Of a DNA stretch of 64,000 bases, positions 1 through 64,000 are shown piece by piece; positions within the stretch are counted from its first letter, which is position 1; each line of letters starts with the position of its first letter. The position numbers were made by a program, and so were the translations under genes. The stretch is taken from positions 32,893 through 96,892 of the forward strand of contig JBPOHQ010000008.1 of assembly GCA_052035405.1 (NCBI GenBank), read 5' to 3'. Source of the DNA: Candidatus Nomurabacteria bacterium (GTDB taxonomy: Bacteria; Patescibacteriota; Minisyncoccia; Phycocordibacterales; UBA9973). Below the pieces are notes generated by a model. It was not told the DNA's origin and did not search any database. It was given only the letters and a program-made list of their open reading frames with translations.

Positions 1-1078
1 TTATATGAAAATATGAACCATTATAATGATTTATGGAGTTTATTCCAACGGCACCATTGGTTCCTGAACCACCATGAACTTCTATATACTGTCCACCACC
101 TATATACATAACCACATGCCCCGCACTTGTATATTGGCTACTTTCTCCTTGTATCCAACCCAATAAATCACCAACTTGTAACGGAATACCATTTACTGAG
201 TTATTGATGACAGACCCACTTACCGTTTCAGATGATGGAAACATTGTTGCTGTGGTGTCCCCAGGTAAACTCATTCCAGCACAAGCGTAAACTTGTTTTA
301 CAAAAGAAGAACAATCTAAATATACTGTTGATGGTGATGTTCCGATAGTACCTCGCTGAGAATTACTATAAGTAACTTTACCATTAAAACTTTGGGCAAT
401 TGAAGCAATTTGGGATTCTCCCCCACTACCGGGACAATTAATACCCATAGCTGTAAGAGCAGAGGGTGATATAGCTGAAAAAGAACCAGCAGCACCTTCT
501 TGAGCTGGTCCTATAACTATTTTTGCTTTAGGTATATTTGGACAAAGATTTAAAAGTTGAGGGTTTATTGTATTTAATATTGCATAAGCTCCGAGTGCTA
601 GAATAAGTCCAAATACTGCATTTCTTGCTTGTTCTAGGCCTGCACCTTTAGCTGAAATACTCTCACTCGTCATGTACTGAATACCACCAATAACTATCAT
701 AATCATCGCTAATACAGCAGAGATTCCTATAAACAATTTTATCAAAACATTAAAATATTTACTTAACGCACAACCTTCTCCACCCACAGCATTAACATTG
801 TAGTTTTCTAAACCCGGCAAAGGTGCAAGCAGTGTATATGTTCCAGGGTTTGAATTACTACTTGTTGGAGAAAGAGTTTGAGTATTTGAACTTGTCCCTG
901 TGTCGTTTAAGACATCTGGATTTGGTGATGGGTCAACAATATTTCCATCTATAGTTAACCCTTCCCCTGTTTGTGCAAACACAAACGTTGAAGTAAAAAT
1001 AAATATAAAAAAACTAACTAGAAAAACAACAAAAAATTCCTTTATATATATTTTTTTTCTTGAATTAAAAATTAACAT
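1..1078 (-). CDS. Membrane-anchored cell-wall hydrolase with a C-terminal NlpC/P60-CHAP-like domain, partial (C-terminus runs off the window start); candidate T4SS-associated VirB1/CwlT-type lytic enzyme
   Basis: Not in the ORF track because no stop falls in the window. Hand translation of the minus strand gives MLIFNSRKKIYIKEFFVVFLVSFFIFIFTSTFVFAQT (signal/anchor), a TM stretch LIKLFIGISAVLAMIMIVIGGIQYM, then ...GIPLQVGDLLGWIQGESSQYTSAGHVVMYIGGGQYIEVHGG... typical of NlpC/P60-CHAP Cys-His peptidases; ATG at 1076-1078. Confidence 0.6.
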   Translation of the reverse strand, partial: MLIFNSRKKIYIKEFFVVFLVSFFIFIFTSTFVFAQTGEGLTIDGNIVDPSPNPDVLNDTGTSSNTQTLSPTSSNSNPGTYTLLAPLPGLENYNVNAVGGEGCALSKYFNVLIKLFIGISAVLAMIMIVIGGIQYMTSESISAKGAGLEQARNAVFGLILALGAYAILNTINPQLLNLCPNIPKAKIVIGPAQEGAAGSFSAISPSALTAMGINCPGSGGESQIASIAQSFNGKVTYSNSQRGTIGTSPSTVYLDCSSFVKQVYACAGMSLPGDTTATMFPSSETVSGSVINNSVNGIPLQVGDLLGWIQGESSQYTSAGHVVMYIGGGQYIEVHGGSGTNGAVGINSINHYNGSYFHI

Positions 1079-2051
1079 TAATTTCTTTGCTTGCTTCTTG
1101 AAAAAGAGTTTTTATATTACTAATAACTATTTTTATTTTAGCACTACCATTTTTACCTTCTTCTGGTTTAATACGTAATTCATTTTTTTGTAAGTTGTCT
1201 AACTGTCTTTCACCTAGTGTCCAAGTAATTTTAACCTTATCTGAAGACAGGTTTTTGGAAGAGAAAAAATAAGGTATAGCTATAAAATCTTCTCCGTTTT
1301 TATCTAAGGTAATACCATTTTTTACCTCTTGATTGAACATAATGCCAAAAACAGGATCTTTTTTATAAATCACAATTTTAGGAGTAATTCCAGAAACTGT
1401 TAAGCTATCTTTTGCCTGCAGGTTTCCAGATATATCAGACACCTTTACTGTTATTGTATCACTTGGGTCTAAATAACTATTTTTAAAACTAAAAGATGTT
1501 TTACCCCAACCAGATGAACTTGGCCTACCTTCTCCATTTTGTTCCCAGGTATAAGAAAGGTTGTTTGGATTAATTTTATTTAACTGTGTTCCAATAGTTG
1601 GTATTGCTACCATCTTAAAAGAACCTTCTTTACTAACTAGAGTTTTACCTTTGTAAAAAGGTGGCTTAAAAGAGTCCACTGCCTCCCAAAGAATATCAAC
1701 ATCTGAAGCGGTTAATAAAATCGATTTTCTAACACTTTGTCCATCAATAGTATCAACAACAACACTTAAATTTGTTTGTGTGCCAAATTCCCCAACATTA
1801 AATGAAAAGCTTTTTTTTCCAATACCGATAGATATAAGTTGATTGTTTACTAACCAAGAGATGTTTGATTTGTTTAAATCAAAAACGTAACTAGTTAACG
1901 TTGCTTTTACTTCTTCGTTTGGTTTTGGGTTTTCTGGAGATAATAGTAGTGTTACATCTGTGTTGTTTAATTGTGCAAAAGTATGTATTCCGGTAAAAGT
2001 ATAAATACATATAACACTCAGAATAAAAATTTTTAAAACACCAGTTTTCAT
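1065..2051 (-). CDS. Hypothetical secreted protein (N-terminal signal peptide) within the T4SS-like cluster
   Basis: ORF track; N-terminus MKTGVLKIFILSVICIYTFTGIHTFAQ is signal-peptide-like; no recognised catalytic motif. Confidence 0.5.
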   Translation of the reverse strand: MKTGVLKIFILSVICIYTFTGIHTFAQLNNTDVTLLLSPENPKPNEEVKATLTSYVFDLNKSNISWLVNNQLISIGIGKKSFSFNVGEFGTQTNLSVVVDTIDGQSVRKSILLTASDVDILWEAVDSFKPPFYKGKTLVSKEGSFKMVAIPTIGTQLNKINPNNLSYTWEQNGEGRPSSSGWGKTSFSFKNSYLDPSDTITVKVSDISGNLQAKDSLTVSGITPKIVIYKKDPVFGIMFNQEVKNGITLDKNGEDFIAIPYFFSSKNLSSDKVKITWTLGERQLDNLQKNELRIKPEEGKNGSAKIKIVISNIKTLFQEASKEINVNF

Positions 2052-2089
2052 GAGTTTATTATACCTAAAACAGACTAATTATCCAAAAC

Positions 2090-3952
2090 TTATCTAGCAA
2101 TAACTGTATTTGTTCCCGAAACTTCAGACTCTTCTAAGTCAGCTTTTGCCTTTTTAATGGACAGTATTTGAGAAGGATCTGAAGTTATAATTTGGTCTTC
2201 TGTGTAAGAAGAGACTATCTTAATAGCTACGTGTTTTAGTCCCGCAAAGAATATACCCTCACCTACTCCAGACTCCAAAAGGAGATATTTTTCTTCATCA
2301 GTGAGGTTAAAGGTTGATTGGAGTATTTCTATGGTACTTGGAGACTGTTTTAAGAGAAGTTGGATTGAAGAGTTGGTAACAATTGGTATTCCATAAGGAG
2401 ATTTCATGAAGTCAGCTGCGTCTTGAGTGATAGTAGCAAGACCTAAGTAATATTTTCTTCCTCTTTTTGCTAAAGAATACAAGAAAGAAGCAGTATCTTC
2501 TGATTTCATCATCCACCACGCCTCATCCACTACAAGAAGTCTCTTCTTTAAGTTTTTACGAATAGTATTCCAGATGTAGTGGGTAACGATATACATAGCA
2601 ATAGGCTTCAACTCGTCTTCCATATCTCGTACAGAGAAAACAACGAATTTTTTGTTGATATCTACATTACTTGGTTTATTGATAAATGTAGACCAAGAAC
2701 CTTTCGTGTATTTTACCAATCTTTGGACCACAGACTCACTTCCCTCCATTCCAGAAAGAACCATTTCAAAGTCTGACAAAAGCGGTGGCTCTATATTAGA
2801 AAAATCAGAATCAGGGGTGATGTCTTTTATGGCATATGTTTCAGATATTGCTCGGTCTACGATAGAATCTTCTTCTGGAGTAAGTCCACCCAACATGAGT
2901 CTGAAGAGACCTACGAGGTTTATAATATTACTTCTCAGCACATCCTCTGTGGTTTCATCTTCTCTTGGAATTGGTAAATCAAAAGGATTGATATGATGAT
3001 CAGAAGAAAGTGAGATATTGAAATATCTTCCACCTACTGTCTCAGCAAGGTACTCATATTCCCTTTCAGGGTCAATCACAATAACATCAATATCAAACAT
3101 GAGCGAACGAAGTATCTCGAGTTTTGTTGCGTAACTTTTTCCAGAACCAGATTTTGCAAAAGTGACAGAATTGTAGTTCTCAAGAGAGAATCTATCAAAT
3201 ACTACCAAACTGGAATTGTGTCTATTAATACCATACAATATTCCTTTATCTGAAGTTAGGTCAAAAGAAACAAAAGGAAAAATACTTGAAAGCGGCTCAG
3301 AATTTAACTTCTGATGTATGCTGATTAAATCGGTTCCAGTAGGAATAACACTTTTAAAACCTTCTTCTTGTTGAAAAAGTGCTGGTTTAATATATATTAA
3401 CTTTGACTCAAGAATGGATTTAATTTCATTCTCTACTTTAAAGAGCTCTAAGTCATTATCTGCATAGACAGTGATATAGACCCCAACATCAAAAAGCTTT
3501 TCTTGTGCTTGAATAAGACTATCACGAAGACCTTCGAGATCTTGATAGGCAGTATCGAGCATCGGGTCACGAACAACCCCTTTTGATTCTCTAATTCCGA
3601 TCTGGCTTTGTACTTCAGCAACTTTTTTCTGGAATTGTCGTAATGCAAGAGAGGTGTCTATCGGATGGATAAATATTGAAACATCAAAAACCTTATCGAG
3701 GTTAATAATAGGAGAAAACCAGTTATCTATAAGAAAACGAGGATAAGAAATTATAAAAAAAGTACGAGCAATTTTGTCCCCCAAGTCTAGGGACTTAGGG
3801 GCAATTTTTAAAGCAGATGGTGCGATAATATCTTGCAGTTCGAGGTTTGCAGATTCATATATTTCTTCAGGCATCACTGACAAAATAGAAGCACCCGCTT
3901 CTGTTTTTTTACCTTCTTCTTTTTTACCTAACAATTTATCGAGAATTCCCAT
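2090..3952 (-). CDS. VirB4/TrbE/ConE-family type IV secretion ATPase
   Basis: Walker A FAKSGSGKSYATK, DPEREYEYL, Walker-B-like LLVVDEAWWMM (DEAW motif typical of VirB4), IYSLAKRGRKYYLGLATITQ. Confidence 0.8.
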   Translation of the reverse strand: MGILDKLLGKKEEGKKTEAGASILSVMPEEIYESANLELQDIIAPSALKIAPKSLDLGDKIARTFFIISYPRFLIDNWFSPIINLDKVFDVSIFIHPIDTSLALRQFQKKVAEVQSQIGIRESKGVVRDPMLDTAYQDLEGLRDSLIQAQEKLFDVGVYITVYADNDLELFKVENEIKSILESKLIYIKPALFQQEEGFKSVIPTGTDLISIHQKLNSEPLSSIFPFVSFDLTSDKGILYGINRHNSSLVVFDRFSLENYNSVTFAKSGSGKSYATKLEILRSLMFDIDVIVIDPEREYEYLAETVGGRYFNISLSSDHHINPFDLPIPREDETTEDVLRSNIINLVGLFRLMLGGLTPEEDSIVDRAISETYAIKDITPDSDFSNIEPPLLSDFEMVLSGMEGSESVVQRLVKYTKGSWSTFINKPSNVDINKKFVVFSVRDMEDELKPIAMYIVTHYIWNTIRKNLKKRLLVVDEAWWMMKSEDTASFLYSLAKRGRKYYLGLATITQDAADFMKSPYGIPIVTNSSIQLLLKQSPSTIEILQSTFNLTDEEKYLLLESGVGEGIFFAGLKHVAIKIVSSYTEDQIITSDPSQILSIKKAKADLEESEVSGTNTVIAR

Positions 3953-4036
3953 GAATTATATTCTAGGTTCCATACTTAAAACACAAACAATATAAATTAT
4001 AATATATTTACAGAATATAACCTAGGCACTAATTAC

Positions 4037-4684
4037 CTAGCTTTGCTTTTCAAGCTCTATCTTACCCTCCAACTCTCCTGGGTTAAAAACTTTATAGAAT
4101 ACTTCTATGACTTCTTCTGTTCCTAGTTGTGCTGATTTTATACCGCAACGAGAAAGTCCTTGCTGAATTACACTTACGCGTTGTTCTAATTGAGAACGCT
4201 TTTCTTCAAAATCAAGCTCTGCTTCCAGTTTTAATTTCTTTTTGTCTTTTTTACCAAAGAACTTATCAAATAAATCAGACTCCGGTTTCAAGCTTGTTTG
4301 AGAATATGGGACTACAATAAAAAAACTTTTTGTCATAATACTTACTGTTTCTGTGAAATTCCTTATAAATTCTATATATTCTTTTGTTTGAAGTTTAAGG
4401 AGTGGCTCAGTTTGTAACTTCATTCTGTTTTCTAAAAGTAAAAGATATGGTCGTATGTCTAGCTTTCTAGATTGTATTGATATTTGTACAGCAAAGTCTA
4501 GGGTGTTTATAAAACTTTGGAATTGTAAAATTGTGGCTCGCTGTTCATCAGCAGATTTTAATGAAAGATTTATAGAATTAGCTAGTATAATCGCACGAAG
4601 TCCACCATCTTTAAGGACAACAACACCATCACGGACTTCCTTGATTGGTACAAACTCTTGAGTTGCTTTTGCATGTATTGCCAT
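4037..4684 (-). CDS. Hypothetical protein immediately upstream of virB4; possibly a separately encoded VirB4 N-terminal-domain-like module
   Basis: ORF track; EVRDGVVVLKDGGLRAIILANSINLSLKSADEQRATILQFQSFINTLDFAVQISIQSRKLD resembles the kdG..l..a.....g.d.e..s.ee pattern of VirB4 N-terminal domains (inference); no TM segment. Confidence 0.4.
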   Translation of the reverse strand: MAIHAKATQEFVPIKEVRDGVVVLKDGGLRAIILANSINLSLKSADEQRATILQFQSFINTLDFAVQISIQSRKLDIRPYLLLLENRMKLQTEPLLKLQTKEYIEFIRNFTETVSIMTKSFFIVVPYSQTSLKPESDLFDKFFGKKDKKKLKLEAELDFEEKRSQLEQRVSVIQQGLSRCGIKSAQLGTEEVIEVFYKVFNPGELEGKIELEKQS

Positions 4685-4687
4685 GTT

Positions 4688-5107
4688 TTAATTTTGTGTT
4701 TCTTTTTGAAGATCTAAAACGTCTAAACTCCAGGCTAAGTCTCGAAGTTTTCCACCGTTTAGTCTCGGGTTGTGAATTTCTTGGGTGCTTGTTTCTGCTT
4801 GTATTGATTGCTGTTTTTTAACTTTTTTAACTTTTCTTTTCCATATAAAAAGTTTATCTTGTAGGGCATATTTAATTCCTGCTTCAAGCATAAAAACAAA
4901 GGGCTTACTGTTTGGTTTATAGAAAGTAAGTGCTAGTGAAAAAGCTGCAACGGCAAGCATGGGAATGATTCCAAAGATTAAACCAAGAAGTCTATATAGT
5001 ACAAAACAAATTCCAGCTCCACCAGCTAAATAAACAAACTCACTAAAGGTGAATGGTCCAAATATTTTATCTTCAATATCTAAAAATTGTGGAACTTTAA
5101 ATTGCAT
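4688..5107 (-). CDS. VirB3/PrgI/ConD-like small two-TM membrane protein
   Basis: 139 aa; two hydrophobic helices (FVYLAGGAGICFVLYRLLGLIFGIIPMLAVAAFSLALTFY); position directly upstream of the virB4-region genes matches Gram-positive T4SS gene order. Confidence 0.5.
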   Translation of the reverse strand: MQFKVPQFLDIEDKIFGPFTFSEFVYLAGGAGICFVLYRLLGLIFGIIPMLAVAAFSLALTFYKPNSKPFVFMLEAGIKYALQDKLFIWKRKVKKVKKQQSIQAETSTQEIHNPRLNGGKLRDLAWSLDVLDLQKETQN

Positions 5108-5170
5108 ATTGTAAACGAATCTTAAACAAGACTGCTATACATATATTGTAATAGTAAATCAATAAAAAGA

Positions 5171-5887
5171 CTACTCGTTTGGGTCTAGTCTGTATGGATC
5201 TACTTTTTTTGTTTCTGTTTTTTGACTCAATTCGTCTGTATTTTGCTTTGTTATGTTGTTCAAAGAATACTCTGTTTGGGTTTTTGTCATTTTAAATGGT
5301 TCAGCTAATTTCTGTGCAGATATTGAATTTGTTGTTTTTGGTATTGTTGTTGGTACGGGGTTTTCTACTTTCACTAGCATGTCTTCCCTGTTTTCTAAGG
5401 GTTCTTCTTTTTTTACATTTGATTCTTTTTTGTCTGATACAACTTCAATACCAGCATTTGTTAAGACTTCTTTTTCCTCTTGTTTTATATTATTAATAGT
5501 AAAATCTCTTTTTGGAACTACAGTCTCTATTTCGATAGATGAAACGTTTTTCTTTTTACTAGAGATACTAATTAAAGAATCTTTTATTTTCTTAAAAATA
5601 AGTTCGTTTAGTTCATTCACCAGGATTTCTGACTGAGATTTATGTATACCCATCCTCATCTCTAGTTCTTGTTGGTAGTTGAGAGGATTTACTAACCCAC
5701 AAAGCAAGAGTTCAGTCTCTAGTTCTAGAGCTGAAAGCTGCTCTAAGTTGTAACCTTTCTTATCTTTCATTGATAGGATCACTCCTCTCCAGTTCACAGA
5801 ACTAATAGCTTCCCTAGTTTCTTTCGGGAGTTTTTCTCGAGCTTTTTCAATTTTTACTTGTAGTAGGTCTATATTTTCGTCTATCAT
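5171..5887 (-). CDS. Hypothetical protein, paralog of the adjacent 165-aa ORF
   Basis: N-terminus KLPKETREAISSVNW...LETELLLCGLVNPLNY parallels MLPKETQEVLSIFPW...TETALLLTGITDSEDY of the 5913..6410 ORF. Confidence 0.45.
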   Translation of the reverse strand: MIDENIDLLQVKIEKAREKLPKETREAISSVNWRGVILSMKDKKGYNLEQLSALELETELLLCGLVNPLNYQQELEMRMGIHKSQSEILVNELNELIFKKIKDSLISISSKKKNVSSIEIETVVPKRDFTINNIKQEEKEVLTNAGIEVVSDKKESNVKKEEPLENREDMLVKVENPVPTTIPKTTNSISAQKLAEPFKMTKTQTEYSLNNITKQNTDELSQKTETKKVDPYRLDPNE

Positions 5888-5912
5888 ATGTTTATTTTAA
5901 CACAGCTTCGTT

Positions 5913-6410
5913 TTATATTTTGAACTGACTAACCAAATTTGTTTTTATAGGAGAGGTGGGGGTTTTTGGTGCAAAACTTTTATCAATTTTTTTTCTTAAA
6001 CTATCGGTAAGATAAATATAATTTCCCCCGGATAAGATAAAACTAATATTCTGATCTATGTCAGTGTTTCTTTGATTTACACCCTGTTTAATCTTTGAAG
6101 TTATCTGTTCGGCTATAGGTTCTAATATTTTGGTCGTTATGACAATTAATATTTTTTCAGTTTCATTTTTAGTTAGACCAACCTCATTCAATAGATTATA
6201 TTTATAATCTTCTGAATCTGTAATTCCAGTAAGCAAAAGAGCTGTTTCTGTTTGAAGTCTAATAATTTCATCTTCAGTAAGAATGAATTCATTACCTATT
6301 TCAGCTAATTTTTCAAACCAAGGAAAAATACTTAAGACTTCTTGAGTTTCCTTTGGAAGCATTAATAATTCTTCTTGTATAGCTTTTTGTAATTTGTTTT
6401 TTGTATCCAT
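5913..6410 (-). CDS. Hypothetical protein, paralog of the adjacent 238-aa ORF
   Basis: Shared LPKET.E...ET.LLL.G motif with the 5171..5887 ORF. Confidence 0.45.
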   Translation of the reverse strand: MDTKNKLQKAIQEELLMLPKETQEVLSIFPWFEKLAEIGNEFILTEDEIIRLQTETALLLTGITDSEDYKYNLLNEVGLTKNETEKILIVITTKILEPIAEQITSKIKQGVNQRNTDIDQNISFILSGGNYIYLTDSLRKKIDKSFAPKTPTSPIKTNLVSQFKI

Positions 6411-6421
6411 ATTAATTTATC

Positions 6422-8746
6422 TTAATGTCCACCTCCTGCCGTAGGTGCTACAGACATTCTTATTTTTCTAGCGGCTTCATCTCCTCCACGAACACTGTAT
6501 TGACCTAGACCTGTTATTTGATCTGTAATATTACTAAATGTACTATTTATATATTTAGCAAACTTATCTTTTCTAGTCTTATTTAGCGATTTAATTTTAC
6601 TTTTTGCTTCTTTGATGTCTTTTGTTTCTATCTCATAGATACTTTTACCACCCATTTTTGAACCTGGATCCGTTTTAGCGTTAGCATCATTTGAATATTT
6701 CTTGTTTATTCTTTCTATAATTAATTCTCCTTTTGGACTGTAGTCAAAATACTCGACATCAATATTCTTTCCTTTTTTAAGAGCATCCATTTCCTGCTTA
6801 AATGCAGATATTTGTGAATCAAAATGGGAAATCTTACTTTTTGAATCTAAGGTGCCATTGTCTGCGTTTTTTGCGTCTTGCAAATTTTTTCTTGCCGCTT
6901 CTATTTGTTTTTCTATTCTTTCTACTTCACCACCAAATTTATTATTCCAAGCATCTTGTACTTCTTCCGCTTCGTGTAGTTTTCTTTTTACTGGTTCGTC
7001 TTCACCTACTTCAAGTTCTTTTGCTCTCTTTAATCTCTTGGCTACCTTTTCTTCTCTCATTTGTGTAAAGCCTCCTTTTCTAGCTTCTCCAAGGTTTGCT
7101 CCAGTAACACCTGCTAAGTTTTTACCGGCAATTTTAAGGGAGCGAATGTCTAGGTTTGATGATCCAAGCTTCATCATAGATTTCTGGAATACGTCACCAA
7201 AAGCATTTTTAGCGGCAAAGTTTTTAACTGCACTATTATTAGCAAGTGCAGCCCCTGCTCTACCGAGAGTAGCACGTCCTGCTACAGCTGCCGCACCAAG
7301 CACCGCTCCCCCCGCAACACCTCCAAGTAATTTCGTTCCAGAAAGTATGGCTTGACCCATTTCACCAGAGTATTTTACTGCAAGCTCTTTTGCTTTCATG
7401 AGAAGTATATATATAAGCATGAATGGTATAATATTTTTCATTAAACCATCAAGCCAGTCTGTTGAGTCGGTTACATCATAGGGAATTTCTTTTAAGAATC
7501 CTCCAAACAAGATAACTACATACAAGAAAAATACAAATATGGGTGCCATGAAGGCGTGTTGGAACAGATCCCCCCAGAATTTTTTGTGTCCAAATCCAGG
7601 TATTTCAAAGGGTACTGTATATGAAGCAAAAGCGAGAGGTGAGAATATCATAAGTATCCAAAGAGAAGCAACTCTAGCAACAAAGAGTATTGCAACAGAA
7701 AGAAACATAAATATCATATAACCCATTATTAGTATGGAAATAATCATGAGAAGGAAAAATTCTCCCAAGTTGCTTGAAATAGGTTGCACCATAACTTCTT
7801 GTGGGTCAAATTGTCTTACTAGTCCAACCGTTATAGACCTCTCACCATTTTCATTTTCTGGCAAAGGTTCACCATTTTTATTCTCAGGGGTTATATTGTT
7901 GTAAAAAACTTTAGTTAATATATTTGATGCGTCTATTACTATTTTTGTTACAAAAAGACTAAAATTTATAATGAGTGCTATGACAACAATCGTTCCAATG
8001 AGTTTTTTATTGTTACCAACGTTGAGGCTAAGTATAGTTTTTATGGCTACATACAATAATGCAACTATAAAAAATATATTTGCAATATCTCTTACAACAC
8101 CCCAAGCTTTTTCTGTAAAACCACTGGTATATGCCGTACTACTTATAGAATAAAATATAAAAAAATCTAAAACACTTGCTGCTAGTCTTGTAAGTGCTGC
8201 AAACGGACGCCATACGAGATTATAAATCATGGATACAATACAATTTGTAAACCATGTACGTGGGTCTGCACTACAACCTATGTCGTCATCATCAGAACTG
8301 ATGCTGGATTGAGAGGCTCCAGGAACACCTGTGCCTGCTTGGATGGATGGGTTGAAATTTATTTGTGTCTGTGCCGTAGTTCCAAGCCAAGTACTGGATG
8401 GAGTAAAGTTACCAGTCCAGGTTCCTTGGGTAATAACTCCATTTACGACAGTTGCATTCCATGTACCTACAACATCATTTGATGTTCCATTCCAGACGGT
8501 AATATCTCCAGAATATGTCCCGTCAGTATAATTAGTGGTCGTACCCGTAAAGGTACCATCAGGGTTAAGTGTTCCACTTCCGTAAATACCATCAAAACGA
8601 GTTGCTGCTGTTTGAGCTAAAGCCTGTTTTAGGTTTGATTCTAATACAATCTTATTATTTTTTATTTCAAAACTAGGAGTTAAAGGCAACAGAAAAATAC
8701 CTAATGTAACAATCAGTATTAAAATTTTTGATGAAATTTTATTCAT
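6422..8746 (-). CDS. VirB6/TrbL-like polytopic membrane protein with an N-terminal secreted domain and a long C-terminal charged coiled-coil tail
   Basis: Signal peptide MNKISSKILILIVTLGIFLLPL, about 6 hydrophobic helices in the middle (FFIVALLYVAIKTIL, IGTIVVIALIINFSLFVTKIVI, FFLLMIISILIMGYMIFMFLSVAILFV...), K/E-rich C-terminus; the architecture matches Gram-positive VirB6 analogues. Confidence 0.5.
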   Translation of the reverse strand: MNKISSKILILIVTLGIFLLPLTPSFEIKNNKIVLESNLKQALAQTAATRFDGIYGSGTLNPDGTFTGTTTNYTDGTYSGDITVWNGTSNDVVGTWNATVVNGVITQGTWTGNFTPSSTWLGTTAQTQINFNPSIQAGTGVPGASQSSISSDDDDIGCSADPRTWFTNCIVSMIYNLVWRPFAALTRLAASVLDFFIFYSISSTAYTSGFTEKAWGVVRDIANIFFIVALLYVAIKTILSLNVGNNKKLIGTIVVIALIINFSLFVTKIVIDASNILTKVFYNNITPENKNGEPLPENENGERSITVGLVRQFDPQEVMVQPISSNLGEFFLLMIISILIMGYMIFMFLSVAILFVARVASLWILMIFSPLAFASYTVPFEIPGFGHKKFWGDLFQHAFMAPIFVFFLYVVILFGGFLKEIPYDVTDSTDWLDGLMKNIIPFMLIYILLMKAKELAVKYSGEMGQAILSGTKLLGGVAGGAVLGAAAVAGRATLGRAGAALANNSAVKNFAAKNAFGDVFQKSMMKLGSSNLDIRSLKIAGKNLAGVTGANLGEARKGGFTQMREEKVAKRLKRAKELEVGEDEPVKRKLHEAEEVQDAWNNKFGGEVERIEKQIEAARKNLQDAKNADNGTLDSKSKISHFDSQISAFKQEMDALKKGKNIDVEYFDYSPKGELIIERINKKYSNDANAKTDPGSKMGGKSIYEIETKDIKEAKSKIKSLNKTRKDKFAKYINSTFSNITDQITGLGQYSVRGGDEAARKIRMSVAPTAGGGH

Positions 8747-8837
8747 GTGTACACAGAAAACTTCTGTACTTTTCTCTGCTGTTTTCTTATTTGTTTATTA
8801 TAGCAAAACTAAATAAACTTACCTCTTTCTGAGTATC

Positions 8838-11243
8838 TTATCTTTTGTTGAAATAATATTCGTACGGATTTTTTGTCTTGAACGGTGAATTTATTCTTCG
8901 GGCATCGATAACTTTATTCTTGTAGTACTCGTATACGGTTAATTTATTTCCAGAGAGCCACAATTGATACGCAGATACATCAGGACGACTTACACGAATC
9001 TCTCTTAGGTCCGGACCTACGTATCCAAATGCTTTACCGAATACGTGTGCAAGGTCCCATGCGAATTGTTGCAAGTTGTCCCCCTCGGTGTAGCCATATT
9101 TTCTTTGGAATATTGGACTCTTTTTAATTCTTCTTGCGAAGACAGTCTCTACTCCTTCGTGATATCTGACAATATCATCATTGTCTGGTTCAAGAGTTTG
9201 TCCAATGATTGGTAAGTGTGGGCCAACAGGACCAACTGGTGTTGTATCTTGCCCATCCGGTATTCCATCATTATCATCATCAGTGTCTAAGTTGTTAGGT
9301 ATTCCATCTCCATCTGCATCATCATCGTCTACATTTGGTATACCGTCACCATCAAGATCTGTGTCTAAGGTGTTTGGCGTACCTCCTCCATCATAGTCTG
9401 TTGGAGTCCCAATTCCAGTAGGACTTCCGTCTAATAAATCAGGTATTCCATCATTGTCATCATCAGTATCAGTAGTATTAGGAATTCCATCTCCGTCAGT
9501 ATCATTGTCTAGGATGTTAGGAATTCCATCCCCGTCCATATCGGAATCTAGGATATTCGGTATTCCTCCACCGTCATAGTCAAAGGGTGTTCCTGTTGCC
9601 GTAGGACTACCATCAAGGAGATCCGGTATTCCATCATTGTCATCATCAGTATCAGTAGTATTAGGAATTCCATCTCCGTCAGTATCATTGTCTAGGATGT
9701 TAGGAATTCCATCCCCGTCTATATCAGAGTCAACAGTATTTAAAAAGCCATCCCCGTCAAAATCTGTAGGGTTCCCTCCATTAGTATTTCCGTCGCCATT
9801 TGGATTTGTTCCGTTTCCATTTCCATTTCCACTATCACTTCCTGTGCCATCATCTCCAACTCCATCGTCTCCAGGATTTCCATCGTCTCCGTTTCCTGTA
9901 TCGGTATACCCACCTGTTTCATTTGGTCCGTTTCCATTATTGTTTCCGCCAGTATTGTTACCACCAGTATTTCCTCCTCCTGGGTCATTTGGTCCACCTG
10001 GATCTATTGCTGGATCATTTCCATAATCAATGTTGTTTCCATTACCGTCGTTTCCTACACCGTTGCCAGGATTATATGGAGTTCCGATATAATCAACAGC
10101 ATCAGTCAGTCTAGTTTTAAAATCCAAAGTAGCACCATAAAATGTTTGTGTTGGACTACTACTGCCTGTTGTGTTTATTGTTTCAGCTACTGCACGGACA
10201 TTGTAAGGAGTGTTTTTTGTTAAACCAGAAAGCTTAAAGCTCATGGTTCCATAACTTTTTGTTTCATGAGTCACTTCTCCAACTTTAATCCAATTTAACT
10301 CGCTCTCTTTTTTATATTCAAAAAATGTTTTTACTTTTCTACTGGAACCATAAGAACCCTTTAAAAAAGCAGATTTTGAAGTTATTTCTGAAGGAAAATA
10401 AGTTATCACAGAAGTATGAGGACAAGATTGACATGGGTCTGTGTGAAAAGTAACGACGCCACCATACTTTATTTCAGTTGGTTTGCGTGCATCATTTGAA
10501 ACAACAGCACAGTATGAATACAGTGTGTCTGGTTCTAAGTTCGTTACATTAGCAAAAAAATTTCCTCCACCAGAAACTTTTCCATAAGCATCTGGTACTG
10601 TTGAAATTATTCCTATCATCTGAGAACCAAATATTTCATTGCAGAAAATAGGTGGTTTGTCTACTCTAGACAATCTAAAGTATCCATAGGCCAAGGATCC
10701 AGTACCACCGACTGAACCCTTTAGTACAACATCAGTATCAGTAAGACCTGTTACTGTGTGGGTTGTTACACCGCTTATTTGATTTCCACTACCGCTACCA
10801 GTGCTTCCTCCACCAGAAGGTGGAGTGACAAGAGTTTTAAAGTTTTTTACACTACCATAATATACTTCACTTCCACCAAAATAAAGTTGATTTTGGTCTG
10901 TTGTTGCTACCGCACAGTAATAATAAGTTGTATCTTGTTGTAAGTTACCTATTTGCTGATTAAGAGTATTTAGTGTTCCTGTTGTTGATGTGTTAAAAGT
11001 AATTGTAGAACTAGAGTAAAAGTTTGTCATATTATAACAACTAGTACTAGCTACTGTTGTATATCTGAAATTAGCATATACAGGAAAATTGTTATAGTTT
11101 GTGACTGTTCCAGAAAGTGTAGCCTGTGTGTCAGTTATGTTTGATGCTGAGTTGGTGTTTACTATCATATACCCAAAAGTTATTGCTGGTACAAGCAATA
11201 ACAGTAGCATGAGTATTTTTTTGTATATTTTTTTACCGTACAC
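8838..11243 (-). CDS. Large secreted or surface repeat protein with thrombospondin-type-3-like calcium-binding repeats (DTDGDGIPN / DDDNDGIPD)
   Basis: N-terminal anchor MYGKKIYKKILMLLLLLVPAITFG; a Gly/Asn-rich tract; repeated D-x-D-x-D-G-IP motifs; near-identical internal duplication. Confidence 0.6.
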   Translation of the reverse strand: MYGKKIYKKILMLLLLLVPAITFGYMIVNTNSASNITDTQATLSGTVTNYNNFPVYANFRYTTVASTSCYNMTNFYSSSTITFNTSTTGTLNTLNQQIGNLQQDTTYYYCAVATTDQNQLYFGGSEVYYGSVKNFKTLVTPPSGGGSTGSGSGNQISGVTTHTVTGLTDTDVVLKGSVGGTGSLAYGYFRLSRVDKPPIFCNEIFGSQMIGIISTVPDAYGKVSGGGNFFANVTNLEPDTLYSYCAVVSNDARKPTEIKYGGVVTFHTDPCQSCPHTSVITYFPSEITSKSAFLKGSYGSSRKVKTFFEYKKESELNWIKVGEVTHETKSYGTMSFKLSGLTKNTPYNVRAVAETINTTGSSSPTQTFYGATLDFKTRLTDAVDYIGTPYNPGNGVGNDGNGNNIDYGNDPAIDPGGPNDPGGGNTGGNNTGGNNNGNGPNETGGYTDTGNGDDGNPGDDGVGDDGTGSDSGNGNGNGTNPNGDGNTNGGNPTDFDGDGFLNTVDSDIDGDGIPNILDNDTDGDGIPNTTDTDDDNDGIPDLLDGSPTATGTPFDYDGGGIPNILDSDMDGDGIPNILDNDTDGDGIPNTTDTDDDNDGIPDLLDGSPTGIGTPTDYDGGGTPNTLDTDLDGDGIPNVDDDDADGDGIPNNLDTDDDNDGIPDGQDTTPVGPVGPHLPIIGQTLEPDNDDIVRYHEGVETVFARRIKKSPIFQRKYGYTEGDNLQQFAWDLAHVFGKAFGYVGPDLREIRVSRPDVSAYQLWLSGNKLTVYEYYKNKVIDARRINSPFKTKNPYEYYFNKR
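9421..9780. repeat. Tandem direct DNA repeat of about 180 bp (two copies, roughly 100 bp near-identical) encoding the DNDTDGDGIPNTTDTDDDNDGIPDLLDGSPT block
   Basis: 9421-9536 and 9601-9716 are almost identical by eye (ggaattccatctccgtcagtatcattgtctaggatgttaggaattccatccccgtc...). Confidence 0.7.
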
Positions 11244-11291
11244 TTTTTATTTTTTCTGTCTTATTTTGGTACTGTATATTTTAACACTTCT

Positions 11292-13874
11292 TTAATAAAT
11301 ACCGAACATTTTTTCAAACTTACGAGTCACAACTCCGCAAACATTTGCGTTGTATGGGCCAACTGGGTAAGACTCCAGTCCTCCAAGATCGGTAGTATTT
11401 CCAGTATCTTTGTCTATATTTGGCAGAGATATTTCCACCCATCCTACAAATTCAGGGCAAGTTGTAGGAGTTACTACCCAGTTATTGACGTACACACTAC
11501 CGTATAAGAATCCTTCGTTTGTGCTCCATGATTGAACTGCATTTTGACTCCATGGAGTTGTGGTGTTTGGATTTAATGGAGCTGTACTTTGTCCTGGTGC
11601 ACCGTATAGGTAATACACAGGAGTACCATAAGGTTGTCTTCTGTAGAATTTACTATAAACAGTATTGTTACTTGAATAAATATTTTTTACTTCTTCTTCA
11701 CACCCACCTGGGCCTTTCAACAGATCATCCCAGACGTACTTTTTTTGACTTTCAAGTTCTTTTAGTAAAGAGTCTGCTTTTGCTACATCATCTCCCGTAA
11801 CCATATCTTTGGTTAATCTTCCAAAGAAAGAAATCCAAGGTCTTAGATCATCCTCGTTTGCGTTTGCTCCACCGAGTGCCTCAATTGCTTCTTTTATTTG
11901 GACAAGTCTGACTACAACACTTTTCTTGAAGGTAATTTCTTCAAAATTATCTTCACCTATTTGTTCGTATCCAACTATTTTATTGTATTCATTGCGTGCT
12001 TCAGTTGTTACCAACGGCATAGGTGCTAAAGAATTTGCCCCACTGTTGTACATTTTGTAAATCTGTTTTCTGTATGTTTCAAAAGTGTTTTCTATAACAT
12101 TTCTTATTCCATCTTCATCTAGAACTTGGTCTTGTTCATTGTTATCACCGGCACCAATAGCACCATAAATGTGTACATCGTAGAGTTTACTAAGGTACGT
12201 TGCAACCTGCCTTTTTACTTGTCTTTCTTTTGAGTTTTCAAGTATTGCTGTAGCTATACCAGACACTATACCCGTAGGGTCAAATGCAGGGAGAAGATCA
12301 AGAAGGGGTGTTTCAAGTCCTACAGGGCTGTATTTTATGGTGTCATAGAAATTATCAACACTAGCTGCACTTTCCCAATCTGGACGTGGTCCAGGAATAC
12401 AGTAATCTAATTGTCTGATTGATTTTACTAACTCTGGAATTACTTCATTTTGTTTTTCTAATTTTTCTATGTAAATTCTTTGTTCATCAATGATTGCCTG
12501 ATTGAGATCTGTTCTGATGTTAAAATCAGGATGTTGTTCAAGCCAATCACTACCAAGTTGCCATGATGGAAAATCTCTTTCTGTTTGTGGATCTGAGTAA
12601 CCACTTGCAGAAGCCGCATCGTTATCTAACACAAAAGCACCACCAGAACCTTCGTTTGAGAAATCAGCAAAACCTTTATTTGTAATATCGCTTGACCATT
12701 TATTTAATAGAGCATCAAGGATTGCCCCTATTGCATCATTTAAATCATCTGCATTTAGAAGATTATTATCAGGATAATTTATGGCTTTAGTTGCAGCCTG
12801 AGCCACCATTTGTCCTGGGGTAACATATTCCCATCTTTTACATATACCGATAATGTTTCCTGAGGAGTCTCTTTCTCCATCTATTAGGGCTTTTTGGTGC
12901 ATTTCTTTGGTTATACCTTCTGGTTCTGCACAACGTTCATCTCCAAGATATCCATTTGCTTGGTCGAGAGCTTTTTGAATTTTGGTAGCAGGTGAAGTTT
13001 GAGTACCTTCAAGTCTGAAGCGTAATTCATTTGACGCCATTAATTGGAAACCTAAAGGATTGTTTGCTGGTACCGAGGTTAAAGATCTCCAAGCATTCCA
13101 ACCACCTTTTGAAAAGTCTGAACTAAAAGTAATAGCATTATATTGTGGTGTTGTTTCAGCGATTAATTCATTTAAAGAATATTGAGCATTGTCTGCAAAT
13201 TTTCTATTGTAAGCGTTTACTTGATTTCTGAGCCAATTTTTTGCATAAGGATATTTTACTGGATCGTCTATTTCGAGTCCAAAAGCTCGTATTTCATTTT
13301 TTGCGATATCTTCAAAGAATTTTCCAGGGTTCTGTAAGAAAAGAGGCTTACCTTCAAAACCATTATTTATCCATGCCACAGTACTTAAAGTTATTTTTTG
13401 AAGCATGAGCTTTATTACCATTCTACCAATACTTTTCAGACAAGTGTCGTTTCTTGCTATGTCATCAACACCCTTTTGGGTTGCGGTGGCCTTATCAAGT
13501 GTTTTTTTTACGTCATTTTTTAACTCTTTTCCAACATCAACGCCAATAGTTTGAGAGTCAGAAACTGCATCAGAGGCTGTTTGTGCAAAACTACTAAGTG
13601 TACCTTTTACACCAAGAACCTCTCCGGCTTTTCCTAAATTTACTCCACCAAAAAGACTTTTTACCGCTCCAGTTATTTTACCCTTACATAACGGTAGTTG
13701 TTTTATTACAGGACCTACATTTTTTAGGTAACTACCTACACCATAAGAACCCCCACTGCTATATCCACCAGCACTCTGGGCATTTACATTTTCTACAAAT
13801 ATAAAATAGGGCGTAGACAAAAAGCTTACAATAAGAAGTGAAGTTATAAAATTTTTAAAATATTTTTTCCCCAC
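11292..13874 (-). CDS. Large (860 aa) secreted hypothetical protein
   Basis: Signal peptide MGKKYFKNFITSLLIVSFLSTPYFIFVENVNAQS; no recognised catalytic motif. Confidence 0.5.
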   Translation of the reverse strand: MGKKYFKNFITSLLIVSFLSTPYFIFVENVNAQSAGGYSSGGSYGVGSYLKNVGPVIKQLPLCKGKITGAVKSLFGGVNLGKAGEVLGVKGTLSSFAQTASDAVSDSQTIGVDVGKELKNDVKKTLDKATATQKGVDDIARNDTCLKSIGRMVIKLMLQKITLSTVAWINNGFEGKPLFLQNPGKFFEDIAKNEIRAFGLEIDDPVKYPYAKNWLRNQVNAYNRKFADNAQYSLNELIAETTPQYNAITFSSDFSKGGWNAWRSLTSVPANNPLGFQLMASNELRFRLEGTQTSPATKIQKALDQANGYLGDERCAEPEGITKEMHQKALIDGERDSSGNIIGICKRWEYVTPGQMVAQAATKAINYPDNNLLNADDLNDAIGAILDALLNKWSSDITNKGFADFSNEGSGGAFVLDNDAASASGYSDPQTERDFPSWQLGSDWLEQHPDFNIRTDLNQAIIDEQRIYIEKLEKQNEVIPELVKSIRQLDYCIPGPRPDWESAASVDNFYDTIKYSPVGLETPLLDLLPAFDPTGIVSGIATAILENSKERQVKRQVATYLSKLYDVHIYGAIGAGDNNEQDQVLDEDGIRNVIENTFETYRKQIYKMYNSGANSLAPMPLVTTEARNEYNKIVGYEQIGEDNFEEITFKKSVVVRLVQIKEAIEALGGANANEDDLRPWISFFGRLTKDMVTGDDVAKADSLLKELESQKKYVWDDLLKGPGGCEEEVKNIYSSNNTVYSKFYRRQPYGTPVYYLYGAPGQSTAPLNPNTTTPWSQNAVQSWSTNEGFLYGSVYVNNWVVTPTTCPEFVGWVEISLPNIDKDTGNTTDLGGLESYPVGPYNANVCGVVTRKFEKMFGIY

Positions 13875-13955
13875 GTTTATTTTTATCTAGAAAGATAGAT
13901 AGTATTATTATACTCTGTTTTTACTTTAAATAAAGTAAAAATGTTTAAAAACAGA

Positions 13956-14894
13956 CTATTCTTGAAGTGAACCTTCTAATTCTTCTACTGCCGTTATTAA
14001 ATCATTACTGTATTTTTCATACTGAGAAAGTCCAGAGAGTCCAACGAGTGGGTCAGTGATGATTTTTGTCATGTTTAATACACTTATACCTGTATTGTTT
14101 GCACCATTTGCTATTGCAAGATGTATGTCTAATAAACCTGTTGGAACAGAAACTTTCATGACAGATTTACTAAAATCTTGATATGCTTGAGCTATTTTGA
14201 TTAGTTCTTGGTTTTGTCCTGTGTTTGTGCTTGTTGAAGAATATATAGATAAATCACTGTTTACTATATCCAACTCATCCCCTAATCCTTCTTTTTCGTA
14301 TTTTTGAAACAGGTTTTTCAATTCTCTGTAATATTCAACCCTATTGAATTCAGTGTCTTCTGTGTTTATGGTCGTTTCTGTATCTTTATATTTGTCTATA
14401 AGCGTAGGGTTTGCAATTCTTTGACCTAAAGCATCAGAAAATGCATTGATCGACTGGTTATCAACTTCTCCTGAGGCTTTCAAAGCTGTATAAGCACTGA
14501 AAAATTCTCTAGCAAATCTTTCTGTTTCTGTAAGTGTTAAATCATTTTTTTCTTGCTCTATGTCCAACTCTTTCTTTTTGTTTTTTACATATATGTTGTC
14601 TGGTATTCCGTTAAAAGTAACTTTCTTATTTTTATCTGTTCCCCAAAGTGCTTCTTCCCAGTCTAAAAGACCATCTCCATCAGTGTCTGTGTTTATAAGT
14701 CCTATAATTGTTTGATTTTCTACTTCTAGTCCATCTACCCCCTTTTTAGAATTAAAGCTTTCTTTTTTTGAAAAAATAAAAAATATTAAAAATAACACAC
14801 AAAATACCAACGCCCAAACGCCTATCATTTTTGTAAATTCTTTACTCGGTAAATATTTTCTGTATTTTTCTGGTATTTTAAATGAGTATTTCAT
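13956..14894 (-). CDS. Membrane-anchored hypothetical protein with a DTDGDGLLDWEE calcium-binding-like motif
   Basis: N-terminal TM VWALVFCVLFLIFFIF; DTDGDGLLDWEEALWGTD motif; start overlaps the stop of the upstream ORF (TAATG). Confidence 0.5.
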   Translation of the reverse strand: MKYSFKIPEKYRKYLPSKEFTKMIGVWALVFCVLFLIFFIFSKKESFNSKKGVDGLEVENQTIIGLINTDTDGDGLLDWEEALWGTDKNKKVTFNGIPDNIYVKNKKKELDIEQEKNDLTLTETERFAREFFSAYTALKASGEVDNQSINAFSDALGQRIANPTLIDKYKDTETTINTEDTEFNRVEYYRELKNLFQKYEKEGLGDELDIVNSDLSIYSSTSTNTGQNQELIKIAQAYQDFSKSVMKVSVPTGLLDIHLAIANGANNTGISVLNMTKIITDPLVGLSGLSQYEKYSNDLITAVEELEGSLQE

Positions 14895-15280
14895 TATTTT
14901 TTTGATGTACCCCAGATGGTTATGGTATCTAGGTTAACTGTTTCTTCTGATGGTGGTTCTATTCTTGTGCAGCTAACGGTTGTTTTACCCTGATATTTTC
15001 CTATAATTTTTTGACCACTATGTGCCGTTGTTCTCGTTTTAGACATTGTCAGTGCTGGTATGAAATATTCTTTAGGCATTCCCACTTTTTGGGGTTTTAT
15101 TTGTATTGTTGTTCCTACCACTATACAGGTATATCCTTGTTGTTCCAGTCTTTCTATGCTTTGTGCCTTTGGTTTTATTATTGTTCCACCAAAAACATTA
15201 CCAAAACCGGCTTGAGCAATATCCCAAAAAAGTAAAGAAATAAAAAGTATTAAAAAAGCATAGACCGTATTTTTCTGCAT
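14894..15280 (-). CDS. Small secreted hypothetical protein; first gene of the minus-strand cluster
   Basis: Signal peptide MQKNTVYAFLILFISLLFWDIAQA; stop overlaps the downstream ATG. Confidence 0.45.
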   Translation of the reverse strand: MQKNTVYAFLILFISLLFWDIAQAGFGNVFGGTIIKPKAQSIERLEQQGYTCIVVGTTIQIKPQKVGMPKEYFIPALTMSKTRTTAHSGQKIIGKYQGKTTVSCTRIEPPSEETVNLDTITIWGTSKK

Positions 15281-15322
15281 TTATATATTATATCAATACT
15301 TGGTTAAAAGAAAAAGGAAAGT

Positions 15323-16108
15323 TTATTTTACAAGAGAAAGTAGTTTAATCCATTCTTCTAGACGTATATCCTCAGCTCGAGTGTTTTTTGTGAGTCCTAC
15401 CTTTTCTAAAATTTCTAACCAGTTGTTCTTTTTATATACACCCTTTAGGTTGCCAATCAGAACTTTTCTTTTATGTGCAAAACCAGCATGAATAATTCCC
15501 CAGAATTTTTCTTCTTTTATACTGTTATCAGTAAATAAATTTCTTGAGATTGAGTGTATTTTAATGACAGCAGAATCCACTTTCGGTGCTGGAGAAAAAT
15601 ATCTTGCGGGTACCTTCATTATCATCTTTGGTGTACCATAAGCTTTAACTGATACAGATAAAATACTTTCTTTTTTATCTTGTGCGACAATTCTTTTTGC
15701 TACTTCATGCTGCACCATAAGCACCATGAGCTCTGGCTGGTATATTTCTGTTAGAAATTTTTTTAAAATTGCACCGGTTATGTTGTATGGAATGTTTGCG
15801 ATTACCTTATATTTTTTTTCTTTTACGGAAAATAGGAGTATATCCTCTTCTAGTAATAGTAATTTCTTACTCATTATTTCTTCTTTAAATTTTTCTTGTA
15901 GAAATGCGAAAAGCTCTCGATCTTTTTCTATGGCAATGACGTGATCAGAGTTCTCCAGTAATCTTTCCGTAAGTGCTCCTTTTCCAGGACCTATTTCTAG
16001 GATTACATCTTCTTTTTTTATTTCTCCAGCTTTTATTATTTCCCTGAGTGCAAGTTCTGATTTCAAGAAATTTTGGCCGAGAGATTTTTTTGCTTTATGT
16101 ACTTTCAT
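15323..16108 (-). CDS. rsmA: 16S rRNA (adenine1518-N6/adenine1519-N6)-dimethyltransferase
   Basis: SLGQNFL, EIGPGKGALT and NIPYNI motifs. Confidence 0.9.
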   Translation of the reverse strand: MKVHKAKKSLGQNFLKSELALREIIKAGEIKKEDVILEIGPGKGALTERLLENSDHVIAIEKDRELFAFLQEKFKEEIMSKKLLLLEEDILLFSVKEKKYKVIANIPYNITGAILKKFLTEIYQPELMVLMVQHEVAKRIVAQDKKESILSVSVKAYGTPKMIMKVPARYFSPAPKVDSAVIKIHSISRNLFTDNSIKEEKFWGIIHAGFAHKRKVLIGNLKGVYKKNNWLEILEKVGLTKNTRAEDIRLEEWIKLLSLVK

Positions 16109-16219
16109 ATTATTTGAGTAAAGTTATAAAATTTTTGAATGGTCTGGCCGAGCCCGAAGCAGAATGCTAGGGCGAGGAGATCTGAGGACCTGAAAAAATT
16201 TTGATAACTTTAGAAATGA

Positions 16220-18181
16220 TTAAATATAAATTGTTTTCACATTTGGATTCTCGTCTCCTCGCTCTATGATATCAGGTGGGATGTCAGATATAAACTCACT
16301 TGGGGAATTTATCTGTCTTGATCCGAAAATAGTTCTGAAATTTGCAAAGGATAAAAATAATTTTTCTTTTGCACGAGTAAGTGCCACATAAAAAAGTCTT
16401 CGCTCTTCTTCGCTGTCTTCAGTACTTTTACTATCACCTATTTTTGAATGTGGGAAGAGTCCGTCTTCAAGTCCGGTAATAAAAACGTATTTAAATTCAA
16501 GGCCTTTTGATGCATGCACTGTCATAAGTTTTACCCCATTTACTTTCTCCTTATTTTTTTCTTCAGCGAGCATGATGGAATCCTGATCTCCTGCAAGTGA
16601 AGCATCTTCCAAAAGTTTTTCTGCCCCCCGACCTCCTTCTAAGTTGTCATACTTTAATGCAAGGGTTACAAGCTCTTTTATATTTTCGAGTCTCTCAAGC
16701 CCTTCATCTCCTCCTTCTAATAATTCATTTTCAATTCCAGTTTTTTTAATGACTAGTTTTATGACGTTAGAGATTTTTTCGTTTTCAATACTGTTTTTTA
16801 TCTCACTGAGAAGTTCATAAAAAGAATTTATTTTTAACTGCATCTTTACTGGTAATCCTTCTCGGTCCCCTGAGAAAAGTTTTGCTAAGGTCGTCTTACC
16901 GATACCTCTCGCTGGGAAGTTTATAATTCTTTTTATGTCTGCTAAATTTTCAGGATTAAGTGCTGCTCGAAGATACGCGAGTGTGTCCTTGATTTCTTTT
17001 CTTTCAAAGAATTTTATTCCTAAGACTTGGTATGGAATGTTGTGTCTCAAGAGAGCTTCTTCTAGTATTCTAGATTGAAAATTTGCCCGATAGAGGATAG
17101 CTATTTCAGAGAGAATATTACTATCAGTGGAACTCGAAGACTTGTCCCACAGTTCCACTATCTTTGTCGCCACAAACTCTGCTTCATCACTTTCCTCTAT
17201 TGCTTCATAGAGAGAGATTTTTTCGCCTTGTGCATTTTTGGTAAATAGGTTTTTATCTGGACGGTATTTATTTTTCTTAATTACTTCATTTGCTGCTTCA
17301 AGAATATTTTGAGTTGAACGGTAATTCTCTTCAAGTGTAACAATCTTTGCTCCTGCGTAGTCTTTTTCAAAACTTAAAATATTTTTTAAATTTGCTCCAC
17401 GCCAAGAATAGATGTTTTGATCTGCATCTCCAACAACACAAATATTTTTATTGTTCTCTGCGAGTAATTTACTCATTAAGTATTGGACTTCATTCGTATC
17501 CTGATACTCATCTATGTGCACATAGTCCCATTTTTGTTGATAGTAGGTCCGGACTTGTTCATTTTCTTTCAATAGTTTTACTGCTTTTAGCAACAGGTCA
17601 TCGAAGTCGAGGCTGTTTCCTTCTGATTTTGCTTTTTCATATTTCCTCCAAACTTGTGCCACGATCTTGCCTAGATAGTCATTAGAATTCTCTACTCGTT
17701 CTTCGTAGTTTTCGAGTTTAGTAAATTTGCCTTTTTCTCGAGAAATAATATTTTTAATTTTTCTGGGTTCGTATTGTTTTGGATCGAGATTGAGTTCTTT
17801 GATGGCGTCTTTGACGATTGAAGTTGTGTCACTGTCGTCGAGGATAGTGAAGTACTTGGTGAGTCCAAGTAGCTGAGCGTTTTCTTTAATTATGTAGACA
17901 CCAAGACTATGAAAAGTAGACACAAAAGGAATCTGGTCTTGTCCTTTTGCGTTTTTCTCTATCTCTAGGATTACTCGTTCTCGCATTTCTTTTGCGGCCT
18001 TATTGGTAAAGGTTACAGCAAGGATTTTTTCTGGAGCAACGCCGTGTTTTATAAGGTTTACAATTCTATGAGTTATTGTTTTAGTCTTACCTGCTCCTGC
18101 TCCAGCGACGATGAGTAGTGGTCCATCTCGGTGTAGAGCTGCTTCTTTTTGTTTGTCATTGAGACCGTGTAGATGTTCCAT
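16220..18181 (-). CDS. uvrD: UvrD/PcrA-family ATP-dependent DNA helicase (start adjusted to MEHLHGLNDKQ)
   Basis: LNDKQKEAA..GPLLIVAGAGAGKTKTITHRI, AVTFTNKAAKEMRERV, VHIDEYQDTN, C-terminal VALTRAKEKL. Confidence 0.9.
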   Translation of the reverse strand: MEHLHGLNDKQKEAALHRDGPLLIVAGAGAGKTKTITHRIVNLIKHGVAPEKILAVTFTNKAAKEMRERVILEIEKNAKGQDQIPFVSTFHSLGVYIIKENAQLLGLTKYFTILDDSDTTSIVKDAIKELNLDPKQYEPRKIKNIISREKGKFTKLENYEERVENSNDYLGKIVAQVWRKYEKAKSEGNSLDFDDLLLKAVKLLKENEQVRTYYQQKWDYVHIDEYQDTNEVQYLMSKLLAENNKNICVVGDADQNIYSWRGANLKNILSFEKDYAGAKIVTLEENYRSTQNILEAANEVIKKNKYRPDKNLFTKNAQGEKISLYEAIEESDEAEFVATKIVELWDKSSSSTDSNILSEIAILYRANFQSRILEEALLRHNIPYQVLGIKFFERKEIKDTLAYLRAALNPENLADIKRIINFPARGIGKTTLAKLFSGDREGLPVKMQLKINSFYELLSEIKNSIENEKISNVIKLVIKKTGIENELLEGGDEGLERLENIKELVTLALKYDNLEGGRGAEKLLEDASLAGDQDSIMLAEEKNKEKVNGVKLMTVHASKGLEFKYVFITGLEDGLFPHSKIGDSKSTEDSEEERRLFYVALTRAKEKLFLSFANFRTIFGSRQINSPSEFISDIPPDIIERGDENPNVKTIYI

Positions 18182-18250
18182 GACATTAAATATATCACAC
18201 AAACTAAAAGTAGCCTCGATGAGTAACATCGAGGCTACTTTTATGAAATA

Positions 18251-18577
18251 TTATTTTATTTTACTCAATACTTCTCTTGCATCTTTTTTAAAACTTTCTC
18301 CTTCTTCGGCTACAATAGATAGAAAATTTGGTACTTTTGCAAAAAAGAATTCCATCAAATCTTCTGCAGGTACGTTCTTTTCAAGAAGTGCATCGTATTC
18401 AGCAAGGTCACCTTCTGACATTTTTGGTAGAATTCTTATAAGTACTGATTGAAAGATAAGTTTACCAATTTTATTGATAGATTCTTCTTGTTGTTCTTCT
18501 GGTAATTTGTCTATCTCAAACATCGTGATAATGTTTTCCCTTATTTCACTTTGAGCTTTTTTTGTATTTGTATCCAT
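18251..18577 (-). CDS. Hypothetical small protein
   Basis: ORF track only. Confidence 0.35.
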   Translation of the reverse strand: MDTNTKKAQSEIRENIITMFEIDKLPEEQQEESINKIGKLIFQSVLIRILPKMSEGDLAEYDALLEKNVPAEDLMEFFFAKVPNFLSIVAEEGESFKKDAREVLSKIK

Positions 18578-18587
18578 GATTGTTATG

Positions 18588-20777
18588 TTATTTTATAATT
18601 TTAATTTGGTCTAATTTGTTTTGTTTAGCTGCTTCTTTTAGGGCCCTATTGACGTATTCTTCAATTGTTTCATCGTGTGAACCTACAGTGAAGGCACTTT
18701 TTTCTAAGGGTTCAAGTCCTGTTATATTATGAAGCTCAATAAAATATTTTATTAGACGAGAATATTCTGGGCTCCATGTTTCAGGTTTGTCTTTCATAAG
18801 TCCATAAATTACTTCAGCTTTAGTTTCTTTGATTGCATTCCAGTAATCCCCTTTAGGAAAAATTTGATCTAAATCATTATCTAGTTTTAATTCTACTTTT
18901 TTATCAATATCTGCCATAGACAATTCTGTATGTTCTACTGTTTCATATGAACCATGTCCCCCATATGTTGGATTGATTGCATATGAGTTTACGTTTTGAC
19001 CTTCTAGACTTTGAAAAGAGCCTGTTGCGTTTGCTTGTACAATTTCTTCATACGTTGGTTTAAACATTTGATCTGCTTCACTCGGCACAATGAGCTTTGG
19101 GGTAGAAGCAAAACGGACTTCGTTATTTTTAAGAAGTTCTTTATCTCTTATTTGTTCCTCCTCGTACATTGGATTAATCTTCTGAGTTGCATTAACTACT
19201 GCTTCAGGTTCTATATTTTCTTGTAAAAATGCATCTCGTTCTACGGGAACTCCGTTTATGTCAGCTAATGAGGATTCAGTTGGTGCATTTGAATGAACTG
19301 AGTTGGAAGATCCTCCTCCCTCAAAGGCTTTTATAACTTTCTCGCGATAGTATTCATAATCTTTTTCTATTCCTTGTTTTGTGTTAGGTTCAAAAAGATC
19401 TCCTTCTTTGTGAATTTCACTCGCTATACCATTTTGGTATTCTTGAACAATTGCTTTTCCTTCTTGATCTATTTTCAACACATATGCAGCTCCACCTTCG
19501 GCTTTTACTCGTACATCGCCGTCTTCTCCGATGTATCCGAGCTTCTTTCCTAGTTCTGCAAGGAATTTTACTTTATCAGGTGCTTGATCATAACCCAGAG
19601 CTTCAGCAAGCTTCGGATCAGCTTCGAGCTGTGACTTAAATGCATAGGTAATACCAATATTATTTTTACCATCTACTAGAGCTTCTTTTGGAATTTCAAA
19701 ATTTTCACTGTTAGTGGTAGACACTGCTGAAGTTGCAGGAGTTTCATTTGAAATTTGGGTACCGTCTTGTCCTTCTAAAATAGTTGGATCAGGAGTTGAT
19801 GTCTTAAATTCGTGAACTGGAATTTCTTCTGCTTCAGTATTCTCAAAGAGATGTATGTTTTTTATACCTTGTATTACCGCCTTTTTCGGTAAATTATCAA
19901 CACCAGTAGCTTGTATAGTAGTAGTTAAAAGTCCTGTACCCATACTGAAGGCTCCACCTGCAATCCTTTTCTTCCATTCCAGACCCTTGAGTTGTTTTTC
20001 TTTTTCTTCTACCTTTTTTGCAAGTTCAGGAAGTTTGTTGAGTACAGTATTTATATCAAAGATTTGTCCCGATGAGCCAAGTAACTCATTGGAAAAAACT
20101 TGCTCTTTTTCGGATTCACTTTCTTCAATTTTGTCTTTGAAATACTCATTTATTGTGAATCGCCCCAAAAAATTAGTAGCACTTAGCATTGTTGTAAGTG
20201 GACCTAATACCATTATTGCTACTGTCGCACCTCCTGTTGCCAGAGCAATTTTTAACCATTTTTTTTGTTTGGGTGTTAGTCCGTCATACCAGTCTTTAAG
20301 TTTTTTAGCGAATTCTTGTGCTTCGTTTGAGGCCATAACGGTATTTAGTCCAACCGCCGCGATTATTTTTGTAGAGATTTTAAATCCAGCTCCAAATAGG
20401 GTCGTAGCTGCTCCGAGTACGTCAGCTGTAGCTAGGGTTGCACCAGTGGTCATAGCCATACTTAGGATTGTCCTGGTTTTATTCTGGGCAGGGTCAAGTA
20501 TCCATTTTTCTGTTTTGAGCCACGTTTGCTTAAAAAAATTGCTAGATTCTAGTGTATCCTCTTGGAATTTTTGCCTTTCCTCAGTAAAGATTCTTTGGGC
20601 TATAAGTATTTTTTGTCCATTATTTAGTTGAGTGTTATTTGTAGATTCTTGTAGATTTATTTCGTTTCTTATTAGTGTTGCTACTTGTTCAAGGTCCATC
20701 TCTGGTTTTGCTTCTATGTTTGATTTAGGAGCAAATATATTTAATTTACTAAAAAATGGTTTTTTAGGGATAGACAT
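18588..20777 (-). CDS. Hypothetical large membrane-associated protein
   Basis: Ala/Gly/Thr-rich hydrophobic segments (ILSMAMTTGATLATADVLGAATTLFGAGF, IALATGGATVAIMVLGPLTTML); no enzymatic motif recognised. Confidence 0.45.
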   Translation of the reverse strand: MSIPKKPFFSKLNIFAPKSNIEAKPEMDLEQVATLIRNEINLQESTNNTQLNNGQKILIAQRIFTEERQKFQEDTLESSNFFKQTWLKTEKWILDPAQNKTRTILSMAMTTGATLATADVLGAATTLFGAGFKISTKIIAAVGLNTVMASNEAQEFAKKLKDWYDGLTPKQKKWLKIALATGGATVAIMVLGPLTTMLSATNFLGRFTINEYFKDKIEESESEKEQVFSNELLGSSGQIFDINTVLNKLPELAKKVEEKEKQLKGLEWKKRIAGGAFSMGTGLLTTTIQATGVDNLPKKAVIQGIKNIHLFENTEAEEIPVHEFKTSTPDPTILEGQDGTQISNETPATSAVSTTNSENFEIPKEALVDGKNNIGITYAFKSQLEADPKLAEALGYDQAPDKVKFLAELGKKLGYIGEDGDVRVKAEGGAAYVLKIDQEGKAIVQEYQNGIASEIHKEGDLFEPNTKQGIEKDYEYYREKVIKAFEGGGSSNSVHSNAPTESSLADINGVPVERDAFLQENIEPEAVVNATQKINPMYEEEQIRDKELLKNNEVRFASTPKLIVPSEADQMFKPTYEEIVQANATGSFQSLEGQNVNSYAINPTYGGHGSYETVEHTELSMADIDKKVELKLDNDLDQIFPKGDYWNAIKETKAEVIYGLMKDKPETWSPEYSRLIKYFIELHNITGLEPLEKSAFTVGSHDETIEEYVNRALKEAAKQNKLDQIKIIK

Positions 20778-20879
20778 AATAGATATATTATATAGTTTTA
20801 TGTTTAATAATACTAAATTCTAAGTTTAAGTCTTATATATTATGCATTAAATGTTTGATTCTGTCAATGAAATCTTTTC

Positions 20880-21030
20880 CACACTAGGGTTGACTTGCCC
20901 GTCCGTATGGGCTACCCTTTATATGTACCTGGCAAGGCATCAGCCTTTCCTTCTGGTACACCCCCGTCTAGGAGCACGATTTTACGGATGAAAGGTAGTA
21001 TGACAGTAACCATCGCAAGAATTTTTTTAT
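20880..21030. other. GC-enriched, strongly self-complementary non-coding segment in the divergent intergenic region; candidate cis-regulatory RNA, class unassigned
   Basis: Nested inverted repeats agggt..gccc(gtccgtat)gggc..accct and gtacc..aggc(atca)gcct..ggtac within an otherwise AT-rich 360-bp spacer. Confidence 0.3.
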
Positions 21031-21139
21031 GAGTACAATAGGGTCGCCCTGTATTCTATCCTTGTTTTACAAGGTTTAGGAAGAATTCTTACGACATTTT
21101 GTTTGTTTTATAAAATCTCATTCTAAAATATTCCGAGCT

Positions 21140-22225
21140 ATGCTGATGTTGCCGTTATGCTTAACGGTTTTTGCTAGTGCTTCTCCTGTTGAAGCGAGTC
21201 TTTTATCTTCTCTTCTTGGTGATGATGCTTCAGCCTCTGCCCCAGAGACCATTTCTACTCCAAATTCTATTGCTAATTCTCAAAACATGTCTCTGCTCCA
21301 AGCCAACGCTTCTTCTGCCTCTTTCCTCGATAAGAAAACCAAAACTAAAGACGATGAAGAAGATGTTAAAGAAGATGCAAGTATTACCATTACCGATAAC
21401 GCCCTCTCTCCAGTCACGAATCCTTTAGGTGTATCAGACGGAACAGACTCTAAAGACCCCTCATTTGATCAAATAAGTATATATGTGGTCAGAGGAGGAG
21501 ACTCTATAGCCAAGATAGCTGAGATGTATGATGTCTCGGTAAATACTATTATGTGGGCGAACGACCTTAAGTCCAAGAAGCTAACCGTCGGTGATACCCT
21601 TATCATTCTTCCTGTTTCAGGCTTACAATATAAGGTTCAAAAAGGTGACACCTTAAAAGGTCTTGCAAAAGAGTATAAAGTAGATGTTGCAGACATTATT
21701 GACTATAACAACCTCACTGAAGATTCAAAACTTTCTGTTGGAGACGAGCTGATTATTCCGGGTGCAGAGGTTGAAGTAAAAGCAGCTATTCCAGTAAAAG
21801 TAAAATCTACAAGCAAGACTGGTAGTATACCTAATAATTTTAATAATGCTGATAGCAGTAAGTCAGTAAGTGGTTTCTTGAAGCCAATCCCTTGCCGTCA
21901 GAGTCAAGGCAGACATGACAAGTATGCTGTCGATCTTGCGTGTGGTAAAGCTGGTGTTTCTATCCAAGCATCTATGTCTGGAAAGGTTATCTTTGCTAAA
22001 AAAGGTTGGAACGGTGCTTTCGGAAATCTTACGATTATTGAAAACAATGGAATCCAGACATTTTATGCCCACCAACAAGACATCTTTGTATCCGTCGGTC
22101 AGCAAGTCTCACAAGGTCAAATCATCGGAACTGTTGGAAATACAGGGCGATCTACGGGTCCACACCTACACTTTGAGGTTCGTGGAGCGAAAAATCCAGG
22201 GTTTGATAACTCTTGGGCAAAATAG
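21140..22225 (+). CDS. Secreted LysM-domain (two copies) peptidase M23 family murein hydrolase
   Basis: Signal peptide; two LysM-like blocks (YVVRGGDSIAKIAEMYDVSVNTIMWAN; YKVQKGDTLKGLAKEYKVDVADIIDYN); C-terminal M23 motifs HQQDIFVSVGQQV..GNTGRSTGPHLHFEV. Confidence 0.85.
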   Translation: MLMLPLCLTVFASASPVEASLLSSLLGDDASASAPETISTPNSIANSQNMSLLQANASSASFLDKKTKTKDDEEDVKEDASITITDNALSPVTNPLGVSDGTDSKDPSFDQISIYVVRGGDSIAKIAEMYDVSVNTIMWANDLKSKKLTVGDTLIILPVSGLQYKVQKGDTLKGLAKEYKVDVADIIDYNNLTEDSKLSVGDELIIPGAEVEVKAAIPVKVKSTSKTGSIPNNFNNADSSKSVSGFLKPIPCRQSQGRHDKYAVDLACGKAGVSIQASMSGKVIFAKKGWNGAFGNLTIIENNGIQTFYAHQQDIFVSVGQQVSQGQIIGTVGNTGRSTGPHLHFEVRGAKNPGFDNSWAK

Positions 22226-22268
22226 TACAAGCACAAAAGCACACAAAAACTTTTCTGAGGAATACTTT

Positions 22269-23018
22269 TTATTCGAGTAAAGTTAATGCGATCATTGCTC
22301 CGATACCAAGGAGAAGCATGATGACTTGGAGGATAAAATATCTTCCTCCTTTGGTCCTTTGTAGTTCTGGGATGAGGTCTCCTACGGCTATGTAAATAAA
22401 TCCTCCAGCCGCTATGGGTAAGATTATTTTTATGAAGTTTTCGCTCATGTCTCCTATTATAAAAACAAGGGCAAGTCCGAGCATGGCGGTCAATGCAGAC
22501 AGAAAATTAAGCCAAAGAGCTCGTGTTTTGCTGTAGCCACTATGAATAAGTACCGCAAAATCTCCTATCTCTTGGGGTATTTCGTGAAGTACGACCGCAA
22601 TGGTCGTTGCTATTCCGACAGGAATACTGATTAAAAAACTTGCTCCAATGACTATACCATCGACAAAATTATGAATACCATCTGAGAAGAGAACTAACTT
22701 ACCCACAGGGTGTATGTGGTATTCATCTGTGTCATCTTCGTGATGGTGCCAGTGTAAAAATTTCTCCAATATAAAAAATATAAATATCCCTAGTATGATA
22801 TACAGTCCAATTGTTGTTGGATTTGTCGCCTCTACGAAAGCTTCAGGAATCAGGTGGATAAAGGCATCTCCGAGTAATGCTCCAACTGCCAGACTAATAA
22901 AAAGAGAAATATATTTTTTAATTAAATCAGCTCGAAGAGAGAGTGTAAAAACTCCAACAAGTGAGATGAGACTTATCGCCGTGACACTTAAGAAAGAATA
23001 TAGATATGTTTCGTTCAT
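22269..23018 (-). CDS. zupT: ZIP-family zinc transporter
   Basis: HNFVDGIVIGASF and HEIPQEIGDFAVL motifs; polytopic membrane protein. Confidence 0.85.
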   Translation of the reverse strand: MNETYLYSFLSVTAISLISLVGVFTLSLRADLIKKYISLFISLAVGALLGDAFIHLIPEAFVEATNPTTIGLYIILGIFIFFILEKFLHWHHHEDDTDEYHIHPVGKLVLFSDGIHNFVDGIVIGASFLISIPVGIATTIAVVLHEIPQEIGDFAVLIHSGYSKTRALWLNFLSALTAMLGLALVFIIGDMSENFIKIILPIAAGGFIYIAVGDLIPELQRTKGGRYFILQVIMLLLGIGAMIALTLLE

Positions 23019-23099
23019 GTGATAAAGATACTATATCCTTAATGCAGTTTATTTGCAAGTAAAAGTTTGTTCAACTTTGATTATTTATGTGGATAAACA

Positions 23100-23660
23100 A
23101 AAGTGACAAGTGTTTTAGTCTCTGGTAGGATGTGCTTATAGTATTGGTTTTTTGATAATTAAAACTTGGCTAGGGCAAAAGAAATAGTGTTTAATATAGT
23201 TATTGAGTACTATTTCTTTTGTCTTGCCATGACAAAGAAAGTATCCAGATGGGTTGTGTCCCATTTTCTGTTTCCGCCTGGAGACAAAAATTAACCCAAT
23301 GACAGGGTTAGTCTGGTGCTTTCTTTTAAGAAAGATATTTGTTTTGGGGTTCCCCCAGGTAAGCGTGTGACGCCCTATCGTCACACAAACTGCCTGGGGT
23401 TTCCAGAACTAAAAAGAATGTTAGATAAGTAAGCACTCAGGGGGAGCCTGGTACAAAGGTTCTGGGTTCCCTTTTTGCTTCATCTGACAAGAGGTAAGAT
23501 TAGCGGTTCTTCCAGCTCTGCTGAAAAGTGGTGGCTGGATTTGTTGAAAAATCCTCTCCATTTTGGAGAGTAAAGATACGAGACAGAAGAAAAGATCCAA
23601 ATAAAATGTGTTGTGCGACTTGGTAGCAATTATCAAGTCGCATTTTTATTTATTTAATTA
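23100..23660 (+). ncRNA. Candidate structured non-coding RNA of unknown class, ending at an intrinsic terminator
   Basis: About 550 nt with no credible ORF; multiple nested helices (ccccagg...cctgggg, gtgtgacg..cgtcacac, ctttctt..aagaaag); terminator gcgactt-N13-aagtcgc followed by a T-run at 23615-23652. Confidence 0.25.
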
Positions 23661-23681
23661 ATTGAATTGTGGATAACTATT

Positions 23682-23708
23682 TTGCATACTTTTTTAAAGT
23701 GGTATAAT
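23682..23708 (+). promoter_or_regulatory. Sigma70-like promoter (TTGCAT-N15-TGgTATAAT, extended -10) driving the multi-hairpin RNA
   Basis: ttgcat at 23682-23687; tggtataat at 23700-23708. Confidence 0.5.
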
Positions 23709-23714
23709 TAATAC

Positions 23715-24090
23715 AGAGATAAAAAAGTTGTTCGACAAACAAGAAGAGAGAGATGTAGGAAATAGTATTTAATTCTTTGAATACTGCTTCCTATATCTAC
23801 CCCTTCTATGATATAGAAAAAAATGCATCTAACGATGCAAACTATCGCCACCACGTGGCAACCAAAAAACTGTTACAATTGTAACAATTTAATTTAATCG
23901 CTAATTATATTAGCAAACCGTTTCCCGCTCTTTCGAGCAAAAAAATTGTTGATTATTATCAACACCTGTTCTTTCTAAAAATAGCTAACATCTGTTAGCA
24001 AAACTCATATAGTCACTTCGGTGACAACATCTATCGCATATTTTATATGCACTACAACCCAGCAAAAAATCGCTGGGTTTTTTGTTTGTA
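23715..24090 (+). ncRNA. Candidate novel non-coding RNA of about 375 nt made of about 12 different short hairpins (12-26 nt palindromes) at roughly 27-nt spacing, bounded by a promoter and a terminator
   Basis: No ORF; palindromes at 23764, 23791, 23824, 23847, 23871, 23900, 23927, 23948, 23984, 24012, 24036 and 24058, including a perfect 16-mer tgttacaattgtaaca and a UUCG-loop hairpin gtcacttcggtgac. Confidence 0.4.
24058..24086 (+). terminator. Rho-independent terminator (cccagc-N8-gctggg followed by TTTTTT)
   Basis: Hairpin plus T-run read directly. Confidence 0.75.
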
Positions 24091-24100
24091 TTTTTAAATT

Positions 24101-24129
24101 TTGCTAAAAAACCAATAACAAGCTATAAT
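24101..24129 (+). promoter_or_regulatory. Consensus sigma70-like promoter TTGCTA-N17-TATAAT upstream of tRNA-Pro
   Basis: ttgcta at 24101-24106; tataat at 24124-24129. Confidence 0.55.
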
Positions 24130-24154
24130 CATAGAGTTTTCAGTAAGAAGTATT

Positions 24155-24225
24155 CGGGCTGTAGTATACCGGTAGTACAAGCGCTTTGGGAGCGTTTAGA
24201 CTGGGTTCGATTCCCAGCAGCCCGA
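24155..24225 (+). tRNA. tRNA-Pro (anticodon UGG); CCA not encoded
   Basis: Cloverleaf by hand: acceptor cgggctg/cagcccg, anticodon loop tttggga, T-arm ctggg-ttcgatt-cccag. Confidence 0.85.
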
Positions 24226-24269
24226 CAAAGATTGAATTATTTAATCTTATTTGATAATATAAAAATATT

Positions 24270-24340
24270 GCGGGATTAGTTTAATGGTAAAATAACAGTT
24301 TTCCAAACTGTGGTTGGGAGTTCGATTCCCCCATCCCGCA
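24270..24340 (+). tRNA. tRNA-Gly (anticodon UCC); CCA not encoded
   Basis: Acceptor gcgggat/atcccgc, anticodon stem acagt/actgt with loop tttccaa, T-loop ttcgatt. Confidence 0.8.
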
Positions 24341-24364
24341 CACCAATAGGCATGTTTTAGACAA

Positions 24365-25273
24365 CTACTTGCTGTTTAATTCATTAACTCTTTTATTGTA
24401 AATATTTATAAAAGCATCAAGTGTTTCCGTTTTAAATGCTAATATTTTTAGCATTACTGGGTCACCTTGTTTTATTTTATCAGCCAAGAGAAGAGATTCT
24501 CTTTGATCTTGAAGCGAAGTTATAAAAGAATAAAATATACTCAATTCTGTTTTTGTTATTGTATTTTCTTCGGCAGGATTATTTTCAGCTAGTTTTTTAT
24601 ATTGTTTATCTGAAAGGTCAAAGTAAAACACAGGCATGTTTTTTAAGGGTGTTAAAATCATTTCTTTATTCTTTATCTTGATTCCATATTTTAAGTCTGC
24701 ACCTCCACTCTCAACAATGGCAAGAGTTTTATCAGCTTTTTTAATTGTAAGAGGCAACGCTCCTTCTGATAGTTCTCTATTGTCTTCAAGTAGACTATCA
24801 AGAGCACAAATTGTTTTACCTGTTTTTTTATTTACAATAATAAAGTCTGTGCCAGCCTCGTAGTCATCATAGCTTGCAGTACGCATAACCAGAAAGTCAT
24901 CGCCCAGCACTTTATTTAAAAGTATAGTTACCATAATTTCTGTTTGAGTACCATTCCTCCTCATCTTATCTTCTCGCCATCTGTTTAAGCAACGATCTTG
25001 TGAAGTAGGATCTTCCGAGTGACATTTTGCAAAACTTAATTCCCTTTTTCTTATAGTTGCTTTATCTTTCTCAATTTCTTCTTTTGAATAAATTCCACCA
25101 TTATCTAGCATAAAGGCATCCATTGAAACGGACCCATCTGTTTTTATTAAATTTTGCTTTCCGTACTCTTCCTCTATTCTTTTATTATTTTCGTTAGAAA
25201 TAAACGAAAGCCTTTTTCGTAGCTTTACACTTAGGTGCTCTAAGGCACTTTGTTCAGGTTTAAATTCTCCCAT
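24365..25273 (-). CDS. Hypothetical protein (302 aa)
   Basis: ORF track only; no motif recognised. Confidence 0.45.
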   Translation of the reverse strand: MGEFKPEQSALEHLSVKLRKRLSFISNENNKRIEEEYGKQNLIKTDGSVSMDAFMLDNGGIYSKEEIEKDKATIRKRELSFAKCHSEDPTSQDRCLNRWREDKMRRNGTQTEIMVTILLNKVLGDDFLVMRTASYDDYEAGTDFIIVNKKTGKTICALDSLLEDNRELSEGALPLTIKKADKTLAIVESGGADLKYGIKIKNKEMILTPLKNMPVFYFDLSDKQYKKLAENNPAEENTITKTELSIFYSFITSLQDQRESLLLADKIKQGDPVMLKILAFKTETLDAFINIYNKRVNELNSK

Positions 25274-25292
25274 TTATGTATTATACCTTATA

Positions 25293-25766
25293 TCATAAAA
25301 CAATATCAGAAATTACATTTATTTTTGCTTTTTTATGAGCTAGATCTAGATAAACCACCAGTAGATCCACTTGCCACCCCGTATCTTCTGAGATTCTATT
25401 GGACATAAGGTATGTCTGGATTGTCCGTGATAGACGCTTCAGTTTCCAAGGGTGCATGTTATCTTCAGGCCGATAATCATCCTTCTCGAACGTTTCATGT
25501 GGAACATTCTTTCCTTCTGTTTCATGAGAAACATTAGTTTTTGATGTTTCACGTGGCACAAATGAAGGTAATGTTACGCGTGAAACGCTTTTTACCTCAA
25601 TAAAATAGAGTTTTCCTTGTTTTTCAGCTATTATATCTATTTCACCCCATTTTTTAGTGTAGTTACGATCAATTACTGAGTAACCGTGTTTCACAAGAAA
25701 ATTAACGGCGATATTCTCGCCAATTTCTCCTGTTTTCTGGGTTTTTGAAGTAAAAACCTTTGGCAT
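25293..25766 (-). CDS. yraN: YraN/UPF0102-family endonuclease-like protein carrying an in-frame repeat insertion
   Basis: GEIGENIAVNFLVKHGYSVIDRNY..GEIDIIAEKQGKLYFIEVKS and a C-terminal GWQVDLLVV block fit UPF0102; an inserted segment VTLPSFVPRETSKTNVSHETEGKNVPHETFEKDDY is encoded by the palindrome array. Confidence 0.65.
   Translation of the reverse strand: MPKVFTSKTQKTGEIGENIAVNFLVKHGYSVIDRNYTKKWGEIDIIAEKQGKLYFIEVKSVSRVTLPSFVPRETSKTNVSHETEGKNVPHETFEKDDYRPEDNMHPWKLKRLSRTIQTYLMSNRISEDTGWQVDLLVVYLDLAHKKAKINVISDIVL
25491..25585. repeat. Array of four 14-bp palindromic elements at exact 27-bp spacing inside yraN (gtttcatgtggaac, gtttcatgagaaac, gtttcacgtggcac, gttacgcgtgaaac)
   Basis: Copies start at 25491, 25518, 25545 and 25572; the 27-bp period keeps the reading frame (9 codons). 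Confidence 0.8.
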
Positions 25767-25842
25767 GTATTAATTATACAAACAAAACGATAAAAATGTT
25801 ATATGTGTAACAAATCACAACTACGTTTTATAAATAATTAGT

Positions 25843-25856
25843 GTTTCATGTGGAAC
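25843..25856. repeat. Solo intergenic copy of the 14-bp palindromic element (gtttcatgtggaac, identical to the 25491 copy)
   Basis: Exact 14/14 match to the copy at 25491. Confidence 0.6.
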
Positions 25857-26039
25857 AAGAAGTTGGAAATGACAATTAGAGCCAATTCTATATTTTATAA
25901 GGGTTTTTTAGGTTACTTTGGTCTAAAAGACAAGATTTTTATGTCCGTTATGCACAATACCAACATAGTTATCCACAGTCTGTTAGTAAGTCCTTATTTT
26001 TTAATAACCACAAATATCAGTCATCAGAGACAAAATTTG

Positions 26040-26111
26040 TGCACCCGGAGGGATTCGAACCCCCAACGACGGTTCCGAAGACCGGCGTGATATCCATTTC
26101 ACTACGGGTGC
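26040..26111 (-). tRNA. tRNA-Arg (anticodon UCG, tentative); CCA not encoded
   Basis: Minus-strand cloverleaf: acceptor gcacccg/cgggtgc, D-arm gtga-aatggata-tcac, anticodon loop cttcgga with one C:U mismatch at the base of the anticodon stem, T-arm ggggg-ttcgaat-ccctc. Confidence 0.65.
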
Positions 26112-26132
26112 ATGGAATTAATCAACTTACAA

Positions 26133-26161
26133 AGTATAGCTTATTATGGTTTTTTAATCAA
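26133..26161 (-). promoter_or_regulatory. Sigma70-like promoter (TTGATT-N17-TATACT on the minus strand) upstream of tRNA-Arg
   Basis: Reverse complement of 26133-26161 reads ttgatt-aaaaaaccataataagc-tatact. Confidence 0.4.
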
Positions 26162-26224
26162 AAATATTTAGTGATGAAAGCTGAAACGCTATAATATTCA
26201 TATTTAATATGCTAAAAAAGAAAA

Positions 26225-26253
26225 TTGCAAATCGATAAGCAAAGTAATATAAT
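26225..26253 (+). promoter_or_regulatory. Consensus sigma70-like promoter TTGCAA-N17-TATAAT upstream of tRNA-Gly(GCC) and cca
   Basis: ttgcaa at 26225-26230; tataat at 26248-26253. Confidence 0.55.
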
Positions 26254-26289
26254 GATTTAGTTCTTTTATTTTTTATTATACATAACTAA

Positions 26290-26360
26290 GCGGTTATGGT
26301 TTAGTGGTAGAACACGTCCTTGCCAAGGATGAGACGGGAGTTCGATTCTCCCTAGCCGCA
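26290..26360 (+). tRNA. tRNA-Gly (anticodon GCC); CCA not encoded
   Basis: gcggtta...cacgtccttgccaaggatg... close to the canonical tRNA-Gly(GCC) anticodon arm; T-loop ttcgatt. Confidence 0.85.
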
Positions 26361-26371
26361 CAAATTCCAAG

Positions 26372-27964
26372 GTGGAACAAAATACTAAAAATTTAAAAAC
26401 AAAGATACCTAAAGAGGTTTCACATGTAACAAAAAACCTAGAAGAAGCTGGTTTTGATGTTTTTCTTGTTGGAGGGTGCGTAAGAGATATTTTAATGAAT
26501 AAAGAGCCTAAAGATTGGGATCTGACTACCAACGCTACTCCAGAACAGATTATTCCATTGTTCGACAAGACTGTGTACGAGAATAACTTCGGAACGGTAG
26601 CTGTTTGCGTGCCACGTGAAACAAAAAATACCTTTGTTCCGCATGAAACAGGAGTTTTTGATGTTTCACGTGGCACAAATGGTTCAACTAATAAAAATGT
26701 TACACATGTAACAGAAGAAAGTGTTCCACATGAAACGCTAGAATATGAGATAATTGAGGTTACTCCATATAGAACCGAGACAAAATACAGTGATTTTAGA
26801 CATCCCGATGAAGTAAAATTCAGCGATAAACTAGAAGATGATCTAAAAAGACGTGATTTTACAGTAAATGCTATGGTTATGGACTCTCAGGGTCATGTGC
26901 AGGATCTGTATAATGGTTTAACGGACATAAAGGACAAAATTTTAAGGACAGTAGGAGAGCCAGACGAGAGATTTAACGAAGATGCACTTAGAATGTTAAG
27001 AGCTGTTCGTTTTGCTTGCCAGCTTGGATTTTCTATTTCACATGAAACATCTGAAAGCATGTTTCGAAATGCCGATTTAATAAAAAAGATATCCACAGAG
27101 AGGATTCGTGATGAATTTTCAAAGATAATCATGTCACCGACTCCGGCCGCTGGAGTGGTTATGTTACAAAAATTTGGATTATTAAAACATGTTATTCCTG
27201 AGTTAGAGGAGGGTATAGGATGTGTTCAAGGTGGTGCACATATATACGATGTGTGGGAACATTTGTTAATGGCTCTCCAGCACGCTGCAGATAAAAATTG
27301 GCCATTTGAAATTCGTTTTGCCGCACTTATGCATGACATAGGTAAACCGAGAACTCGAAGACCTGGAGAAAAGAAAGCCTATACTTTCTACGGACATGAA
27401 GTCGTGGGTGCACGAATGGCGAAGAAAATAATGGAGAGATTAAAATATTCTAGAAAAGAAACAGAACTAGTGGAGATTTTTGTCCGAACTCACATGTTTT
27501 TCTCTGATACAGAGAAAATAACTCTCTCTGCTGTACGGAGAATTATTGCGAAAGTTGGAAAAGAAAATATTTGGTTACTTATGAATATTCGTGAGTGTGA
27601 CCGAGTCGGCATGAAAAAAACAGAAGCACCGTATAGATTACGTAAATACTTTGCCATGATAGAAGAAGCTCTTCGTGATCCTATTTCTGTGAAACAGCTT
27701 AAAATTGACGGAAGTTACATGATTAACATGTTACACATGAAACCTGGACCCCGCATGGGCTGGATGTTAAACGCTTTACTTGAAGAAGTTCTAGAAGATC
27801 CGACAAAGAATGAAATTGAGTATTTAAAAAATAAAATTCTAGAATTAGAAAAACTTGAGGATAAAGATTTACGAGAACTTGGCGAGAAAGGGAAAGAAGC
27901 AAAAGAAGAATTAGAAGAAGAAGAAATAGAAAAATTACATGCTAAGCATGGGGTAAAAAAATAA
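26372..27964 (+). CDS. cca: CCA-adding tRNA nucleotidyltransferase (polymerase-beta head plus HD domain) with in-frame palindromic-repeat insertions; GTG start 12 nt after tRNA-Gly
   Basis: FLVGGCVRDILMNKEPKDWDLTT, RRDFTVNAM, HD motif LMHDIGKP; an atypical inserted segment VCVPRETKNTFVPHETGVFDVSRGTNGSTNKNVTHVTEESVPHETLEYE. Confidence 0.85.
   Translation: MEQNTKNLKTKIPKEVSHVTKNLEEAGFDVFLVGGCVRDILMNKEPKDWDLTTNATPEQIIPLFDKTVYENNFGTVAVCVPRETKNTFVPHETGVFDVSRGTNGSTNKNVTHVTEESVPHETLEYEIIEVTPYRTETKYSDFRHPDEVKFSDKLEDDLKRRDFTVNAMVMDSQGHVQDLYNGLTDIKDKILRTVGEPDERFNEDALRMLRAVRFACQLGFSISHETSESMFRNADLIKKISTERIRDEFSKIIMSPTPAAGVVMLQKFGLLKHVIPELEEGIGCVQGGAHIYDVWEHLLMALQHAADKNWPFEIRFAALMHDIGKPRTRRPGEKKAYTFYGHEVVGARMAKKIMERLKYSRKETELVEIFVRTHMFFSDTEKITLSAVRRIIAKVGKENIWLLMNIRECDRVGMKKTEAPYRLRKYFAMIEEALRDPISVKQLKIDGSYMINMLHMKPGPRMGWMLNALLEEVLEDPTKNEIEYLKNKILELEKLEDKDLRELGEKGKEAKEELEEEEIEKLHAKHGVKK
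26417..26430. repeat. Single copy of the 14-bp palindromic element (gtttcacatgtaac) near the 5' end of cca
   Basis: Encodes VSHVT in the cca frame. Confidence 0.55.
26609..26736. repeat. Array of five 14-bp palindromic elements inside cca (starts 26609, 26636, 26663, 26699, 26723; spacings 27, 27, 36, 24, all multiples of 3)
   Basis: gtgccacgtgaaac, gttccgcatgaaac, gtttcacgtggcac, gttacacatgtaac, gttccacatgaaac. Confidence 0.8.
27714..27743. repeat. Degenerate copy plus intact copy of the palindromic element (gttacatgattaac ... gttacacatgaaac) near the 3' end of cca
   Basis: Read directly; encodes MINMLHMKPG. Confidence 0.5.
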
Positions 27965-27994
27965 AACACCACACACGTGGTGTTTTATTTTTTA
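27964..27994. terminator. Bidirectional intrinsic terminator (caccac-acac-gtggtg flanked by A-run and T-run) between convergent cca and the DUF1211 gene
   Basis: Hairpin with flanking runs. Confidence 0.7.
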
Positions 27995-27996
27995 GA

Positions 27997-28617
27997 CTAC
28001 TTAATTATTTTCTCAACTAATCGAGTGCTGTACGGAAACAAGTTAAAGATTACTGCGAGGGTGAAGAGTGTTAAAGAAAAAGTTGTACTGTAAAAAGACA
28101 GAGGAATAGCGATGAGTGCAAATATCATAGGTACGAGTGTGCGAATAGTACTTCCTTTTATTTCATGAGCACTTATTTCTGGATTTTTTATATGAGGAGA
28201 GAAAAGTACATATCGACGCATCCAATATAAACAAAGTCCTATGAGGATAATATGGATTCCGAATATAGTGATAGCGAGCTCGTTGGTATTAAAGTGTCCG
28301 AGTAAACTAGCTGAAAAAGGAAGGAGTGAAACAAACATGAAAAAGAGACCATTTATATTGGTAAGTGTTGCATCTATATTTTTTGCGTAGACTGAATTAA
28401 AAAAGTGGTGTGCTTTCCAGTATGTGAAAAGCAAAGAGAAGGTGAGTAGGTATGTTAGGAACGAAGGAACCAAAGAGATTACTTCATTTAAAAGTTCTAA
28501 ATTTGTTGCTTGTCCTAAATAAGATAAATAAGTGGGAACTTTTATTTCGAAAACAAGTATGGTCATAACGATGGCAAATATACCGTCGGATAGCTGGTCT
28601 AATCTTGAGTGGTTCAT
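27997..28617 (-). CDS. DUF1211/TMEM175-like multi-pass membrane protein (putative K+ channel family)
   Basis: RLDQLSDGIFAIVMTILVFEI matches the RxxxFSDGVFAIAITLLVLE signature; about 6 TM helices. Confidence 0.55.
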   Translation of the reverse strand: MNHSRLDQLSDGIFAIVMTILVFEIKVPTYLSYLGQATNLELLNEVISLVPSFLTYLLTFSLLFTYWKAHHFFNSVYAKNIDATLTNINGLFFMFVSLLPFSASLLGHFNTNELAITIFGIHIILIGLCLYWMRRYVLFSPHIKNPEISAHEIKGSTIRTLVPMIFALIAIPLSFYSTTFSLTLFTLAVIFNLFPYSTRLVEKIIK

Positions 28618-28722
28618 GTTTTGATTATATCAAATAAAAGAATTATTAAAACAAGACTGTTCGGGTTTGGTCTCTATAAATGCTATAATGGAGTATTAAT
28701 ATAAATAAAAAGATATAAAATC

Positions 28723-29211
28723 ATGATTTCAAAAGAACAATACTTAGAAGCAATAAAAAAGGAGATTTCAATAATTAAACACCTAGGAGAAAAAATTACA
28801 GAGGAACAGCTTGCTTTTAAGCCGACAGAAGGTCAGCGTACCATGCAGGAATTAATGCAATATTTAACGACTATATTTGTTATGGGTGCAGATAGCGTGG
28901 CAACTGGTGACGGTGAGGCGTATAAGAAATACATTGGTTCACCTATGCCTACACGAGAGAACTTCAGTTCGATGATGGATGAAGAGCTTGCTAAATTTGT
29001 GGGATTCGTAGAGCCTCTCAGTGAAGAAGATATGAAAGTTGAAATCTCTATGTGGGGGATGAATCAGTCTCGTGCGAAGCATCTCCTTGGACTTCTCAAC
29101 ATTGCATCTGCATATAAAATGCAAATGTTTTTGTACATGAAACAGACGGGGATGACGCACTTAAATACCATGAATCTTTGGGCGGGAATGGATACTCCAC
29201 CAAAAGAGTAA
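28723..29211 (+). CDS. Hypothetical protein, possibly DinB/YfiT-like helical bundle
   Basis: Weak C-terminal resemblance (HLLGLLNIASAYKMQMFLYMKQTG); low confidence. Confidence 0.35.
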   Translation: MISKEQYLEAIKKEISIIKHLGEKITEEQLAFKPTEGQRTMQELMQYLTTIFVMGADSVATGDGEAYKKYIGSPMPTRENFSSMMDEELAKFVGFVEPLSEEDMKVEISMWGMNQSRAKHLLGLLNIASAYKMQMFLYMKQTGMTHLNTMNLWAGMDTPPKE

Positions 29212-29216
29212 TTTAT

Positions 29217-30008
29217 TTAAATCTCAATCATCACAGGGCAATGATCTGATCCCAATACTTCTGGTAGGATTTTCGCATCTTTAACTTTCTGTTTTAACTT
29301 TTCACTTACAAAAAAGTAATCTATTCTCCATCCGGCGTTTCGCTCTCGTGCTTTTGCAAAGTGACTCCACCAAGTATAGTGACCACTCCCTTGTGTAAAC
29401 ATTCTAAATGTATCTACGAATCCAAGTTTTATCATGTTGTCTATACCCTCCCGCTCTTCTTCGGTGAATCCTTTTACTCCAACGTTTTGTTTTGGTCGAG
29501 CGAGGTCGTCTGGAGTGTGGGCGACATTTAAGTCTCCGCAAAAGATGACAGGTTTATTTTTTTCTAACTCTTTCATATACGCGAGGAACGCAGGGTCCCA
29601 ACTTTTATGACGGAGGGGGATACGAGAAAGGTCATCTTTTGCGTTTGGGGTGTACACATTTGCGATGTAAAAGTTTTTATATTCTGCTACGATGACACGG
29701 CCTTCTTTATTTGGATCCCCGTAGCCATCATCTTTAATCTTGTACTTTTTAGCAATTTTTTCTGGAAGGTCAAAGACTACAGAAATAGGTTTTTCTTTAG
29801 TAAATATTGCCGTGCCGCTGTAGCCTTTGCGAGTAGCGGAATTCCAATACTCTTCGTAGTCTGTTAGATCTACTTCACTTTGGTGTTGTTCTGCTTTTGT
29901 CTCTTGGAGACAGAGAATATCTGGCTGATATGTTTCAATAAAAGAAACAAAAAGTCCTTTTCTGTGCACTGCTCGTATGCCGTTTACATTCCAAGAAATT
30001 ATTTTCAT
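29217..30008 (-). CDS. xth: Exodeoxyribonuclease III / AP endonuclease
   Basis: MKIISWNVNGIRA, LCLQETK, C-terminal SDHCPV. Confidence 0.9.
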   Translation of the reverse strand: MKIISWNVNGIRAVHRKGLFVSFIETYQPDILCLQETKAEQHQSEVDLTDYEEYWNSATRKGYSGTAIFTKEKPISVVFDLPEKIAKKYKIKDDGYGDPNKEGRVIVAEYKNFYIANVYTPNAKDDLSRIPLRHKSWDPAFLAYMKELEKNKPVIFCGDLNVAHTPDDLARPKQNVGVKGFTEEEREGIDNMIKLGFVDTFRMFTQGSGHYTWWSHFAKARERNAGWRIDYFFVSEKLKQKVKDAKILPEVLGSDHCPVMIEI

Positions 30009-30142
30009 TACTCAAATAATAGCATATCTAGTTTATCAATACTTAAAAATAAAGTAGACAAAAAGTTATATATATATTAGTCTTTGAATGAAAGATCTTG
30101 AAAAATAGATCTAATTTCTTTTAACTAACATTTCTTTTGTTT

Positions 30143-30310
30143 ATGAAAAAGAAAGTATTTGAACGATTACTAATAATCCTATTTATCCTATTAATAGTTA
30201 TCCATTTTTCCGGTTATCTTCTACTTTCTTATCAAATGGGAGAAATTGATCGACTTAAAGAAAAAAGGGATACAGTTGTAACTAATATAAAAATTTTACA
30301 AAGGGAGTGA
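30143..30310 (+). CDS. Unannotated small membrane protein (55 aa, below the ORF-track cutoff); single TM plus charged tail
   Basis: MKKKVFERLLIILFILLIVIHFSGYLLLSYQMGEIDRLKEKRDTVVTNIKILQRE, followed by a strong terminator. Confidence 0.35.
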   Translation: MKKKVFERLLIILFILLIVIHFSGYLLLSYQMGEIDRLKEKRDTVVTNIKILQRE

Positions 30311-30322
30311 TTATTTTAACTT

Positions 30323-30360
30323 CGCCGGAGACCTCAACGTTCTCCGGCGTTTCTGTCTTT
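30323..30360 (+). terminator. Rho-independent terminator (cgccggaga-N9-tctccggcg followed by a T-rich tract)
   Basis: 9-bp GC-rich stem. Confidence 0.65.
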
Positions 30361-30375
30361 ACTTGGTTTTTTATC

Positions 30376-31311
30376 TTATCTCTTACTATGATATTTTTTA
30401 TGAGTCTCTAAAAGTTTTTTGTCGGTGACGTGAGTGTATATCTGCGTAGTAGAAATACTTGAGTGTCCAAGCATCATCTGTACAGAACGTAAGTCTGCAC
30501 CGTTACCGAGCAAGTCCGTTGCAAACATATGACGCATAACGTGAGGAGTAACCTTTTTAGATATTCCAGCCTTAGTCGCATGTTGTTTAACAATCCTTTC
30601 TATTGATCTTTTCCCTAGACCTTTCATATCCATATTTTTCTTTGAAATATTTTTTTTATCAATATCGTTCCCAACTTGTACAAATAACGCTTCGGACATG
30701 TCTTTACGTAATGCTAAATATTTCTTTACTGCTTCTTTGGCTGTATCAGAAATAAATACTACGCGAACTTTACCACCTTTACCTCGCACAGATAATTCGT
30801 CTGTAGTTAAATCGATATCAGCCGTTAAGGAACAAAGTTCTGAAACACGTAATCCGGTGGAGAATAGAAGCTCTAGAATGGCCTTATCTCTCACATCTTT
30901 TATGTCCGAACCTTTTGGGGAATCTAAAAGTCTGTTTAATTCTGTTTCAGTAATGAGGTCAAGTTGACGTTCTCCAACTTTTGCGAGCTCTATTTTCTCT
31001 GCGGACATTGTCCTTATCTCTTGACGTGTGAGATATTTAAGGAATGCACGTAACGCTATCAGGTAATAATTTTGAGTTTTTTTAGAAAGAGTTTCTCCTT
31101 TATCTTTATGGTGACCTGTACTTTGTCTATTGAGCCATAGTCTAAATTCACGGACCATGGTGTCATTTATTTTTTCTGGATCATCATTTTTTGTGTAGTC
31201 TAAAAATCTACTGAGATAATGGTCATAATTCTCGACTGTTTTGAGCGATCTACCTTTTTCTATCTCTACGTATTCTAGAAATTGAGTCTTTAGTTTTTTA
31301 AGGGATGCCAT
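30376..31311 (-). CDS. xerD: Tyrosine site-specific recombinase XerC/XerD family
   Basis: R..GLRVSEL, HVMRHMFATDLL, LGHSSISTTQIYTHV catalytic motifs. Confidence 0.85.
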   Translation of the reverse strand: MASLKKLKTQFLEYVEIEKGRSLKTVENYDHYLSRFLDYTKNDDPEKINDTMVREFRLWLNRQSTGHHKDKGETLSKKTQNYYLIALRAFLKYLTRQEIRTMSAEKIELAKVGERQLDLITETELNRLLDSPKGSDIKDVRDKAILELLFSTGLRVSELCSLTADIDLTTDELSVRGKGGKVRVVFISDTAKEAVKKYLALRKDMSEALFVQVGNDIDKKNISKKNMDMKGLGKRSIERIVKQHATKAGISKKVTPHVMRHMFATDLLGNGADLRSVQMMLGHSSISTTQIYTHVTDKKLLETHKKYHSKR

Positions 31312-31388
31312 GGATGTATTTTATCATACTATTGTGCGACATAGACATGGGCTTGCTTTTTTTCGTGATATATGATAGTATACTAATC

Positions 31389-31652
31389 ATGTTAGCAACA
31401 AAGAAAAAACAAGCAGTTATAAAGAAACATCAAATTCACGATAAAGATACAGGGTCTACTGTGGTTCAGGTGGCTATTTTGTCTACTAAAATTGATGAAT
31501 TGGCAAAACATTTAAAGAAACACAAGAAAGATAATCATTCTCGACGTGGCTTAATAAAAATGGTTGCAGATCGAAGAACTCATTTAAAATACTTAGAGCG
31601 AAAAGACAAGACTCAACACGCTGCTCTCTTAAAAAAGATGGACCTTGCTTAA
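31389..31652 (+). CDS. rpsO: 30S ribosomal protein S15 (start adjusted to MLATKKK)
   Basis: DTGSTVVQVAILSTKIDELAKHLKKHKKDNHSRRGLIKMVADRRTHLKYL. Confidence 0.9.
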   Translation: MLATKKKQAVIKKHQIHDKDTGSTVVQVAILSTKIDELAKHLKKHKKDNHSRRGLIKMVADRRTHLKYLERKDKTQHAALLKKMDLA

Positions 31653-31666
31653 AAGCAAGGTTTTTC
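31643..31666 (+). terminator. Hairpin overlapping the rpsO stop codon plus a T-run; terminator/attenuator in the rpsO-pnp region
   Basis: ccttgctt-aa-aagcaagg-ttttt. Confidence 0.5.
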
Positions 31667-31761
31667 TTTACTTCTATTTTCTATATAGTGATATACTTAG
31701 ATAAGTTTTTTACACGTTTTGTTTTCAATTTTTTTTAATAATATTAATCTAATTTTTATAT

Positions 31762-32271
31762 ATGACAGTTATAAAACACAAAGAGCAAAGAGTAGGGGTT
31801 TTTATAGATACTCAAAATCTATATCACTCAGCTCGTAATTTATACAAAGCTCGAGTTAACTTTGGTGCAGTATTAAAGGACGCCGTTGCAGGACGCAAAC
31901 TGGTCCGTGCAGTAGCGTACGTCATCACCACAGAAGCAGGGGATGAGAAAAACTTTTTTGAAGCTCTTACTAAGCTAGGTATAGAGACTAAGACAAAAGA
32001 TCTACAAGTGTTTCACACTGGTACAAAAAAGGGTGACTGGGATGTGGGGCTCACAGTGGACGCTATCAAAATGGCTCCACGACTAGACTCTGTTGTAATC
32101 ATCTCTGGAGATGGGGATTTTATTCCGCTCGTAGAATACTTACAGACTATGGGAGTACAAGTCGAAGTTGTTTCTTTTGGAAAATCAACATCTTCTAATC
32201 TTCGTGACACAGTAGACGACTTTGTAGACCTCTCTGAGAATCCAAAGAAGTATCTTATAGGGCTGCACTAA
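31762..32271 (+). CDS. NYN-domain (LabA-like) predicted RNA nuclease family protein
   Basis: VGVFIDTQNLYHSAR ... VVIISGDGDFIPLVEYLQTMGVQVEVVSF. Confidence 0.7.
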   Translation: MTVIKHKEQRVGVFIDTQNLYHSARNLYKARVNFGAVLKDAVAGRKLVRAVAYVITTEAGDEKNFFEALTKLGIETKTKDLQVFHTGTKKGDWDVGLTVDAIKMAPRLDSVVIISGDGDFIPLVEYLQTMGVQVEVVSFGKSTSSNLRDTVDDFVDLSENPKKYLIGLH

Positions 32272-32453
32272 GAAGAAACTCTTATAAGGTTTTTTACAAA
32301 AAAGCATTAAAATGCTACTATCTTACTATATTTACTAGTTAATCAGGTTCGTCTTTAGATAGAGATAATGTTAATCAGGCAGAATGTGTCTGTGAAACAA
32401 TACTTTATTCTAAAGAGGAATCAAACACTAGGTACATTGCCTAGGAATTATAT

Positions 32454-34577
32454 ATGCAAAAGAAAGAATATGAAGTGGAAATTGGCGGCAAGAAATTGAC
32501 TGCTATTTTTAGTGATTTAGCAGATCAAGCTCACGGATCAGTGATGCTTAAATATGGAGAGACTATAGTACTCGCGACAGCTTGTATGTCTAAAGACAAA
32601 CAAGCGGGACTCGGATTTTTTAATCTGACTGTAGATTATGCAGAGAAGTTTTATGCAACAGGTAAAATTCTTGGCTCTCAATATGTCCGTCGCGAAGGTA
32701 AACCTTCAACAGAAGCAATTCTAGCAAGTCGTGTGATTGACCGAACACTCCGACCACTTTTTGATCAGAAACTCAGACATGCGGTACAAGTTATCGTGAC
32801 GGTTATTGCCTGTGATGATAACGATCCAGCCATGCTTGCGGTGAATGCTGCATCACTTGCACTTTCTGTATCTAATATTCCTTGGAAAGGTCCAGTAGGA
32901 TGCGTCAGAATTGGTAAGTATGACAGTGATACATTAACTGTAAATGCATCGACAACTTTACGGGGAGAAGAGTATCCATACAAATTTGATTTAACTGTAT
33001 GTGGACAAAACGGCACTATTAATATGATAGAAGCAGCAGCGAGACAAGCAAAGGAGGAAGATTTAAAAGAAGCACTAGAAGTAGCAAGTCTTGAAATAAC
33101 TAAACTCGAAGAATTCCAGAAAAATATTGTAAAAGAAATTGGTAAAGAAAAAAGAGTAATCACTCATGAGAAAATTAGCGATGAATCTGTGAATTTATTT
33201 AATCAACACATCCTACCAAAAATGGAAGAAGCAATATTCGCAGGTGCAGGAAAAGCAAAAATAGACATGTTGCATACGGAATGGAATGACTTAGTGAAAG
33301 AATATTACGCAGAAAAAAATCCAGACAAAAAAGACTTTTCTTTAGAGGATGATTTATTTGATGATACTGAAAACGACATGCTCCATGAGAAAGCTATCAA
33401 AGAAAACAAGAGAGCTGATGGAAGAAGAATGGATGAAGTCCGTGAACTGTATGCACAAGCTGGTGGGCTTTCAAGTATTCTACATGGCTCAGGAATATTT
33501 TACCGTGGAGGGACCCATGTACTTTCAGTGCTCACACTTGGTGGACCTGGAGATAAACAAGAGGTGAATGGTATGGATGTCACCGCTTCACGAAGATTTA
33601 TGCATCACTATAACTTCCCTCCATTCTCAGCTGGAGAGCCTGGACGATCAGGATTTACCAATCGTCGTGAAGTAGGACATGGAGCTCTTGCTGAGAAGGC
33701 AATACTGATGGTTCTTCCAGATAAAGAAACTTTCCCTTATACAATCCGTGTTGTGTCTGAATCTATGGCATCCAACGGTTCTACTTCACAAGCTTCTATT
33801 TGTGCGACAACACTTGCACTTATGGATGGAGGTGTGCCGATACTTGCACCAGTTGCTGGTATTGCAATGGGACTTATGTATGAAAATGATACTGCATACA
33901 AAGTGCTTACCGATATTCAAGGACCAGAAGATCATCATGGAGATATGGACTTCAAAGTTGCTGGAACACGTGATGGAATTACTGCAATACAACTTGATGT
34001 AAAAGTAGATGGAGTGCCAATTAAAATATTAGGCGAAGCGATGATCCAAGCGAAAGCTGCACGTATGACTATTTTAGACAGGATCGAAAAAGAAATAGCA
34101 CAACCACGAAAAGAAATTTCTCCAAACGCACCAAAAATAATTTCTATTAAAATAAATCCAGAAAAGATAGGTCTGGTTATCGGTTCTGGAGGCAAGACAA
34201 TTAAAGATATAAAAGAAAGAACTGGAGCAGAAATAACCATAGAAGATGATGGAACTGTATACTTTACTGGTACAGGAGAAGCACCTGTATTAGCTCAAAA
34301 GATAGTAGAAGAGATGACTCATGAGTTTAAAGTTGGTGAAGTTTTAAAAGGTGAGGTGGTAAAAATAGCTGACTTCGGAGCTTTTATACGATTAAATGAT
34401 TTTTCTGACGGGATGGTTCACATTTCTGAATTGGCACCATTTCGTGTAGACCGAGTAGCTGATATAATGAAAGAAGGGATGATTGTGCCGATAAAGGTTA
34501 TTGGTATTGATACACAAAAAGGTAAAATTAGTTTGTCTATAAAAGAAGCAGATCAAAACTTTTTCAAAAAAGTTTGA
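32454..34577 (+). CDS. pnp: Polyribonucleotide nucleotidyltransferase (PNPase)
   Basis: Two RNase PH domains, KH (GLVIGSGGKTIKDI) and S1 C-terminus; FMHHYNFPPFSAGE. Confidence 0.95.
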   Translation: MQKKEYEVEIGGKKLTAIFSDLADQAHGSVMLKYGETIVLATACMSKDKQAGLGFFNLTVDYAEKFYATGKILGSQYVRREGKPSTEAILASRVIDRTLRPLFDQKLRHAVQVIVTVIACDDNDPAMLAVNAASLALSVSNIPWKGPVGCVRIGKYDSDTLTVNASTTLRGEEYPYKFDLTVCGQNGTINMIEAAARQAKEEDLKEALEVASLEITKLEEFQKNIVKEIGKEKRVITHEKISDESVNLFNQHILPKMEEAIFAGAGKAKIDMLHTEWNDLVKEYYAEKNPDKKDFSLEDDLFDDTENDMLHEKAIKENKRADGRRMDEVRELYAQAGGLSSILHGSGIFYRGGTHVLSVLTLGGPGDKQEVNGMDVTASRRFMHHYNFPPFSAGEPGRSGFTNRREVGHGALAEKAILMVLPDKETFPYTIRVVSESMASNGSTSQASICATTLALMDGGVPILAPVAGIAMGLMYENDTAYKVLTDIQGPEDHHGDMDFKVAGTRDGITAIQLDVKVDGVPIKILGEAMIQAKAARMTILDRIEKEIAQPRKEISPNAPKIISIKINPEKIGLVIGSGGKTIKDIKERTGAEITIEDDGTVYFTGTGEAPVLAQKIVEEMTHEFKVGEVLKGEVVKIADFGAFIRLNDFSDGMVHISELAPFRVDRVADIMKEGMIVPIKVIGIDTQKGKISLSIKEADQNFFKKV

Positions 34578-34594
34578 TTAATCTAAATTCTTAG

Positions 34595-35509
34595 ATGATA
34601 AAAGACGAAAAACTACAAACAAAAGTTATAGAAACATATACTGGTGATATGCTGAAGGCTATCAACCAAAACGAAGGCGGGCTCATACAGAAAATAATTC
34701 ACGAACAAGAAGCTCATGAAGCAGAAAAACAAAATTTTTCTCCACAATCGAAACAAAATAGAATTTTTACTATTGTTGGTTTTGTTTTAATCCTTGCTGC
34801 TCTCTCTGGTATTGGATATGTTTTTCTGAAGAAGGATGACGGTACCGTAGCTATTGCACCACAATTTACACCACTGATTTTTACAGATAAGACTCGGTTC
34901 TTGGATATAACTGGTATGGGTAAAGAAAAAATTATAGACTCTATTCTTGTGGCAAGTAAAACTGCAGAGCTGAAACCAGGAGGAATTCATGCTCTATACA
35001 CAATGAGAAACAATAGGGTTCTAGGACTTACAGATTTCCTTAAAGCTATCCAATCAAATTTAATATTTGGACCAAATGACTTTGTAAACGAGAATTTCCT
35101 TCTAGGAATATCGAGTCCTCAATCAAGGTTTGAGACTGAAGTGGTAGTAGACCCTACCAAAATAATTGCTCCGCCACCTACTGTAATAGGGGGAAACTTG
35201 TTTATTCTCTTAAAAATTCGCTCCTTTACTGACATTTTTAAGACTATGCAAGATTGGGAAAAGAAAATGTTTGTCGATATGCATGATTTTTTTGGTATTC
35301 CTATCTCCACAGAAACAAGCTACCTTATAACTAAAGACTTTGAGAATGATATTATTCAGAATAAAAATGCTCGAGTATTACGTGACAAAGAAGCAAATAT
35401 TGTAATGATGTATGTTTTTGCTGATGATAATACTATTGTTATATCCAACAAAGAAGAAACTGTTCGTGAAATTATAGGAAGATTGGCGGGAAGTAAGGTT
35501 AAAAAATAA
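34595..35509 (+). CDS. Hypothetical membrane-anchored protein
   Basis: Single TM IFTIVGFVLILAALSGIGYVFL. Confidence 0.45.
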   Translation: MIKDEKLQTKVIETYTGDMLKAINQNEGGLIQKIIHEQEAHEAEKQNFSPQSKQNRIFTIVGFVLILAALSGIGYVFLKKDDGTVAIAPQFTPLIFTDKTRFLDITGMGKEKIIDSILVASKTAELKPGGIHALYTMRNNRVLGLTDFLKAIQSNLIFGPNDFVNENFLLGISSPQSRFETEVVVDPTKIIAPPPTVIGGNLFILLKIRSFTDIFKTMQDWEKKMFVDMHDFFGIPISTETSYLITKDFENDIIQNKNARVLRDKEANIVMMYVFADDNTIVISNKEETVREIIGRLAGSKVKK

Positions 35510-35524
35510 GGCTTTAAAAGTTGT

Positions 35525-35552
35525 TTGCCTTTCATGTTCGACGTGATATGAT
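35525..35552 (+). promoter_or_regulatory. Promoter TTGCCT-N16-TGaTATGAT placed 6 nt before the ATG (leaderless arrangement)
   Basis: tatgat at 35547-35552; ATG at 35559. Confidence 0.45.
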
Positions 35553-35558
35553 ACGTCT

Positions 35559-35918
35559 ATGCCACTAGATAAAAAGAAAATTAAAGAAAAATTAGAAAAA
35601 GAAAGAGATGTTTTAATAGAACAGCTGAAAGATATGGGTAAAATGAACCCAAAGACCGGTGAATGGGAGGTGACTCAAGAAGATTTAGGTTATAAAGATA
35701 CAGACCAGAATGACCTCGCTGACAAATTTGAAGACTTTGAATCCAAAAGTTCAATGATGGAAGTTTTAGAACCTAGACTCAATAGTATTTTAGGAGCGTT
35801 AAAAAACATAAACAAAGAGTCTTTTGGTGTTTGTAAAGTTTGTAAAAAAGACATCGAAGCAGCACGACTTGCAGCAAACCCTGCAGCACGGACTTGTAAA
35901 AAACATTTAGAAAGTTAA
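35559..35918 (+). CDS. DksA/TraR-family C4 zinc-finger protein
   Basis: C-terminal CKVCKKDIEAARLAANPAARTCKKH four-Cys finger and coiled-coil N-terminus. Confidence 0.7.
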   Translation: MPLDKKKIKEKLEKERDVLIEQLKDMGKMNPKTGEWEVTQEDLGYKDTDQNDLADKFEDFESKSSMMEVLEPRLNSILGALKNINKESFGVCKVCKKDIEAARLAANPAARTCKKHLES

Positions 35919-35930
35919 TTTGAATTAAAC

Positions 35931-37484
35931 ATGAGCTTTGCACGGGTTTACTCTGCACAAGTACATCTATTAACAGGAGTCATCGTCACCATAGAGGTGG
36001 ATTTGTCTCGTGGACTTCATGCTTTTAATGTTGTTGGCTTGCCTGATAAAGCAGTAGATGAGGCAAAAGATAGAGTGAGTAGTGCAATAAAAAACTCAGG
36101 TTTTAAGTCTCCAAAAGCTCAAAATCAAAAGATAATAGTTTCTCTGTCTCCGGCGGACCTTAAAAAAGAGGGTCCGTCTTTTGATTTACCCATAGCTCTC
36201 GCGTATATGCTTTCCTCTGGGGATATAGAGTTTGATAGCGAGAAGAAGATATTTTTCGGAGAGCTCGGACTCGATGGGACCCTCCGACCAATTAAAGGCA
36301 CACTACCTCTCGTCCAAGAAGCCAAAAAAGTAGGCTTTGAAGAAATCTACCTACCAATAGAAAATGCTGTTGAGGCAGCTCTCATAGAAGGAGTAAAAAT
36401 ATTTGGTGCAAAGAACCTCAAAGAAGTAGTAGGGCATTTGGATGAGAGTAATAAAAATTTTGAAAATAAAGAAATAAGTAAAATTGAAATTCAACCGAAG
36501 ACAGAAATAGTATACGAAGAAGTTTTTCGTGGTACAGACTTTTCAGATATTCGTGGACAAGAAGGTGCAAAGAGAGGACTTGAGATCGCTGCCGCAGGTG
36601 GTCACAATATCGCAATGTATGGACCACCAGGTACAGGTAAGACAATGCTCGCTCGTGCGTTCTCTGCAATTTTGCCAGAACTTTCGACTGATGATGTTTT
36701 GGAAATTACAGGGATACATTCTATTGTCGGAGCGAATCGTGGAGAGCTCGTGTGCACTCCGCCATTTCGTGCACCACATCATACTTCATCATATGTGTCT
36801 CTTATTGGTGGAGGAACATTTCCAAAACCCGGAGAGGTGACGCTCGCTCACAAGGGAGTTTTATTTTTGGATGAATTTCCTGAATTCGAAAAAAGAGTTA
36901 TTGAAAGTTTACGACAACCACTTGAAGATAATATTGTATCAATTTCTCGTGCTCGTGGTTCTGCGATTTTTCCATCAAATTTTATTTTAGTCGCAGCGAT
37001 GAATCCTTGCCCATGCGGTAACACTGGATCGAAAAATAAAAATTGTGTTTGTAAGCCAAGCGACCTCGATCGATATAAAAGAAAACTCTCTGGACCTATC
37101 ATGGATCGCATTGATCTCTGGGTATCTGTCGGAGATATTGATTACAAAAAGTTAGGTGACGTAGGTACCGGAGAGAAGAGTGAAACAATAAAAGAGAGAG
37201 TGAAGTCTGCGAGAGAAATCCAGAAAAAAAGATTTGAAAATTTTGAAAGAAAGATACACACAAATAGTGAGATGAATGTAAAAGATTTGTCGAGGGTGGT
37301 AAAACTAAAAGACGAGGTCCGAGATCTTCTCGACAAGTCCGCAGAGTCACTTGGACTCTCTGCTCGAGCATATCATCGAGTTATAAAAATTGCTCAGACT
37401 ATCGCTGACCTCGAAAATTCTTTGGAGATAAATTCAAACCACATCCTAGAAGCGATCCAATACCGCCCGAAGGTTAATTTATAA
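35931..37484 (+). CDS. comM: YifB/ComM-family Mg-chelatase-like AAA+ ATPase
   Basis: Lon-like N-terminal domain, Walker A GPPGTGKTMLA, LFLDEFPEF, C-terminal helix. Confidence 0.85.
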   Translation: MSFARVYSAQVHLLTGVIVTIEVDLSRGLHAFNVVGLPDKAVDEAKDRVSSAIKNSGFKSPKAQNQKIIVSLSPADLKKEGPSFDLPIALAYMLSSGDIEFDSEKKIFFGELGLDGTLRPIKGTLPLVQEAKKVGFEEIYLPIENAVEAALIEGVKIFGAKNLKEVVGHLDESNKNFENKEISKIEIQPKTEIVYEEVFRGTDFSDIRGQEGAKRGLEIAAAGGHNIAMYGPPGTGKTMLARAFSAILPELSTDDVLEITGIHSIVGANRGELVCTPPFRAPHHTSSYVSLIGGGTFPKPGEVTLAHKGVLFLDEFPEFEKRVIESLRQPLEDNIVSISRARGSAIFPSNFILVAAMNPCPCGNTGSKNKNCVCKPSDLDRYKRKLSGPIMDRIDLWVSVGDIDYKKLGDVGTGEKSETIKERVKSAREIQKKRFENFERKIHTNSEMNVKDLSRVVKLKDEVRDLLDKSAESLGLSARAYHRVIKIAQTIADLENSLEINSNHILEAIQYRPKVNL

Positions 37485-37504
37485 AAGTGTGTTAGTATCA
37501 AAAT

Positions 37505-38140
37505 ATGAAAAAGAAAATAATTATTTTTGATATGGATGGAGTGCTTTTTGATACAAATGAGATTGCTTCTCGGCACATGTCACTTCGATTCCCTGGTATC
37601 TCTGAAGAAATAAAATTAGAATTACTAACTGGAAATTTTCACGAAGAGTTAGAAAAACTTTCTTTAGAGCGAGTTCAAGAATCAGAAGAAGAAAAACTTG
37701 AAAGACAGGTTAGATATGTACATGAAAAATCACAAGCCCCGATGTATGATGGCATGAAAGAGTTGCTCAAAAAATTGCACGCAGAGGGATATTTTATTTG
37801 TCTGAATACTTCTGCGTGGGAGAGGAACACCTTGCCTCTTTTAGATAGGGTGGGGATAATTAGTTTATTTGATTTCCTTGGGACTGCTGAAGTTTCAAAA
37901 AGTAAATTAGAAAAATTTAAAATTATAAAGGACAAATATGAGGCAGACTTAAAGGACATGCTTTTTATAACGGACACCTCAGGAGACATCAGAGAGGCAA
38001 ACAGTGCTGGTGTTTCTACTGTCGCTGTAACATGGGGTGCACACGATGAAAGTTATTTTACTCGTGAACCATACGAACACCTACTTAAAATAATCCACTC
38101 TGTTCCCGAACTTGAGAGTTTCATAGAGAACTACCAGTAG
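37505..38140 (+). CDS. HAD-superfamily hydrolase (subfamily IA)
   Basis: IIFDMDGVLFDT motif I; LNTS; FITDTSGDIREANSAGV. Confidence 0.8.
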   Translation: MKKKIIIFDMDGVLFDTNEIASRHMSLRFPGISEEIKLELLTGNFHEELEKLSLERVQESEEEKLERQVRYVHEKSQAPMYDGMKELLKKLHAEGYFICLNTSAWERNTLPLLDRVGIISLFDFLGTAEVSKSKLEKFKIIKDKYEADLKDMLFITDTSGDIREANSAGVSTVAVTWGAHDESYFTREPYEHLLKIIHSVPELESFIENYQ

Positions 38141-38476
38141 CGTGTACCAGTTAACTAGTTATTCAAAAATAACCATCTGTTTAACAACATCTTATGTTAC
38201 ACAGGGATGTTAATCATGAATTGATTACCTATAAATGGGGGCATCAAAAAAGTTTTGTGTTACGTGTTTCACAAGAATTAAAAGACATATAAATAAAAAA
38301 GAACCGCTTTGCAACATGATGTGCTGGCAGTTCTTAAGGTTTTCACTTTTGAAGATGTTGTACAATAATAAGAATGTTTATTACTATAAATACCACTGTC
38401 CCATAAAAATTAAGTCCCGTTTTTCCATTTGTGTTATGGAGGGTACGGTGGGCGGGTGGGAAGAAGCATAAGATTT

Positions 38477-38887
38477 TTATTTATACATATAAGGAAATAC
38501 ATTCATCACATAATGCTTGAGCCCAGATATAAAAAGGGGGAGTTTTGCATTAATGTAGTTTCTGTAAGTTAAAACAAGCTCGGAATCCTCACTGGATACT
38601 TCTGTCTTACAGATATAGGCGATTGGTTTACCATCATCTATGTTTGTGTTTACAAAGTGAAGTGTTGCACCGGTGTATACTGGACTATTTTGTTGCCGAG
38701 CAAAAGCGATTGCATCTCCTACTGGATTTGCTCCACGGAAACAAAATGGTTCGTCTAATAAGGTTGGACCAGGATGGATGTTTAAAACTTTTCCATACAT
38801 ACCTAGTGTGCCAATAAGGTACTCGATAATAGCCATATAGGAATCGGATATAATTATATCCACCCCTATTTCGTTTGCTTTTTCCAA
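38477..38887 (-). CDS. Formyltransferase catalytic-core fragment (PurN/Fmt family) lacking the N-terminal Rossmann part; possibly disrupted gene; TTG start in the ORF track
   Basis: VLNIHPGPTLL...FRG...TGATLHFVNTNIDDGKPIA matches the N-10-formyl-THF transferase core (NIHPSLLP...HFV...D.G.II). Confidence 0.4.
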   Translation of the reverse strand: MEKANEIGVDIIISDSYMAIIEYLIGTLGMYGKVLNIHPGPTLLDEPFCFRGANPVGDAIAFARQQNSPVYTGATLHFVNTNIDDGKPIAYICKTEVSSEDSELVLTYRNYINAKLPLFISGLKHYVMNVFPYMYK

Positions 38888-39309
38888 AACTTTTTTTCAA
38901 AAGTCAGTTTAGCAATTTTGCGAGAATCTATATTCTGTTTCGGAAGTTCTCTAAAATGAGAAGGAATATTCCAAACAGGGATTCCTAAATCAAGTGGAAA
39001 AATCCACGGTCCACCATTTTCAGGTAGAAGCGGAAAGTTTCCTTTCAAGTCTTCTTCGGTGTCATCAACAATAACACCTCTAACTTCAACAAGTCCGTGT
39101 AGTATTCCTCCGTGTCTGGTTTCCTTTTTTGTTCTTTCAATGACTCCTTCCATGTATTGAAAGTTGCCGTCTACTAAAATTTTCTGCCCATTGTACTCTT
39201 CGAGAGCTATGTCTCGAAGAGAGGTTAAAAAAAGCACACCCAAAGGTTTGCCAGGAATCACGTCTTGGACAAGTGCTTCTTTTGCGAAGAAAAACAAGGC
39301 TCCTTCCAT
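38866..39309 (-). CDS. Hypothetical ORF overlapping the formyltransferase fragment in another frame; possibly the upstream part of a frameshifted gene
   Basis: ORF track only. Confidence 0.25.
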   Translation of the reverse strand: MEGALFFFAKEALVQDVIPGKPLGVLFLTSLRDIALEEYNGQKILVDGNFQYMEGVIERTKKETRHGGILHGLVEVRGVIVDDTEEDLKGNFPLLPENGGPWIFPLDLGIPVWNIPSHFRELPKQNIDSRKIAKLTFEKKFWKKQTK

Positions 39310-39449
39310 TTTTTTATTTTTAAGTAACGAGTCGGTTTTATCTGCCGAAACAGTTCCCAGAGAGTTCTAGTATTTTCTAAGTTTTTTATATCATATTAAT
39401 ATAAAAAGTAAAGTTTTATGAATATCTTTGTATCTGTTATACTCAAAAA

Positions 39450-40115
39450 ATGATTTTCCCAAAATTAAAAAATAAAGTTTTTGGTTATGTGGATCTAAAT
39501 CTGGAAGCAGAAGAGTGGATAGAGAAAAAAGGTTTGATTGTTTCAGAGTTAGAAAATCCATTGATTGATCCAAAAGTTTGTGAAGAATTTGTGAATGATG
39601 TACATAAAAAATATTCTTTGGATTTTTCTTATGGAGGGTGGATGGAAGATAGGTCTTTTTTATGGAAAGCTGGGTATTTAGAAAAAGAAAAAATGTTTAT
39701 TCATCTAGGTGTAGATATCAATGTGCCTGTAGGGACTGAAGTCGCCACAGATTTTAAAGCAGAAGTATTAAAAATAGACAATGACTATCCTCTCGATGGT
39801 GGTTGGGGCACACATGTTTTTTTAAAGAATTTAGAAAAAGACGTTTGTGTGTTGTACGCACACTTAGATCAAGAAGTTTTTTGTAAGGAAGGGGATGTTT
39901 TAGAAAAAGATACTATTTTTGCAAAAGTTGGAGAAGCCCCTTTTAATGGTAATTGGTTTCCTCATGTACACGTACAAACTATTAGTATAGAGTATTATGA
40001 ACAACTGAAACAAACAAATGATTGGGAACGTTTTGATGGTTATGGACTGAAAAACGATAGTAGAGAAAATGCTCGTAAGCATAGAGATCCTCTAGGGTTT
40101 ATTTCTCTCACTTAG
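39450..40115 (+). CDS. Peptidase M23 family protein
   Basis: HLGVDINVPVGTEVATDFKAEVL, YAHLD, HVHVQ. Confidence 0.75.
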   Translation: MIFPKLKNKVFGYVDLNLEAEEWIEKKGLIVSELENPLIDPKVCEEFVNDVHKKYSLDFSYGGWMEDRSFLWKAGYLEKEKMFIHLGVDINVPVGTEVATDFKAEVLKIDNDYPLDGGWGTHVFLKNLEKDVCVLYAHLDQEVFCKEGDVLEKDTIFAKVGEAPFNGNWFPHVHVQTISIEYYEQLKQTNDWERFDGYGLKNDSRENARKHRDPLGFISLT

Positions 40116-40135
40116 TTTATCCACAGGTGTTTTTG

Positions 40136-40164
40136 TTGACAGTGAACGAGCGTTCACCTATACT
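40136..40164 (+). promoter_or_regulatory. Promoter TTGACA-N17-TATACT whose spacer is a canonical Gram-positive-type SOS/LexA box GAAC-N4-GTTC (gtgaacgagcgttcac, 40142-40157)
   Basis: ttgaca at 40136-40141; palindrome 40142-40157; tatact at 40159-40164. Confidence 0.65.
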
Positions 40165-40251
40165 ATATGCATAGGTCGCTTTATAAAATTTAATAGACCG
40201 AGCCGTGTTTCTTTCTTTGACATACGGCTTGTGTCTGAATAAAAGTAACAC

Positions 40252-40455
40252 ATGTCACAAACACAATATTTAAGTTTCTTAGAAAGAGAGATAAACAAAC
40301 TAAATAAGATTATTGACTATAAAATAATTCATCAAGAAAATTATTCAAAAGAGGCGAGAGACCACAAACTTCTTTTAAAGAAAGTTCGCTATCACTCACG
40401 TTCCCGTTTGAACTTTTTTCAGAGGTTTTTTCAAGTTCAAAAGTTTCAATTTTAA
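40252..40455 (+). CDS. Small hypothetical ORF between the SOS-box promoter and lexA
   Basis: ORF track; basic protein; may be a leader peptide or spurious. Confidence 0.3.
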   Translation: MSQTQYLSFLEREINKLNKIIDYKIIHQENYSKEARDHKLLLKKVRYHSRSRLNFFQRFFQVQKFQF

Positions 40456-40458
40456 TAT

Positions 40459-41025
40459 ATGGAGAATTCGTATCAAGACAAAATTCAAAATTTTTATTCT
40501 AAGAATAAACGAATGCCGACATACTCGGAGATGATGAAGCTTTTCGGATTGAAGTCTAAAAATGCAATTTACAAAATTGTGAATAAATTAGAAGAAGCAG
40601 GAATGGTTGCAAAGGATCATCTAGGAAGACTCATTCCTACACAATCCTTTGGAGAGATTCCTATGCTTGGACTTGTGAAAGCAGGTTTCCCGTCTGATGC
40701 CGAAGAGCAAGTTCTCGACACTATGAGCCTTGATGACCTACTTATAGGGAAAAAAGAACTAACTTATATGCTTGAGGTAGATGGAGACTCGATGATCGAA
40801 GCACATATACAAAAAGGAGACACAGTGCTTGTCGAGAAAACTAATTCTGCAAAAGACGGAGAAATAGTCATCGCTGAAGTAGACGGAGAGTTTACTATGA
40901 AATATTTCAAAACTAAAAATGGCAAAGTCTGGCTCGAACCCGCTAATAAGAATTTTAAAAACATATACCCTACTCAGAGCCTAAACGTAATAGCAAAAGT
41001 AAAAGCGGTGATTAGGAAATATTAA
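40459..41025 (+). CDS. lexA: LexA-like repressor (N-terminal HTH plus S24 peptidase domain)
   Basis: MLEVDGDSMIEAHIQKGDTVLVEK...GEIVIAEVDGEFTMKYF with the Ser-Lys dyad region. Confidence 0.8.
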   Translation: MENSYQDKIQNFYSKNKRMPTYSEMMKLFGLKSKNAIYKIVNKLEEAGMVAKDHLGRLIPTQSFGEIPMLGLVKAGFPSDAEEQVLDTMSLDDLLIGKKELTYMLEVDGDSMIEAHIQKGDTVLVEKTNSAKDGEIVIAEVDGEFTMKYFKTKNGKVWLEPANKNFKNIYPTQSLNVIAKVKAVIRKY

Positions 41026-41049
41026 CCAAAAAATTGTTATAATGAGTAT

Positions 41050-42102
41050 ATGTCTGCAGTTACTGGGTTAAAATCTAATTTAATAAATTTGTCGAACAAG
41101 CGTCCTCTTTCAGGCACTAAAGAATCTCTGAAATTTATTGATTTTTGTGCTGGGATTGGTGCTGGACGTATCGGCTTGGAAAAAAATGGACTAACTTGTG
41201 TTGGATTTTCTGAAATAGACAAACAAGCTGAATTAACTTATAGAAAGCTTTTTGGTGATGAGGAAATAAATTACGGAGATTTGATGAAAATAGACGCAAA
41301 CAAGTTGCCTGATTTTGATATGATGATTGCCGGCTTTCCTTGTCAAAGTTTTTCCGTTATTGGTCAAAGAAAGGGTATGCAAGATGAACGTGGGCAGATT
41401 ATTTATGGCCTTACTAAGATAATGCGTTCAAAAAATCTCAAATACTTTATCTTAGAAAATGTGAAGGGGCTTACTAATCATGAAAAAGGTAATTCACTCA
41501 AGATTATTTTAAACGAATTAGACAGGGTTGGGTATAAAGTTTTCCATAAAGTGTTGAATAGCATTGACTACGGTGTACCGCAAATGCGTGAGAGAATTTA
41601 CCTTGTTGGTATTAGAAAGGATTTAGTGCCTAAAAATTTTGAATTTAATTTTCCAGAACCTCAATCAAAAGTAGACGTAAAACATTACTTAATTGATCCA
41701 AGGGAGTCTGAATTTAAAGAAAATAAAGTTGTTTATGCAACATTTTTAAGATATCTAAAAAATAAGTACAACAATAATCAGTATTCCGTTAAGAGTTTTC
41801 TTAAACAAGAATATGTAATATTGGACACAAGGCAGTCTGATTTAAGGATTTATCATAATAGAGTGCCTACTCTCAGGACAGGTAGACATGGTATTTTATA
41901 TGTAAGAGATGGAAAATTTAGAAAACTATCCGGAGTTGAGTCTTTGTTGTTGCAAGGTTTTCCTAAAGATCTTATTAAGAGAGTAGATGGATATATCAAT
42001 GAAAATTATCTGCTGAAGCAGGCTGGGAATGCTATGACTGTTAACACTATTGAAGCTATTTCTAGAGAGTTGTTTAAGACATTGAAAAAATATGAACAAT
42101 AA
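41050..42102 (+). CDS. DNA (cytosine-5)-methyltransferase
   Basis: Motif I DFCAGIGAG, motif IV GFPCQSFS, ENVKGL, QAGNAM; layout resembles M.MspI/HpaII-type enzymes (specificity not assigned). Confidence 0.9.
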   Translation: MSAVTGLKSNLINLSNKRPLSGTKESLKFIDFCAGIGAGRIGLEKNGLTCVGFSEIDKQAELTYRKLFGDEEINYGDLMKIDANKLPDFDMMIAGFPCQSFSVIGQRKGMQDERGQIIYGLTKIMRSKNLKYFILENVKGLTNHEKGNSLKIILNELDRVGYKVFHKVLNSIDYGVPQMRERIYLVGIRKDLVPKNFEFNFPEPQSKVDVKHYLIDPRESEFKENKVVYATFLRYLKNKYNNNQYSVKSFLKQEYVILDTRQSDLRIYHNRVPTLRTGRHGILYVRDGKFRKLSGVESLLLQGFPKDLIKRVDGYINENYLLKQAGNAMTVNTIEAISRELFKTLKKYEQ

Positions 42103-42871
42103 AAAGAAAAACCAGAAAGAAATGGTGGCTCTTGGCTCAAAAACCGCAAAGGGCGGGTTTGCAAACGAGCAGGACGTTATTAATCGATTTAATAATTGGA
42201 AGACCGATATGATTGCTCAAGAATGGTTAGCAGAAATGAATTACAAAATAGACGATATTGAGTTTGTGCAAGCTTCAAAAGTGAAAGGTCAATATAAAGC
42301 CGATATTCAGGTTAGGATAACTATATTAATAAAACAACAATCTCAAGAGGATGTGCAGAATTTACAGGTGAAGCTCGTGAGTAATCCGCAAGGATTTAAT
42401 CAAATAGATAAAAGATGGGTTGATAAATATGTGGAACTTTGGAATATCCCCGCTGACGTATCAAGGATACTTAAGCTTTTTACTGGTGAAATAGCTTCCT
42501 CAAAAAGCGGTTTAAGAGATCCGCGAAGAATGTTTTTAGATGAAATGAGTGTGTCTGACCAAGATAAACTTATAAAATTTATAGAGGGAAACAAGATCTT
42601 GATTATTTCAGATTTATTAAAAGGTAGAGGGGAATTTTCTGCAGATTGGACATTGGTTATTTTAAAAGTTACAGGAGATGATGCTTGGGTTTTAAGATCA
42701 GTAAATCACGTTATGAATGTTTTTGGTTCAGGTGAAGTCCTAATTACTCGTAAGGGTAGTTTGAATATTGGTAATATTACCATGCAAAGAAAAGGGGGAG
42801 ATGGAGGTCGCAAAACAGCTCAAATGCTTCAATTTAAAATAAATCCTGTCTTGTTATTTGATAGTAAATAA
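42092..42871 (+). CDS. Putative type II restriction endonuclease partner of the m5C methyltransferase (MspI-like?)
   Basis: Start overlaps the MTase stop by 11 nt; C-terminal RKGGDGGRKTAQMLQFK loosely resembles the MspI C-terminus; identity tentative. Confidence 0.45.
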   Translation: MNNKKKNQKEMVALGSKTAKGGFANEQDVINRFNNWKTDMIAQEWLAEMNYKIDDIEFVQASKVKGQYKADIQVRITILIKQQSQEDVQNLQVKLVSNPQGFNQIDKRWVDKYVELWNIPADVSRILKLFTGEIASSKSGLRDPRRMFLDEMSVSDQDKLIKFIEGNKILIISDLLKGRGEFSADWTLVILKVTGDDAWVLRSVNHVMNVFGSGEVLITRKGSLNIGNITMQRKGGDGGRKTAQMLQFKINPVLLFDSK

Positions 42872-42880
42872 ATAAATTTC

Positions 42881-42918
42881 AAAAACAAAAACCCCGATAA
42901 ACGGGGTTTTTGTTTTTG
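42881..42918. terminator. Bidirectional intrinsic terminator (ccccg-ataaa-cgggg flanked by A-run and T-run) between the convergent R-M operon and hup
   Basis: Read directly. Confidence 0.8.
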
Positions 42919-42945
42919 TCTCGAGACAAATAGTTTTTCCTAATA

Positions 42946-43218
42946 TTATTCGACTGCGTCTTTTAGAGCTTTTGCAGGTCGGAATTTTGGAACTTTCTTT
43001 GCAGCAACCTTAACTTGCTCTCCAGTCTTTGGATTACGAGCCATTCTTGCAGCACGTCCTTTTACAGAGAAGATTCCGAATCCAGCGATTGATACTTCAC
43101 CTCCTTTTTTTAAAGTTGCGATGATTGCATCAAACAATCCATCTACGATTTCTTCTGCTTGTACTTTTGTTCCTCCTAGTTTTCCTTGTACCCATTCAGC
43201 TAATGCTTGTTTATTCAT
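42946..43218 (-). CDS. hup: HU-family DNA-binding protein
   Basis: MNKQALAE...GFGIFSVKGRAARMARNPKTGEQVKVAAKKVPKFRPAKALK. Confidence 0.9.
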   Translation of the reverse strand: MNKQALAEWVQGKLGGTKVQAEEIVDGLFDAIIATLKKGGEVSIAGFGIFSVKGRAARMARNPKTGEQVKVAAKKVPKFRPAKALKDAVE

Positions 43219-43395
43219 ATGTTTTATATTTTTATTTTTTAAGTTAACCTAATACTTTTAGAAAGTATTAAGGCAAATATTTTTAATATCTCGACCTATG
43301 CTTACTTATACATTATACAATAAGGGTTTTTTAACGGCAATGATTTTATAAGTTGACTTATCTAATATATGTTGTTTAAAAAATGTATTTTTGTC

Positions 43396-43436
43396 ATTTT
43401 TTAAACGAAAAAGACCTTATTGTAAGGGTCTTTTTC
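43396..43436. terminator. Hairpin with flanking A-run and T-run downstream of rny
   Basis: aaaaagacctt-attgt-aagggtcttttt. Confidence 0.45.
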
Positions 43437-43449
43437 GTTGTTATATAGA

Positions 43450-44979
43450 TTATCTAGCGTATTCAATAATCTTTGTTTCACGGATGAGAGTTACCTTTAT
43501 TTCACCAGGGTATTTAAGTTCTTGTTCTATTTTTAGAGCTATATCTCGAGCCATGAGCTTGGATTCAACATCAGATATTTTCTCAGGGGTAACAAAGATT
43601 CTAATCTCACGTCCTGCTGAGAGAGCATAAGATTTTTCTACTCCTTCAAAGCCGTTTACTAATGCCTCTAATTCTTTTAATCTCTTTAGATAATTCTCCA
43701 CTGAGTCACGTCGTGCTCCAGGTCGTCCTCCGGAGATAGCGTCTGCTGTCTGCACAATGATAGATTCTATCGTTTCATAAGGGTAATCCTCATGGTGAGA
43801 TTTCATTGCGGTCACTATTCTTTCATCTGCACCAAATTTCTGAAGGATTCTCATACCTATTTCGACGTGTGTACCTTGTACTTCGTGGTCGAGAGCTTTT
43901 CCTATATCATGCACTAGTGCTCCAGCTTTTGCTATTGCTACGTCTGCACCGAGCTCTTCTGCAAGCATTCCAGCGATATGAGCCATTTCTATAGAGTGTT
44001 GGAGAACATTTTGTCCGTAACTAGTTCGGAAGTACAAACGTCCAATGATAGCGACTATGCGTGGGTCAAAGTTGAATATTCCACATTCATATACTGCTTG
44101 TTCTCCTTTTTCTTTTATTATCTTATTTATTTCTTCTTTTGCTTTTTCTACAAGTTCCTCAATTTTTGCTGGTTGAATTCGTCCATCTAAAATAAGATTC
44201 TCAAGAGCAAGACGAGCTACTTGTCTACGTACTGGGTCAAATGATGAGATAACTATTGAACCTGGAGTATCATCAACAATGAGTTCAACCCCTGCTGCTC
44301 TTTCAAATGATCGGATGTTTCTACCTTCTTTACCGATAATCTTACCTTTTATTTCATTATTCGGTATAGCGACAGTAGTTACCATAAGGTCTGCTGCAGT
44401 AGAAGAAGCAAGTCTCTGGATAGAAGTAGCGAGTATTTCTTTTGCTCTTCGGTCTAATTTTTCTTCATTGTTGTTTTCAACTTTAACCATACGAACAAGT
44501 AAGTCTTCTTCGTATTTCTTCTCAATCTCTTTCATGAGCTGTTCTTTTGCTTCTTCTTCAGAAAGTTTTGCTACTTTTTCAAGCTCAGCTCTCTTTTCAT
44601 TTTCAATATTTAAGACTTTCTCTTGAATTTTCTTGATCTCTTCGACTTTAAGCTTGATGTTTTCAACCTCTTTATCTATCTCTGTTTGACGACTATCTAG
44701 AAGTTCATCTTTCTTAATAAGTCTTTTTTCTGTCTCTTTAAATTCTTGCTCCCGCTTCTTTTCTTCTTCTGCTACTTTTGCAAGCTTTTCTTCAGATTTT
44801 GCCTTAGCTTCATCTGTGATTCTCTGTGCTTCTTCCTTTGCACCGATCATCATTTGCTTAATGTCTATTTCTATTGAGCGTCTCTTTCCAAGTGCTATGA
44901 AAAGTCGTAGGTAATATCCTATTACAACGCCCAAAAGAAGGAGTATCGCTCCTGTTATGATTATTGCTGTTAAACTCAT
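43450..44979 (-). CDS. rny: Ribonuclease Y
   Basis: N-terminal TM, coiled coil, KH (IIGKEGRNIRSFERAAGVELIVDDTP) and HD (HSIEMAHIAGMLA...VHDIGK) domains. Confidence 0.9.
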   Translation of the reverse strand: MSLTAIIITGAILLLLGVVIGYYLRLFIALGKRRSIEIDIKQMMIGAKEEAQRITDEAKAKSEEKLAKVAEEEKKREQEFKETEKRLIKKDELLDSRQTEIDKEVENIKLKVEEIKKIQEKVLNIENEKRAELEKVAKLSEEEAKEQLMKEIEKKYEEDLLVRMVKVENNNEEKLDRRAKEILATSIQRLASSTAADLMVTTVAIPNNEIKGKIIGKEGRNIRSFERAAGVELIVDDTPGSIVISSFDPVRRQVARLALENLILDGRIQPAKIEELVEKAKEEINKIIKEKGEQAVYECGIFNFDPRIVAIIGRLYFRTSYGQNVLQHSIEMAHIAGMLAEELGADVAIAKAGALVHDIGKALDHEVQGTHVEIGMRILQKFGADERIVTAMKSHHEDYPYETIESIIVQTADAISGGRPGARRDSVENYLKRLKELEALVNGFEGVEKSYALSAGREIRIFVTPEKISDVESKLMARDIALKIEQELKYPGEIKVTLIRETKIIEYAR

Positions 44980-45222
44980 GGGGCTTATACCAGCCTATAA
45001 AAACAAACCACTATATTTTGAGGCTCAATTTCCGGATAAAAAGGGCGGTAATATCAAGTTTTTTCTTTAGTGAAATGTGTTTCGAAAACATATGTGGAGT
45101 ATTCCTATAAACCAATTTGAATAAATTTTTAAAATGTAGAACAACCTCAATATATCAGATATATTAAGGTTTGTCTATTTTGGTATTTTTTGTTTTTAGG
45201 ATATTTCCTGTTTAAAAAAGTA

Positions 45223-45828
45223 TTATTCGGAGACTTTTGCAAGAGGGGTCTTTGATTTGTTGACTATTTCGTCTACAATACCGTATTTTTTAGCTTCGCT
45301 GGCGTCCATCCAATTGTCTCTCTCTACGTCTTTTTCTATAGTAGCCAATTTCTGTCCAGTATTTTTAGCTAAAATGTCATTTAATTGAGCTCGTAGTTTC
45401 AATATGTGCTTGGCAGAAATTTCGATATCTGTAGCTTGACCATCAGCACCACCATGTGGTTGGTGAATCATAACTTCTGAATTAGGTAAGGCAAACCTTT
45501 TACCCTTAGCACCGCCAGCAAGCAGGAACGCACCCATTGAAGCTGCCATGCCTACGCAGATAGTAGAAACATCTGGCTTTACAAACTGCATTGTGTCATA
45601 GATAGCCAAACCAGCTGATACGGAACCACCTGGTGAATTTATATATAAATAAATATCTTTTTTAGCATCTTCGTTAGCCAAGAAAAGTATTTGTGCAATA
45701 ACAATATTGGCTACATGGTCATCTATTGGACCACCTAGAAATATGATACGATCTCGTAGTAGGCGAGAGTATATATCATAAGCCCGTTCGCCAAATTGTG
45801 ATTTTTCTATAACTGTTGGTATTAACAT
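45223..45828 (-). CDS. clpP: ATP-dependent Clp protease proteolytic subunit
   Basis: [21 protein letters not shown], catalytic Ser and His context MIHQPHGG. Confidence 0.95.
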
Positions 45829-45892
45829 TCTTATATAATATATCTCTCAAACATTTTGCACAAGTTGTCTCTGTTTATATGAATGTAAATTT

Positions 45893-45921
45893 AAAAATCC
45901 TCCAGAATATGGAGGATTTTT
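45893..45921. terminator. Intrinsic terminator between tig and clpP (tcctcca-gaata-tggagga flanked by A-run and T-run)
   Basis: Read directly. Confidence 0.7.
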
Positions 45922-45934
45922 AAATAAAGTCACC

Positions 45935-46996
45935 TTATTGGATTTCTAAGAATTGAAATATCTTTTCGTTAGTTAAGATATTTTCTGCGTGAATAGTAGC
46001 TCTTTCTCGATCTGCATCTTTGTAGTGCTCTAATATATGATTAACTTCTTTTTCTACTTCAGCTTCATCTGCGACAATATTTTCTGTTTGAGATATTTTG
46101 TGAAGTACGAGACCGAGTTTTGCTTTTTTCTCAGCGTCATTTCTAAATTCTCCTTTTAAATCCTCAACAGTTTTGTTTAAATGCTTAAGGTAGTCTTCAA
46201 ATTTTAATCCCATTTGAGTTATGTCTGATTCCATTCTGTAAAGAATTTTATTGAGTTCAAGGTTAATCAGTACTTCAGGAACTTCTATCTTTGATTCGTC
46301 TATTATTTTTTCAACTATCTTCAGTCTATTTTTTTCTTTTGCAAGGTTTCCTTTTTCTAGGATAAGGTTTTCTTTTAGTTTTTCTTTAAAGTCAGCGACG
46401 TTTGCAAAGGGTCCCATTGATTGAACAAATTCATCTGTAAGTTCTGGTAGCTCTGGTTCTTTATTTTTTTCTTCTTCTGAAAGTTCAACTCCTTCTGTTA
46501 TGTGCTTCTTCGGAGTTCTAGATTTCTGAATGTCTTTTATGGTGTTTTCTAGTTCTTCGTCTGTAACAGTTATGTTCTTTTCCTCTGGTGTGATGCTTGA
46601 ATTGATATCTTTTGCAATTTTTTTGTAGTCGGGAAGAGTTACTTCTGGAATTGTTGCTGTTTTAATCTTAAATCCTAATGGATTATTTCTCCCTAGTTTA
46701 GTGATGGCTATTTCTGGTCTATCGATAACATCGAGCTTGTGTTCCTCAATCATTTTTGGATAGTGTTCACCGAGAGCGAGTTCTGCCATTTCTTCTAAAA
46801 TACTTATTTCAGGAATTTTTGAAATCATGATGTTTTCTGGAACTTTTCCTTTTCTAAAACCATCAATTTCTAAGTTTTTACCTAGATTTTCTAAAGCTTT
46901 TTTATAGTAAGATTCAAAGACGGTGGTCTCTATTTCTCCTTCAATTTCTATCTCACTTTTTGGTAATTTAGTTATTTTTATGTTCACAGTACTCAT
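45935..46996 (-). CDS. tig: Trigger factor (short form, apparently lacking the PPIase domain)
   Basis: Ribosome-binding signature IDGFRKGKVP in the N-terminal domain. Confidence 0.7.
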   Translation of the reverse strand: MSTVNIKITKLPKSEIEIEGEIETTVFESYYKKALENLGKNLEIDGFRKGKVPENIMISKIPEISILEEMAELALGEHYPKMIEEHKLDVIDRPEIAITKLGRNNPLGFKIKTATIPEVTLPDYKKIAKDINSSITPEEKNITVTDEELENTIKDIQKSRTPKKHITEGVELSEEEKNKEPELPELTDEFVQSMGPFANVADFKEKLKENLILEKGNLAKEKNRLKIVEKIIDESKIEVPEVLINLELNKILYRMESDITQMGLKFEDYLKHLNKTVEDLKGEFRNDAEKKAKLGLVLHKISQTENIVADEAEVEKEVNHILEHYKDADRERATIHAENILTNEKIFQFLEIQ

Positions 46997-47079
46997 ATAA
47001 GGGTATAATTGTATTTATTTCTAATAAGTACAGTAAATATATCTTTTTATTCTTATTTTGTCTATTTTTGATCTAAAAT

Positions 47080-47110
47080 AAAAAATCCACTCTAGTAGAG
47101 TGGATTTTTA
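47080..47110. terminator. Intrinsic terminator (atccactc-tagta-gagtggat followed by TTTT) downstream of the 47124 gene
   Basis: Read directly. Confidence 0.65.
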
Positions 47111-47123
47111 AAAAGATAACGGG

Positions 47124-47384
47124 TTACTGAATTGTTTCTACATCAACAGCAGTGTCAGTACTGTTAGTGTTATTCATGTCTTGTTCTAGGATTGTAAGTT
47201 CATCATATGCTTTAATCGCCGCAGCTTCTTCGCTAGAATTTGCTGTGGTGTTTTGTTCTTCTGCTGTCTCTGGTTTGTCTAATTTAGTCATCCATACGTA
47301 GATACCGCCAATAATTAATACAAGTACGACGATGATTGATCCGATTAATGCACCATTTGATTTTTTTTCCATTGTTGGTTCCAT
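47124..47384 (-). CDS. Small single-TM hypothetical protein
   Basis: ALIGSIIVVLVLIIGGIYVW. Confidence 0.4.
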   Translation of the reverse strand: MEPTMEKKSNGALIGSIIVVLVLIIGGIYVWMTKLDKPETAEEQNTTANSSEEAAAIKAYDELTILEQDMNNTNSTDTAVDVETIQ

Positions 47385-47415
47385 ATAATTTTTAGATTAA
47401 TTAAATTAATAATTT

Positions 47416-48150
47416 TTATTGATTCGCAGTAGCGTTTACGTTTGCATTAGTGTTTGCATTTACTTCAGATGTTGCTCTTTTTGCTTTTACAGAGTCCTTT
47501 AAAGCTTTCACTGCGTCATTTAACGTCTTGTAAGAATCTTTAAGGAGGTTTTCAGCATCAGTAATCATTGTCTTGAGTTTTGTTTTATTCTCCCCTTTAA
47601 TTTCATCTGTTGATGCTGCAAGCATTGTATGAATTTCAAGTACTTTTGTTTTTGCTTCTTCTAATTTAGTGTGAGCAGTATTAACATGAGTTTGTGCAAG
47701 AGTAGTGTCTATGCCAAGTTCTGCTACTTTATCCATTTGTACATTGACGCGACCTTCAAAAGTTGCAACTCTTTCTATTGCTAAATCAAATCGGATTAAT
47801 GCTTGCTCTCTACTCTTAAGTCTCTCTTCTTTTATTTTAGCTGTTGCTTTGTTTGTTTCTGCCTTTATCTTTGCTTTTAGAGCATCCATTTTAGCTGCTG
47901 CTTGTGCTCGAAGTATATCTATCTTACTTTTGACTTCTCCTTTGATTTCCTCTTTTTCGGTGCTGGTACCGAGATTTTGATCTAACGGTTTTGCATCTCG
48001 AATCATTCCATCTTGACCAACAATCCCTTGTTTTACAGAAGTTGTTGCAGTTGCGGAACCTTTTACGCTTGTTGAAAGCTCTGCTTGTGCTGCACTAACT
48101 CCAGTAGACAAGAACCCAACAATAACTAAAAATCCTAAATATTTTTTCAT
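47416..48150 (-). CDS. Secreted coiled-coil hypothetical protein
   Basis: Signal peptide ending AAQA; K/A/E-rich heptad-like sequence. Confidence 0.45.
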   Translation of the reverse strand: MKKYLGFLVIVGFLSTGVSAAQAELSTSVKGSATATTSVKQGIVGQDGMIRDAKPLDQNLGTSTEKEEIKGEVKSKIDILRAQAAAKMDALKAKIKAETNKATAKIKEERLKSREQALIRFDLAIERVATFEGRVNVQMDKVAELGIDTTLAQTHVNTAHTKLEEAKTKVLEIHTMLAASTDEIKGENKTKLKTMITDAENLLKDSYKTLNDAVKALKDSVKAKRATSEVNANTNANVNATANQ

Positions 48151-48264
48151 AATTTTTTAATATTAAATTTAATAATCTGACCTATACTATAGTATACCCT
48201 TTAAACAAAAATCACCCAAAGCAGTTTGGATGATTTTTGTGGATAGATAACTTATATTTCGCTT

Positions 48265-48852
48265 TTATTCTTCAAATTTTGATAGATATTGGGTTTTATA
48301 TCTTTCCTGGCATTCCTTGATTATTTTCATAGCTTCTTCTTTTCCGAAGAAGCCTAATACTTTACAGGTTCCAGGTTTTTTAAGGTCTTTATAGTGTTCA
48401 AAATAATGCTCTGTTTCTTTTTCCCAGTGACCTCCAAGTTCTTCAAAAGAGTTAATGTGGTCCATTCTTTTGTCGTCTGCTAATACAGTGATGATCTTGT
48501 CGTCTCTTTCTCCTCCATCTTCGAACTTCATTACTCCGATTACTCGAAGCTCAGCGAGAGATCCAGGTACAAGGGGTTCTGTAACATTCGCAATTACCAA
48601 ATCAAGCATATCATTATCTTGGTCCCAGGTTTGTGGAATAAGTCCGTATGCTACAGGGTATGCAAGAGATGAATACCCAACTCGGTCTAATTTGAGCTGT
48701 CCAGATTCAGTAATGAATTCGTATTTATTAATAGAATTAGAATTAATTTCTATGAGTCCGTTAACGATACCTTTTGATTCGTCTACATAAGATTCAAGTA
48801 CATGTTGTAAATTCAACATGAATTTTGAAGGTTTGTGATGTATATTTGCCAT
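48265..48852 (-). CDS. ppa: Inorganic pyrophosphatase (family I)
   Basis: DNDMLDLVI, EDGGERDDKIITVLADD, and EHYKDL near the C-terminus. Confidence 0.9.
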   Translation of the reverse strand: MANIHHKPSKFMLNLQHVLESYVDESKGIVNGLIEINSNSINKYEFITESGQLKLDRVGYSSLAYPVAYGLIPQTWDQDNDMLDLVIANVTEPLVPGSLAELRVIGVMKFEDGGERDDKIITVLADDKRMDHINSFEELGGHWEKETEHYFEHYKDLKKPGTCKVLGFFGKEEAMKIIKECQERYKTQYLSKFEE

Positions 48853-48875
48853 ATAATGTAATTATAGTCTTATTA

Positions 48876-50045
48876 TTATTTAGCTTCAACTTCTTCACCC
48901 ATATCCACTTCGTCTCCGTCGGTTGATACAACATCTGCACCGTTACCTTTGATGTCAATTCTCCAACCAGTGAGCTTTGCAGCAAGACGGACATTTTGTC
49001 CTCCTTTTCCGATTGCGAGTGAAAGTTGATCTTCGGTAACTTCTACTACAGCTTTGTGTTCTTTTTCGTCTATTTCAATAGAAGTTACTTTTGCAGGAGA
49101 CAAAGAGTTTGAGACAAGCACTTTTGGATCATCTGACCAAGGAATAATGTCTATTTTTTCACCACCGAGTTCGTTTGTGATTGTGTTTACTCGTGTACCT
49201 TTTTGTCCGACACAAGATCCTACTGGATCAATGTGATCATCATTTGAAAATACTGCAATTTTACTTCGTGCACCAGCTTCACGGGCTATAGATTTTATTT
49301 CTACTACTCCATTTTCTATTTCTGGAGCTTCAACAGCGAAAAGTTTCTCAATAAATTTTGGATGAGTTCTTGAGAGTCTTAGGTTGATTCCTCTTGGTGT
49401 GTCTTCTACAGAATATAGGTAAGCACGCAATCTTTGTCCACGAGCAAAATGCTCTCCTGGAATCTGTTCTTCTACTGGGAGTATGCCTGTAGCACGATTA
49501 AAATCAATATATACATTACCTCTTTCTATTTTTTGTACTATACCAGAAATAACTTCTCCTTCTTTTGTGCCATATTCATCAATAATTGAGTTTCTCTCAG
49601 CTTCACGAATTCTTTGAATGATAACTTGTTTCGCTGTTTGTGCTGCAATACGTCCATAATCTTCTTTATCCTCAAGAGGAAAGATGATTTCATCGTTTAA
49701 TTCAGCACCTTTTTTGATTTTCTTAGCATCTTCAAGAAGTATATGGTGTTCAGGATTGAAACGTACTCGTTCATCTCCGTCTTCTTTAATAGAATATTCT
49801 TCGTCTTCATCTGCCATATCCATACGTGCGATACTTTCATCGACAACGATTTTAACCTGGAAAAAGTCAGTTTTTCCTGTTTCGAGGTCAAATTTTGCAC
49901 GAACTATTTGTCCTTTCTTTCCGTAATCTTTCTTGTATGCTGCGGCCATTGCTTGTTCGATGGCATCTAATATTTTTTCTTTTGGAATTTTTCTCTCTTC
50001 CTCTAGCTGTTCCAATGCTGATTTAAATGTTTTTATGTCTAACAT
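48876..50045 (-). CDS. nusA: Transcription termination/antitermination factor NusA
   Basis: N-terminal domain, S1, two KH (AIGKGGQNVRLAAKLTGWRIDIK). Confidence 0.9.
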   Translation of the reverse strand: MLDIKTFKSALEQLEEERKIPKEKILDAIEQAMAAAYKKDYGKKGQIVRAKFDLETGKTDFFQVKIVVDESIARMDMADEDEEYSIKEDGDERVRFNPEHHILLEDAKKIKKGAELNDEIIFPLEDKEDYGRIAAQTAKQVIIQRIREAERNSIIDEYGTKEGEVISGIVQKIERGNVYIDFNRATGILPVEEQIPGEHFARGQRLRAYLYSVEDTPRGINLRLSRTHPKFIEKLFAVEAPEIENGVVEIKSIAREAGARSKIAVFSNDDHIDPVGSCVGQKGTRVNTITNELGGEKIDIIPWSDDPKVLVSNSLSPAKVTSIEIDEKEHKAVVEVTEDQLSLAIGKGGQNVRLAAKLTGWRIDIKGNGADVVSTDGDEVDMGEEVEAK

Positions 50046-50213
50046 ATATTTAATTGTTATTTAATTTTTAATTTTTCGACTATTAAATTTTTTAATTCTC
50101 ATCATTTTTATCTGATTAAGAAAAAATAAAAGCCCCGGTTTGACAGGACTTGTATATTTCAAAGTATATCATATCTTATCCACAGGTCAAATTAACTTCC
50201 TCAAAAACATATT

Positions 50214-50549
50214 ATGTTGTATAATTCTCGTATGTCTAGGCAAAATATTATTTTGTTACTTTCACTACTAATCATTTTAGTGATTTTTGCCAGTTTTTAT
50301 TTTTATAAAAAAAGTAAAGATACGTATGTTCCTCCAGTTGTAGAACAAACTCCCTTAGAAAAGAAAGAAGCAGCTGAAAGAGAAGAATTAAAGAAAATAA
50401 ATACATCGGTAAAGCCAGTAGAGCCAAAACAAGAAGAAAAAATGCGTAACGAGCTTGAAGAGTTTCAGCCTGCTCCATCTGCCAATACTCTGAGTGAAGA
50501 AGATATGAGAAAGGCTCTTTTGGAACTTAATTCACCGTCTAATCCTTAG
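50214..50549 (+). CDS. Hypothetical membrane-anchored protein
   Basis: TM IILLLSLLIILVIFASFYFY. Confidence 0.4.
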   Translation: MLYNSRMSRQNIILLLSLLIILVIFASFYFYKKSKDTYVPPVVEQTPLEKKEAAEREELKKINTSVKPVEPKQEEKMRNELEEFQPAPSANTLSEEDMRKALLELNSPSNP

Positions 50550-50556
50550 TTAAAAA

Positions 50557-52131
50557 ATGCAAAAATATTTTAAAAAATTTTTAAGTTTGGGATTTATAAC
50601 AGTATTTGCTTTTATTGCTGTTTCTTATTCCATTCCAGCTAAGGGTAGTGTAACAGACAATGTATCTGGTTTTGCTTGGGAGGCAAATGACTGGGTGGAT
50701 AAAAATAGTAATGGAGTTGTAGATGTAAACGAAGATATGACTGAACCTGGTGGAACAGGATGGATATCTTTCAATTGTACATCTGATGTGTCTGGAACTT
50801 GTGGTTCTTCTGATTACGGTGTAACAATCAATCCAACTACAGGGGACATCACTGGTTATGCTTGGTCTTCAAACTATGGATGGCTTAAATTTGGTGGACA
50901 CTCTGGGTTCCCTACAGGTGGAGGTACGGTAGCAGAAAATGCAAAGATAAACTTTAGTTCAGGTACCGCTAATGCGAGACCAATGACAGGCTGGGCACGT
51001 TTTTGTGCTGTATATTCATCTGGTTGTGACGGAGCCCTAGCTCCTAGTTCAGTCCGTGGAGGCTGGGATGGCTGGGTGAGCTTTTCTGGAACAGCTCCTA
51101 CCTATGGTGTAACTTTAAATACTTCGGTAACCCCAAATGTTTTCAGTGGTTATGCTTGGGGAGGAAATGGTGGTTCTGGTAATATAGGTAAAAACGTTGT
51201 TGGTTGGATATCTTTCAATTGTGCAAGTGGTGGCAACTGTGGAACTTCAGACTATAAAGTCTCATATAATCCACCTGGAACACCCACTGTAGATATTCAA
51301 GCTACTCCTGTTGCTGGTGGTGCAACAACTCTTTCTTGGACAGGTTCAAACTTAGCTTCAGGTAACTCTTGTGTTGGTAGTCAAACTGGACCAAGCTCTA
51401 CGAGTTGGACTGGGTCTCACCCTTCTCCATCAGGGTCTTTCCCTCTATCAGGCTTAGTTGATGGAACCTATGTATTCACTATAACTTGTGCGGGTAATCC
51501 TTTTGGTTCTGCAGTGGACAATGTTACTGTGGTGGTGGGTGCTGGGCTTGATTTGTACGCAGACTCTCTTACAGTGTTTGCACCTAGCTATCAGACCACT
51601 CTTCACTGGGATTCTGTTCCTTCTGGTTACCCTTTAACAAACTGTACTCCTAGTAGTAATCCAGCTGTGGCTGCGTGGGATAATTTAGCACCTTGGAACA
51701 TACCTCCAGCCGGATCTTTTGTAGTAACAGTACCTCCAGCTTCGAATCCTACTCGTTTTACACTTACTTGTTATGATAACGGAACTCCTATTGTTAAATT
51801 TGTTGACTTAAATAGAGGTTCTCTCAGTGAAGTTGTAAATCTTTCAAGTACTGCTGTTGTGAATAATTTAACTACTCTTTCTTATTCTTTTACTAACATT
51901 GATGAAAATACTTGTGTAGCTACTTCTAATCCATTAGTAAAGAGTTGGGATGGTAGATTTGAGATACCTCCTCCATATTCTCTTTCAGATGTCGCAGTTC
52001 CAGCTGGAGTAGATACAACGTATACATTAACCTGTATTGGTACTCAGACAGGAAATTCTATATCAGATAGCATAACCTTAAATGAAAATAGTGGAAATAC
52101 TGGTACACCGCCACAATATATCGAAAATTAA
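50557..52131 (+). CDS. Secreted hypothetical protein with internal repeats (GYAW..N.GWISFNC.S...CG.SDY..)
   Basis: Signal peptide; the motif recurs about three times. Confidence 0.5.
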   Translation: MQKYFKKFLSLGFITVFAFIAVSYSIPAKGSVTDNVSGFAWEANDWVDKNSNGVVDVNEDMTEPGGTGWISFNCTSDVSGTCGSSDYGVTINPTTGDITGYAWSSNYGWLKFGGHSGFPTGGGTVAENAKINFSSGTANARPMTGWARFCAVYSSGCDGALAPSSVRGGWDGWVSFSGTAPTYGVTLNTSVTPNVFSGYAWGGNGGSGNIGKNVVGWISFNCASGGNCGTSDYKVSYNPPGTPTVDIQATPVAGGATTLSWTGSNLASGNSCVGSQTGPSSTSWTGSHPSPSGSFPLSGLVDGTYVFTITCAGNPFGSAVDNVTVVVGAGLDLYADSLTVFAPSYQTTLHWDSVPSGYPLTNCTPSSNPAVAAWDNLAPWNIPPAGSFVVTVPPASNPTRFTLTCYDNGTPIVKFVDLNRGSLSEVVNLSSTAVVNNLTTLSYSFTNIDENTCVATSNPLVKSWDGRFEIPPPYSLSDVAVPAGVDTTYTLTCIGTQTGNSISDSITLNENSGNTGTPPQYIEN

Positions 52132-52183
52132 AATTATAAGTAACATTAAAAATTAACATTATCAACACAATTACCAAATTATT

Positions 52184-55100
52184 ATGAATTTAAAAAATAA
52201 CAACACAATAAAAACTTTATTAAAATCATTTTTCTTCTTAGCTTTAATTGCAGTGTCTATAAATGCAGTTGCTGTTTGGCAAGCACCGACAGCTGTACCT
52301 ACTTCTGGAAACGTTGCAACTCCGATAAACTCAGGTACTGATGCCCAGATAAAAAATGGTGGCTTGACCGTAGGATTTTTCCAGTCCAATGGTGTTTCTG
52401 TGTTGTCTGGTAGTGTTGATATTGGTGGCACTTTGACTATCTCGAGTGGTACTCCCGGAGCAAACAAGGTTCTGACTTCAAATGCCTCAGGCGTTGCTAC
52501 ATGGCAAACGCCGGCAGTGACAGGAGCTCCACTTAGTGCTTCTTTTATAACTCAAACAGCAGATGCTAGTTTGACTAACGAACAAGCTCTTGCAACACTA
52601 GGTACAGGATTACTTAAAAATACGACAGGTACAGGGGTGTTATCTATTGCAACTCCTGGTACAGATTATTATAATTCAGCGTCTTTTAACCTCACAGGTC
52701 CAGTAACTTCAGTTGGACTAGCTACTGCAATCACAGATGGAGCTATTGTAACAGCAGATTTAGCAAACAGTGCAGTAACCATAGCTAAGATAAGTGCTAC
52801 AGGAACTCCTTCTGCTACTACATATCTACGAGGTGATGGTACTTGGTCAACTCCTGCTGGAGGCGGAGGTGGAGGAGCTCTCTCTGATGGAGATTATGGT
52901 GATATCACAGTGACTGGTTCTGGAGGAATTTGGAATATAGATCCAAGTACTGTGGGCACTACTGAAATTGTAGATAATGCGATAAATAACCCTAAAATAC
53001 TTGATAATGCAGTAACAAATTCAAAAATTATAAATGGTGCCGTGACTATAAGTAAAATAGGTACCACTTCAGGTACAGCTTCAGCTTCTACTTTCTTACG
53101 AGGTGACGGTACGTGGTCTGCTGGTCCTGTTGGTCCGCAAGGTATACAAGGACCAGCTGGAGCTACTGGTGCCACCGGAGCAACTGGAGCACAGGGTGCA
53201 CAAGGACCTCAAGGTCCCCAAGGCCCTCAGGGACCACAAGGTCCTGCAGGTACAGGAAGTGGTATAGTCGGTCCAGGTACAATAAATCGTCTAGCTAAAT
53301 TTACAGCAACAGATACAGTGGATGATTCTATTATTTGGGACAATGGTACAAATATTGGTATAAATACGGTTGCGGCATCAGACGCACTAAATAGACTTAC
53401 GGTCAGACAGAGTGTAAATGCTACTCCAGCGGTTTTCTCATCTTATGGTTTTGGATTAATGAACCAATCAAGTGTGGAATTGACTCTTGGTGCTGATGCA
53501 AGTAATGCTTATTTACAAAGTTGGAATACAAAGCCATTAGTTATAAATGGTCAAGGAAATAATGTGGGTATTGGCGTAAGTCCAACTACAAAACTGGACG
53601 TTAACGGGGTGGTGAAAGCAACTGGTTTTCAGATAGGTACTTCTTCAACAAGCGGATGGGTTCTTACTACTAATGCTTCTGGAGTTGGTACATGGGCAGC
53701 ATTACCAGCAGCAACACAAGGCAATCTTTCTGGAGACATAACATCTTCAGGTCTTGTAACTAGCTATAATAATACAGTACCTGTAACTAAGGGTGGTACA
53801 GGACTTACTTCAATTGCAGCTAGGTCAATTTGGGTTGCTAACACCGCAAACACAATTACAACTCTTAATCCTGGAGCAGGTCAATCTATACGTATAAACG
53901 CGGCAAACACTGGTTGGGAAGTCTATACTCCTGCTACTGGTAGTGGAAGTGGAACAGTTACTTCAGTCGGACTTACAACAAATACAACAGGTGCGGATAT
54001 TAGTGTTTCTGGTTCACCTATTACTACAAGTGGATCATTTACTCTAAGTATTCCTACGGCTTCTGGTTCAGCTCGTGGTGCTCTGTCTTCTGCTGACTGG
54101 ACGACTTTCAACAATAAGATGTCTAATCCTATGACGACTACAGGAGATGTTATTGTAGGTGGTTCTTCAGGGTCTCCTACAAGGTTGGCTGCTGGTACAG
54201 CAGGACTTGTCCTTAAATCAAACGGACCCGGAGTGGCTCCAAGCTGGCAAGCAGATGCGACAGGTGGTGCGGGAGGAATAACCACTGTTGGTGCTATTGA
54301 TACTCAAACTAAATCAACAAATGGATTAGTCATAAACGGAACAAGTATTTATGCTCAAACAGCAGATTCCTCAAATCCAGGACTTGTTTCTATTTCTGGA
54401 CAGACTTTTTCTGGAGATAAAGCGTTTAACGGTAAGGTTGGTATAAATATGACTACTCCTTCTCGTAACTTGGATGTAACAGGAACTGGTCGTTTTACGG
54501 CTGGGTTTATATCAGTTTCAGGAAACGCAAACAGTACAAGCACTACTACAGTCACAGGTACAAGCACACAATTTACTACTCAATTAAGAATAGGGGATCT
54601 TATTACTATCAGCGGACAAACAAGAAGAGTCACAAACATATCAAACAACACACAACTCACAGTTAACTCTGCTTTTTCTGGAGCAAGCGGTGCTATAAGT
54701 GGATTTGCTCCAATTCTTATGGTTAGATCTTTGAGTGGTAATGAATTAATAGTTGACGCTGGTGGAGACGTAGGAATAGGATTAGGAAATGGTATTCCAA
54801 GTGCAAAGCTTGATGTTCGAGCAACAACTTCAAACCCTGCAGGTATAAATCTTTCACCATGGAGCACTTCAGCTGGAAATACTTCTGAATTAAGATTCTC
54901 TGAACTTACTGCAAATGGTATTAACTTTATAGGATTTAAATCTCCAGACTCTATCTCTACAGATACTACATATGTATGGCCGAGTGCAGTACCTACCGCA
55001 GGTCAAGTCTTAACAGCTGGTGCACCAGTTTCTGGGATTTCTACCTTATCATGGGCTGCTGGAGGAGGAGGTGGTGGTGCTATAAGTGCACTTACTGCGG

Positions 55101-55993
55101 CTACTGTTGCAAATACTATAAACAACTCTGCATGGATGCAAGAATGGCAATGGAATACACTTGGATCTGGAACAGGACTTAAACTTTCTTCTGCATCAAC
55201 AGCCGCACCTGGAGCCACACAAAGACTTTTTGAAATATCAGTTACAGGTACAGGCTCAGGAGGAAGTACTTCAACTGCATCACATGTAACAAACAGTAAG
55301 ACAAACAGTGGAGGCACAAATGTTGCAGGTTACTTCTCTGCATCAGGTGCTACTACCGCTAACTACGCTTTATATGTTGGAGCTGGAGTTATAGGAAATT
55401 TAAATGGAACTGCTGCAGCACCTAGCTATACATTTAGCGGTAGTGCAACTACCGGTATGTGGTCTTCAGCTGTAAACACACTAAACTTCGCAACAGCTGG
55501 TACAAACAGACTAACTATTGATTCTACTGGAGGGGTTACTGCTACAGGTCTTGCAGGTACTGGAGAAAGAAGAGTCTGTGTAGACAGTACGGGTAAATTT
55601 AAAGTATGTGCTTCGGAAATTAATAAGATTATATCTTTTGCACTTAAATATAATGGTGGTACAAGCTTTACCGCAGAGAACACTTCAGTCTTATGGACTG
55701 ATGATCCTACAGATGTCAGTGAAAACGTACTAGTTGTAAGTGCTACAAATCCTAGTACAGGACGTTATTTACTAAATGTCACTTTTGATGGATGGAGCAT
55801 GGATTCTGACGAGATGGTTTCTGCGACGTATGTAGCTCAATCAAACGGTCTACACAAAATGTCTTTGAAAGATGAGGATGGTAATAATAACTTAGAATTT
55901 CAAATATCAAATGACAACGTGCCATCAAATATGGATGTTGGAGATGAATTGTACTTTATTATGCAATGGCCTACTGTTGGTATAAATAACTAG
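52184..55993 (+). CDS. Giant (1269 aa) surface or fibre-like protein with a collagen-like Gly-X-Y tract and Thr/Ser/Gly-rich repeats
   Basis: N-terminal hydrophobic anchor; [45 protein letters not shown]; recurring [17 protein letters not shown] / [17 protein letters not shown] blocks. Confidence 0.6.
53123..53262 (+). repeat. Collagen-like (G-X-Y)n coding tract within the giant protein
   Basis: About 46 consecutive Gly-X-Y triplets. Confidence 0.8.
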
Positions 55994-56016
55994 TTTTTAT
56001 TTTCTTGGTACAAAAT

Positions 56017-56063
56017 TAACAAAAAAATCCTCTTAAGTTTTATCTTTTGAGGATTTTTTTGTT
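56017..56063 (+). terminator. Hairpin (aaatcctc ... gaggattt) followed by a T-run downstream of the giant protein gene
   Basis: Read directly; large loop, moderate confidence. Confidence 0.45.
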
Positions 56064-56068
56064 ATAAT
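56063..56068 (+). promoter_or_regulatory. -10 hexamer TATAAT 6 nt upstream of the pilB ATG (leaderless arrangement)
   Basis: ttgttataat-atatct-ATG. Confidence 0.4.
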
Positions 56069-56074
56069 ATATCT

Positions 56075-57820
56075 ATGCAAATTAATGAAGATCAACTCAA
56101 AAGATTTATTTTAGATGCTGGGCTGATTAAACGAGCAGATCTTGATGCTATTGAGAAAAAAGCAATAGAACAAAAACAAAAACTAGGGGACATGCTTCTA
56201 ACTGAAGGAAAAATATCTGAAGTTGATCTAAAGAGAATGGAAGCGTTTGTTTTAGGTATTCCTTTCATAAACCTTATAAATGAAAAAATAGAATTAGACA
56301 TATTGTCTTTGATCCCAGAACCCCTTGCACACAAATACAATATTATTGCCTACAAAAAATCTGATAAGGGGTTAGAGGTTGCGATGCTTGATGTTGATGA
56401 TTTACCAGTTATTGATTTTATTAAAAAGAAGTCTGGTTATAAAATATTACCAAGACTTACCGATACTGCATCTATCAAAAGTGCATTGTTGCAGTATAAA
56501 AAAAGTCTTCAGGCGGAATTTGATACTATTATTCAAAAAGAAGTTGGACCACTTTCGGTTGCAAAAGAAGAAGGTGAAAAATCAGAAGCAGAACTTAAAG
56601 AGATGGCTGAAGACTTGCCTGTCGTAAAAATAGTTGATTCACTCATCTTTCACGGAATTTTACAGGGAGCATCTGATATACATATCGAGCCAGGAGAAAA
56701 TGATTTAACAGTACGATATAGAATAGACGGTATTTTGCATGATGCAATGATACTTGATAAAAATGCTGGTAGTGGTATTACTGCTCGTATTAAAGTGTTG
56801 TCTAATCTAAAACTTGACGAAAAAAGATTACCTCAAGACGGTAGATTTAAGATTGAGCAAAATGGAGACAAGGTGTCTTTTCGTGTCTCAACACTTCCAA
56901 CATTTTTTGGAGAGAAAACTGTTATCAGAATCTTGCGTGAAAATGCACATGGTTTTTCTCTTGAGGGATTAGGTTTTCATGGTGAAGGACTAGAAAGAAT
57001 TTATGAATCATTGAAACAAAAAACAGGTATGGTGCTCGCGACCGGTCCGACTGGTTCTGGAAAGACTACGACTCTCTATACTATGCTGGATATTTTGAAT
57101 AAACCAGAAGTAAATATATCTACAGTAGAAGACCCTATTGAGTATCAGATGCCTAGAGTTAACCAAACTCAAGTTAAATCAGAGATAGGTTTATCTTTTG
57201 CCAACGGGCTTCGCTCACTTCTTCGTCAAGATCCTGATATTGTGATGGTGGGGGAGATTCGAGATGGAGAGACAGCAAGTATTGCGGTCAACGCTTCTCT
57301 TACTGGTCACTTGGTGCTTTCTACTATACACACAAACTCCGCAGCTGGAGCCATCCCAAGACTTGTAGATATGGGAGTATTACCTTTTCTTATTGTTTCT
57401 ACAGTGAAGACTATTATTGCTCAGCGTCTAGTAAGAAGACTTACTCCTAGTAAGGAAAAATATTTCTTGTCAGAGGCAGAACTAGAAAGTTTAAGTAAAA
57501 TTGTTGATTTAGATAGAATGTTGGTATTCCTTAAAAAAGAAAAGATTGTTGGCGAGAAAGATGACTGGAAAACAATTCCTTTCTATAAGGCTGTAAAAAG
57601 TGCTGATTCTGAATCTGGTTATGCGAGTCGTGTTGGAATTCATGAAGTTCTAAAAGTAAGCAACACTATCCGCGAGATGATTATCAAAGGTGCTTCTCAA
57701 GATGAAATAGAAAAACAAGCAAAAGAAGAGGGAATGATGACAATGATAGAAGATGGTGTTTTTCAGGCCGTGTTAGGACTTACTACGATAGAAGAAGTAT
57801 TTCGTGTTGTCTCTGAGTAA
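56075..57820 (+). CDS. pilB: Type IV pilus assembly ATPase PilB (GspE family)
   Basis: GspE N-terminal domain; Walker A ATGPTGSGKTTTLY; Asp box; His box VLSTIHTNSAAGAIPRL. Confidence 0.9.
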   Translation: MQINEDQLKRFILDAGLIKRADLDAIEKKAIEQKQKLGDMLLTEGKISEVDLKRMEAFVLGIPFINLINEKIELDILSLIPEPLAHKYNIIAYKKSDKGLEVAMLDVDDLPVIDFIKKKSGYKILPRLTDTASIKSALLQYKKSLQAEFDTIIQKEVGPLSVAKEEGEKSEAELKEMAEDLPVVKIVDSLIFHGILQGASDIHIEPGENDLTVRYRIDGILHDAMILDKNAGSGITARIKVLSNLKLDEKRLPQDGRFKIEQNGDKVSFRVSTLPTFFGEKTVIRILRENAHGFSLEGLGFHGEGLERIYESLKQKTGMVLATGPTGSGKTTTLYTMLDILNKPEVNISTVEDPIEYQMPRVNQTQVKSEIGLSFANGLRSLLRQDPDIVMVGEIRDGETASIAVNASLTGHLVLSTIHTNSAAGAIPRLVDMGVLPFLIVSTVKTIIAQRLVRRLTPSKEKYFLSEAELESLSKIVDLDRMLVFLKKEKIVGEKDDWKTIPFYKAVKSADSESGYASRVGIHEVLKVSNTIREMIIKGASQDEIEKQAKEEGMMTMIEDGVFQAVLGLTTIEEVFRVVSE

Positions 57821-57823
57821 TAT

Positions 57824-59041
57824 ATGCTCTTTTTTTATAAAGCAAAATTAAAGAATGGAGAAATTATAGAAGCAACAATGGAAGGTGATGATAAATTTTC
57901 TGTTTCTAGAGAATTAAAATCCAGAGGTTATGCCCCTGTCACTATAATTGAGAAAAAAGAAAGTAGTTTTGACCCACTCGCTGTATTTAAATCACTCTTT
58001 GGTGGTGTTAAAAACAGTGAATTAATTATTGTTACTAAAAATTTAAGTGGTATGATCAAGGCGGGATTGTCACTTTCTCGTGCCTTATCTGTGCTTGAAA
58101 AACAAACAAAAAACGATGCTCTTCAAAAGATTTTAAATGCTGTTGTTTTAGAGATAAACTCAGGAGGCACACTTTCTTCTGGTTTGAATAAATTTCCAAA
58201 AACTTTCTCTAAGTTGTTCGTATCTATGACACGTGCAGGGGAAGAGTCTGGTAATTTAGCAAATTCACTTTCTGAAGTTGGTTTGATTTTAGAAAAATCA
58301 AATAACCTTACAAAAAAAGTTAAAGGTGCATTGATATATCCTGGAGTAATTATCACTGCGATGATTGTCGTGGGTGTGCTAATGTTTGCATTTATTGTGC
58401 CTACTCTAGCTAAAACTTTCAAAGAGTTGAATGTAGCATTACCGAAATCAACTCAAGCCGTAATTGCTCTAGGAGATTTTTTTTCAAATAATTTAATTTT
58501 AGCATTTGTTATTTTAATTTTAGCCGGTTTTGGACTTTTTTCTTTTTTTAGGGCTAAATTTATGGCTAAATATATAGACTTTGTAATCATACGTTTACCC
58601 ATGCTTGGAACAATGGTAAAAGAGATTAATACTGCTCGTACTGCTCGTACGATGGCATCGCTGCTTGTTTCTGGTGTGTCTATCACTCGCGCAATTGAAA
58701 TTACAGAAGATGTTGTTCAAAACATTTATTATAAAAAAATTTTAGTTAAAGCTAAAGAAGAGATAGAGAAAGGTTCTCCTTTTTCTCAGGCGTTTAACGA
58801 AAGTAATGGACTTTATCCTGTTATGATGACTGAGATGGTTCAGGTAGGAGAAGAGACGGGTAAATTATCAGACATGCTTTTGCAAATTGCTATCTTTTAC
58901 GAAGAGGAAGTTGAAAATAAAACAAAAAATCTTTCGACTATTATTGAGCCAGTTCTGATGGTTTTTGTTGGAGGTGGTGTTGGTTTTTTTGCCATGTCGA
59001 TGATTACACCATTGTATTCTATCCTGGATAATATAAACTAG
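57824..59041 (+). CDS. pilC: Type IV pilus platform protein PilC (GspF family)
   Basis: Two GspF repeats and three TM segments. Confidence 0.85.
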   Translation: MLFFYKAKLKNGEIIEATMEGDDKFSVSRELKSRGYAPVTIIEKKESSFDPLAVFKSLFGGVKNSELIIVTKNLSGMIKAGLSLSRALSVLEKQTKNDALQKILNAVVLEINSGGTLSSGLNKFPKTFSKLFVSMTRAGEESGNLANSLSEVGLILEKSNNLTKKVKGALIYPGVIITAMIVVGVLMFAFIVPTLAKTFKELNVALPKSTQAVIALGDFFSNNLILAFVILILAGFGLFSFFRAKFMAKYIDFVIIRLPMLGTMVKEINTARTARTMASLLVSGVSITRAIEITEDVVQNIYYKKILVKAKEEIEKGSPFSQAFNESNGLYPVMMTEMVQVGEETGKLSDMLLQIAIFYEEEVENKTKNLSTIIEPVLMVFVGGGVGFFAMSMITPLYSILDNIN

Positions 59042-59045
59042 TATT

Positions 59046-60014
59046 ATGAATAAATCCAAAAAAAAAGGTATCTCCGCAATAGAAGTAATAACAACTGTTT
59101 CTATTGTTGTTTTGATTACCGTGGTTGTTTTACCTCAGTTTTCAAAGATAAAAGAGAGACAGTCTCTGAATAACTCAGCCTCAACTGTCATAACAGCTCT
59201 TAATAAGGCAAGCTCACAGAGTCTTGCATCTGTAGACTCTTACGTTTATGGAGTTCGTTTTAATGCGAATTCTATTGTTGTCTTTAGAGGTACTACATAT
59301 TCAGCCTCTACGTTAAATGAAACGTTAGATATACCTAGTCCTTCTAGTATTACAGATGTTACTTTAAATGGTGTTAGTGCAATTCCAGGTGAAATGTATT
59401 TCAATAGGCTTACCAACATACCTTCAAAAACTGGTACAGTCACCATAACTACAGGTTCTTCTCAAAAAATAATTACAATTGGTGCTACAGGTATCGTAAG
59501 TGTCAGTGGAGCTTCTGGTAGTTCAAATTACAATTTAAATGTAACTGTCTCTAGCGGAGGTTCAGTATCGTCAAGTCCAGGGACTATCAACTGTAATCCA
59601 ACTTGTTCAAATAGCCTGAGTTCTGGAACGGGAGTAATTTTAACCGCTACTCCAAGCGGAGGGTATACCTTTTCTGGATGGTCCGGAGATTGTACTGGTA
59701 CAGGGACTTGTAGCCTAAGTATGAATTCAAACAAAAGTACAACAGCAACTTTTGTTCCTTCTGTTACTAACTATGATTTAAATGTCACGGTTTTAAGTGA
59801 AGGGACTGTAACATCGGATATTGGTTCAATTAGTTGTGACCCTACTTGTACAGAGAGTTTTTCTTCCGGAGACATTGTGACTTTAACTGCCAGCCCAAGT
59901 AAGTTTCATGTATTTTCTGAATGGGAAGGATCTTGTAAGGGTCAAGAAACAAATACCTGTGAACTTACGATGGACTCTACAAAAAATGTAACTGCAATTT
60001 TTGCTCCCGAGTAA
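59046..60014 (+). CDS. Large type IV pilin-like protein (class III prepilin signal G|ISAIEV)
   Basis: MNKSKKKGISAIEVITTVSIVVLITVVVL. Confidence 0.65.
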   Translation: MNKSKKKGISAIEVITTVSIVVLITVVVLPQFSKIKERQSLNNSASTVITALNKASSQSLASVDSYVYGVRFNANSIVVFRGTTYSASTLNETLDIPSPSSITDVTLNGVSAIPGEMYFNRLTNIPSKTGTVTITTGSSQKIITIGATGIVSVSGASGSSNYNLNVTVSSGGSVSSSPGTINCNPTCSNSLSSGTGVILTATPSGGYTFSGWSGDCTGTGTCSLSMNSNKSTTATFVPSVTNYDLNVTVLSEGTVTSDIGSISCDPTCTESFSSGDIVTLTASPSKFHVFSEWEGSCKGQETNTCELTMDSTKNVTAIFAPE

Positions 60015-60070
60015 TCTTTGACTATAAATTATTTTCCTTCAATCTTAAAGATGTTATAATTAGTTAGTAA

Positions 60071-60574
60071 ATGAATTTTCTGCTAAAAACAAAAAATATT
60101 TCAACTACTAAAAAACAAAAAGGTTTTTTAGTAGTTGAAATATTGGTTGCAGCTTCTATTATTACTCTTACTATTTTATCTGCTACGGTTGTTGCCCAAA
60201 AGTCTATTTACGTATCCCGTCAGGCACTTAATGCTACACAAGCAGCATACCTTTTAGAAGAAGGAGCAGAAGCTGTGCGAATTTACAGAGATAATACCTG
60301 GACTAATATTTCTGGTATGACAGTAGGTACTAATTATTACCCGCTTTTTTCTGGTGGTACATGGACTTTTCCAACATCTGCGTCAACTATAGGTATATTT
60401 ACTCGCAAGGTTGTCATCTCAAATGTAAATCGTGACAATTCAACAAAAGATATTGTGACAAGTGGAGGTACCGTAGATGCTGGTACAAAACTTGTTACTG
60501 TCACAGTGAGTTGGAACGAGGGCACTAATGTTATTACGAAGACACTGCCTTTTTATATAACTAATATATTTTAA
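60071..60574 (+). CDS. Type IV pilin/pseudopilin-like protein
   Basis: KGFLVVEILVAASIITLTILSA prepilin motif. Confidence 0.6.
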   Translation: MNFLLKTKNISTTKKQKGFLVVEILVAASIITLTILSATVVAQKSIYVSRQALNATQAAYLLEEGAEAVRIYRDNTWTNISGMTVGTNYYPLFSGGTWTFPTSASTIGIFTRKVVISNVNRDNSTKDIVTSGGTVDAGTKLVTVTVSWNEGTNVITKTLPFYITNIF

Positions 60575-60587
60575 TAATAAAAAGATA

Positions 60588-61085
60588 ATGAAACTTTTTC
60601 ATAAAAAAACATCCGGATACACCATGATAGAGCTTCTCTTTTATATCTCTATTTTTGCTGTAGTTTTTTTAATTATGATTAACTCCATCATGGTGATGAC
60701 TCGATCTTTCAGAGAAACTTCAGTTAATACAGACATAATTCAGAGTTCTAATATAATGGATAGAATTTCTCGTGAGATAAGAAAAGCAGAGTCTATACAT
60801 ACAATCAGCACCAATAGTCTTAAATTAAATACAACAAATGACGCAGGTACAGCGACGACAGTTCAGTTCTCGCTCTCCGGTTCTAATATTGTTTTTTACG
60901 ATAATGATGTTTTGCTTGGTAATTTAAATTCACCCAACGTATCGGTGACCGCACTAACTTTTACTCAGATAACAACAGCTAAAGGGGCTGCTGTAAAAGT
61001 ATTTATGACTGTTGTGTCTAATAATTATGGATCTACCCGTGCGGAGAATTTTTATGACACTATAGTATTAAGAGGTAATTATTAG
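60588..61085 (+). CDS. Type IV pilin/pseudopilin-like protein
   Basis: SGYTMIELLFYISIFAVVFLIM prepilin motif. Confidence 0.6.
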   Translation: MKLFHKKTSGYTMIELLFYISIFAVVFLIMINSIMVMTRSFRETSVNTDIIQSSNIMDRISREIRKAESIHTISTNSLKLNTTNDAGTATTVQFSLSGSNIVFYDNDVLLGNLNSPNVSVTALTFTQITTAKGAAVKVFMTVVSNNYGSTRAENFYDTIVLRGNY

Positions 61086-61098
61086 TATTTATATAAAA

Positions 61099-62388
61099 AT
61101 GATTTTTAATAAAAAATATAATTTCAGAAATAAAAAGCAAGGAGGTCAAGTAATGATACTTTCTGTTGTATTTTTTGTTTCTATTACACTCACTGTCATT
61201 GCTGGTCTAGTATCTCCTGCGGTAAGAGAGTTTAAAATATCTACTGATGCTATTCGTTCAAGGCAAAGTCTGTATTTGTCAGAGTCTGGAGCAGAAGATG
61301 CATATTATCGCTTAAAAAATCTTATGACTATTGGTTCCTCTGAGGTTATTACTCTAAATGGAAATACAGTTACGACAACGATCGATAGTTCTGTTCAAAA
61401 TGAAAATAATATTATTTCGCTTGCAGATGTTTCTTCTCGTCAACGCAAAACACAGTTAAAGCTCGTTTCTACTGATGGTGTTTCTTTTCAGTATGGAGTA
61501 CAGATTGGAGATGGGGGTATTCAGTTGTTTGGCACATCAAAGCTTGGGGGAAGTACATTTACCAACGGAAACATACAAGGACTTTCAAGTGCTTCACGCA
61601 ATATCATAGAAGGAGACGCTATTTCAGCTGGAGGTTCAATGCTTTATATAACGACCGATACTGTAGGTAAGGCTAATTTTATTTCAAACTCAACTATTGG
61701 TACTGACGCATACTACAATAGTATTATTAATACCACAGCTGGTACGTATCATCCTGGTTCACCAGATGTAGCTGATCTACCAATGCCAATCCTTGACCCT
61801 GTTATTGATGACTGGGAGGCAGATGCAGTAGCTGGAGGTACTGTAACTACTCCTTGTCCCGCTGGAAGATATACAATAAACAGTAATACTACTCTTGGAC
61901 CATTAAAAATAAATTGTAATTTTTTGTATATTGAAAGTAACGCTGTGCTTACTTTAACAGGGCCTGTATGGGTAACAGGTGACATTGTGATTAGGCAAAA
62001 CGCCTCTGTTATATCAAATGGGCCTACTGGTTTTGCTTTAATAGCGGACAAAACAAGTGATCACACTAATTCAAGTAGAGTTACAATAAATACAACACTC
62101 AGTACTAATTCAAATCCTACATACCATGTGGTACTTGTTTCTAGAAATTCTAGCACCTCTCAGGCTGCTATTGATGTTACTAATTCCAATAGTAGTTATA
62201 CACTTCCTTATATCTTATATGCACCAGATGGTAAGGCAGCTTTTAACTCAAGTATGAATATTAAAGTTATATCGGTGAAAGGTTTAAACGTATTAAATAA
62301 TGCATTTTTAGAATTTACTACGGGACCAATAGATCCATATTTTCCAACCTTTGGTTGGAGTTCCTCAATCTGGAAAGAAATTCAATGA
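61099..62388 (+). CDS. Pilus-associated hypothetical protein with an N-terminal TM (PilX-like position)
   Basis: VMILSVVFFVSITLTVIAGL; follows the pilin genes. Confidence 0.4.
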   Translation: MIFNKKYNFRNKKQGGQVMILSVVFFVSITLTVIAGLVSPAVREFKISTDAIRSRQSLYLSESGAEDAYYRLKNLMTIGSSEVITLNGNTVTTTIDSSVQNENNIISLADVSSRQRKTQLKLVSTDGVSFQYGVQIGDGGIQLFGTSKLGGSTFTNGNIQGLSSASRNIIEGDAISAGGSMLYITTDTVGKANFISNSTIGTDAYYNSIINTTAGTYHPGSPDVADLPMPILDPVIDDWEADAVAGGTVTTPCPAGRYTINSNTTLGPLKINCNFLYIESNAVLTLTGPVWVTGDIVIRQNASVISNGPTGFALIADKTSDHTNSSRVTINTTLSTNSNPTYHVVLVSRNSSTSQAAIDVTNSNSSYTLPYILYAPDGKAAFNSSMNIKVISVKGLNVLNNAFLEFTTGPIDPYFPTFGWSSSIWKEIQ

Positions 62389-62415
62389 CACTTTTCTTGT
62401 GTGGTATAATGACGT

Positions 62416-63177
62416 ATGTCTAAAAATATTGTAATCGGAAATTGGAAAATGCACCCTTTAACCCTAAAAGAAGGGGAGAAATTATTTGCAGATATTGCAA
62501 AACAAGTGCAAGCGTTTAAAAAAACAGATATCGTTATTTGCCCTCCTTTTTTATATATAGAAAAATTAAAAAAAATATCTAAAAAAATATATCTTGGATC
62601 TCAAAATGGATACCATGGGGATGTTGGTGCTTCCACAGGAGAGATCTCTTTTGGAATGCTAAGTAACTTAGGTGTTAGATATGTAATCTTGGGTCACTCT
62701 GAGAGAAGAACCCTAGGAGAATCAAATTTTGATATAAACAGAAAAATAAAATCAGCACTTTCTTTTAAAATTACTCCAATTTTGTGTGTTGGAGAGAGTG
62801 TTAGAGATGAAAACCATGAGTATTTAAATTTTATTAAAACTCAAGTAGAAGAGTGTTTGCTAGGTATTACAAAGATTTCTTTATCCAAAATTGTAATAGC
62901 ATATGAGCCTGTGTGGGCGATAGGTAAAGACGCTGCTCGTGTGGCCACCCCAGGGGAGTTTTTAGAAATCAGTATTTTTATTAAAAAGATACTTATTGAT
63001 AAGTTCGGCAAATTGGCAACACAGGATCTTCGCATTATTTACGGTGGGTCAGTTCACCCAGAAAATGCAGCATCTTTTCTAATAGAGGGCAAAGCCCAAG
63101 GCTTTCTGCCGGGGCGAGATTCTCTGAATGCAAAGAAGTTTTTAGAAATAATTAAAATTACAGAAAATACAAAATAG
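62416..63177 (+). CDS. tpiA: Triosephosphate isomerase
   Basis: GNWKMH, ILGHSERR, AYEPVWAIG. Confidence 0.9.
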   Translation: MSKNIVIGNWKMHPLTLKEGEKLFADIAKQVQAFKKTDIVICPPFLYIEKLKKISKKIYLGSQNGYHGDVGASTGEISFGMLSNLGVRYVILGHSERRTLGESNFDINRKIKSALSFKITPILCVGESVRDENHEYLNFIKTQVEECLLGITKISLSKIVIAYEPVWAIGKDAARVATPGEFLEISIFIKKILIDKFGKLATQDLRIIYGGSVHPENAASFLIEGKAQGFLPGRDSLNAKKFLEIIKITENTK

Positions 63178-63178
63178 T

Positions 63179-64000
63179 ATGCAAAGTATTAAAAAAATAA
63201 AAAATTTTAAAGGTAAAAAGGTAGTAGTAAGAGTCGATTTCAATGTACCTGTTAAAGATGGCAAGGTAGAAGACAATTTTAGAATTAAAAAAGGTATACC
63301 AACTATAGAATATCTAGTAAAAAAAGGAGCACAAGTTGTGATATTGATGCATTTAGGTAAAGATGGAAATAGTGATATAAATCCTGTGATTAAAGAGTTT
63401 TTCAGATTATCGAAGTTTTCAAAAGATAAAGTAGAGTTTTATAAAAATGTGAGGAGTTTTAAAGGCGAAGAAGAAAACAGTAAAGAGCTCGCAAAAGAGT
63501 TTGCTAAGTTAGGAGATATTTATGTAAATGATGCTTTCTCTGTCTCGCACCGAGCACATGCATCTGTCGTGGGTATTACTAAGTTTTTGCCGAGCTATGC
63601 AGGGCTCCAACTTGAAGAAGAAGTAAAGAATTTATCTGTTGTCTTTAATAAACCAAAACATCCATTTTTATTTATCTTGGGTGGTTCAAAGTTTTCTACA
63701 AAAATGCCTTTAATAAAAAAGTATTTAAAATTAGCAGACGCAGTATTTGTCGGCGGTGCACTTGCTAATGATTTCCTTAAAGCAAATGGTTGCGAGGTTG
63801 GTCAGTCTCTCGTAGACGGGGAAGGGTATGGTATCGAGAAATTACTAAAAGATAAAAAACTACTACTCCCTATAGATGTTGTTGTTCAAACAAAAAATGG
63901 TTTGATAACTAAAAATTCGCACCAAGTTCTAAAAGAGGAGACAATAATTGATATTGGTGAACAATCAGTACAATATCTCAATGGGTTAGTAAAAAGTTCA
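63179..64000 (+). CDS. pgk: Phosphoglycerate kinase, partial (runs off the window end); not in the ORF track
   Basis: Hand translation MQSIKKIKNFKGKKVVVRVDFNVP..., LMHLGKDG, VNDAFSVSHRAHAS; ATG 2 nt after the tpiA stop. Confidence 0.85.
   Translation, partial: MQSIKKIKNFKGKKVVVRVDFNVPVKDGKVEDNFRIKKGIPTIEYLVKKGAQVVILMHLGKDGNSDINPVIKEFFRLSKFSKDKVEFYKNVRSFKGEEENSKELAKEFAKLGDIYVNDAFSVSHRAHASVVGITKFLPSYAGLQLEEEVKNLSVVFNKPKHPFLFILGGSKFSTKMPLIKKYLKLADAVFVGGALANDFLKANGCEVGQSLVDGEGYGIEKLLKDKKLLLPIDVVVQTKNGLITKNSHQVLKEETIIDIGEQSVQYLNGLVKSS

Follow-up and report, generated by a model that had tools for sequence, protein, structure and literature searches.

The first 15,280 positions of the window (the whole stretch of 64,000 nucleotides that was analysed) hold a gene cluster that probably encodes a chromosomal, relaxase-less T4SS of the Patescibacteria for contact-dependent exchange with a host cell and not for conjugation, a function deduced from homology and gene context. 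The system has already been published: the locus is one example of the Patescibacteria T4SS that Quinonero-Coronel et al. 2025 (PMC12102498) described, in its Paceibacteria arrangement. Three findings go beyond the available parts of the published accounts (PMC12102498 and PMC10633639): a pilin module that is joined to interchangeable cell-wall enzyme domains, a hypervariable adhesin slot that the 801-aa protein occupies, and an 860-aa protein for which no fold relative is known.

The gene order uvrD-ksgA-312-860-variable slot-VirB6-like-238-PrgI-TrsD-VirB4-328-pilin fusion-442 (numbers are protein lengths in aa), with jag, yidC and dnaA beyond it, recurs in 80 Paceibacteria species representatives. 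VirB4 is 76–91% identical across the 80 species (median 81%), and conservation is strong in the cytoplasmic and membrane parts whereas the exported parts diverge fast (28–42% identity). Because the order recurs in 80 species and VirB4 retains this identity, these sequences indicate that the cluster is vertically inherited core DNA and not an integrative conjugative element (ICE). Homologues of VirB4 in more than 120 clusters, with 87–95% identity, bear the names Paceibacterota or Nomurabacteria and identify the source organism as a Paceibacteria-type CPR bacterium, in line with the CPR affiliation proposed in a first-pass annotation of this DNA.

Gene block, borders and T4SS core

Positions 1–15280 form a single tight block of 12 genes with intergenic gaps of −14 to 91 nt (Table 1), and all reading frames that the first-pass annotation had assigned to one minus-strand block are present on that strand where it had placed them. 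The conserved upstream border is ksgA, which adjoins the cluster in 36 loci with a sufficiently long flank and is also listed among the common virB4 neighbours in the available part of PMC12102498; a UvrD/PcrA helicase gene lies two genes upstream of the cluster. At the other end, contig L001, which is 96–97% identical, continues beyond the window start and extends the cluster by about 1.35 kb with one extra gene (442 aa). The first-pass annotation had suggested looking there for virD4 and relaxase genes as marks of an ordinary ICE; what follows in L001 is jag, yidC, yidD, rnpA and rpmH on the opposite strand and then dnaA and dnaN, with DnaA-box-like sites grouped around dnaA. The cluster is thus flanked by ksgA on one side and by the jag-yidC-rnpA-rpmH/dnaA origin region on the other.

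Table 1. Genes of the block and its upstream border, with positions in the window.
Feature	Position	Strand	Basis
Pilin-hydrolase fusion protein, 361 aa in full	1..1078	-	PF00877, PF18895, PF04956, NF045849
Secreted protein, 328 aa, about three repeated beta-rich modules	1065..2051	-	Signal-like N-terminus; directly after virB4
VirB4 ATPase, 620 aa, motor of the system	2090..3952	-	NF045971 and PF19044
TrsD-like protein, 215 aa, stand-alone homologue of the VirB4 N-terminal domain	4037..4684	-	VirB4-model matches
PrgI family (VirB3-like) membrane protein, 139 aa	4688..5107	-	PF12666
Soluble protein, 238 aa, conserved cluster member	5171..5887	-	No TM helix
Soluble protein, 165 aa	5913..6410	-	No TM helix
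Extended VirB6-like polytopic membrane protein, 774 aa	6422..8746	-	TM helices, NCBIfam matches, AF2 fold
Secreted adhesin-like protein, 801 aa	8838..11243	-	PF02412 TSP_3
Secreted, cysteine-rich, mostly helical protein, 860 aa; conserved orphan component	11292..13874	-	
Bitopic membrane protein, 312 aa	13956..14894	-	TM helix aa 23-41
Small secreted protein, 128 aa, first gene of the block	14894..15280	-	Signal-like helix aa 6-24
ksgA/rsmA-like rRNA methyltransferase gene; outside the system	15323..16108	-	RsmA/KsgA-type by reading of the translation

The VirB4 assignment is confirmed by matches to NF045971 (CD1110-family VirB4; 366.7 bits, cut-off 325), PF19044 (E 1.7e-22) and the Mbov_0397 model (259.8 bits), and reading of the sequence indicates that Walker A (AKSGSGKS) and Walker B (LLVVDE) are both intact. 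The 215-aa protein matches NF045975 at positions 102–246 (E 2.3e-10), NF045971 at positions 2–125 and NF041427 TrsD/TraD (E 2.7e-6), and for the L001 gene of identical length a precomputed match to PF26593 TraC-like is recorded. This split-off gene for a VirB4 N-domain is found in all 80 loci (median identity 64%). Only 3 nt separate it from the PrgI gene, which is present in 78 of the 80 loci (median identity 51%) and for which the VirB3/PrgI-like reading holds (PF12666, 34.3 bits, gathering score 27).

In the case of the 774-aa protein, annotated previously as VirB6/TrbL-like, only the VirB6 half was retained. Besides a signal helix and a long hydrophilic C-terminal tail, the protein has a beta-sandwich on the outside and a bundle of helices in the membrane (five TM helices within aa 217–450), and its gene occurs in 65 of the 80 loci. 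None of 35 orthologues scanned matched Pfam TrbL. NCBIfam membrane families of Mollicutes ICEs were matched by 15 of the 35 (best E 6.3e-9), with hits to NF045848 (MMCAP2_0566 conjugal transfer protein) in 15, to NF045889 (Mbov_0396 ICE TM protein) in 5 and to CD3337/EF1877 in 2. When an AF2 model (pLDDT 76) was used for a PDB fold search, the top four matches were TrwI/VirB6 chains of R388; the best one, 8rt9_F, is weak in absolute terms (E 0.044, probability 1.00, TM 0.52 target-normalised and 0.34 query-normalised). The VirB6 likeness is supported by this predicted fold together with the Mollicutes-ICE family matches, without Pfam TrbL.

Pilin-hydrolase fusion and exported proteins

The window start truncates the gene of the fusion protein by its last two codons and the stop, and the full length was taken from L001. 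A signal peptide and a linker are followed by a VirB2-like two-helix pilin module (aa ~75–180) and an NlpC/P60 endopeptidase domain (PF00877, E 1e-9) with catalytic Cys255 and His321 present. The first-pass annotation had described a membrane-anchored NlpC/P60-CHAP hydrolase; the NlpC/P60 part stands, CHAP found no match in the family profile scan, and the two anchor helices are, judged by their sequence, a VirB2-like pilin module, which had gone unnoticed. Against PF18895 T4SS_pilin the window module scores 25.3 bits, just under the gathering score of 26.6, and 59 of 74 orthologues match this family at E<=1e-3; the window protein also matches PF04956 TrbC/VirB2 (E 2.7e-4) and NF045849 (Mbov_0395 pilin-like conjugal transfer protein, E 0.0014). 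It is the sole pilin module of the window. In 72 loci the module is kept at the same position and the C-terminal domain varies. A pilin module is a constant feature of this slot, about 30 of the 74 syntenic proteins carry a recognisable peptidoglycan enzyme domain, and NlpC/P60, VanY/M15, YkuD, SLT and 3D domains are swapped between species. One genome encodes two paralogues that are identical through the end of the module and unrelated beyond it.

CwlT, PrgK and TraG of pIP501 are encoded in T4SS operons and carry a membrane-tethered wall-cutting domain (NlpC/P60, CHAP or SLT), as does the fusion protein of this locus. It is possible, if somewhat doubtful, that the pilin-like hairpin is likewise a mere membrane anchor of a VirB1-type hydrolase, in which case there would be no pilus but a Gram-positive-style channel with surface adhesins. 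The hydrolases of Gram-positive T4SSs are membrane-anchored according to the available part of PMC12102498, 69 of 73 loci have a single pilin module and not a pilin array, and the 150 best relatives carry the module mostly in the interior of proteins 300–700 aa long, which would make bulky fibre subunits. However, the families that the module matches are VirB2/TrbC pilins and not generic anchors, it is much better conserved than the flanking domains and contains a nearly invariant motif, many syntenic proteins have coiled coils or nothing in place of a recognisable enzyme domain, and Saccharibacteria possess essential VirB2-like pilin arrays. Furthermore, the tether of this locus is a conserved VirB2-type two-helix module after a cleavable signal peptide, with an enzyme domain exchanged between species, unlike CwlT, PrgK and TraG, which have a single N-terminal anchor. 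The assignment as a pilin module is preferred.

N-terminal signal or anchor helices were detected in the 128-, 312-, 860-, 801-, 774-, 328- and 361-aa proteins, among them the four large ones (860, 801, 328 and 312 aa) for which signal peptides had been claimed. The thrombospondin type-3 calcium-binding repeats previously noted in the 801-aa protein were recovered (PF02412, 29.4 bits, cut-off 25), next to fn3-like modules and a Gly/Asn/Asp-rich region (fn3 and Pur_ac_phosph_N matches are weak), and the gene contains a 183-bp tandem duplication at 9382–9725. A homologue exists in only about 9 of the 80 loci, and CARDB, F5/8-type-C or unknown proteins fill the slot in other species; the 801-aa protein is the occupant of a hypervariable, species-variable adhesin slot and not a core component.

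There are four to five conserved exported orphans, namely those of 312, 860, 328 and 442 aa and possibly the 128-aa protein. In the 312-aa protein a single TM helix connects a cytoplasmic N-terminus to an outside domain, which bears the calcium-binding-like motif DTDxDG-x-DWEE; within the family W79 never varies and D78 hardly does. No Pfam family covers this protein, and the sole PDB profile match is to a Ca-motif region in a biofilm surface protein. Its gene directly follows ksgA in 39 loci with a flank long enough to show it (~28% identity). For the 860-aa protein no known fold relative was found. The 328-aa protein, present at full length in 76 of the 80 loci (~33% identity), displays a repeated W..NG/GKKSF-type motif in its alignment consensus and has no PDB relative by sequence profile. 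The 128-aa protein has no Pfam family and BLAST homologues in only 2 of the 80 loci, its gene overlaps the next one by 1 nt, and its membership in the system is uncertain. Neither soluble protein gave a family match in Pfam and NCBIfam scans; the 238-aa gene lies between the VirB6-like gene and PrgI in 47 loci, and the 165-aa protein (29 of the 80 loci) is its weak paralogue, with a common LPKET-containing N-terminal motif (E 0.002 over 25 aa only).

Comparison with known systems and DNA import

The available part of PMC12102498 describes MPF-FATA ancestry, TrsD, PrgI, VirB6 and VirB2-like pilins without a relaxase, a VirB1 linked to virB4 in Paceibacteria and a dnaA/ksgA/rnpA/rpmH neighbourhood. 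The locus has in common with that system the MPF-FATA VirB4 with an adjacent TrsD homologue, PrgI/VirB3, the VirB6-like protein, a VirB2-like pilin near virB4, a VirB1-type hydrolase linked to virB4, the neighbours dnaA, dnaN, ksgA, rnpA and rpmH, and the absence of a relaxase; as far as that part of the article goes, nothing essential differs. The same part holds no account of pilin and hydrolase as one polypeptide with swappable enzyme domains, of the cluster-conserved 312-, 860-, 328- and 442-aa orphans, or of the variable adhesin slot.

In Southlakia epibionticum ML1, the locus SEML1_0006-0019 was found by Tn-seq to be essential for epibiotic growth (Wang et al. 2023, PMC10633639). The comparison with Saccharibacteria proposed earlier reveals the same order of VirB6-like protein, PrgI, the 293-aa SEML1_0009 (termed a TrsD homologue in the available part of PMC12102498) and VirB4, followed by wall-active proteins. 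The Southlakia T4SS lies at the start of the chromosome numbering and, like this locus, has VirB2-like PF18895 pilins and a cluster in which neither relaxase nor coupling protein is recognisable. It differs in that VirB6-like genes number two, an NTF2-like (VirB8-like) protein is encoded and six short pilins are arrayed on the opposite strand, whereas in the locus studied here the VirB6-like gene is single, an NTF2-like protein was not recognised and the only pilin module is fused to an enzyme. Essentiality is documented only for Southlakia.

Counterparts of VirB4, TrsD, PrgI, the polytopic membrane protein (MMCAP2_0566/Mbov_0396) and the pilin-like protein (Mbov_0395) are also found in MPF-FATA conjugative T4SSs of Firmicutes and Mollicutes, such as CTn2/CD1110, pGO1 Trs, pCF10 Prg and the Mycoplasma ICE (Mbov_0395-0397, MMCAP2_0565-0566). 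The Mollicutes matches suggest that this branch may have had a pilin-like component from the outset instead of borrowing it from diderms. Those systems reside on mobile elements with relaxase, T4CP and integrase and move DNA, whereas the present locus is fixed in the chromosome beside oriC, with no relaxase, T4CP or integrase in the cluster.

The archaeal Ced system is a relaxase-less, chromosomal machine of VirB4, VirB6-like protein and VirB2-like pilin in a cell without an outer membrane, a set resembling that of the locus. Ced imports DNA and is without a fused wall hydrolase and without the Paceibacteria orphan proteins. That the locus is itself a DNA or nucleotide import machine like Ced or H. 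pylori ComB, bringing in host DNA to feed a cell unable to make nucleotides, appears improbable. Such a reading, put forward in PMC11665869 and with Ced as precedent (available part of PMC9905601), fits the list of parts on a chromosome without relaxase or T4CP, and CedB is matched locally and weakly (NF041017, E 8.5e-9). However, this match covers only about 70 residues and reaches 34.6 bits against a cut-off of 700, indicating a remote relation, and Pfam and NCBIfam scans of the cluster revealed neither a DNA-binding nor a nuclease component. In Southlakia the ComEC competence route is present yet dispensable, and therefore transformation is not the essential function, although T4SS-mediated uptake is still compatible with this.

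Core locus and proposed role

In agreement with the first-pass annotation, no VirD4 or relaxase was detected among the window ORFs scanned with Pfam (all of at least 300 aa and several shorter ones); none was found among ten unmatched ORFs sampled from within related clusters, nor, together with any element border, beyond the window start in L001. No VirB8-like protein was identified in the cluster. The available part of PMC12102498 places VirD4-like genes at a distance from virB4 in most Patescibacteria and reports relaxases in only 103 of 3,035 genomes; a coupling protein or relaxase could be encoded elsewhere in the genome. That the cluster is an ordinary ICE or its remnant, with relaxase, coupling protein and integrase outside the examined region, is very hard to maintain. 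In its favour, the family of VirB4 takes its name from conjugative transposons (CD1110), Mollicutes ICE families are among the matches of the VirB6-like and pilin-like parts, a helicase gene lies nearby and a tyrosine recombinase gene is present at 30376–31311. However, both flanks consist of housekeeping genes in fixed order in 80 species, relaxases are rare according to PMC12102498 and neither a relaxase nor VirD4 was found in the ORFs scanned or in L001, the conservation of VirB4 beside diverging exported parts is the pattern of core genes and not of mobile ones, and the recombinase is 15 kb off, behind tRNA and housekeeping genes, with an N-terminal SAM-like plus catalytic domain layout that is also that of XerC/D.

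The earlier interpretation as a T4SS without relaxase or coupling protein, which may serve host interaction by uptake, delivery or attachment and not conjugation, is supported and already published (available parts of PMC12102498 and PMC10633639). For this T4SS we lean towards a role in which surface structures and proteins are exported or assembled. VirB4 would dock on PrgI and the VirB6-like channel and power the pulling of the pilin-module protein out of the membrane; this protein would then assemble into a short wall-spanning fibre or conduit. The enzyme domain carried by the pilin module would cut peptidoglycan locally and so open the putative epibiont's own wall and possibly that of the host, the exported orphan proteins would form the extracellular part of the machine, and the protein in the variable slot would provide host-specific adhesion.

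Components of the secretion machine

The cluster comprises twelve ORFs within positions 1-15280, all on the minus strand and separated by intergenic gaps of -14 to 91 nt. The encoded products, in order of transcription, begin with a secreted protein (128 aa), a bitopic membrane protein (312 aa) and two further secreted proteins (860 and 801 aa). A polytopic protein (774 aa) and two soluble proteins (165 and 238 aa) come next, followed by a two-helix membrane protein (139 aa), a soluble protein (215 aa), an ATPase (620 aa), a secreted protein (328 aa) and lastly a pilin-hydrolase protein whose gene crosses the window start; signal and anchor assignments were consistent with a simple hydropathy scan. 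Promoter and terminator scans of positions 1-16500 gave the same counts as shuffled sequence and therefore no operon boundaries were taken from them. The resemblance between the 165-aa and 238-aa proteins spans 25 residues only, and the two are at most weak paralogues.

The 620-aa protein scored 366.7 bits with the CD1110-family VirB4 model NF045971 (NCBI curated cut-off 325), matched PF19044 with an E value of 1.7e-22 and possesses intact Walker A and Walker B motifs, which confirms the first-pass annotation as a VirB4-family ATPase and places it among VirB4 proteins of the MPF-FATA type. Homologues with 87-95% identity occur in more than 120 protein clusters that carry the names Paceibacterota or Nomurabacteria, and the titles of the best 120 homologues listed and of 80 species-representative Paceibacteria loci fetched by VirB4 similarity are overwhelmingly Patescibacteria, Paceibacterota or Nomurabacteria, one homologue being labelled Burkholderiales. 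The 215-aa protein, which had been left uninterpreted, matches the N-terminal regions of VirB4 models (NF045975, E 2.3e-10) as well as the TrsD/TraD model NF041427 (E 2.7e-6, under that model's 200-bit cut-off). VirB4 is thus split, an arrangement known from pGO1-type systems, and the gene for the 215-aa protein adjoins virB4 in all 80 loci. The 139-aa protein, proposed earlier as a two-TM VirB3/PrgI-like protein, exceeds the threshold of PF12666 (PrgI; 34.3 bits versus 27) and was found in 78 of the 80 loci.

In the case of the 774-aa protein, which has five TM helices and a signal helix and had been called VirB6/TrbL-like, none of 35 orthologues matched Pfam TrbL/VirB6 (PF04610) even at E<=1, and filing it in that family was therefore rejected. 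A PDB search with the sequence profile of the family did not reach VirB6 chains and returned nothing relevant, and PF19590, with which one homologue (P0223) carries a precomputed tag, did not recur on rescanning. Matches were obtained with the MMCAP2_0566 conjugal-transfer family (15 of the 35 orthologues, best E 6.3e-9), with the Mbov_0396 ICE membrane-protein family (5/35) and with a Firmicutes mobilome membrane family (2/35). Residues 1-480 were modelled with AlphaFold2 (pLDDT 76) as an outside beta-sandwich plus a helical membrane bundle, and the top four PDB fold matches of this model were TrwI/VirB6 chains of the R388 T4SS (E 0.044-0.30, probability 0.63-1.00, three of them at least 0.95), the best being 8rt9_F (E 0.044, probability 1.00, target-normalised TM 0.52). 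Given the MMCAP2_0566 and Mbov_0396 matches and these predicted folds, the designation VirB6-like is accepted at modest strength, as the weakest assignment of the cluster.

The 801-aa protein contains the previously noted thrombospondin type-3 repeats, here above threshold, together with weak fn3-like matches, and its gene carries a 183-bp tandem duplication. Homologues were found in only about 9 of the 80 loci, and in other species the same slot holds CARDB, F5/8-type-C or unrecognised proteins, so that the protein occupies a hypervariable slot. The exported 860-aa protein, with six invariant cysteines, is conserved across loci; the C-terminal half of its model is helical and confidently predicted. 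No PDB structure related in fold to the protein was found, which makes it a conserved orphan. PDB profile searches with the families of the 328-, 442- and 312-aa proteins gave nothing useful. No VirB8/NTF2-like component was identified in the cluster, the 312-aa bitopic protein being a VirB8 candidate by its topology only. Of the unmatched ORFs in related clusters, ten were sampled; they encode adhesin-like or unassigned proteins or a stray AAA_14/DUF4143 ATPase, and no relaxase or coupling protein was among them. The ATPase insert is possibly selfish or mobile.

A pilin module joined to exchangeable wall enzymes

The hydrolase at the window start had been described as a membrane-anchored NlpC/P60-CHAP enzyme. 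Its NlpC/P60 domain, with the catalytic Cys and His present, was recovered, whereas CHAP gave no match and the notion of a plain anchor did not hold: the two hydrophobic helices of the 361-aa protein match the T4SS_pilin, TrbC/VirB2 and Mycoplasma ICE "pilin-like conjugal transfer protein" families. This is the single pilin module in the whole window, and it scored 25.3 bits with PF18895 (gathering score 26.6) and E 2.7e-4 with PF04956. Among 74 syntenic proteins, PF18895 was detected at E<=1e-3 in 59, several exceeding the gathering score, and 72 loci share a strongly conserved module, Y.LLAPLP ... GGI(E/Q)YMTSE ... LNTINP.L, at a fixed position. The C-terminal domains of the 74 proteins differ (NlpC/P60 in 13, VanY or M15 in about 10, YkuD in 4, SLT types in 3 and 3D in 1, the remaining parts being unrecognised or coiled-coil), and some of the proteins carry N-terminal IPT/Ig domains.

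When the 106-aa module was searched against 1.84 billion representative proteins, 12,628 relatives were found at E<=1e-3. The best 150 of these had a median length of 434 aa, only 7 being shorter than 200 aa, and among the best 114, T4SS_pilin was present in 109 and a peptidoglycan enzyme domain in about half. One related-species locus (L003) possesses two pilin-fusion paralogues, which share 100% identity between about residue 135 and the point where the pilin module ends and are unrelated afterwards, one tail being NlpC/P60 and the other unrecognised and lysozyme-like; this looks like a recent duplication in which the C-terminal domain was swapped exactly at the module border. Pilin module and wall enzyme are thus one polypeptide with an interchangeable enzyme, a modest and testable addition to a known type of system. 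A literature search found no paper describing a pilin-hydrolase fusion, and the neighbouring Pfam numbers PF18895 and PF18896 (SLT_3) suggest that database curators may have noticed it. Three parts of the system, VirB4, the VirB6-like protein and the pilin-like module, have matches among Mollicutes ICE families, which suggests to us that this T4SS branch may possess a pilin-like component of its own.

It is quite possible that the module serves merely as an anchor and forms no fibre, the family matches that speak for a pilin notwithstanding. At the other extreme, the VirB2-like module would be a true polymerising pilin and the slot a cassette for exchanged wall enzymes (NlpC/P60, VanY/M15, YkuD, SLT, 3D) and N-terminal Ig-like domains, such that the T4SS would build an enzyme-studded fibre, matched to the peptidoglycan chemistry of its particular host, that drills the host wall and opens a feeding conduit; we regard this as unlikely.

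Chromosomal context and relation to known systems

The locus is the already published Patescibacteria-clade T4SS, which it matches point by point. According to Quinonero-Coronel et al. (2025; PMC12102498), a Patescibacteria VirB4 clade is nested in MPF-FATA, adjacent TrsD homologues are abundant, PrgI and VirB6 are present, VirB2-like pilins lie near virB4, VirB1-type hydrolases are linked to virB4, particularly in Paceibacteria, typical neighbours are dnaA, dnaN, ksgA, rnpA and rpmH, and relaxases are near-absent. The core gene order is the same as in SEML1_0006-0019 of Southlakia epibionticum (Saccharibacteria), a comparison with Saccharibacteria having been proposed earlier, and parts and synteny thereby agree with the initial reading as a relaxase-less Gram-positive-style T4SS. 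The 860-aa orphan, the hypervariable slot, the fusion and the Mollicutes ICE matches were not found in the matching T4SS papers.

A public contig (L001), which encodes an identical VirB4 and shares 96-97% identity with the window, runs beyond the window start, where it completes the pilin-hydrolase gene and adds a gene for a 442-aa membrane-anchored protein, followed on the opposite strand by jag, yidC, yidD, rnpA and rpmH and then by dnaA and dnaN. Across the 80 loci the order uvrD-ksgA-312-860-(variable)-VirB6-like-(165)/238-PrgI-TrsD-VirB4-328-pilin fusion-442, then jag, yidC and dnaA, is near-invariant. Median identity is 81% for VirB4 (range 76-91%), 64% for TrsD, 51% for PrgI and 28-42% for every exported protein.

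A Ced/ComB-like import machine is possible, although the CedB model NF041017 matched VirB4 over about 70 residues with a score of 34.6 bits, its cut-off being 700. A disguised ICE is very unlikely, since relaxase families were absent from the Pfam-scanned window ORFs (those of at least 300 aa and several shorter ones), from L001, which reads past the window start where an immediately upstream relaxase or VirD4 had been named beforehand as refuting, and from the ten sampled ORFs of related clusters, no VirD4/TcpA-type coupling ATPase was found in the scanned window ORFs or L001, and neither element borders nor variable presence among relatives were seen, the housekeeping flanks being fixed in 80 species. 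The cluster is core chromosomal DNA, sited near dnaA, ksgA, rnpA and rpmH. The remaining scanned window ORFs belong to restriction-modification, to type IV pili or to housekeeping functions (see table). The only recombinase lies about 15 kb from the cluster with tRNA and housekeeping genes between them, and was not treated as an element integrase; it is placed among housekeeping genes and its domain layout is also that of XerC/D. The PcrA/UvrD gene, conserved in its upstream position, was set aside as a conjugation helicase, since it is a housekeeping gene and no relaxase accompanies it.

Positions of features in the window and in related loci
Feature	Sequence	Positions	Strand	Details
108-aa protein	window	18251-18577	minus	just upstream of uvrD, same strand
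729-aa protein	window	18588-20777	minus	no Pfam family; upstream of uvrD
LysM-LysM-Peptidase_M23 protein	window	21140-22225	plus	361 aa; wall-active, outside cluster
Four tRNA genes	window	24155-26360		2.2-kb stretch where gene orientation turns from minus to plus
Tyrosine recombinase	window	30376-31311	minus	N-terminal SAM-like domain
Peptidase_M23 protein	window	39450-40115	plus	221 aa; wall-active, outside cluster
Restriction-modification pair	window	41050-42871	plus	C-5 cytosine DNA methylase (350 aa), R.HinP1I-family endonuclease (259 aa); 11-nt overlap
Genes upstream of type IV pilus locus	window	50557-55993		1269-aa protein with collagen-repeat match; 524-aa unassigned protein
Type IV pilus locus (Pfam scan)	window	56075-61085	plus	PilB-type T2SSE ATPase (581 aa), PilC-type T2SSF (405 aa), InlB B-repeat-like protein (322 aa), N-methyl-motif pseudopilin (165 aa)
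dnaA	L001	12855-14207
Pilin-fusion paralogues	L003	12871-14616 and 16024-17868		either side of the 442-aa gene
AAA_14/DUF4143 ATPase gene	L028 (related species)	1821-2948		inside T4SS cluster, between otherwise syntenic genes
AAA_14/DUF4143 ATPase gene	L039 (related species)	6029-7138		inside T4SS cluster, between otherwise syntenic genes

Positions 1-20777, which include the T4SS block, ksgA, uvrD and two more genes, are transcribed toward rpmH/dnaA. DnaA-box-like sites are concentrated around dnaA in L001; GC skew tracks gene orientation throughout the window and was discarded for placing the origin. If oriC lies at dnaA, the T4SS block is head-on to replication, which touches a published gene-dosage idea. 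Type IV pilus and T4SS genes are located within the same 64 kb here, which may be worth a look given that both are essential in Southlakia.

Possible function and biological meaning

The analysis shows the set of parts with their topology, ATPase and peptidase motifs that are intact, a fixed place in the chromosome and a lack of DNA-processing genes nearby. To us, export or assembly seems likelier than transfer of DNA. VirB4 with TrsD would dock onto PrgI and the VirB6-like channel and push the pilin-module protein from the membrane to form a short fibre or conduit across the wall, the enzyme joined to the module would open the peptidoglycan, and the exported orphan proteins together with the variable adhesin would make up the extracellular, host-facing part. 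Reviews call the function "completely unknown" and have proposed that the system delivers effectors, takes up DNA or other molecules of the host, or forms a pilus conduit.

Tn-seq showed, for Southlakia only, that SEML1_0006-0019 is essential for growth on the host (Wang et al., 2023; PMC10633639). Apart from the Patescibacteria system, no T4SS is known to be indispensable for the growth of its owner, which gives well-annotated examples some value. The present locus adds no new system type and gives a clean Paceibacteria map of core versus variable genes, with a handle for testing in the form of one pilin-module protein whose wall enzyme differs among species. Were the enzyme-studded fibre real, the fast divergence of exported parts and the hypervariable adhesin slot would signal host-range adaptation, and if the attached enzyme acts on the host wall, the machine would be linked to host range and feeding mode.

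Follow-up and report, generated by a model that had tools for sequence, protein, structure and literature searches.

The window, by which we mean the whole 64-kb stretch of DNA that was analysed, belongs to a Patescibacteria (Paceibacterota/Nomurabacteria-like) chromosome and carries on its plus strand, at 23682-24090, with a putative oriC and a cluster of parS sites some 2 kb away, an extended -10 promoter, approximately 372 nt without an open reading frame, 12 hairpins and an intrinsic terminator. The promoter (23682-23708) is of the sigma-70 type and consists of the -35 element TTGCAT (23682-23687), a 15-nt spacer and the extended -10 element TGgTATAAT (23700-23708); a promoter scan read it as TTTGCA-16-TATAAT with an upstream TG. 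Five nucleotides upstream of the -35 element lies the DnaA-box-like sequence TGTGGATAA (23668-23676, plus strand), a perfect match to the reverse complement of the consensus TTATCCACA. The transcription start was placed at A23715 because the distance from the -10 element is then the same as in leaderless mRNAs of this genome, such as tgTATAATtaatacATG of a YraN-like gene. At the other end, a terminator scan located an intrinsic terminator at 24056-24086 (plus strand; AACCCAGC-aaaaaauc-GCUGGGUU followed by UUUUUUG), which has the form aacccagc-N8-gctgggtt plus a T-run at 24056-24085. No open reading frame of more than 48 amino acids was found in the region on either strand, in line with the earlier note, and the predicted RNA lacks a 5' AUG, leaderless mRNAs apparently being in use in this genome; a small open reading frame or a leaderless mRNA was rejected on these grounds. 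Read from its sequence, the region constitutes a stand-alone non-coding RNA gene of the plus strand (~372 nt), with transcription predicted to run from about A23715 to the U-tract near 24086; both ends of the RNA and its stability are inferred.

The predicted transcript is highly structured. Folding of the plus-strand RNA yielded -113.5 kcal/mol compared with -58.2 ± 4.8 kcal/mol for shuffled sequences (z = -11.5). A single 400-nt stretch holds 12 perfect stems of at least 6 bp, against an average of about two per 400 nt in the 64-kb window and seven at the next-densest spot, so that the hairpin density of the array is the top value of the window. All of the roughly 12 hairpins listed in the earlier note are present (23764-24085). 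The long-range helix between the 5' leader and the 3' tail in the global minimum-energy fold was discarded, as compensatory support for it was not seen.

Six alleles of the gene

Five homologous genes were found in other assemblies (L082, L100, L086, L090 and L091), which gives six alleles from one narrow clade. All six keep the box, with TGTGGATAA unchanged in 6/6, as well as the sigma-70-type promoter, the 5' domain and the terminator, although neighbouring genes and the orientation of the tRNAs vary; the description of the region as a promoter-to-terminator non-coding unit is thereby borne out. When the 1.1-kb non-coding stretch was compared by BLAST with 80 loci of ZIP relatives, the gene was found only where ZIP identity is at least ~80%, and relatives with 76-77% identity have the same neighbourhood without the gene at the locus. 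A metagenome pattern scan matched a single contig that was already among the known loci. Depending on the locus, the array is followed by a pair of tRNAs or by a small membrane open reading frame with its own promoter (L090, L091). The tRNAs are transcribed from a promoter of their own and, in L086 and L091, are oriented against the array, which excludes a leader of tRNA genes and leaves the adjacency to the tRNA cluster, to which the earlier note had drawn attention, without functional meaning. The small membrane open reading frame has no relative in the window and was dismissed as a conserved partner gene; a candidate gene for a partner protein was found beside the array in no locus.

The conserved 5' domain comprises a leader and the hairpins M1 and M2. 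In the leader (AGAGAUAAAAAAGUUGUUCGACAAACAAGAAGAGAG, 23715-23750, plus strand), GUUGUUCGA is invariant among the array alleles aligned and GUUGUUCGAC is present in all except L086, with a slightly variable purine-rich part. M1 (23751-23798, plus strand) is an irregular hairpin of 21 bp (AGAUGUAGGAA-A-UAGUAUUUAA-uucu-UUGAAUACUG-C-UUCCUAUAUCU) that is almost unchanged across alleles and contains three G-U pairs, which would become C-A mismatches on the opposite strand; a covariance model of the 5' domain scored 110-128 bits in forward but 40-50 bits in reverse orientation. M2 (23791-23818, plus strand) can form the small hairpin UUCUAU-gau-AUAGAA or, in competition with the 3' arm of M1, CUAUAUC-N12-GAUAUAG, whose DNA form is ctatatc..gatatag at 23791-23816. 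It is kept in all alleles and has a C-rich loop (CCCCUUCU), which was considered as an anti-Shine-Dalgarno seed and rejected, since genes here are almost without Shine-Dalgarno motif. A further stem of the listed series, agtatt..aatact, lies at 23764-23785 (plus strand). Together the leader, M1 and M2 span ~105 nt and are 84-95% identical across lineages, versus 80-84% for the ZIP proteins.

A paralog of this domain forms the first ~105 nt of a separate structured non-coding unit upstream, RNA-A (23138-23650, plus strand; fold z = -10.1), with its own promoter (23103-23131) and terminator (23613-23643). The promoter set-up matches that of the array, with a box at 23088-23096, 6 nt before the -35 element. 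The covariance model R2, for which only the 5' domains of arrays were used, matched RNA-A at 23138-23243 (30.1 bits, E = 0.0028) and its counterpart RNA-A' in L090 (39.6 bits, E = 2.9e-5), where one pair of M1 is replaced in a compensatory manner (UA to CG) and several others are altered on one side only. RNA-A has no match in Rfam.

The body downstream consists of six to nine short hairpins (stems of 4-7 bp, loops of 2-9 nt) and the terminator, connected by A/C/U linkers of 4-19 nt, and all modules named here lie on the plus strand. M3 (UGCAUC/GAUGCA, loop uaac, tgcatcTAACgatgca, 23824-23839) reads UGACAC/GUGUCA in L082, L086, L091 and L100, which corresponds to three compensatory pair changes. 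The stem of M4 (GCCAC/GUGGC, gccacCACgtggc, 23847-23859) is conserved, with GUGGU in L082 giving a G-U pair on the plus strand and a loop of cac (as in the window), uau or cau. Compensatory replacements are likewise found in M5 (UGUUAC/GUAACA, loop aauu, tgttacaATtgtaaca, 23871-23886), which is UGUGAC/GUCACA in L082, L090 and L086, and in M6 (GCUAAU/AUUAGC, loop uau, gctaatTATattagc, 23900-23914), which is GCUAUU/AAUAGC in L082 and down to 4 bp in L090 and L086. M7 (GCUC/GAGC, loop uuuc, gctcTTTCgagc, 23927-23938) exists only in the window and in L100 (GCUCA uuuu UGAGC) and is missing in L082, L086, L090 and L091, which indicates that modules are gained and lost. M8 (UGUUGAU/AUCAACA, loop uauu, tgttgatTATTatcaaca, 23947-23964) has become GUUAAC/GUUAAC in L100 through two compensatory changes, and its loop is 3 nt long in L090. 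M9 (GCUAAC/GUUAGC, loop aucu, gctaacaTCtgttagc, 23984-23999) reads ACUAAC/GUUAGU in L090 and L086 and GUUGAC/GUCAAC in L100, and L082 has a loop longer by 5 nt and a U-G pair. M10 (GUCAC/GUGAC, loop uucg, gtcacTTCGgtgac, 24012-24025) is replaced in a compensatory manner by GACAC/GUGUC in L082 and L091, with loops of 4 or 5 nt. M11 (GCAUAU/AUAUGC, loop uuu, gcatatTTTatatgc, 24036-24050) is missing in L082, L086 and L091, and L090 has GACAC ucac GUGUC in its place. The module set of L091 differs from those of the other alleles, and module lengths (12-18 nt) vary between alleles. Terminator stems of the homologs also differ in sequence (CCCAAACA/UGUUUGGG, CCCAACAA/UUGUUGGG); the loop (c)aaaaaauc is retained in L082, L090 and L091, L086 has another terminator hairpin, and the U-tract is present in all alleles.

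Since modules are gained and lost, an alignment of the full array by MAFFT misplaces them, and covariation was therefore counted on a curated alignment of the stems only (A10). In this alignment, 11 of the 40 stem pairs were changed on both sides, spread over six of the seven helices. The covariation score of 0.218 was reached by none of 500 shuffles (0.088 ± 0.018), so that the check for covariation that the earlier note had suggested came out positive. Of the cells, 97.2% were paired, a percentage that leans towards structure because A10 was curated by hand from predicted hairpins, compared with 22-49% in slid controls; the double substitutions are visible as such in the MAFFT alignments A1 and A9. 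G-U pairs occur on the plus strand only (M4, M8 and M9 of L082; M1 of L100). These data support selection on the hairpins at the level of RNA structure.

It is conceivable that the RNA works through its 5' domain, which a protein would recognise or which would pair with a target, and that the hairpin chain is a drifting protective 3' tail. Such an assignment would account for a 5' domain that is better conserved than the ZIP proteins, for its reuse on top of RNA-A with a very different body and for the free variation of the array body in module number and sequence. A single terminator hairpin, however, suffices to stabilise known small RNAs. As one hairpin would already do, ten hairpins with compensatory change and a strict exclusion of G (see below) imply selection on the body itself, and we consider a mere tail unlikely, if still a serious candidate.

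The turnover of the array is also seen within a single species, where three alleles show 10-50% divergence against a background of ~1%. Window and L082 differ at 10-54 positions per 100 nt in 23601-24100, with 0-1 per 100 nt in most flanks, and window and L100 at 12-21 positions per 100 nt in 23801-24000. Across lineages the alleles are mosaic, in that L082 combines an M3 as in L086 with a terminator as in L091. In most allele pairs linkers and loops diverge by 29-56% versus 5-24% for stems; the exception is window versus L100, where 18% of stem positions are changed compared with 15% in linkers and 8% in loops. Taken together, primary sequence, loop length and module number are free to change, the pairing is kept by selection, and recombination exchanges alleles. 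The same features might point to an arms-race or identity locus, in which hairpins serve as decoys or immunity determinants, directed for example at nucleases specific for hairpins or at RNA-binding proteins of phages, and selection maintains allelic diversity: the local divergence of the three alleles, the mosaics and the excess of stem changes between window and L100 would all be expected from it. However, no locus has a gene for defence, a toxin or a nuclease linked to the array, pattern scans and BLAST of viral contigs, phages and plasmids gave no match, and stems are the best-conserved class in most allele pairs. Further pockets of divergence lie nearby (19501-19600 and 20901-21000, for L100 also 22801-22900 and 23501-23600), from which it follows that recombination tracts are common here without special selection. 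We regard an arms-race locus as quite improbable.

The putative origin and DNA-level alternatives

The array is located in a region with features of a replication origin. GC skew reaches its minimum and gene orientation switches at 20-26 kb of the window, a stretch that is conserved among other Paceibacterota contains two DnaA boxes (25948-25977), and 14 parS-like sites lie at 25.5-27.7 kb, including arrays with an exact pitch of 27 bp at 25492-25573 and 26609-26663. The consensus tGTTNCACGTGAAACa of parS is the centromere site of ParB (PMC7022226). The palindromic element of which the earlier note had suspected the array to be a diversified master locus is parS, clustered at the putative origin, and the suggestion has to be abandoned: the likeness of M4 and M5 to parS is not conserved. 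Its finer points fared differently. Of the two hairpins described as relatives of the palindrome, M5 indeed agrees with 14 of the 16 consensus positions of parS in the window and L100, but has four mismatches in L082, L086 and L090. A hairpin spacing of about 27 nt is close to the mean of ~26 nt from centre to centre; the range is 20-36 nt, however, and the spacing is a pitch rather than a strict 27-nt period, so that its resemblance to the 27 bp of parS is only an approximate coincidence.

Could the region nevertheless act as DNA, as a diverged tandem parS array, as palindromic binding sites or as cruciforms, with the transcript being incidental? Besides the pitch and the parS match of M5, the presence of CCACGTGG in M4 and an alignment of M5 plus its upstream linker to the parS unit at 26684-26713 that was better than those of all 300 shuffles argue in this direction. 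Conversely, none of the 15 parS matches with at most one mismatch in the window lies inside the array, and in L082, L086 and L090 neither M4 nor M5 still resembles parS. Loop lengths vary (M8 from 4 to 3 nt, M10 from 4 to 5, M9 from 4 to 9), and a dimeric DNA binder would thereby lose the half-site spacing it needs; for the same variation, double-stranded operators, to which M5 of the homologs (TGTGA-N6-TCACA) and M8 (TTGAT-N4-ATCAA) bear some resemblance, were discarded. Only one of the strands tolerates G-U pairs, and a promoter and a terminator are conserved on either side of the array. A DNA-level element is thus very unlikely in our judgement. That the hairpins serve as serial intrinsic terminators of transcription arriving from the right on the minus strand is hardly credible: T-runs follow four of the 11 hairpins on the minus strand, and two of these were called terminator-like, but the other seven lack a T-run, the G-U pairs and model scores favour the plus strand, the conserved promoter and terminator are those of the plus strand, and the convergent tRNA operon of L086 has its own bidirectional terminator.

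Another possibility is that transcription near the origin itself matters, under control of DnaA, for example through local supercoiling or by bounding the spreading of ParB. The RNA would then be a by-product that folds at once and, owing to its G-poor linkers, forms no R-loops. A DnaA-box consensus adjoins the -35 element in all alleles and also at RNA-A, and the GC-skew minimum with its orientation switch, the two DnaA boxes and the 14 parS-like sites provide a fitting environment. One box, however, does not prove binding of DnaA, relatives with 76-77% ZIP identity manage without the gene in the same neighbourhood, and a nearly invariant 5' RNA domain of 105 nt with conserved G-U pairs is hard to explain for an RNA without a role; we find this explanation doubtful, with a small chance of being correct. 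Finally, the proximity of parS has a bearing on a broader speculation, in which the gene would serve an episymbiotic Patescibacterium as a hypervariable RNA locus for identity or immunity, presenting exchangeable decoy hairpins on a conserved handle and recombining in an arms race. It may derive from a transcribed tandem parS array, as suggested by the shared pitch of ~27 nt, the A-rich spacers and the alignment of M5 with its linker to the parS unit. This scenario as a whole is improbable to us.

Relation to described RNA systems

The predicted RNA of ~370 nt has no match among described RNA families and belongs to a small group of uncultured Patescibacteria, for which, to our knowledge, very few non-coding RNAs have been described. 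With Rfam 15 at gathering thresholds only tRNAs passed in the 64-kb window. At E-values up to 10, nothing credible was obtained over the array in a search of 23000-24400, the best hits being microRNA models with 21-23 bits against thresholds of 47, and L082, L086, L090 and L091 gave no match; the earlier statement that no known family fits can be upheld. A literature search for hairpin-chain RNAs in Patescibacteria returned nothing relevant. Within 0.87 Mb of related loci, a chain of array-like hairpins was present only in array alleles (L081-L083); seven other high-scoring regions that were inspected are tRNA or origin regions, and the top scorers were taken for runs of N.

In its architecture the gene comes close to CsrB/RsmZ, which are stand-alone promoter-to-terminator RNAs of 100-370 nt with many short hairpins, a number of modules that varies by species and stems that vary with pairing maintained. 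These RNAs, however, expose GGA or ANGGA in loops and linkers, whereas unpaired G is nearly absent here. ANGGA does not occur in five alleles and GGA occurs 1-3 times per allele, no more than in shuffles, and a sponge of the CsrA type was rejected for this reason. CrcZ and CrcY of Pseudomonas are Hfq-sequestering RNAs with several AAnAAnAA motifs (PMC4063720). They share with the array a length of ~400 nt and A-rich single strands between stem-loops and titrate a protein (PMC4063720), but there is no Rfam match and the motif is inconsistent in the array (one copy in the window, six in L091, four in L090, none in L082 and L086); a CrcZ-type sponge was likewise rejected because of this inconsistency. 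Among the larger open reading frames of the window and short contigs that were compared with Pfam, none hit Hfq.

REP325 and naRNA4 of E. coli are palindrome clusters transcribed as hairpin RNA of which the structure is said to matter (PMC4550694), a role that is disputed (bioRxiv 10.64898/2026.03.23.713779). Like REP/BIME elements in general, the array is made of palindromic units and linkers transcribed into hairpin RNA. In contrast to one family dispersed over a genome, every hairpin here is different, and the RNA comes with a conserved 5' domain under a promoter of its own. The earlier note had considered that the region might be a remnant of such an abundant cluster; yet hairpins of the types GNCAC-N3-5-GTGNC, GTTGAT..ATCAAC and CTAAC..GTTAG do not occur outside the array in the 64 kb, and a REP/BIME cluster was excluded for lack of repeats and of dispersal in the window. 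The hairpins are not copies of one another and no direct-repeat family was found among them, which confirms that they are no simple repeat family. ToxI and CRISPR arrays resemble the locus as transcribed short structured units between promoter and terminator, but consist of near-identical direct repeats beside toxin or cas genes. Neither tandem direct repeats in the array nor toxin or cas genes beside it were found, and a ToxI-like array and a CRISPR array were rejected. Tandem parS, 2-3 kb away in the same window, shares a similar pitch (27 bp), A-rich spacers and the 14/16 match of M5; it acts as double-stranded DNA with fixed geometry, however, whereas array modules vary in length, pair via G-U and lose their likeness to parS.

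Unpaired G and a possible function of the RNA

The unpaired positions of the body are almost devoid of G: it accounts for 4 of 408 linker and 5 of 185 loop positions, compared with 18% genome-wide (binomial P = 4e-30). Against fold-aware shuffles the depletion is only moderately significant, as 3 of 200 were as poor in unpaired G. To judge from this composition, selection keeps G out of the unpaired positions of the body. RNase Y, as measured in Staphylococcus aureus and not in Patescibacteria, cuts preferentially after G in A/U-rich single strands (PMC4608709). The genes for RNase Y and PNPase are both inside the 64-kb window. With its G buried in stems, the RNA would offer few preferred RNase Y sites, i.e. 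3' of an unpaired G, and serial hairpins could block 3' exonucleases such as PNPase. The body may thus be a long-lived, RNase-resistant chain of independently folding beads.

We tentatively favour, at somewhat less than even chances, that the gene specifies such a long-lived non-coding RNA that serves as a multivalent scaffold or sponge for a shape-recognising factor and whose expression is tied to DnaA; confidence in the molecular mechanism is low. The factor would read the shape of a hairpin with an A-rich tail and not a sequence. A scaffold or a decoy, both raised in the earlier note, is plausible. A repeated motif of the sponge type was not found in the array alleles, and the stronger divergence of linkers and loops than of stems in most allele pairs argues against a sequence-specific single-strand binder. 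The conserved 5' domain could be a specific handle, and expression is probably linked to DnaA via the box beside the -35 element. If a shape-based sponge or decoy array is correct, it would represent a mode of RNA action not yet described in bacteria. Comparison of the alleles clearly supports the candidate gene, and its design is unusual in that non-identical hairpins without a shared motif confine G to their stems and follow a 5' handle shared with a second RNA. Very fast, module-wise change even within one species makes the gene a case for studying how structure is kept while sequence turns over, and its site beside a putative origin and centromere, together with the DnaA box, offers a testable link of the replication machinery to an RNA in tiny genomes with RNase Y-type decay and apparently leaderless translation.

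Layout and alleles of the hairpin array

Comparative analysis showed the hairpin array (window 23682-24090, + strand) to be a conserved, separately delimited gene that specifies a predicted + strand structured RNA, in which a constant handle precedes a variable chain of hairpins. It lies in a 1.1-kb stretch with no credible ORF (23019-24154), bordered on the left by a gene for a ZIP metal transporter (22269-23018, - strand) and on the right by genes for tRNA-Pro and tRNA-Gly (24155-24341, + strand). Promoter and terminator scans detected an extended -10 promoter (TTGCAT at 23682-23687, a 15-nt spacer and TGgTATAAT at 23700-23708, + strand) and a + strand intrinsic terminator (24056-24079) with a U-tract behind it; the RNA-like sequence measures ~372 nt. 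Shine-Dalgarno motifs are nearly absent from the 53 ORF starts of the whole window (GGAG 0, GAGG 0, AGGA 1) and TATAAT ends 5-8 nt before the ATG at many genes (e.g. starts 2051, 15280, 25273, 25766, 28617, 41050, 56075, 62416), so leaderless mRNAs appear to be the rule in this genome. The same TATAAT-to-ATG spacing places the putative array transcription start at A23715, and no AUG follows there.

All eleven hairpins listed in the earlier note were found where it had located them, and the array is the densest hairpin place in the window (12 perfect stems of 6 bp or more within 400 nt; runner-up 7, average ~2). The + strand RNA folds with -113.5 kcal/mol compared to -58.2 +/- 4.8 kcal/mol for dinucleotide shuffles (z = -11.5). 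A repeat search of the array returned no direct-repeat family, in line with the earlier description of hairpins that differ and form no simple repeat family; the ~27-nt spacing proposed there stands as a pitch (mean ~26 nt, range 20-36) and not as a strict period.

Identical and closely similar ZIP proteins led to other assemblies; the relatives of the ZIP protein all belong to uncultured Patescibacteria (Paceibacterota/Nomurabacteria-like metagenome-assembled genomes; closest match in the species-representative collection, 69% identity). Five further array alleles were found. The ZIP protein is identical in loci L082 and L083, which represent the same species as the window, identical at 245/250 residues in L100, and shares 84% identity in L091, 82% in L086 and L087 and 80% in L090. 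Common to all alleles are a TGTGGATAAC box abutting the -35 element, the promoter, a ~105-nt 5' domain, a chain of short hairpins and a terminator followed by UUUUUGUUUG. The array gene is absent from the ZIP loci L093, L094, L088 and L097 (ZIP 72-77% identity) and from L005 (64%), and the remaining 0.87 Mb of related loci contain no array-like sequence; the family is known from six alleles of one narrow uncultured clade.

The surroundings of the alleles differ: ZIP is the direct neighbour in L086 and L091 and an ORF intervenes in L090, the downstream tRNAs are on the opposite strand to the array in L086 and L091, and L090 and L091 have a small, separately promoted ORF 3' of the array. This identifies the array as a unit of its own and rules out a tRNA leader. 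The small ORF is hydrophobic (66 aa in L091) and follows the array terminator and a conserved promoter (ttgacat..tagttgtataact; L090 ~100-1 and L091 612-412, both reverse complement); a relative was not found in the window. The tRNA-Pro/tRNA-Gly pair with its promoter (window 24101-24341, L086 2134-2319) is inverted in the window/L082/L100 lineage relative to L086, L091, L093 and L094. Upstream of ZIP, the motif (t)AAATGCAn5-6TTTGCAAGT (window 23030-23060), probably a Zur/Fur-type operator, is conserved in the regions read (L086, L090, L093, L094, L088), and in L097 a FUR-family gene lies directly upstream of ZIP.

Pairing and composition of the RNA

All alleles folded locally into one module plan, with modules M1 and M2 in the 5' domain and M3 to M11 in the variable body. 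Orthologous modules differ by double substitutions on the + strand that preserve pairing: UGCAUC/GAUGCA vs UGACAC/GUGUCA in M3 (three pairs changed), UGUUAC/GUAACA vs UGUGAC/GUCACA in M5, GCUAAU/AUUAGC vs GCUAUU/AAUAGC in M6, GUUGAU/AUCAAC vs GUUAAC/GUUAAC in M8, GCUAAC/GUUAGC vs ACUAAC/GUUAGU and GUUGAC/GUCAAC in M9, and GUCAC/GUGAC vs GACAC/GUGUC in M10. The terminator stem is swapped as a whole (CCCAGC/GCUGGG, CCCAAACA/UGUUUGGG or CCCAACAA/UUGUUGGG), and L086 has a different terminator hairpin. Covariation was counted on a curated stem-only alignment of the six alleles (7 helices, 40 pairs). Both-sided changes affect 11 of the 40 pairs and six of the seven helices; the covariation score of 0.218 compares with 0.088 +/- 0.018 in shuffles and was reached by none of 500. 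In this alignment 97.2% of cells are paired, a percentage biased upward by curation from predicted hairpins, compared to 22-49% in slid controls. The double changes are also visible in plain MAFFT alignments.

One-sided stem changes yield G-U pairs on the + strand (M4, M8 and M9 of L082, M1 of L100), and M1 has three invariant G-U pairs. Read in reverse, these become C-A mismatches, and the score of a 5'-domain model falls from 110-128 bits to 40-50 bits. A role of the hairpins as minus-strand terminators is hardly conceivable given this asymmetry; on comparative grounds, the array structure is under selection as + strand RNA. Loop lengths vary between alleles (M8 from 4 to 3, M10 from 4 to 5, M9 from 4 to 9), which excludes double-stranded operators whose half-sites lie a fixed distance apart.

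The share of G in five alleles is 1% in the linkers (4/408), 3% in the loops (5/185) and 24% in the stems, compared to 18% in the genome; unpaired G was as rare in only 3 of 200 fold-aware shuffles of the variable part. A accounts for 52% of linker bases, C for 24% and U for 23%. The array alleles contain no consistently repeated linear motif: ANGGA does not occur in them, and each has 0-6 copies of AAnAAnAA. Where linker meets stem, AUCG occurs four times in the window (1.1 expected; reached by 10/500 shuffles) and three times in L082 (1.0 expected; 43/500), and is not enriched in L091, L090 and L086. Stems diverge least in most allele pairs (5-24%; loops 29-56%, linkers 29-39%); the exception is window vs L100, in which stems are the most changed class. 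Because the unpaired parts are G-poor throughout, lack a consistent motif and diverge more in loops and linkers, what is conserved in them, as judged from these alleles, is composition and not sequence.

We infer with moderate confidence that the design of the body serves robust local folding and a long life, and give even chances to selection of the body for stability. With G buried in stems the RNA could not mispair. In Staphylococcus aureus, RNase Y cuts preferentially 3' of G where single strands are A/U-rich (PMC4608709); given such a preference for unpaired G, the RNase Y encoded in the window would find few preferred sites. Exonucleases attacking from the 3' end, such as the PNPase encoded nearby, would be held up by the serial hairpins and the terminator. 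The window also encodes an NYN-domain protein and an enzyme of the CCA-adding/poly(A) polymerase family.

Turnover of the body and the shared 5' domain

Over most of the 5.3-kb comparison of the window with L082, 0-1 differences per 100 nt are found; one falls among the 750 positions of the ZIP gene and two among the ~580 of RNA-A, a neighbouring structured non-coding unit. The five 100-nt bins of 23601-24100 contain 12, 10, 28, 54 and 51 differences plus gaps. In 23801-24000, window and L100 differ at 12-21 positions per 100 nt, compared to a background of ~1. The alleles are mosaics: L082 shares M3 with L086, M5 with L090 and L086, and its last module and terminator with L091; L100 shares the upstream spacer, M3 and the M3-M4 linker with L082, and M5, M6, M10, M11 and the terminator with the window, and its compensatory changes in M8 and M9 are private. 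The M3-M5 stretch is nearly identical in the window and L090 despite ZIP proteins of only 80% identity. M7 is confined to the window and L100, outside of which M11 is absent or replaced, and L091 has a different module set. Other divergence pockets between strains (19501-19600, 20601-20700, 20901-21000; in L100 also 22801-22900, 23001-23100) are short, with 5-15% divergence amid 99-100% identity, and L100 has a further short pocket at 23501-23600; recombination tracts are therefore common in the population. We read the array pattern as apparently frequent recombination on a segment with weakly constrained primary sequence, with the tRNA genes and the strongly conserved 5' domain as presumed homology arms. 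Diversifying selection is possible. That such turnover marks a decoy locus in an arms race is improbable; viral contigs, phage and plasmid collections contained no array-like sequence.

The 5' domain (first ~105 nt) comprises a leader AAAAAAGUUGUUCGACAAAC..., the 21-bp hairpin M1, and M2, and is 84-95% identical across lineages. A paralog forms the first ~105 nt of RNA-A (23138-23650, + strand, ~510 nt; 23088-23655 with promoter region), a second, different structured RNA (fold z = -10.1) with a promoter at 23103-23131, a TGTGGATAA box 6 nt upstream of it, a terminator at 23613-23643 (terminator scan) and no match in Rfam. A model built from array 5' domains only found the diverged RNA-A' of L090 with 39.6 bits (E = 2.9e-5); RNA-A scored 30.1 bits in the window and 28.4 bits in L082 (E = 0.003-0.006). 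L082 carries an almost unchanged RNA-A (2 differences) and L090 a diverged one; RNA-A also occurs in L098, and L086 and L091 lack it. In L100 the 3' part of RNA-A (23501-23600) is strongly different. Since the same domain heads array and RNA-A, it is, on this evidence, a reusable handle put before different bodies. That function resides in this domain only is unlikely: its conservation and reuse fit such a view, and double substitutions also maintain the stems of the body.

Only tentatively do we consider the array RNA a multivalent scaffold or sponge, a reading of low confidence. Its partner would read shape (a short hairpin with an A-rich tail) and not sequence, and the 5' domain would serve as the specific handle. 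Closest in architecture are CsrB/RsmZ and CrcZ, likewise stand-alone multi-hairpin RNAs of variable module number; unlike them, the array has neither GGA motifs nor consistent AAnAAnAA nor an Rfam match. REP325/BIME clusters are also transcribed palindromes with linkers (PMC4550694), whereas the array units are all different and not dispersed. A ToxI-like or CRISPR array is excluded, as repeats and partner genes are lacking. Promoter, terminator, fold and pairing bear out the earlier proposal of a structured non-coding unit, a putative transcript, outside known families, and Rfam returned no match for any allele. We rate the array among the bacterial structured small RNAs and regard it as very probably a real structured RNA gene of an undescribed family, odd in its non-identical hairpins, the confinement of G to stems, the shared handle and the rapid modular turnover within one species.

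The putative origin and centromere region

GC skew and gene orientation both flip at ~20-26 kb of the window, perfect DnaA-box consensus sequences occur at 23088, 23668 and 25969 and a one-mismatch box at 25948, and the stretch around 25948-25977 is kept beside tRNAs in other Paceibacterota; a replication origin is therefore placed near the array. No dnaA gene lies within the 64-kb window. The putative oriC core (25770-26035, beside tRNA genes) contains TTATGCACA and TTATCCACA 12 nt apart, then GGACA..TGTC and an AT-rich stretch; this arrangement is conserved in several other Paceibacterota (L003 ~2680-2760, L008 ~4960-5040, L014 ~3690-3770), where parS-like palindromes come next. Synthesis of the array RNA might be tied to DnaA via the putative DnaA box at its promoter. 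That origin-proximal transcription itself is the point we hold to be rather improbable: the location would suit it, and a 5' domain this well conserved speaks for a role of the RNA.

The palindromic element GTTNCAYRTGNAAC of the earlier note corresponds to the chromosomal consensus tGTTNCACGTGAAACa of parS, the ParB site (PMC7022226), and its suggestion that the array is a master locus of this palindrome family had to be abandoned. The window contains 15 parS-like matches (0.65 expected), 14 of them within 25492-27743, which together with the origin signals puts the array gene ~2 kb from a putative oriC/centromere region. The 'in-frame arrays' noted before are parS-like sites repeated in tandem at a pitch of exactly 27 bp within two ORFs, at 25492-25586 in a UPF0102/YraN-like ORF (- strand) and at 26609-26736 in the ORF of the CCA-adding enzyme (+ strand), where they read V-P-R-E-T, V-P-H-E-T and V-S-R-G-T. 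Centromere sites in tandem within coding sequence are unusual. Alignment of M5 plus the linker upstream of it to the parS unit 26684-26713 beats 300 of 300 shuffles, which is suggestive only, as a palindrome counts each match twice; the loop-length changes in M8, M9 and M10 speak against a DNA-level element, and a DNA-level or parS-derived element is very improbable. By its predicted features the array is not a parS array, although the two may share ancestry.

Elsewhere in the window, a TraG/VirD4-like P-loop ATPase (2090-3952) is encoded among large proteins without Pfam match. A restriction-modification pair (41050-42871) consists of a cytosine-5 DNA methylase and an R.HinP1I-like endonuclease, for which we assume GCGC specificity from the family name. 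Coding tandem repeats of 183- and 39-nt units (9382-9725) belong to an 801-aa protein with thrombospondin type-3-like repeats, and a possibly collagen-like 9-nt coding repeat (53157-53245; consensus CAAGGACCT, also CTGGAGCAA) to a 1269-aa ORF.

Follow-up and report, generated by a model that had tools for sequence, protein, structure and literature searches.

Palindrome arrays read in frame in yraN and cca as a probable origin-proximal parS cluster of Candidatus Nomurabacteria

The question raised by this locus is why yraN, a gene of the UPF0102 family, should carry four short palindromes at perfectly regular distances within its reading frame. The whole stretch of DNA analysed here (64 kb, hereafter the window) had previously been read from its letters, and this sequence-only reading described four 14-bp palindromes, separated by 13-bp spacers, that start at positions 25491, 25518, 25545 and 25572. 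All four palindromes are real. Their coordinates refer to the first letter of 16-mers, which read CGTTTCATGTGGAACA, TGTTTCATGAGAAACA, TGTTTCACGTGGCACA and TGTTACGCGTGAAACG in this order, and the 14-mer cores (GTTTCATGTGGAAC, GTTTCATGAGAAAC, GTTTCACGTGGCAC and GTTACGCGTGAAAC) start at 25492, 25519, 25546 and 25573. The spacing is exactly 27 nt, i.e., nine codons, and keeps all four copies in phase 0 and in frame with yraN; translation of the minus strand over the array gives VSRVTLPSF / VPRETSKTN / VSHETEGKN / VPHETFEKD within the yraN open reading frame, just as had been read before. The degenerate pattern of that reading has 14 matches as compared to 0.08 expected by chance. Tandem Repeats Finder did not report the yraN array because its 13-nt spacers are mutually unrelated.

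ParS is the centromere-like loading site of the ParB CTPase clamp. The palindromes had been taken for an undescribed element with a 14 + 13 architecture, a proposal that does not hold, as the 16-bp motif matches canonical chromosomal parS in its sequence (PMC7022226). The published consensus for chromosomal parS is TGTTNCACGTGAAACA, with GTTTCACGTGAAAC given for M. smegmatis, and published genomes contain between 2 and 22 copies in the origin domain (PMC7022226). The profile of the clade under study, built from 401 sites in 80 genomes, is T-GTT[T/A]C[A/T][C/T][G/A]TGAAAC-A, i.e., T-GTTTCACGTGAAAC-A. None of the 13 strong sites in the window is a perfect parS; each is two to three positions off the strict 14-mer, and the 16-mers, read by eye, have one to two mismatches to GTTNCACGTGNAAC. 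CACATG or CATGTG frequently replaces CACGTG at the centre of the window sites. A perfect copy upstream of yraN is kept in most relatives, and the intergenic site at 25842 is its orthologue.

Translation of the consensus is free of stops in two phases, which yield V-S/P-R/H-E-T or F-H-V-K-H, and reading in phase 1 produces a TGA stop. The 401 sites comprise 221 in coding phase 0 (V-x-x-E-T), 87 in phase 2 (FLVKH, in the first helix of YraN) and 93 in non-coding DNA, and phase 1 is not used by any site of this set from 80 genomes. The same V-P-R-E-T coding signature is present in the original parS example, B. subtilis Spo0J, which carries QNVPRETKKK (PDB 5noc).

A position weight matrix (PWM) for the 16-mer, derived from related genomes, has 17 matches with a score of >=10 in the window vs. 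0.95 in shuffles. All 13 strong sites are located inside 2.3 kb (25491-27744), 10 of them in coding DNA, and two weak sites lie within the same cluster (Table 1). Outside the cluster, the 64-kb window has only two marginal stray matches (PWM 12-14.5); the right extension (L081) has one marginal match, the extension on the dnaA side (L083) has none, and there were zero strong copies outside the 2.3-kb cluster in the ~84 kb scanned. The cluster of the source genome is the largest among 46 comparable genomes, with 11 sites of <=2 mismatches vs. a median of 5 and a span of 2.2 kb vs. a median of 1.1 kb, and contains no perfect copy. Compensation for a missing perfect site by an abundance of weak sites was considered and dropped, as it found no support across genomes (Mann-Whitney p = 0.25).

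Table 1 Features of the cluster in the window
Feature	Position	Strand	Basis
yraN, UPF0102 family, 157 aa (host gene 1)	25293..25766	-	Pfam PF02021, homologs, AlphaFold model
parS array in yraN, four 16-bp parS-like sites	25491, 25518, 25545, 25572 (span 25491..25587)	.	PWM 18.5-22.8
Weak parS-like site in yraN, phase 2, peptide FLVKH	25687..25702	.	PWM 12.4
Weak intergenic parS-like site, TGTTATATGTGTAACA	25797..25812	.	PWM 12.2
Intergenic parS upstream of yraN, TGTTTCATGTGGAACA	25842..25857	.	Motif scan, PWM
DnaA-box pair, TTATGCACA at 25948 (one mismatch) and perfect TTATCCACA at 25969	25948..25977	+	
tRNA-Arg(TCG), inside the cluster between yraN and cca	26039..26111	-	
tRNA-Gly(GCC), directly upstream of cca	26290..26361	+	
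cca, CCA-adding enzyme / poly(A) polymerase family, 530 aa (host gene 2)	26372..27964	+	Pfam PolyA_pol, PolyA_pol_RNAbd, HD; PDB 6ibp alignment
parS-like site on the N-terminal helix of the CCA enzyme, peptide VSHVT	26416..26431	.	PWM 20.2
parS array in cca, five in-frame sites	26608, 26635, 26662, 26698, 26722 (span 26608..26737)	.	
Solitary parS-like site within cca, TATTTCACATGAAACA	27034..27049	.	PWM 17.0
Solitary parS-like site near the 3' end of cca, TGTTACACATGAAACC	27729..27744	.	PWM 20.2

Only part of this arrangement had been flagged at the outset; the motif continues outside 25491-25585 and includes a second array, in cca.

The suggestion that the yraN array is an insertion in a loop of an otherwise ordinary YraN was largely borne out. 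An expansion is indicated by the Pfam UPF0102 alignment, which breaks before the array and covers only profile positions 1-43 of 80, and by the one to four array units that follow the invariant EVKSVSR among sampled YraN homologs. Residues 65-96 are predicted to be disordered, forming in the AlphaFold model a loop with a pLDDT of <50 between a confident strand and a helix, and the core of the model is confident (pLDDT 86-96). The first unit, VSRVT, however, overlaps KSVSRxT, a segment that is nearly invariant in the clade, and is therefore overprinted and not inserted. The weak site at 25687 overlies the conserved N-terminal helix of YraN and has three mismatches in the source genome; its counterpart in most relatives, at +66 of yraN, has one to two.

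The array in cca proceeds in steps of 27, 27, 36 and 24 nt and encodes the 42 residues 81-122 (PRETKNTFVPHETGVFDVSRGTNGSTNKNVTHVTEESVPHET) between two strands of the catalytic head domain. Residues 19-80 of the CCA enzyme align with residues 50-112 of 6ibp and residues 123-266 resume at 6ibp residue 112. The alignment skips residues 81-122, which therefore constitute a pure insertion. The length of this loop ranges from 14 to 59 aa, with zero to six sites, in 68 genomes, and the comparison of copy numbers with relatives that had been recommended thus revealed variation in both host genes. The site on the N-terminal helix of the CCA enzyme is conserved, with VSHVT occurring 47 times in relatives. 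Like the FLVKH site of YraN, it overprints a native helix, and neither of the two is an insertion.

It is the DNA, rather than the peptide, that is under selection, as shown by the codon bias towards the palindrome, the conservation of palindromes next to diverging spacers, the copies in non-coding DNA and the use of two reading phases. At the conserved VSRET site of yraN, valine is encoded by GTT in 79% of cases vs. 33% in the background, serine by TCA in ~47% vs. 19%, and arginine by CGT in ~53% vs. 15%, with AGA for arginine reduced to 7% vs. 36%. Comparison of yraN with that of the closest genomic relative (L001), which served as reference, gave 87.5% identity at palindrome positions (third codon positions 87.5%), 67% in the spacers (third codon positions 45%) and 85% in the rest of the gene (third codon positions 70%). 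The difference in identity between palindromes and spacers is significant (Fisher p = 0.019).

YraN homologs and 80 genomic loci assign the locus to Candidatus Nomurabacteria/Paceibacterota of the Candidate Phyla Radiation (CPR). The cluster covers the divergent pair of yraN and cca, together with tRNA-Arg and tRNA-Gly, a conserved pairing that 67 of 80 genomes share. Among 70 genomes, site density amounts to 1-3.7 per kb between -1500 and +500 relative to the yraN start vs. ~0-0.05 per kb across the rest of the surrounding ±10 kb. The positions of sites within yraN and cca are common to related genomes, and orthologous sites in related genomes are non-independent observations.

Extension of the window via identical proteins revealed jag-yidC-yidD-rnpA-rpmH and dnaA-dnaN ~5-7 kb past its left edge, and the cluster is therefore situated ~30 kb from dnaA. 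Gene orientation turns from minus to plus at the cluster, cumulative GC skew has its minimum there and the mean skew over relatives switches sign at yraN, with the qualification that GC skew is confounded with gene orientation. Across 70 genomes, the 500-bp stretches upstream of yraN contain 63 copies of the perfect DnaA box TTATCCACA, which is nearly absent from the remaining ±10 kb. Its distance to the intergenic parS is fixed at 125-127 bp in relatives, within a strongly conserved non-coding module. DnaA boxes are also found in the dnaA-dnaN spacer. The cluster is origin-proximal in location; because both the module upstream of yraN and the dnaA-dnaN spacer carry DnaA boxes, we make only this claim and do not claim identity with oriC.

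On every sequence-level criterion tested, i.e., match to the palindrome, origin-proximal position, clustering of few copies (within ~84 kb, and within ±10 kb in relatives) and conservation at the DNA level, the feature is a chromosomal parS cluster. We thus consider it likely that the palindromes are chromosomal parS sites that together make up the origin-proximal partition locus of the Candidatus Nomurabacteria/Paceibacterota chromosome, a ParB-loading cluster overprinted on coding DNA. Briefly, each 16-bp site would be bound by ParB dimers, which would close as CTP-dependent clamps and then slide along the DNA, away from the site. With the sites so dense, loading would be locally faster, and a single partition complex would be nucleated, possibly with recruitment of SMC. 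In this gene-dense genome, most sites (10 of the 13 strong ones) fall inside coding DNA, and extra copies might survive only in loops that tolerate a hydrophilic, disordered peptide, and there only when the step is in frame. Gain and loss of array copies probably proceeds via duplication or slippage in units of 24 or 27 nt; after duplication, the spacers would diverge and the palindromes would be held by selection.

Genes for ParB, ParA/Soj or SMC loading were found neither in the 64-kb window, as judged by Pfam, nor in an extra 10 kb on each side of it. With Spo0J, Soj and DnaA of B. subtilis as probes, tblastn gave no matches in the window and 80 related loci (±10 kb), and the Spo0J probe had a near-exact match across the C-terminal 127 residues when run against the PDB. 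Precomputed Pfam calls included no ParB or ParA near the cluster in two relatives, and a relaxed Pfam search (E up to 1) detected no ParB-like domain in unannotated mid-size ORFs. A 302-aa ORF downstream of yraN was rejected as a candidate partner protein, being present in only 2 of 80 genomes. A synthetic array peptide, VSRET/VPRET, returned 85 candidates from a database of 5.8 billion proteins, none of which scored, and Rfam (gathering thresholds as well as E up to 1) identified only the tRNAs around the cluster. Within an incomplete coverage of the literature, we found nothing on ParB/parS in CPR/Patescibacteria, on in-frame parS arrays or on the peptide signatures that these encode.

The lack of ParB and ParA matches in the ~84 kb surrounding the cluster, and in the ±10 kb covered for 80 relatives, could also mean that the sites are orphan parS-like operators. 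Their binding protein would then not be canonical ParB but, e.g., a regulator associated with the origin or a transcription factor for yraN, cca and the tRNAs, or the sites might function with the DnaA-box module in replication control instead of segregation. The fixed distance between the intergenic parS and an invariant DnaA box suggests a combined origin/regulatory unit and agrees with this alternative. We nevertheless regard it as improbable, as the 16-mer consensus agrees with the ParB site, which is conserved between bacterial phyla, the same array architecture adjoins ParA in other lineages, and individual parS sites often lie apart from the Par genes. A true absence of ParB would make the sites orphan operators and the locus much more novel. 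It is similarly conceivable, with little probability in our estimate, that only one or a few of the sites are functional, e.g., the intergenic one, and that the in-frame arrays arose neutrally, an ancestral coding parS having expanded by slippage in tolerant loops. Copy number does range from zero to six between genomes, the array copies of the window are all imperfect, the number of sites is unrelated to having a perfect site (p = 0.25), and a single parS is sufficient in C. glutamicum (PMC7083940). Neutral duplicates, however, should decay uniformly, whereas the array palindromes are kept at third codon positions (87.5%) while the spacers drift (45%), and arrays are maintained in two different genes over the clade.

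Two further alternatives concern the nature of the repeat itself. The sequence-only reading had likened the layout to a miniature CRISPR and, more closely, to the in-frame palindromic elements of Rickettsia. A mobile or RNA-based repeat of this kind, be it an insertion like the Rickettsia elements or a miniature CRISPR/TIGR-like array, could account for the superficial repeat-spacer layout with unrelated 13-nt spacers and for insertions that keep the frame, and other small GC-rich hairpins are indeed inserted in frame in the same loops of some relatives. Yet the copies are neither dispersed nor mobile; they form a single cluster of 2.3 kb at orthologous positions in 70 genomes. In addition, no cas or tas genes were found in the window, no Rfam family was matched, and the repeat is 14-16 bp long with a motif that matches parS. 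Both likenesses had to be given up and the reading is largely refuted, with a very low probability remaining. An ordinary protein repeat of nine residues (V-x-x-E-T plus linker), selected at the peptide level and showing only coincidental DNA symmetry, had been named as the outcome that would count against a DNA element. Many matches with a 27-nt period in metagenomes are of this type, e.g., collagen-like VTGATG repeats. In yraN and cca, the test favours the DNA element: copies of the motif are found outside coding DNA as well as in a second phase (FLVKH) and an unrelated protein, the silent positions of the motif are constrained, with synonymous codons favouring the palindrome against the genome's own preferences, and the encoded segment, predicted to be disordered, has no counterpart in solved homologs. 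Codon choice and the non-coding copies refute the protein repeat, to which we assign a negligible probability.

The exact 27-nt period that had been described holds for the yraN array. Elsewhere it gives way to in-frame steps of 24 nt and to non-coding steps of 16 and 25-27 nt. In an unbiased set of close site pairs from 80 genomes, distances of 27 nt (31 pairs), 16 nt (12 pairs), 24 nt (9 pairs) and 26 nt (7 pairs) were counted, and the other in-frame steps of 18, 21, 30 and 33 nt were used zero times in these genomes. Non-coding pairs upstream of yraN are either abutting (16 nt) or 25-27 nt apart. Together with the arrays from metagenomes described below, these counts suggest that ~26-27 bp is a property of parS arrays that is quantised by the reading frame to 27 or 24. 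Among in-frame steps, 27 nt probably comes closest to a preferred site-to-site distance of ~26-27 bp, a preference deduced from the non-coding parS pairs of the clade, which are 25-27 nt (or 16 nt) apart.

Arrays of this kind are not confined to the clade. Scanning metagenomes for triplets of sites with a step of exactly 27 nt and the central 4 nt left free retrieved 129 arrays, most of which are ordinary nine-residue protein repeats with four to six mismatches to parS; being fixed at 27 nt, the scan is biased, and a spacing preference outside the clade is not measurable from it. About 17 loci are genuine parS arrays, among them three of the Nomurabacteria type (L084, L098 and L199). Two contigs of ~70% GC (L112, L119) have three perfect in-frame sites at 27 nt just upstream of a ParA ATPase domain, and four sites are located directly upstream of gidA in L113. 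In contigs of very low GC, arrays adjoin dnaX (L104) and gyrA (L093). A phi29-like phage contig (L169) carries five perfect sites with a 27-nt period, and flanking sites in L102 are 26-29 nt apart.

It is tempting to propose, though we hold it to be more doubtful than probable, that tandem parS arrays with a centre-to-centre distance of ~26-27 bp are a recurrent, selected centromere architecture in CPR, in high-GC bacteria (at parA) and in phi29-like phages, which would reflect a favoured geometry of adjacent ParB dimers or of clamp loading. In Nomurabacteria, this lattice would have spread into protein loops beside a DnaA-box module that is possibly the true origin, and the par genes would be unlinked or perhaps non-canonical. 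As a direct consequence of centromere function, housekeeping enzymes would acquire variable disordered peptides.

Among known systems, there is a single-site likeness with B. subtilis, where Lin and Grossman reportedly described in 1998 a parS site within spo0J. There, too, phase 0 of parS translates into V-P-R-E-T, located in a flexible protein linker; the spo0J site differs, however, in being one copy without an array or a copy-variable insertion, and its host is itself a par gene. Members of the phi29 family, according to what Meijer et al. are said to have found in 2005, carry parS sites and hijack the Spo0J of the host. The phi29-like contig from the metagenome scan shares the geometry of the Nomurabacteria arrays, in contrast to which it is a phage replicon with perfect copies and an array that appears to be non-coding. 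SopC of the F plasmid consists of 12 tandem 43-bp repeats, each with a 16-bp inverted repeat bound by SopB/ParB. It resembles the arrays described here in its tandem palindromic sites for a ParB-family protein, its fixed period and the non-conserved DNA in between, but is plasmid-borne and non-coding and has a 43-bp period and another site sequence. Rickettsia palindromic elements are 100-150 bp long, dispersed and mobile, and we know of no binding protein for them. They likewise represent palindromic DNA that is tolerated in frame in conserved genes and adds surface peptide, whereas the Nomurabacteria copies measure 16 bp, occupy one locus at orthologous positions and match a known protein-binding site. 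With CRISPR, the arrays have in common that short, partly palindromic, conserved repeats alternate with unrelated spacers of fixed length; they differ by their location in translated ORFs, a repeat of 14-16 bp, only four to five units, no cas genes found and the match to parS.

Chromosomal ParABS clusters have the same 16-bp palindrome (TGTTNCACGTGAAACA) and group their copies in the origin domain (PMC7022226; PMC7083940); there are 10 parS sites in B. subtilis, 22 in M. xanthus and 5 in C. crescentus. C. glutamicum has 10 parS in 35 kb, of which nine are intergenic and one is coding (PMC7083940). In comparison, the Nomurabacteria cluster is much denser (13 sites in 2.3 kb) and its strong sites are mostly coding (10 of 13 vs. 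1 of 10). Unlike described parS clusters, it includes in-frame tandem arrays that lengthen protein loops, and no par genes were found within tens of kb. What is seen here is a familiar element, parS, in an unusual layout of in-frame arrays in surface loops of two housekeeping genes.

The cluster probably marks the chromosome centromere, and possibly the origin, in an unculturable CPR lineage, and could be used for anchoring MAG assemblies and for finding the ori domain. It likewise represents a clear natural example of dual coding, in which a selected cis-acting DNA site dictates V-S/P-R/H-E-T and drives disordered insertions of variable length in conserved enzymes. The recurring step of ~26-27 bp offers a natural array design for tests of cooperative or sterically optimal ParB clamp loading. 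For annotation, the arrays pose a hazard, as they may be misread as protein repeats or have spurious antisense ORFs called across them. An example of the loop peptides that such arrays encode is VPRETSKTNVSHETEGK.

The parS cluster of the window (25491-27744), which extends over yraN, cca and the intergenic region, is the largest in the sample: 11 of its sites deviate from the ParB-site palindrome by two mismatches or fewer, whereas the corresponding count in 45 related genomes has a median of 5 and does not exceed 8. Despite its size, the cluster contains no perfect or one-mismatch copy, and at many sites CACATG or CATGTG replaces the CACGTG centre. A 302-aa ORF adjacent to yraN gave no match in a Pfam search; of 80 related genomes, only 2 possess it, which indicates a lineage-specific addition adjoining the centromere cluster.

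A strongly conserved non-coding module (25858-25977) is flanked by tRNA-Arg and yraN, and its equivalent was found in about 60 of the 80 related loci L001-L080. The DnaA box TGTGGATAA/TTATCCACA is invariant in this module, and its spacing to the intergenic parS is fixed at 125-127 bp; the module also has AT-rich tracts and recurring AAGGACA/TGTCC motifs. The module is possibly oriC itself or else a control region tied to the origin, despite the location of dnaA some 30 kb away. DnaA boxes also occur in a second non-coding stretch of the window, in which a GC-richer segment (~23200-23640) may be structured; an Rfam search of this stretch with E-values up to 1 returned no match above noise. In related genomes, a secondary cluster of DnaA boxes lies between +2 and +4.5 kb relative to yraN.

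In several related genomes, a parS copy is interrupted at its centre by a GC-rich hairpin, roughly 31 nt long and inserted in frame. One such split site reads GTTTCACAC-TTGTCCGCCAAAGCTTTAGCGTCGGCGGAG-GAAACA and translates as V S H [LSAKALASAE] E T. The same loops also contain further short hairpins of high GC content, e.g., CCTGCCTGCCGGCAGGCAGG and CTCTCCTTATAAAGGAGAG. The hairpins look like a second type of tiny in-frame DNA insertion; the window itself has no such GC-rich in-frame hairpin.

Arrays with the 27-nt period also exist outside the clade. On three metagenome contigs of ~70% GC (L112, L119, L138), three perfect parS sites with this period directly precede a ParA/Soj ATPase domain. 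The frame joining triplet and domain reads VSRETVRGDVSRETATPAVSRET...VANQKGGVGKTT, and the triplet could be either a translated N-terminal extension or a 5' leader, as high-GC DNA has long stop-free frames. Contig L169 carries three further perfect parS sites (2530, 2548, 7683) besides its array and encodes a protein-primed DNA polymerase B, a Gp16 packaging ATPase and a CHAP endolysin, a phi29-like podoviral gene content.

Coordinates of features in the window and of related observations in other sequences
Feature	Location	Strand	Remark
1.1-kb non-coding stretch	window 23019-24154		two perfect DnaA boxes (23088, 23668)
302-aa ORF	window 24365-25273	-	between yraN and tRNA-Gly/Pro pair
Spurious antisense ORF	window 25412-25537	+	...SRTFHVEHSFLLFHEKH
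Spurious antisense ORF	window 26266-26676	-	MPRETSKTPVSCGT...
parS triplet and ParA/Soj ATPase domain	L112:10198-11679	-	shared open frame
parS triplet and ParA/Soj ATPase domain	L119:3953-5146	-	shared open frame
Five perfect parS, 27-nt period	L169:674-797		phi29-like podovirus contig
Split parS/GC-rich hairpin	L047, L006, L043, L051, L055, L073, L078		cca loop
Split parS/GC-rich hairpin	L007, L012, L015, L021, L029, L040		further loci
Split parS/GC-rich hairpin	P0005, P0007, P0018		YraN homologs

Two spurious ORFs run antisense over the window's arrays because parS arrays with in-frame spacing lack stops on either strand, and gene callers could be misled by such stop-free frames. Elsewhere in the window (41050-42871), a C-5 cytosine methyltransferase is followed by an R.HinP1I-family restriction endonuclease, together forming a type II restriction-modification pair.
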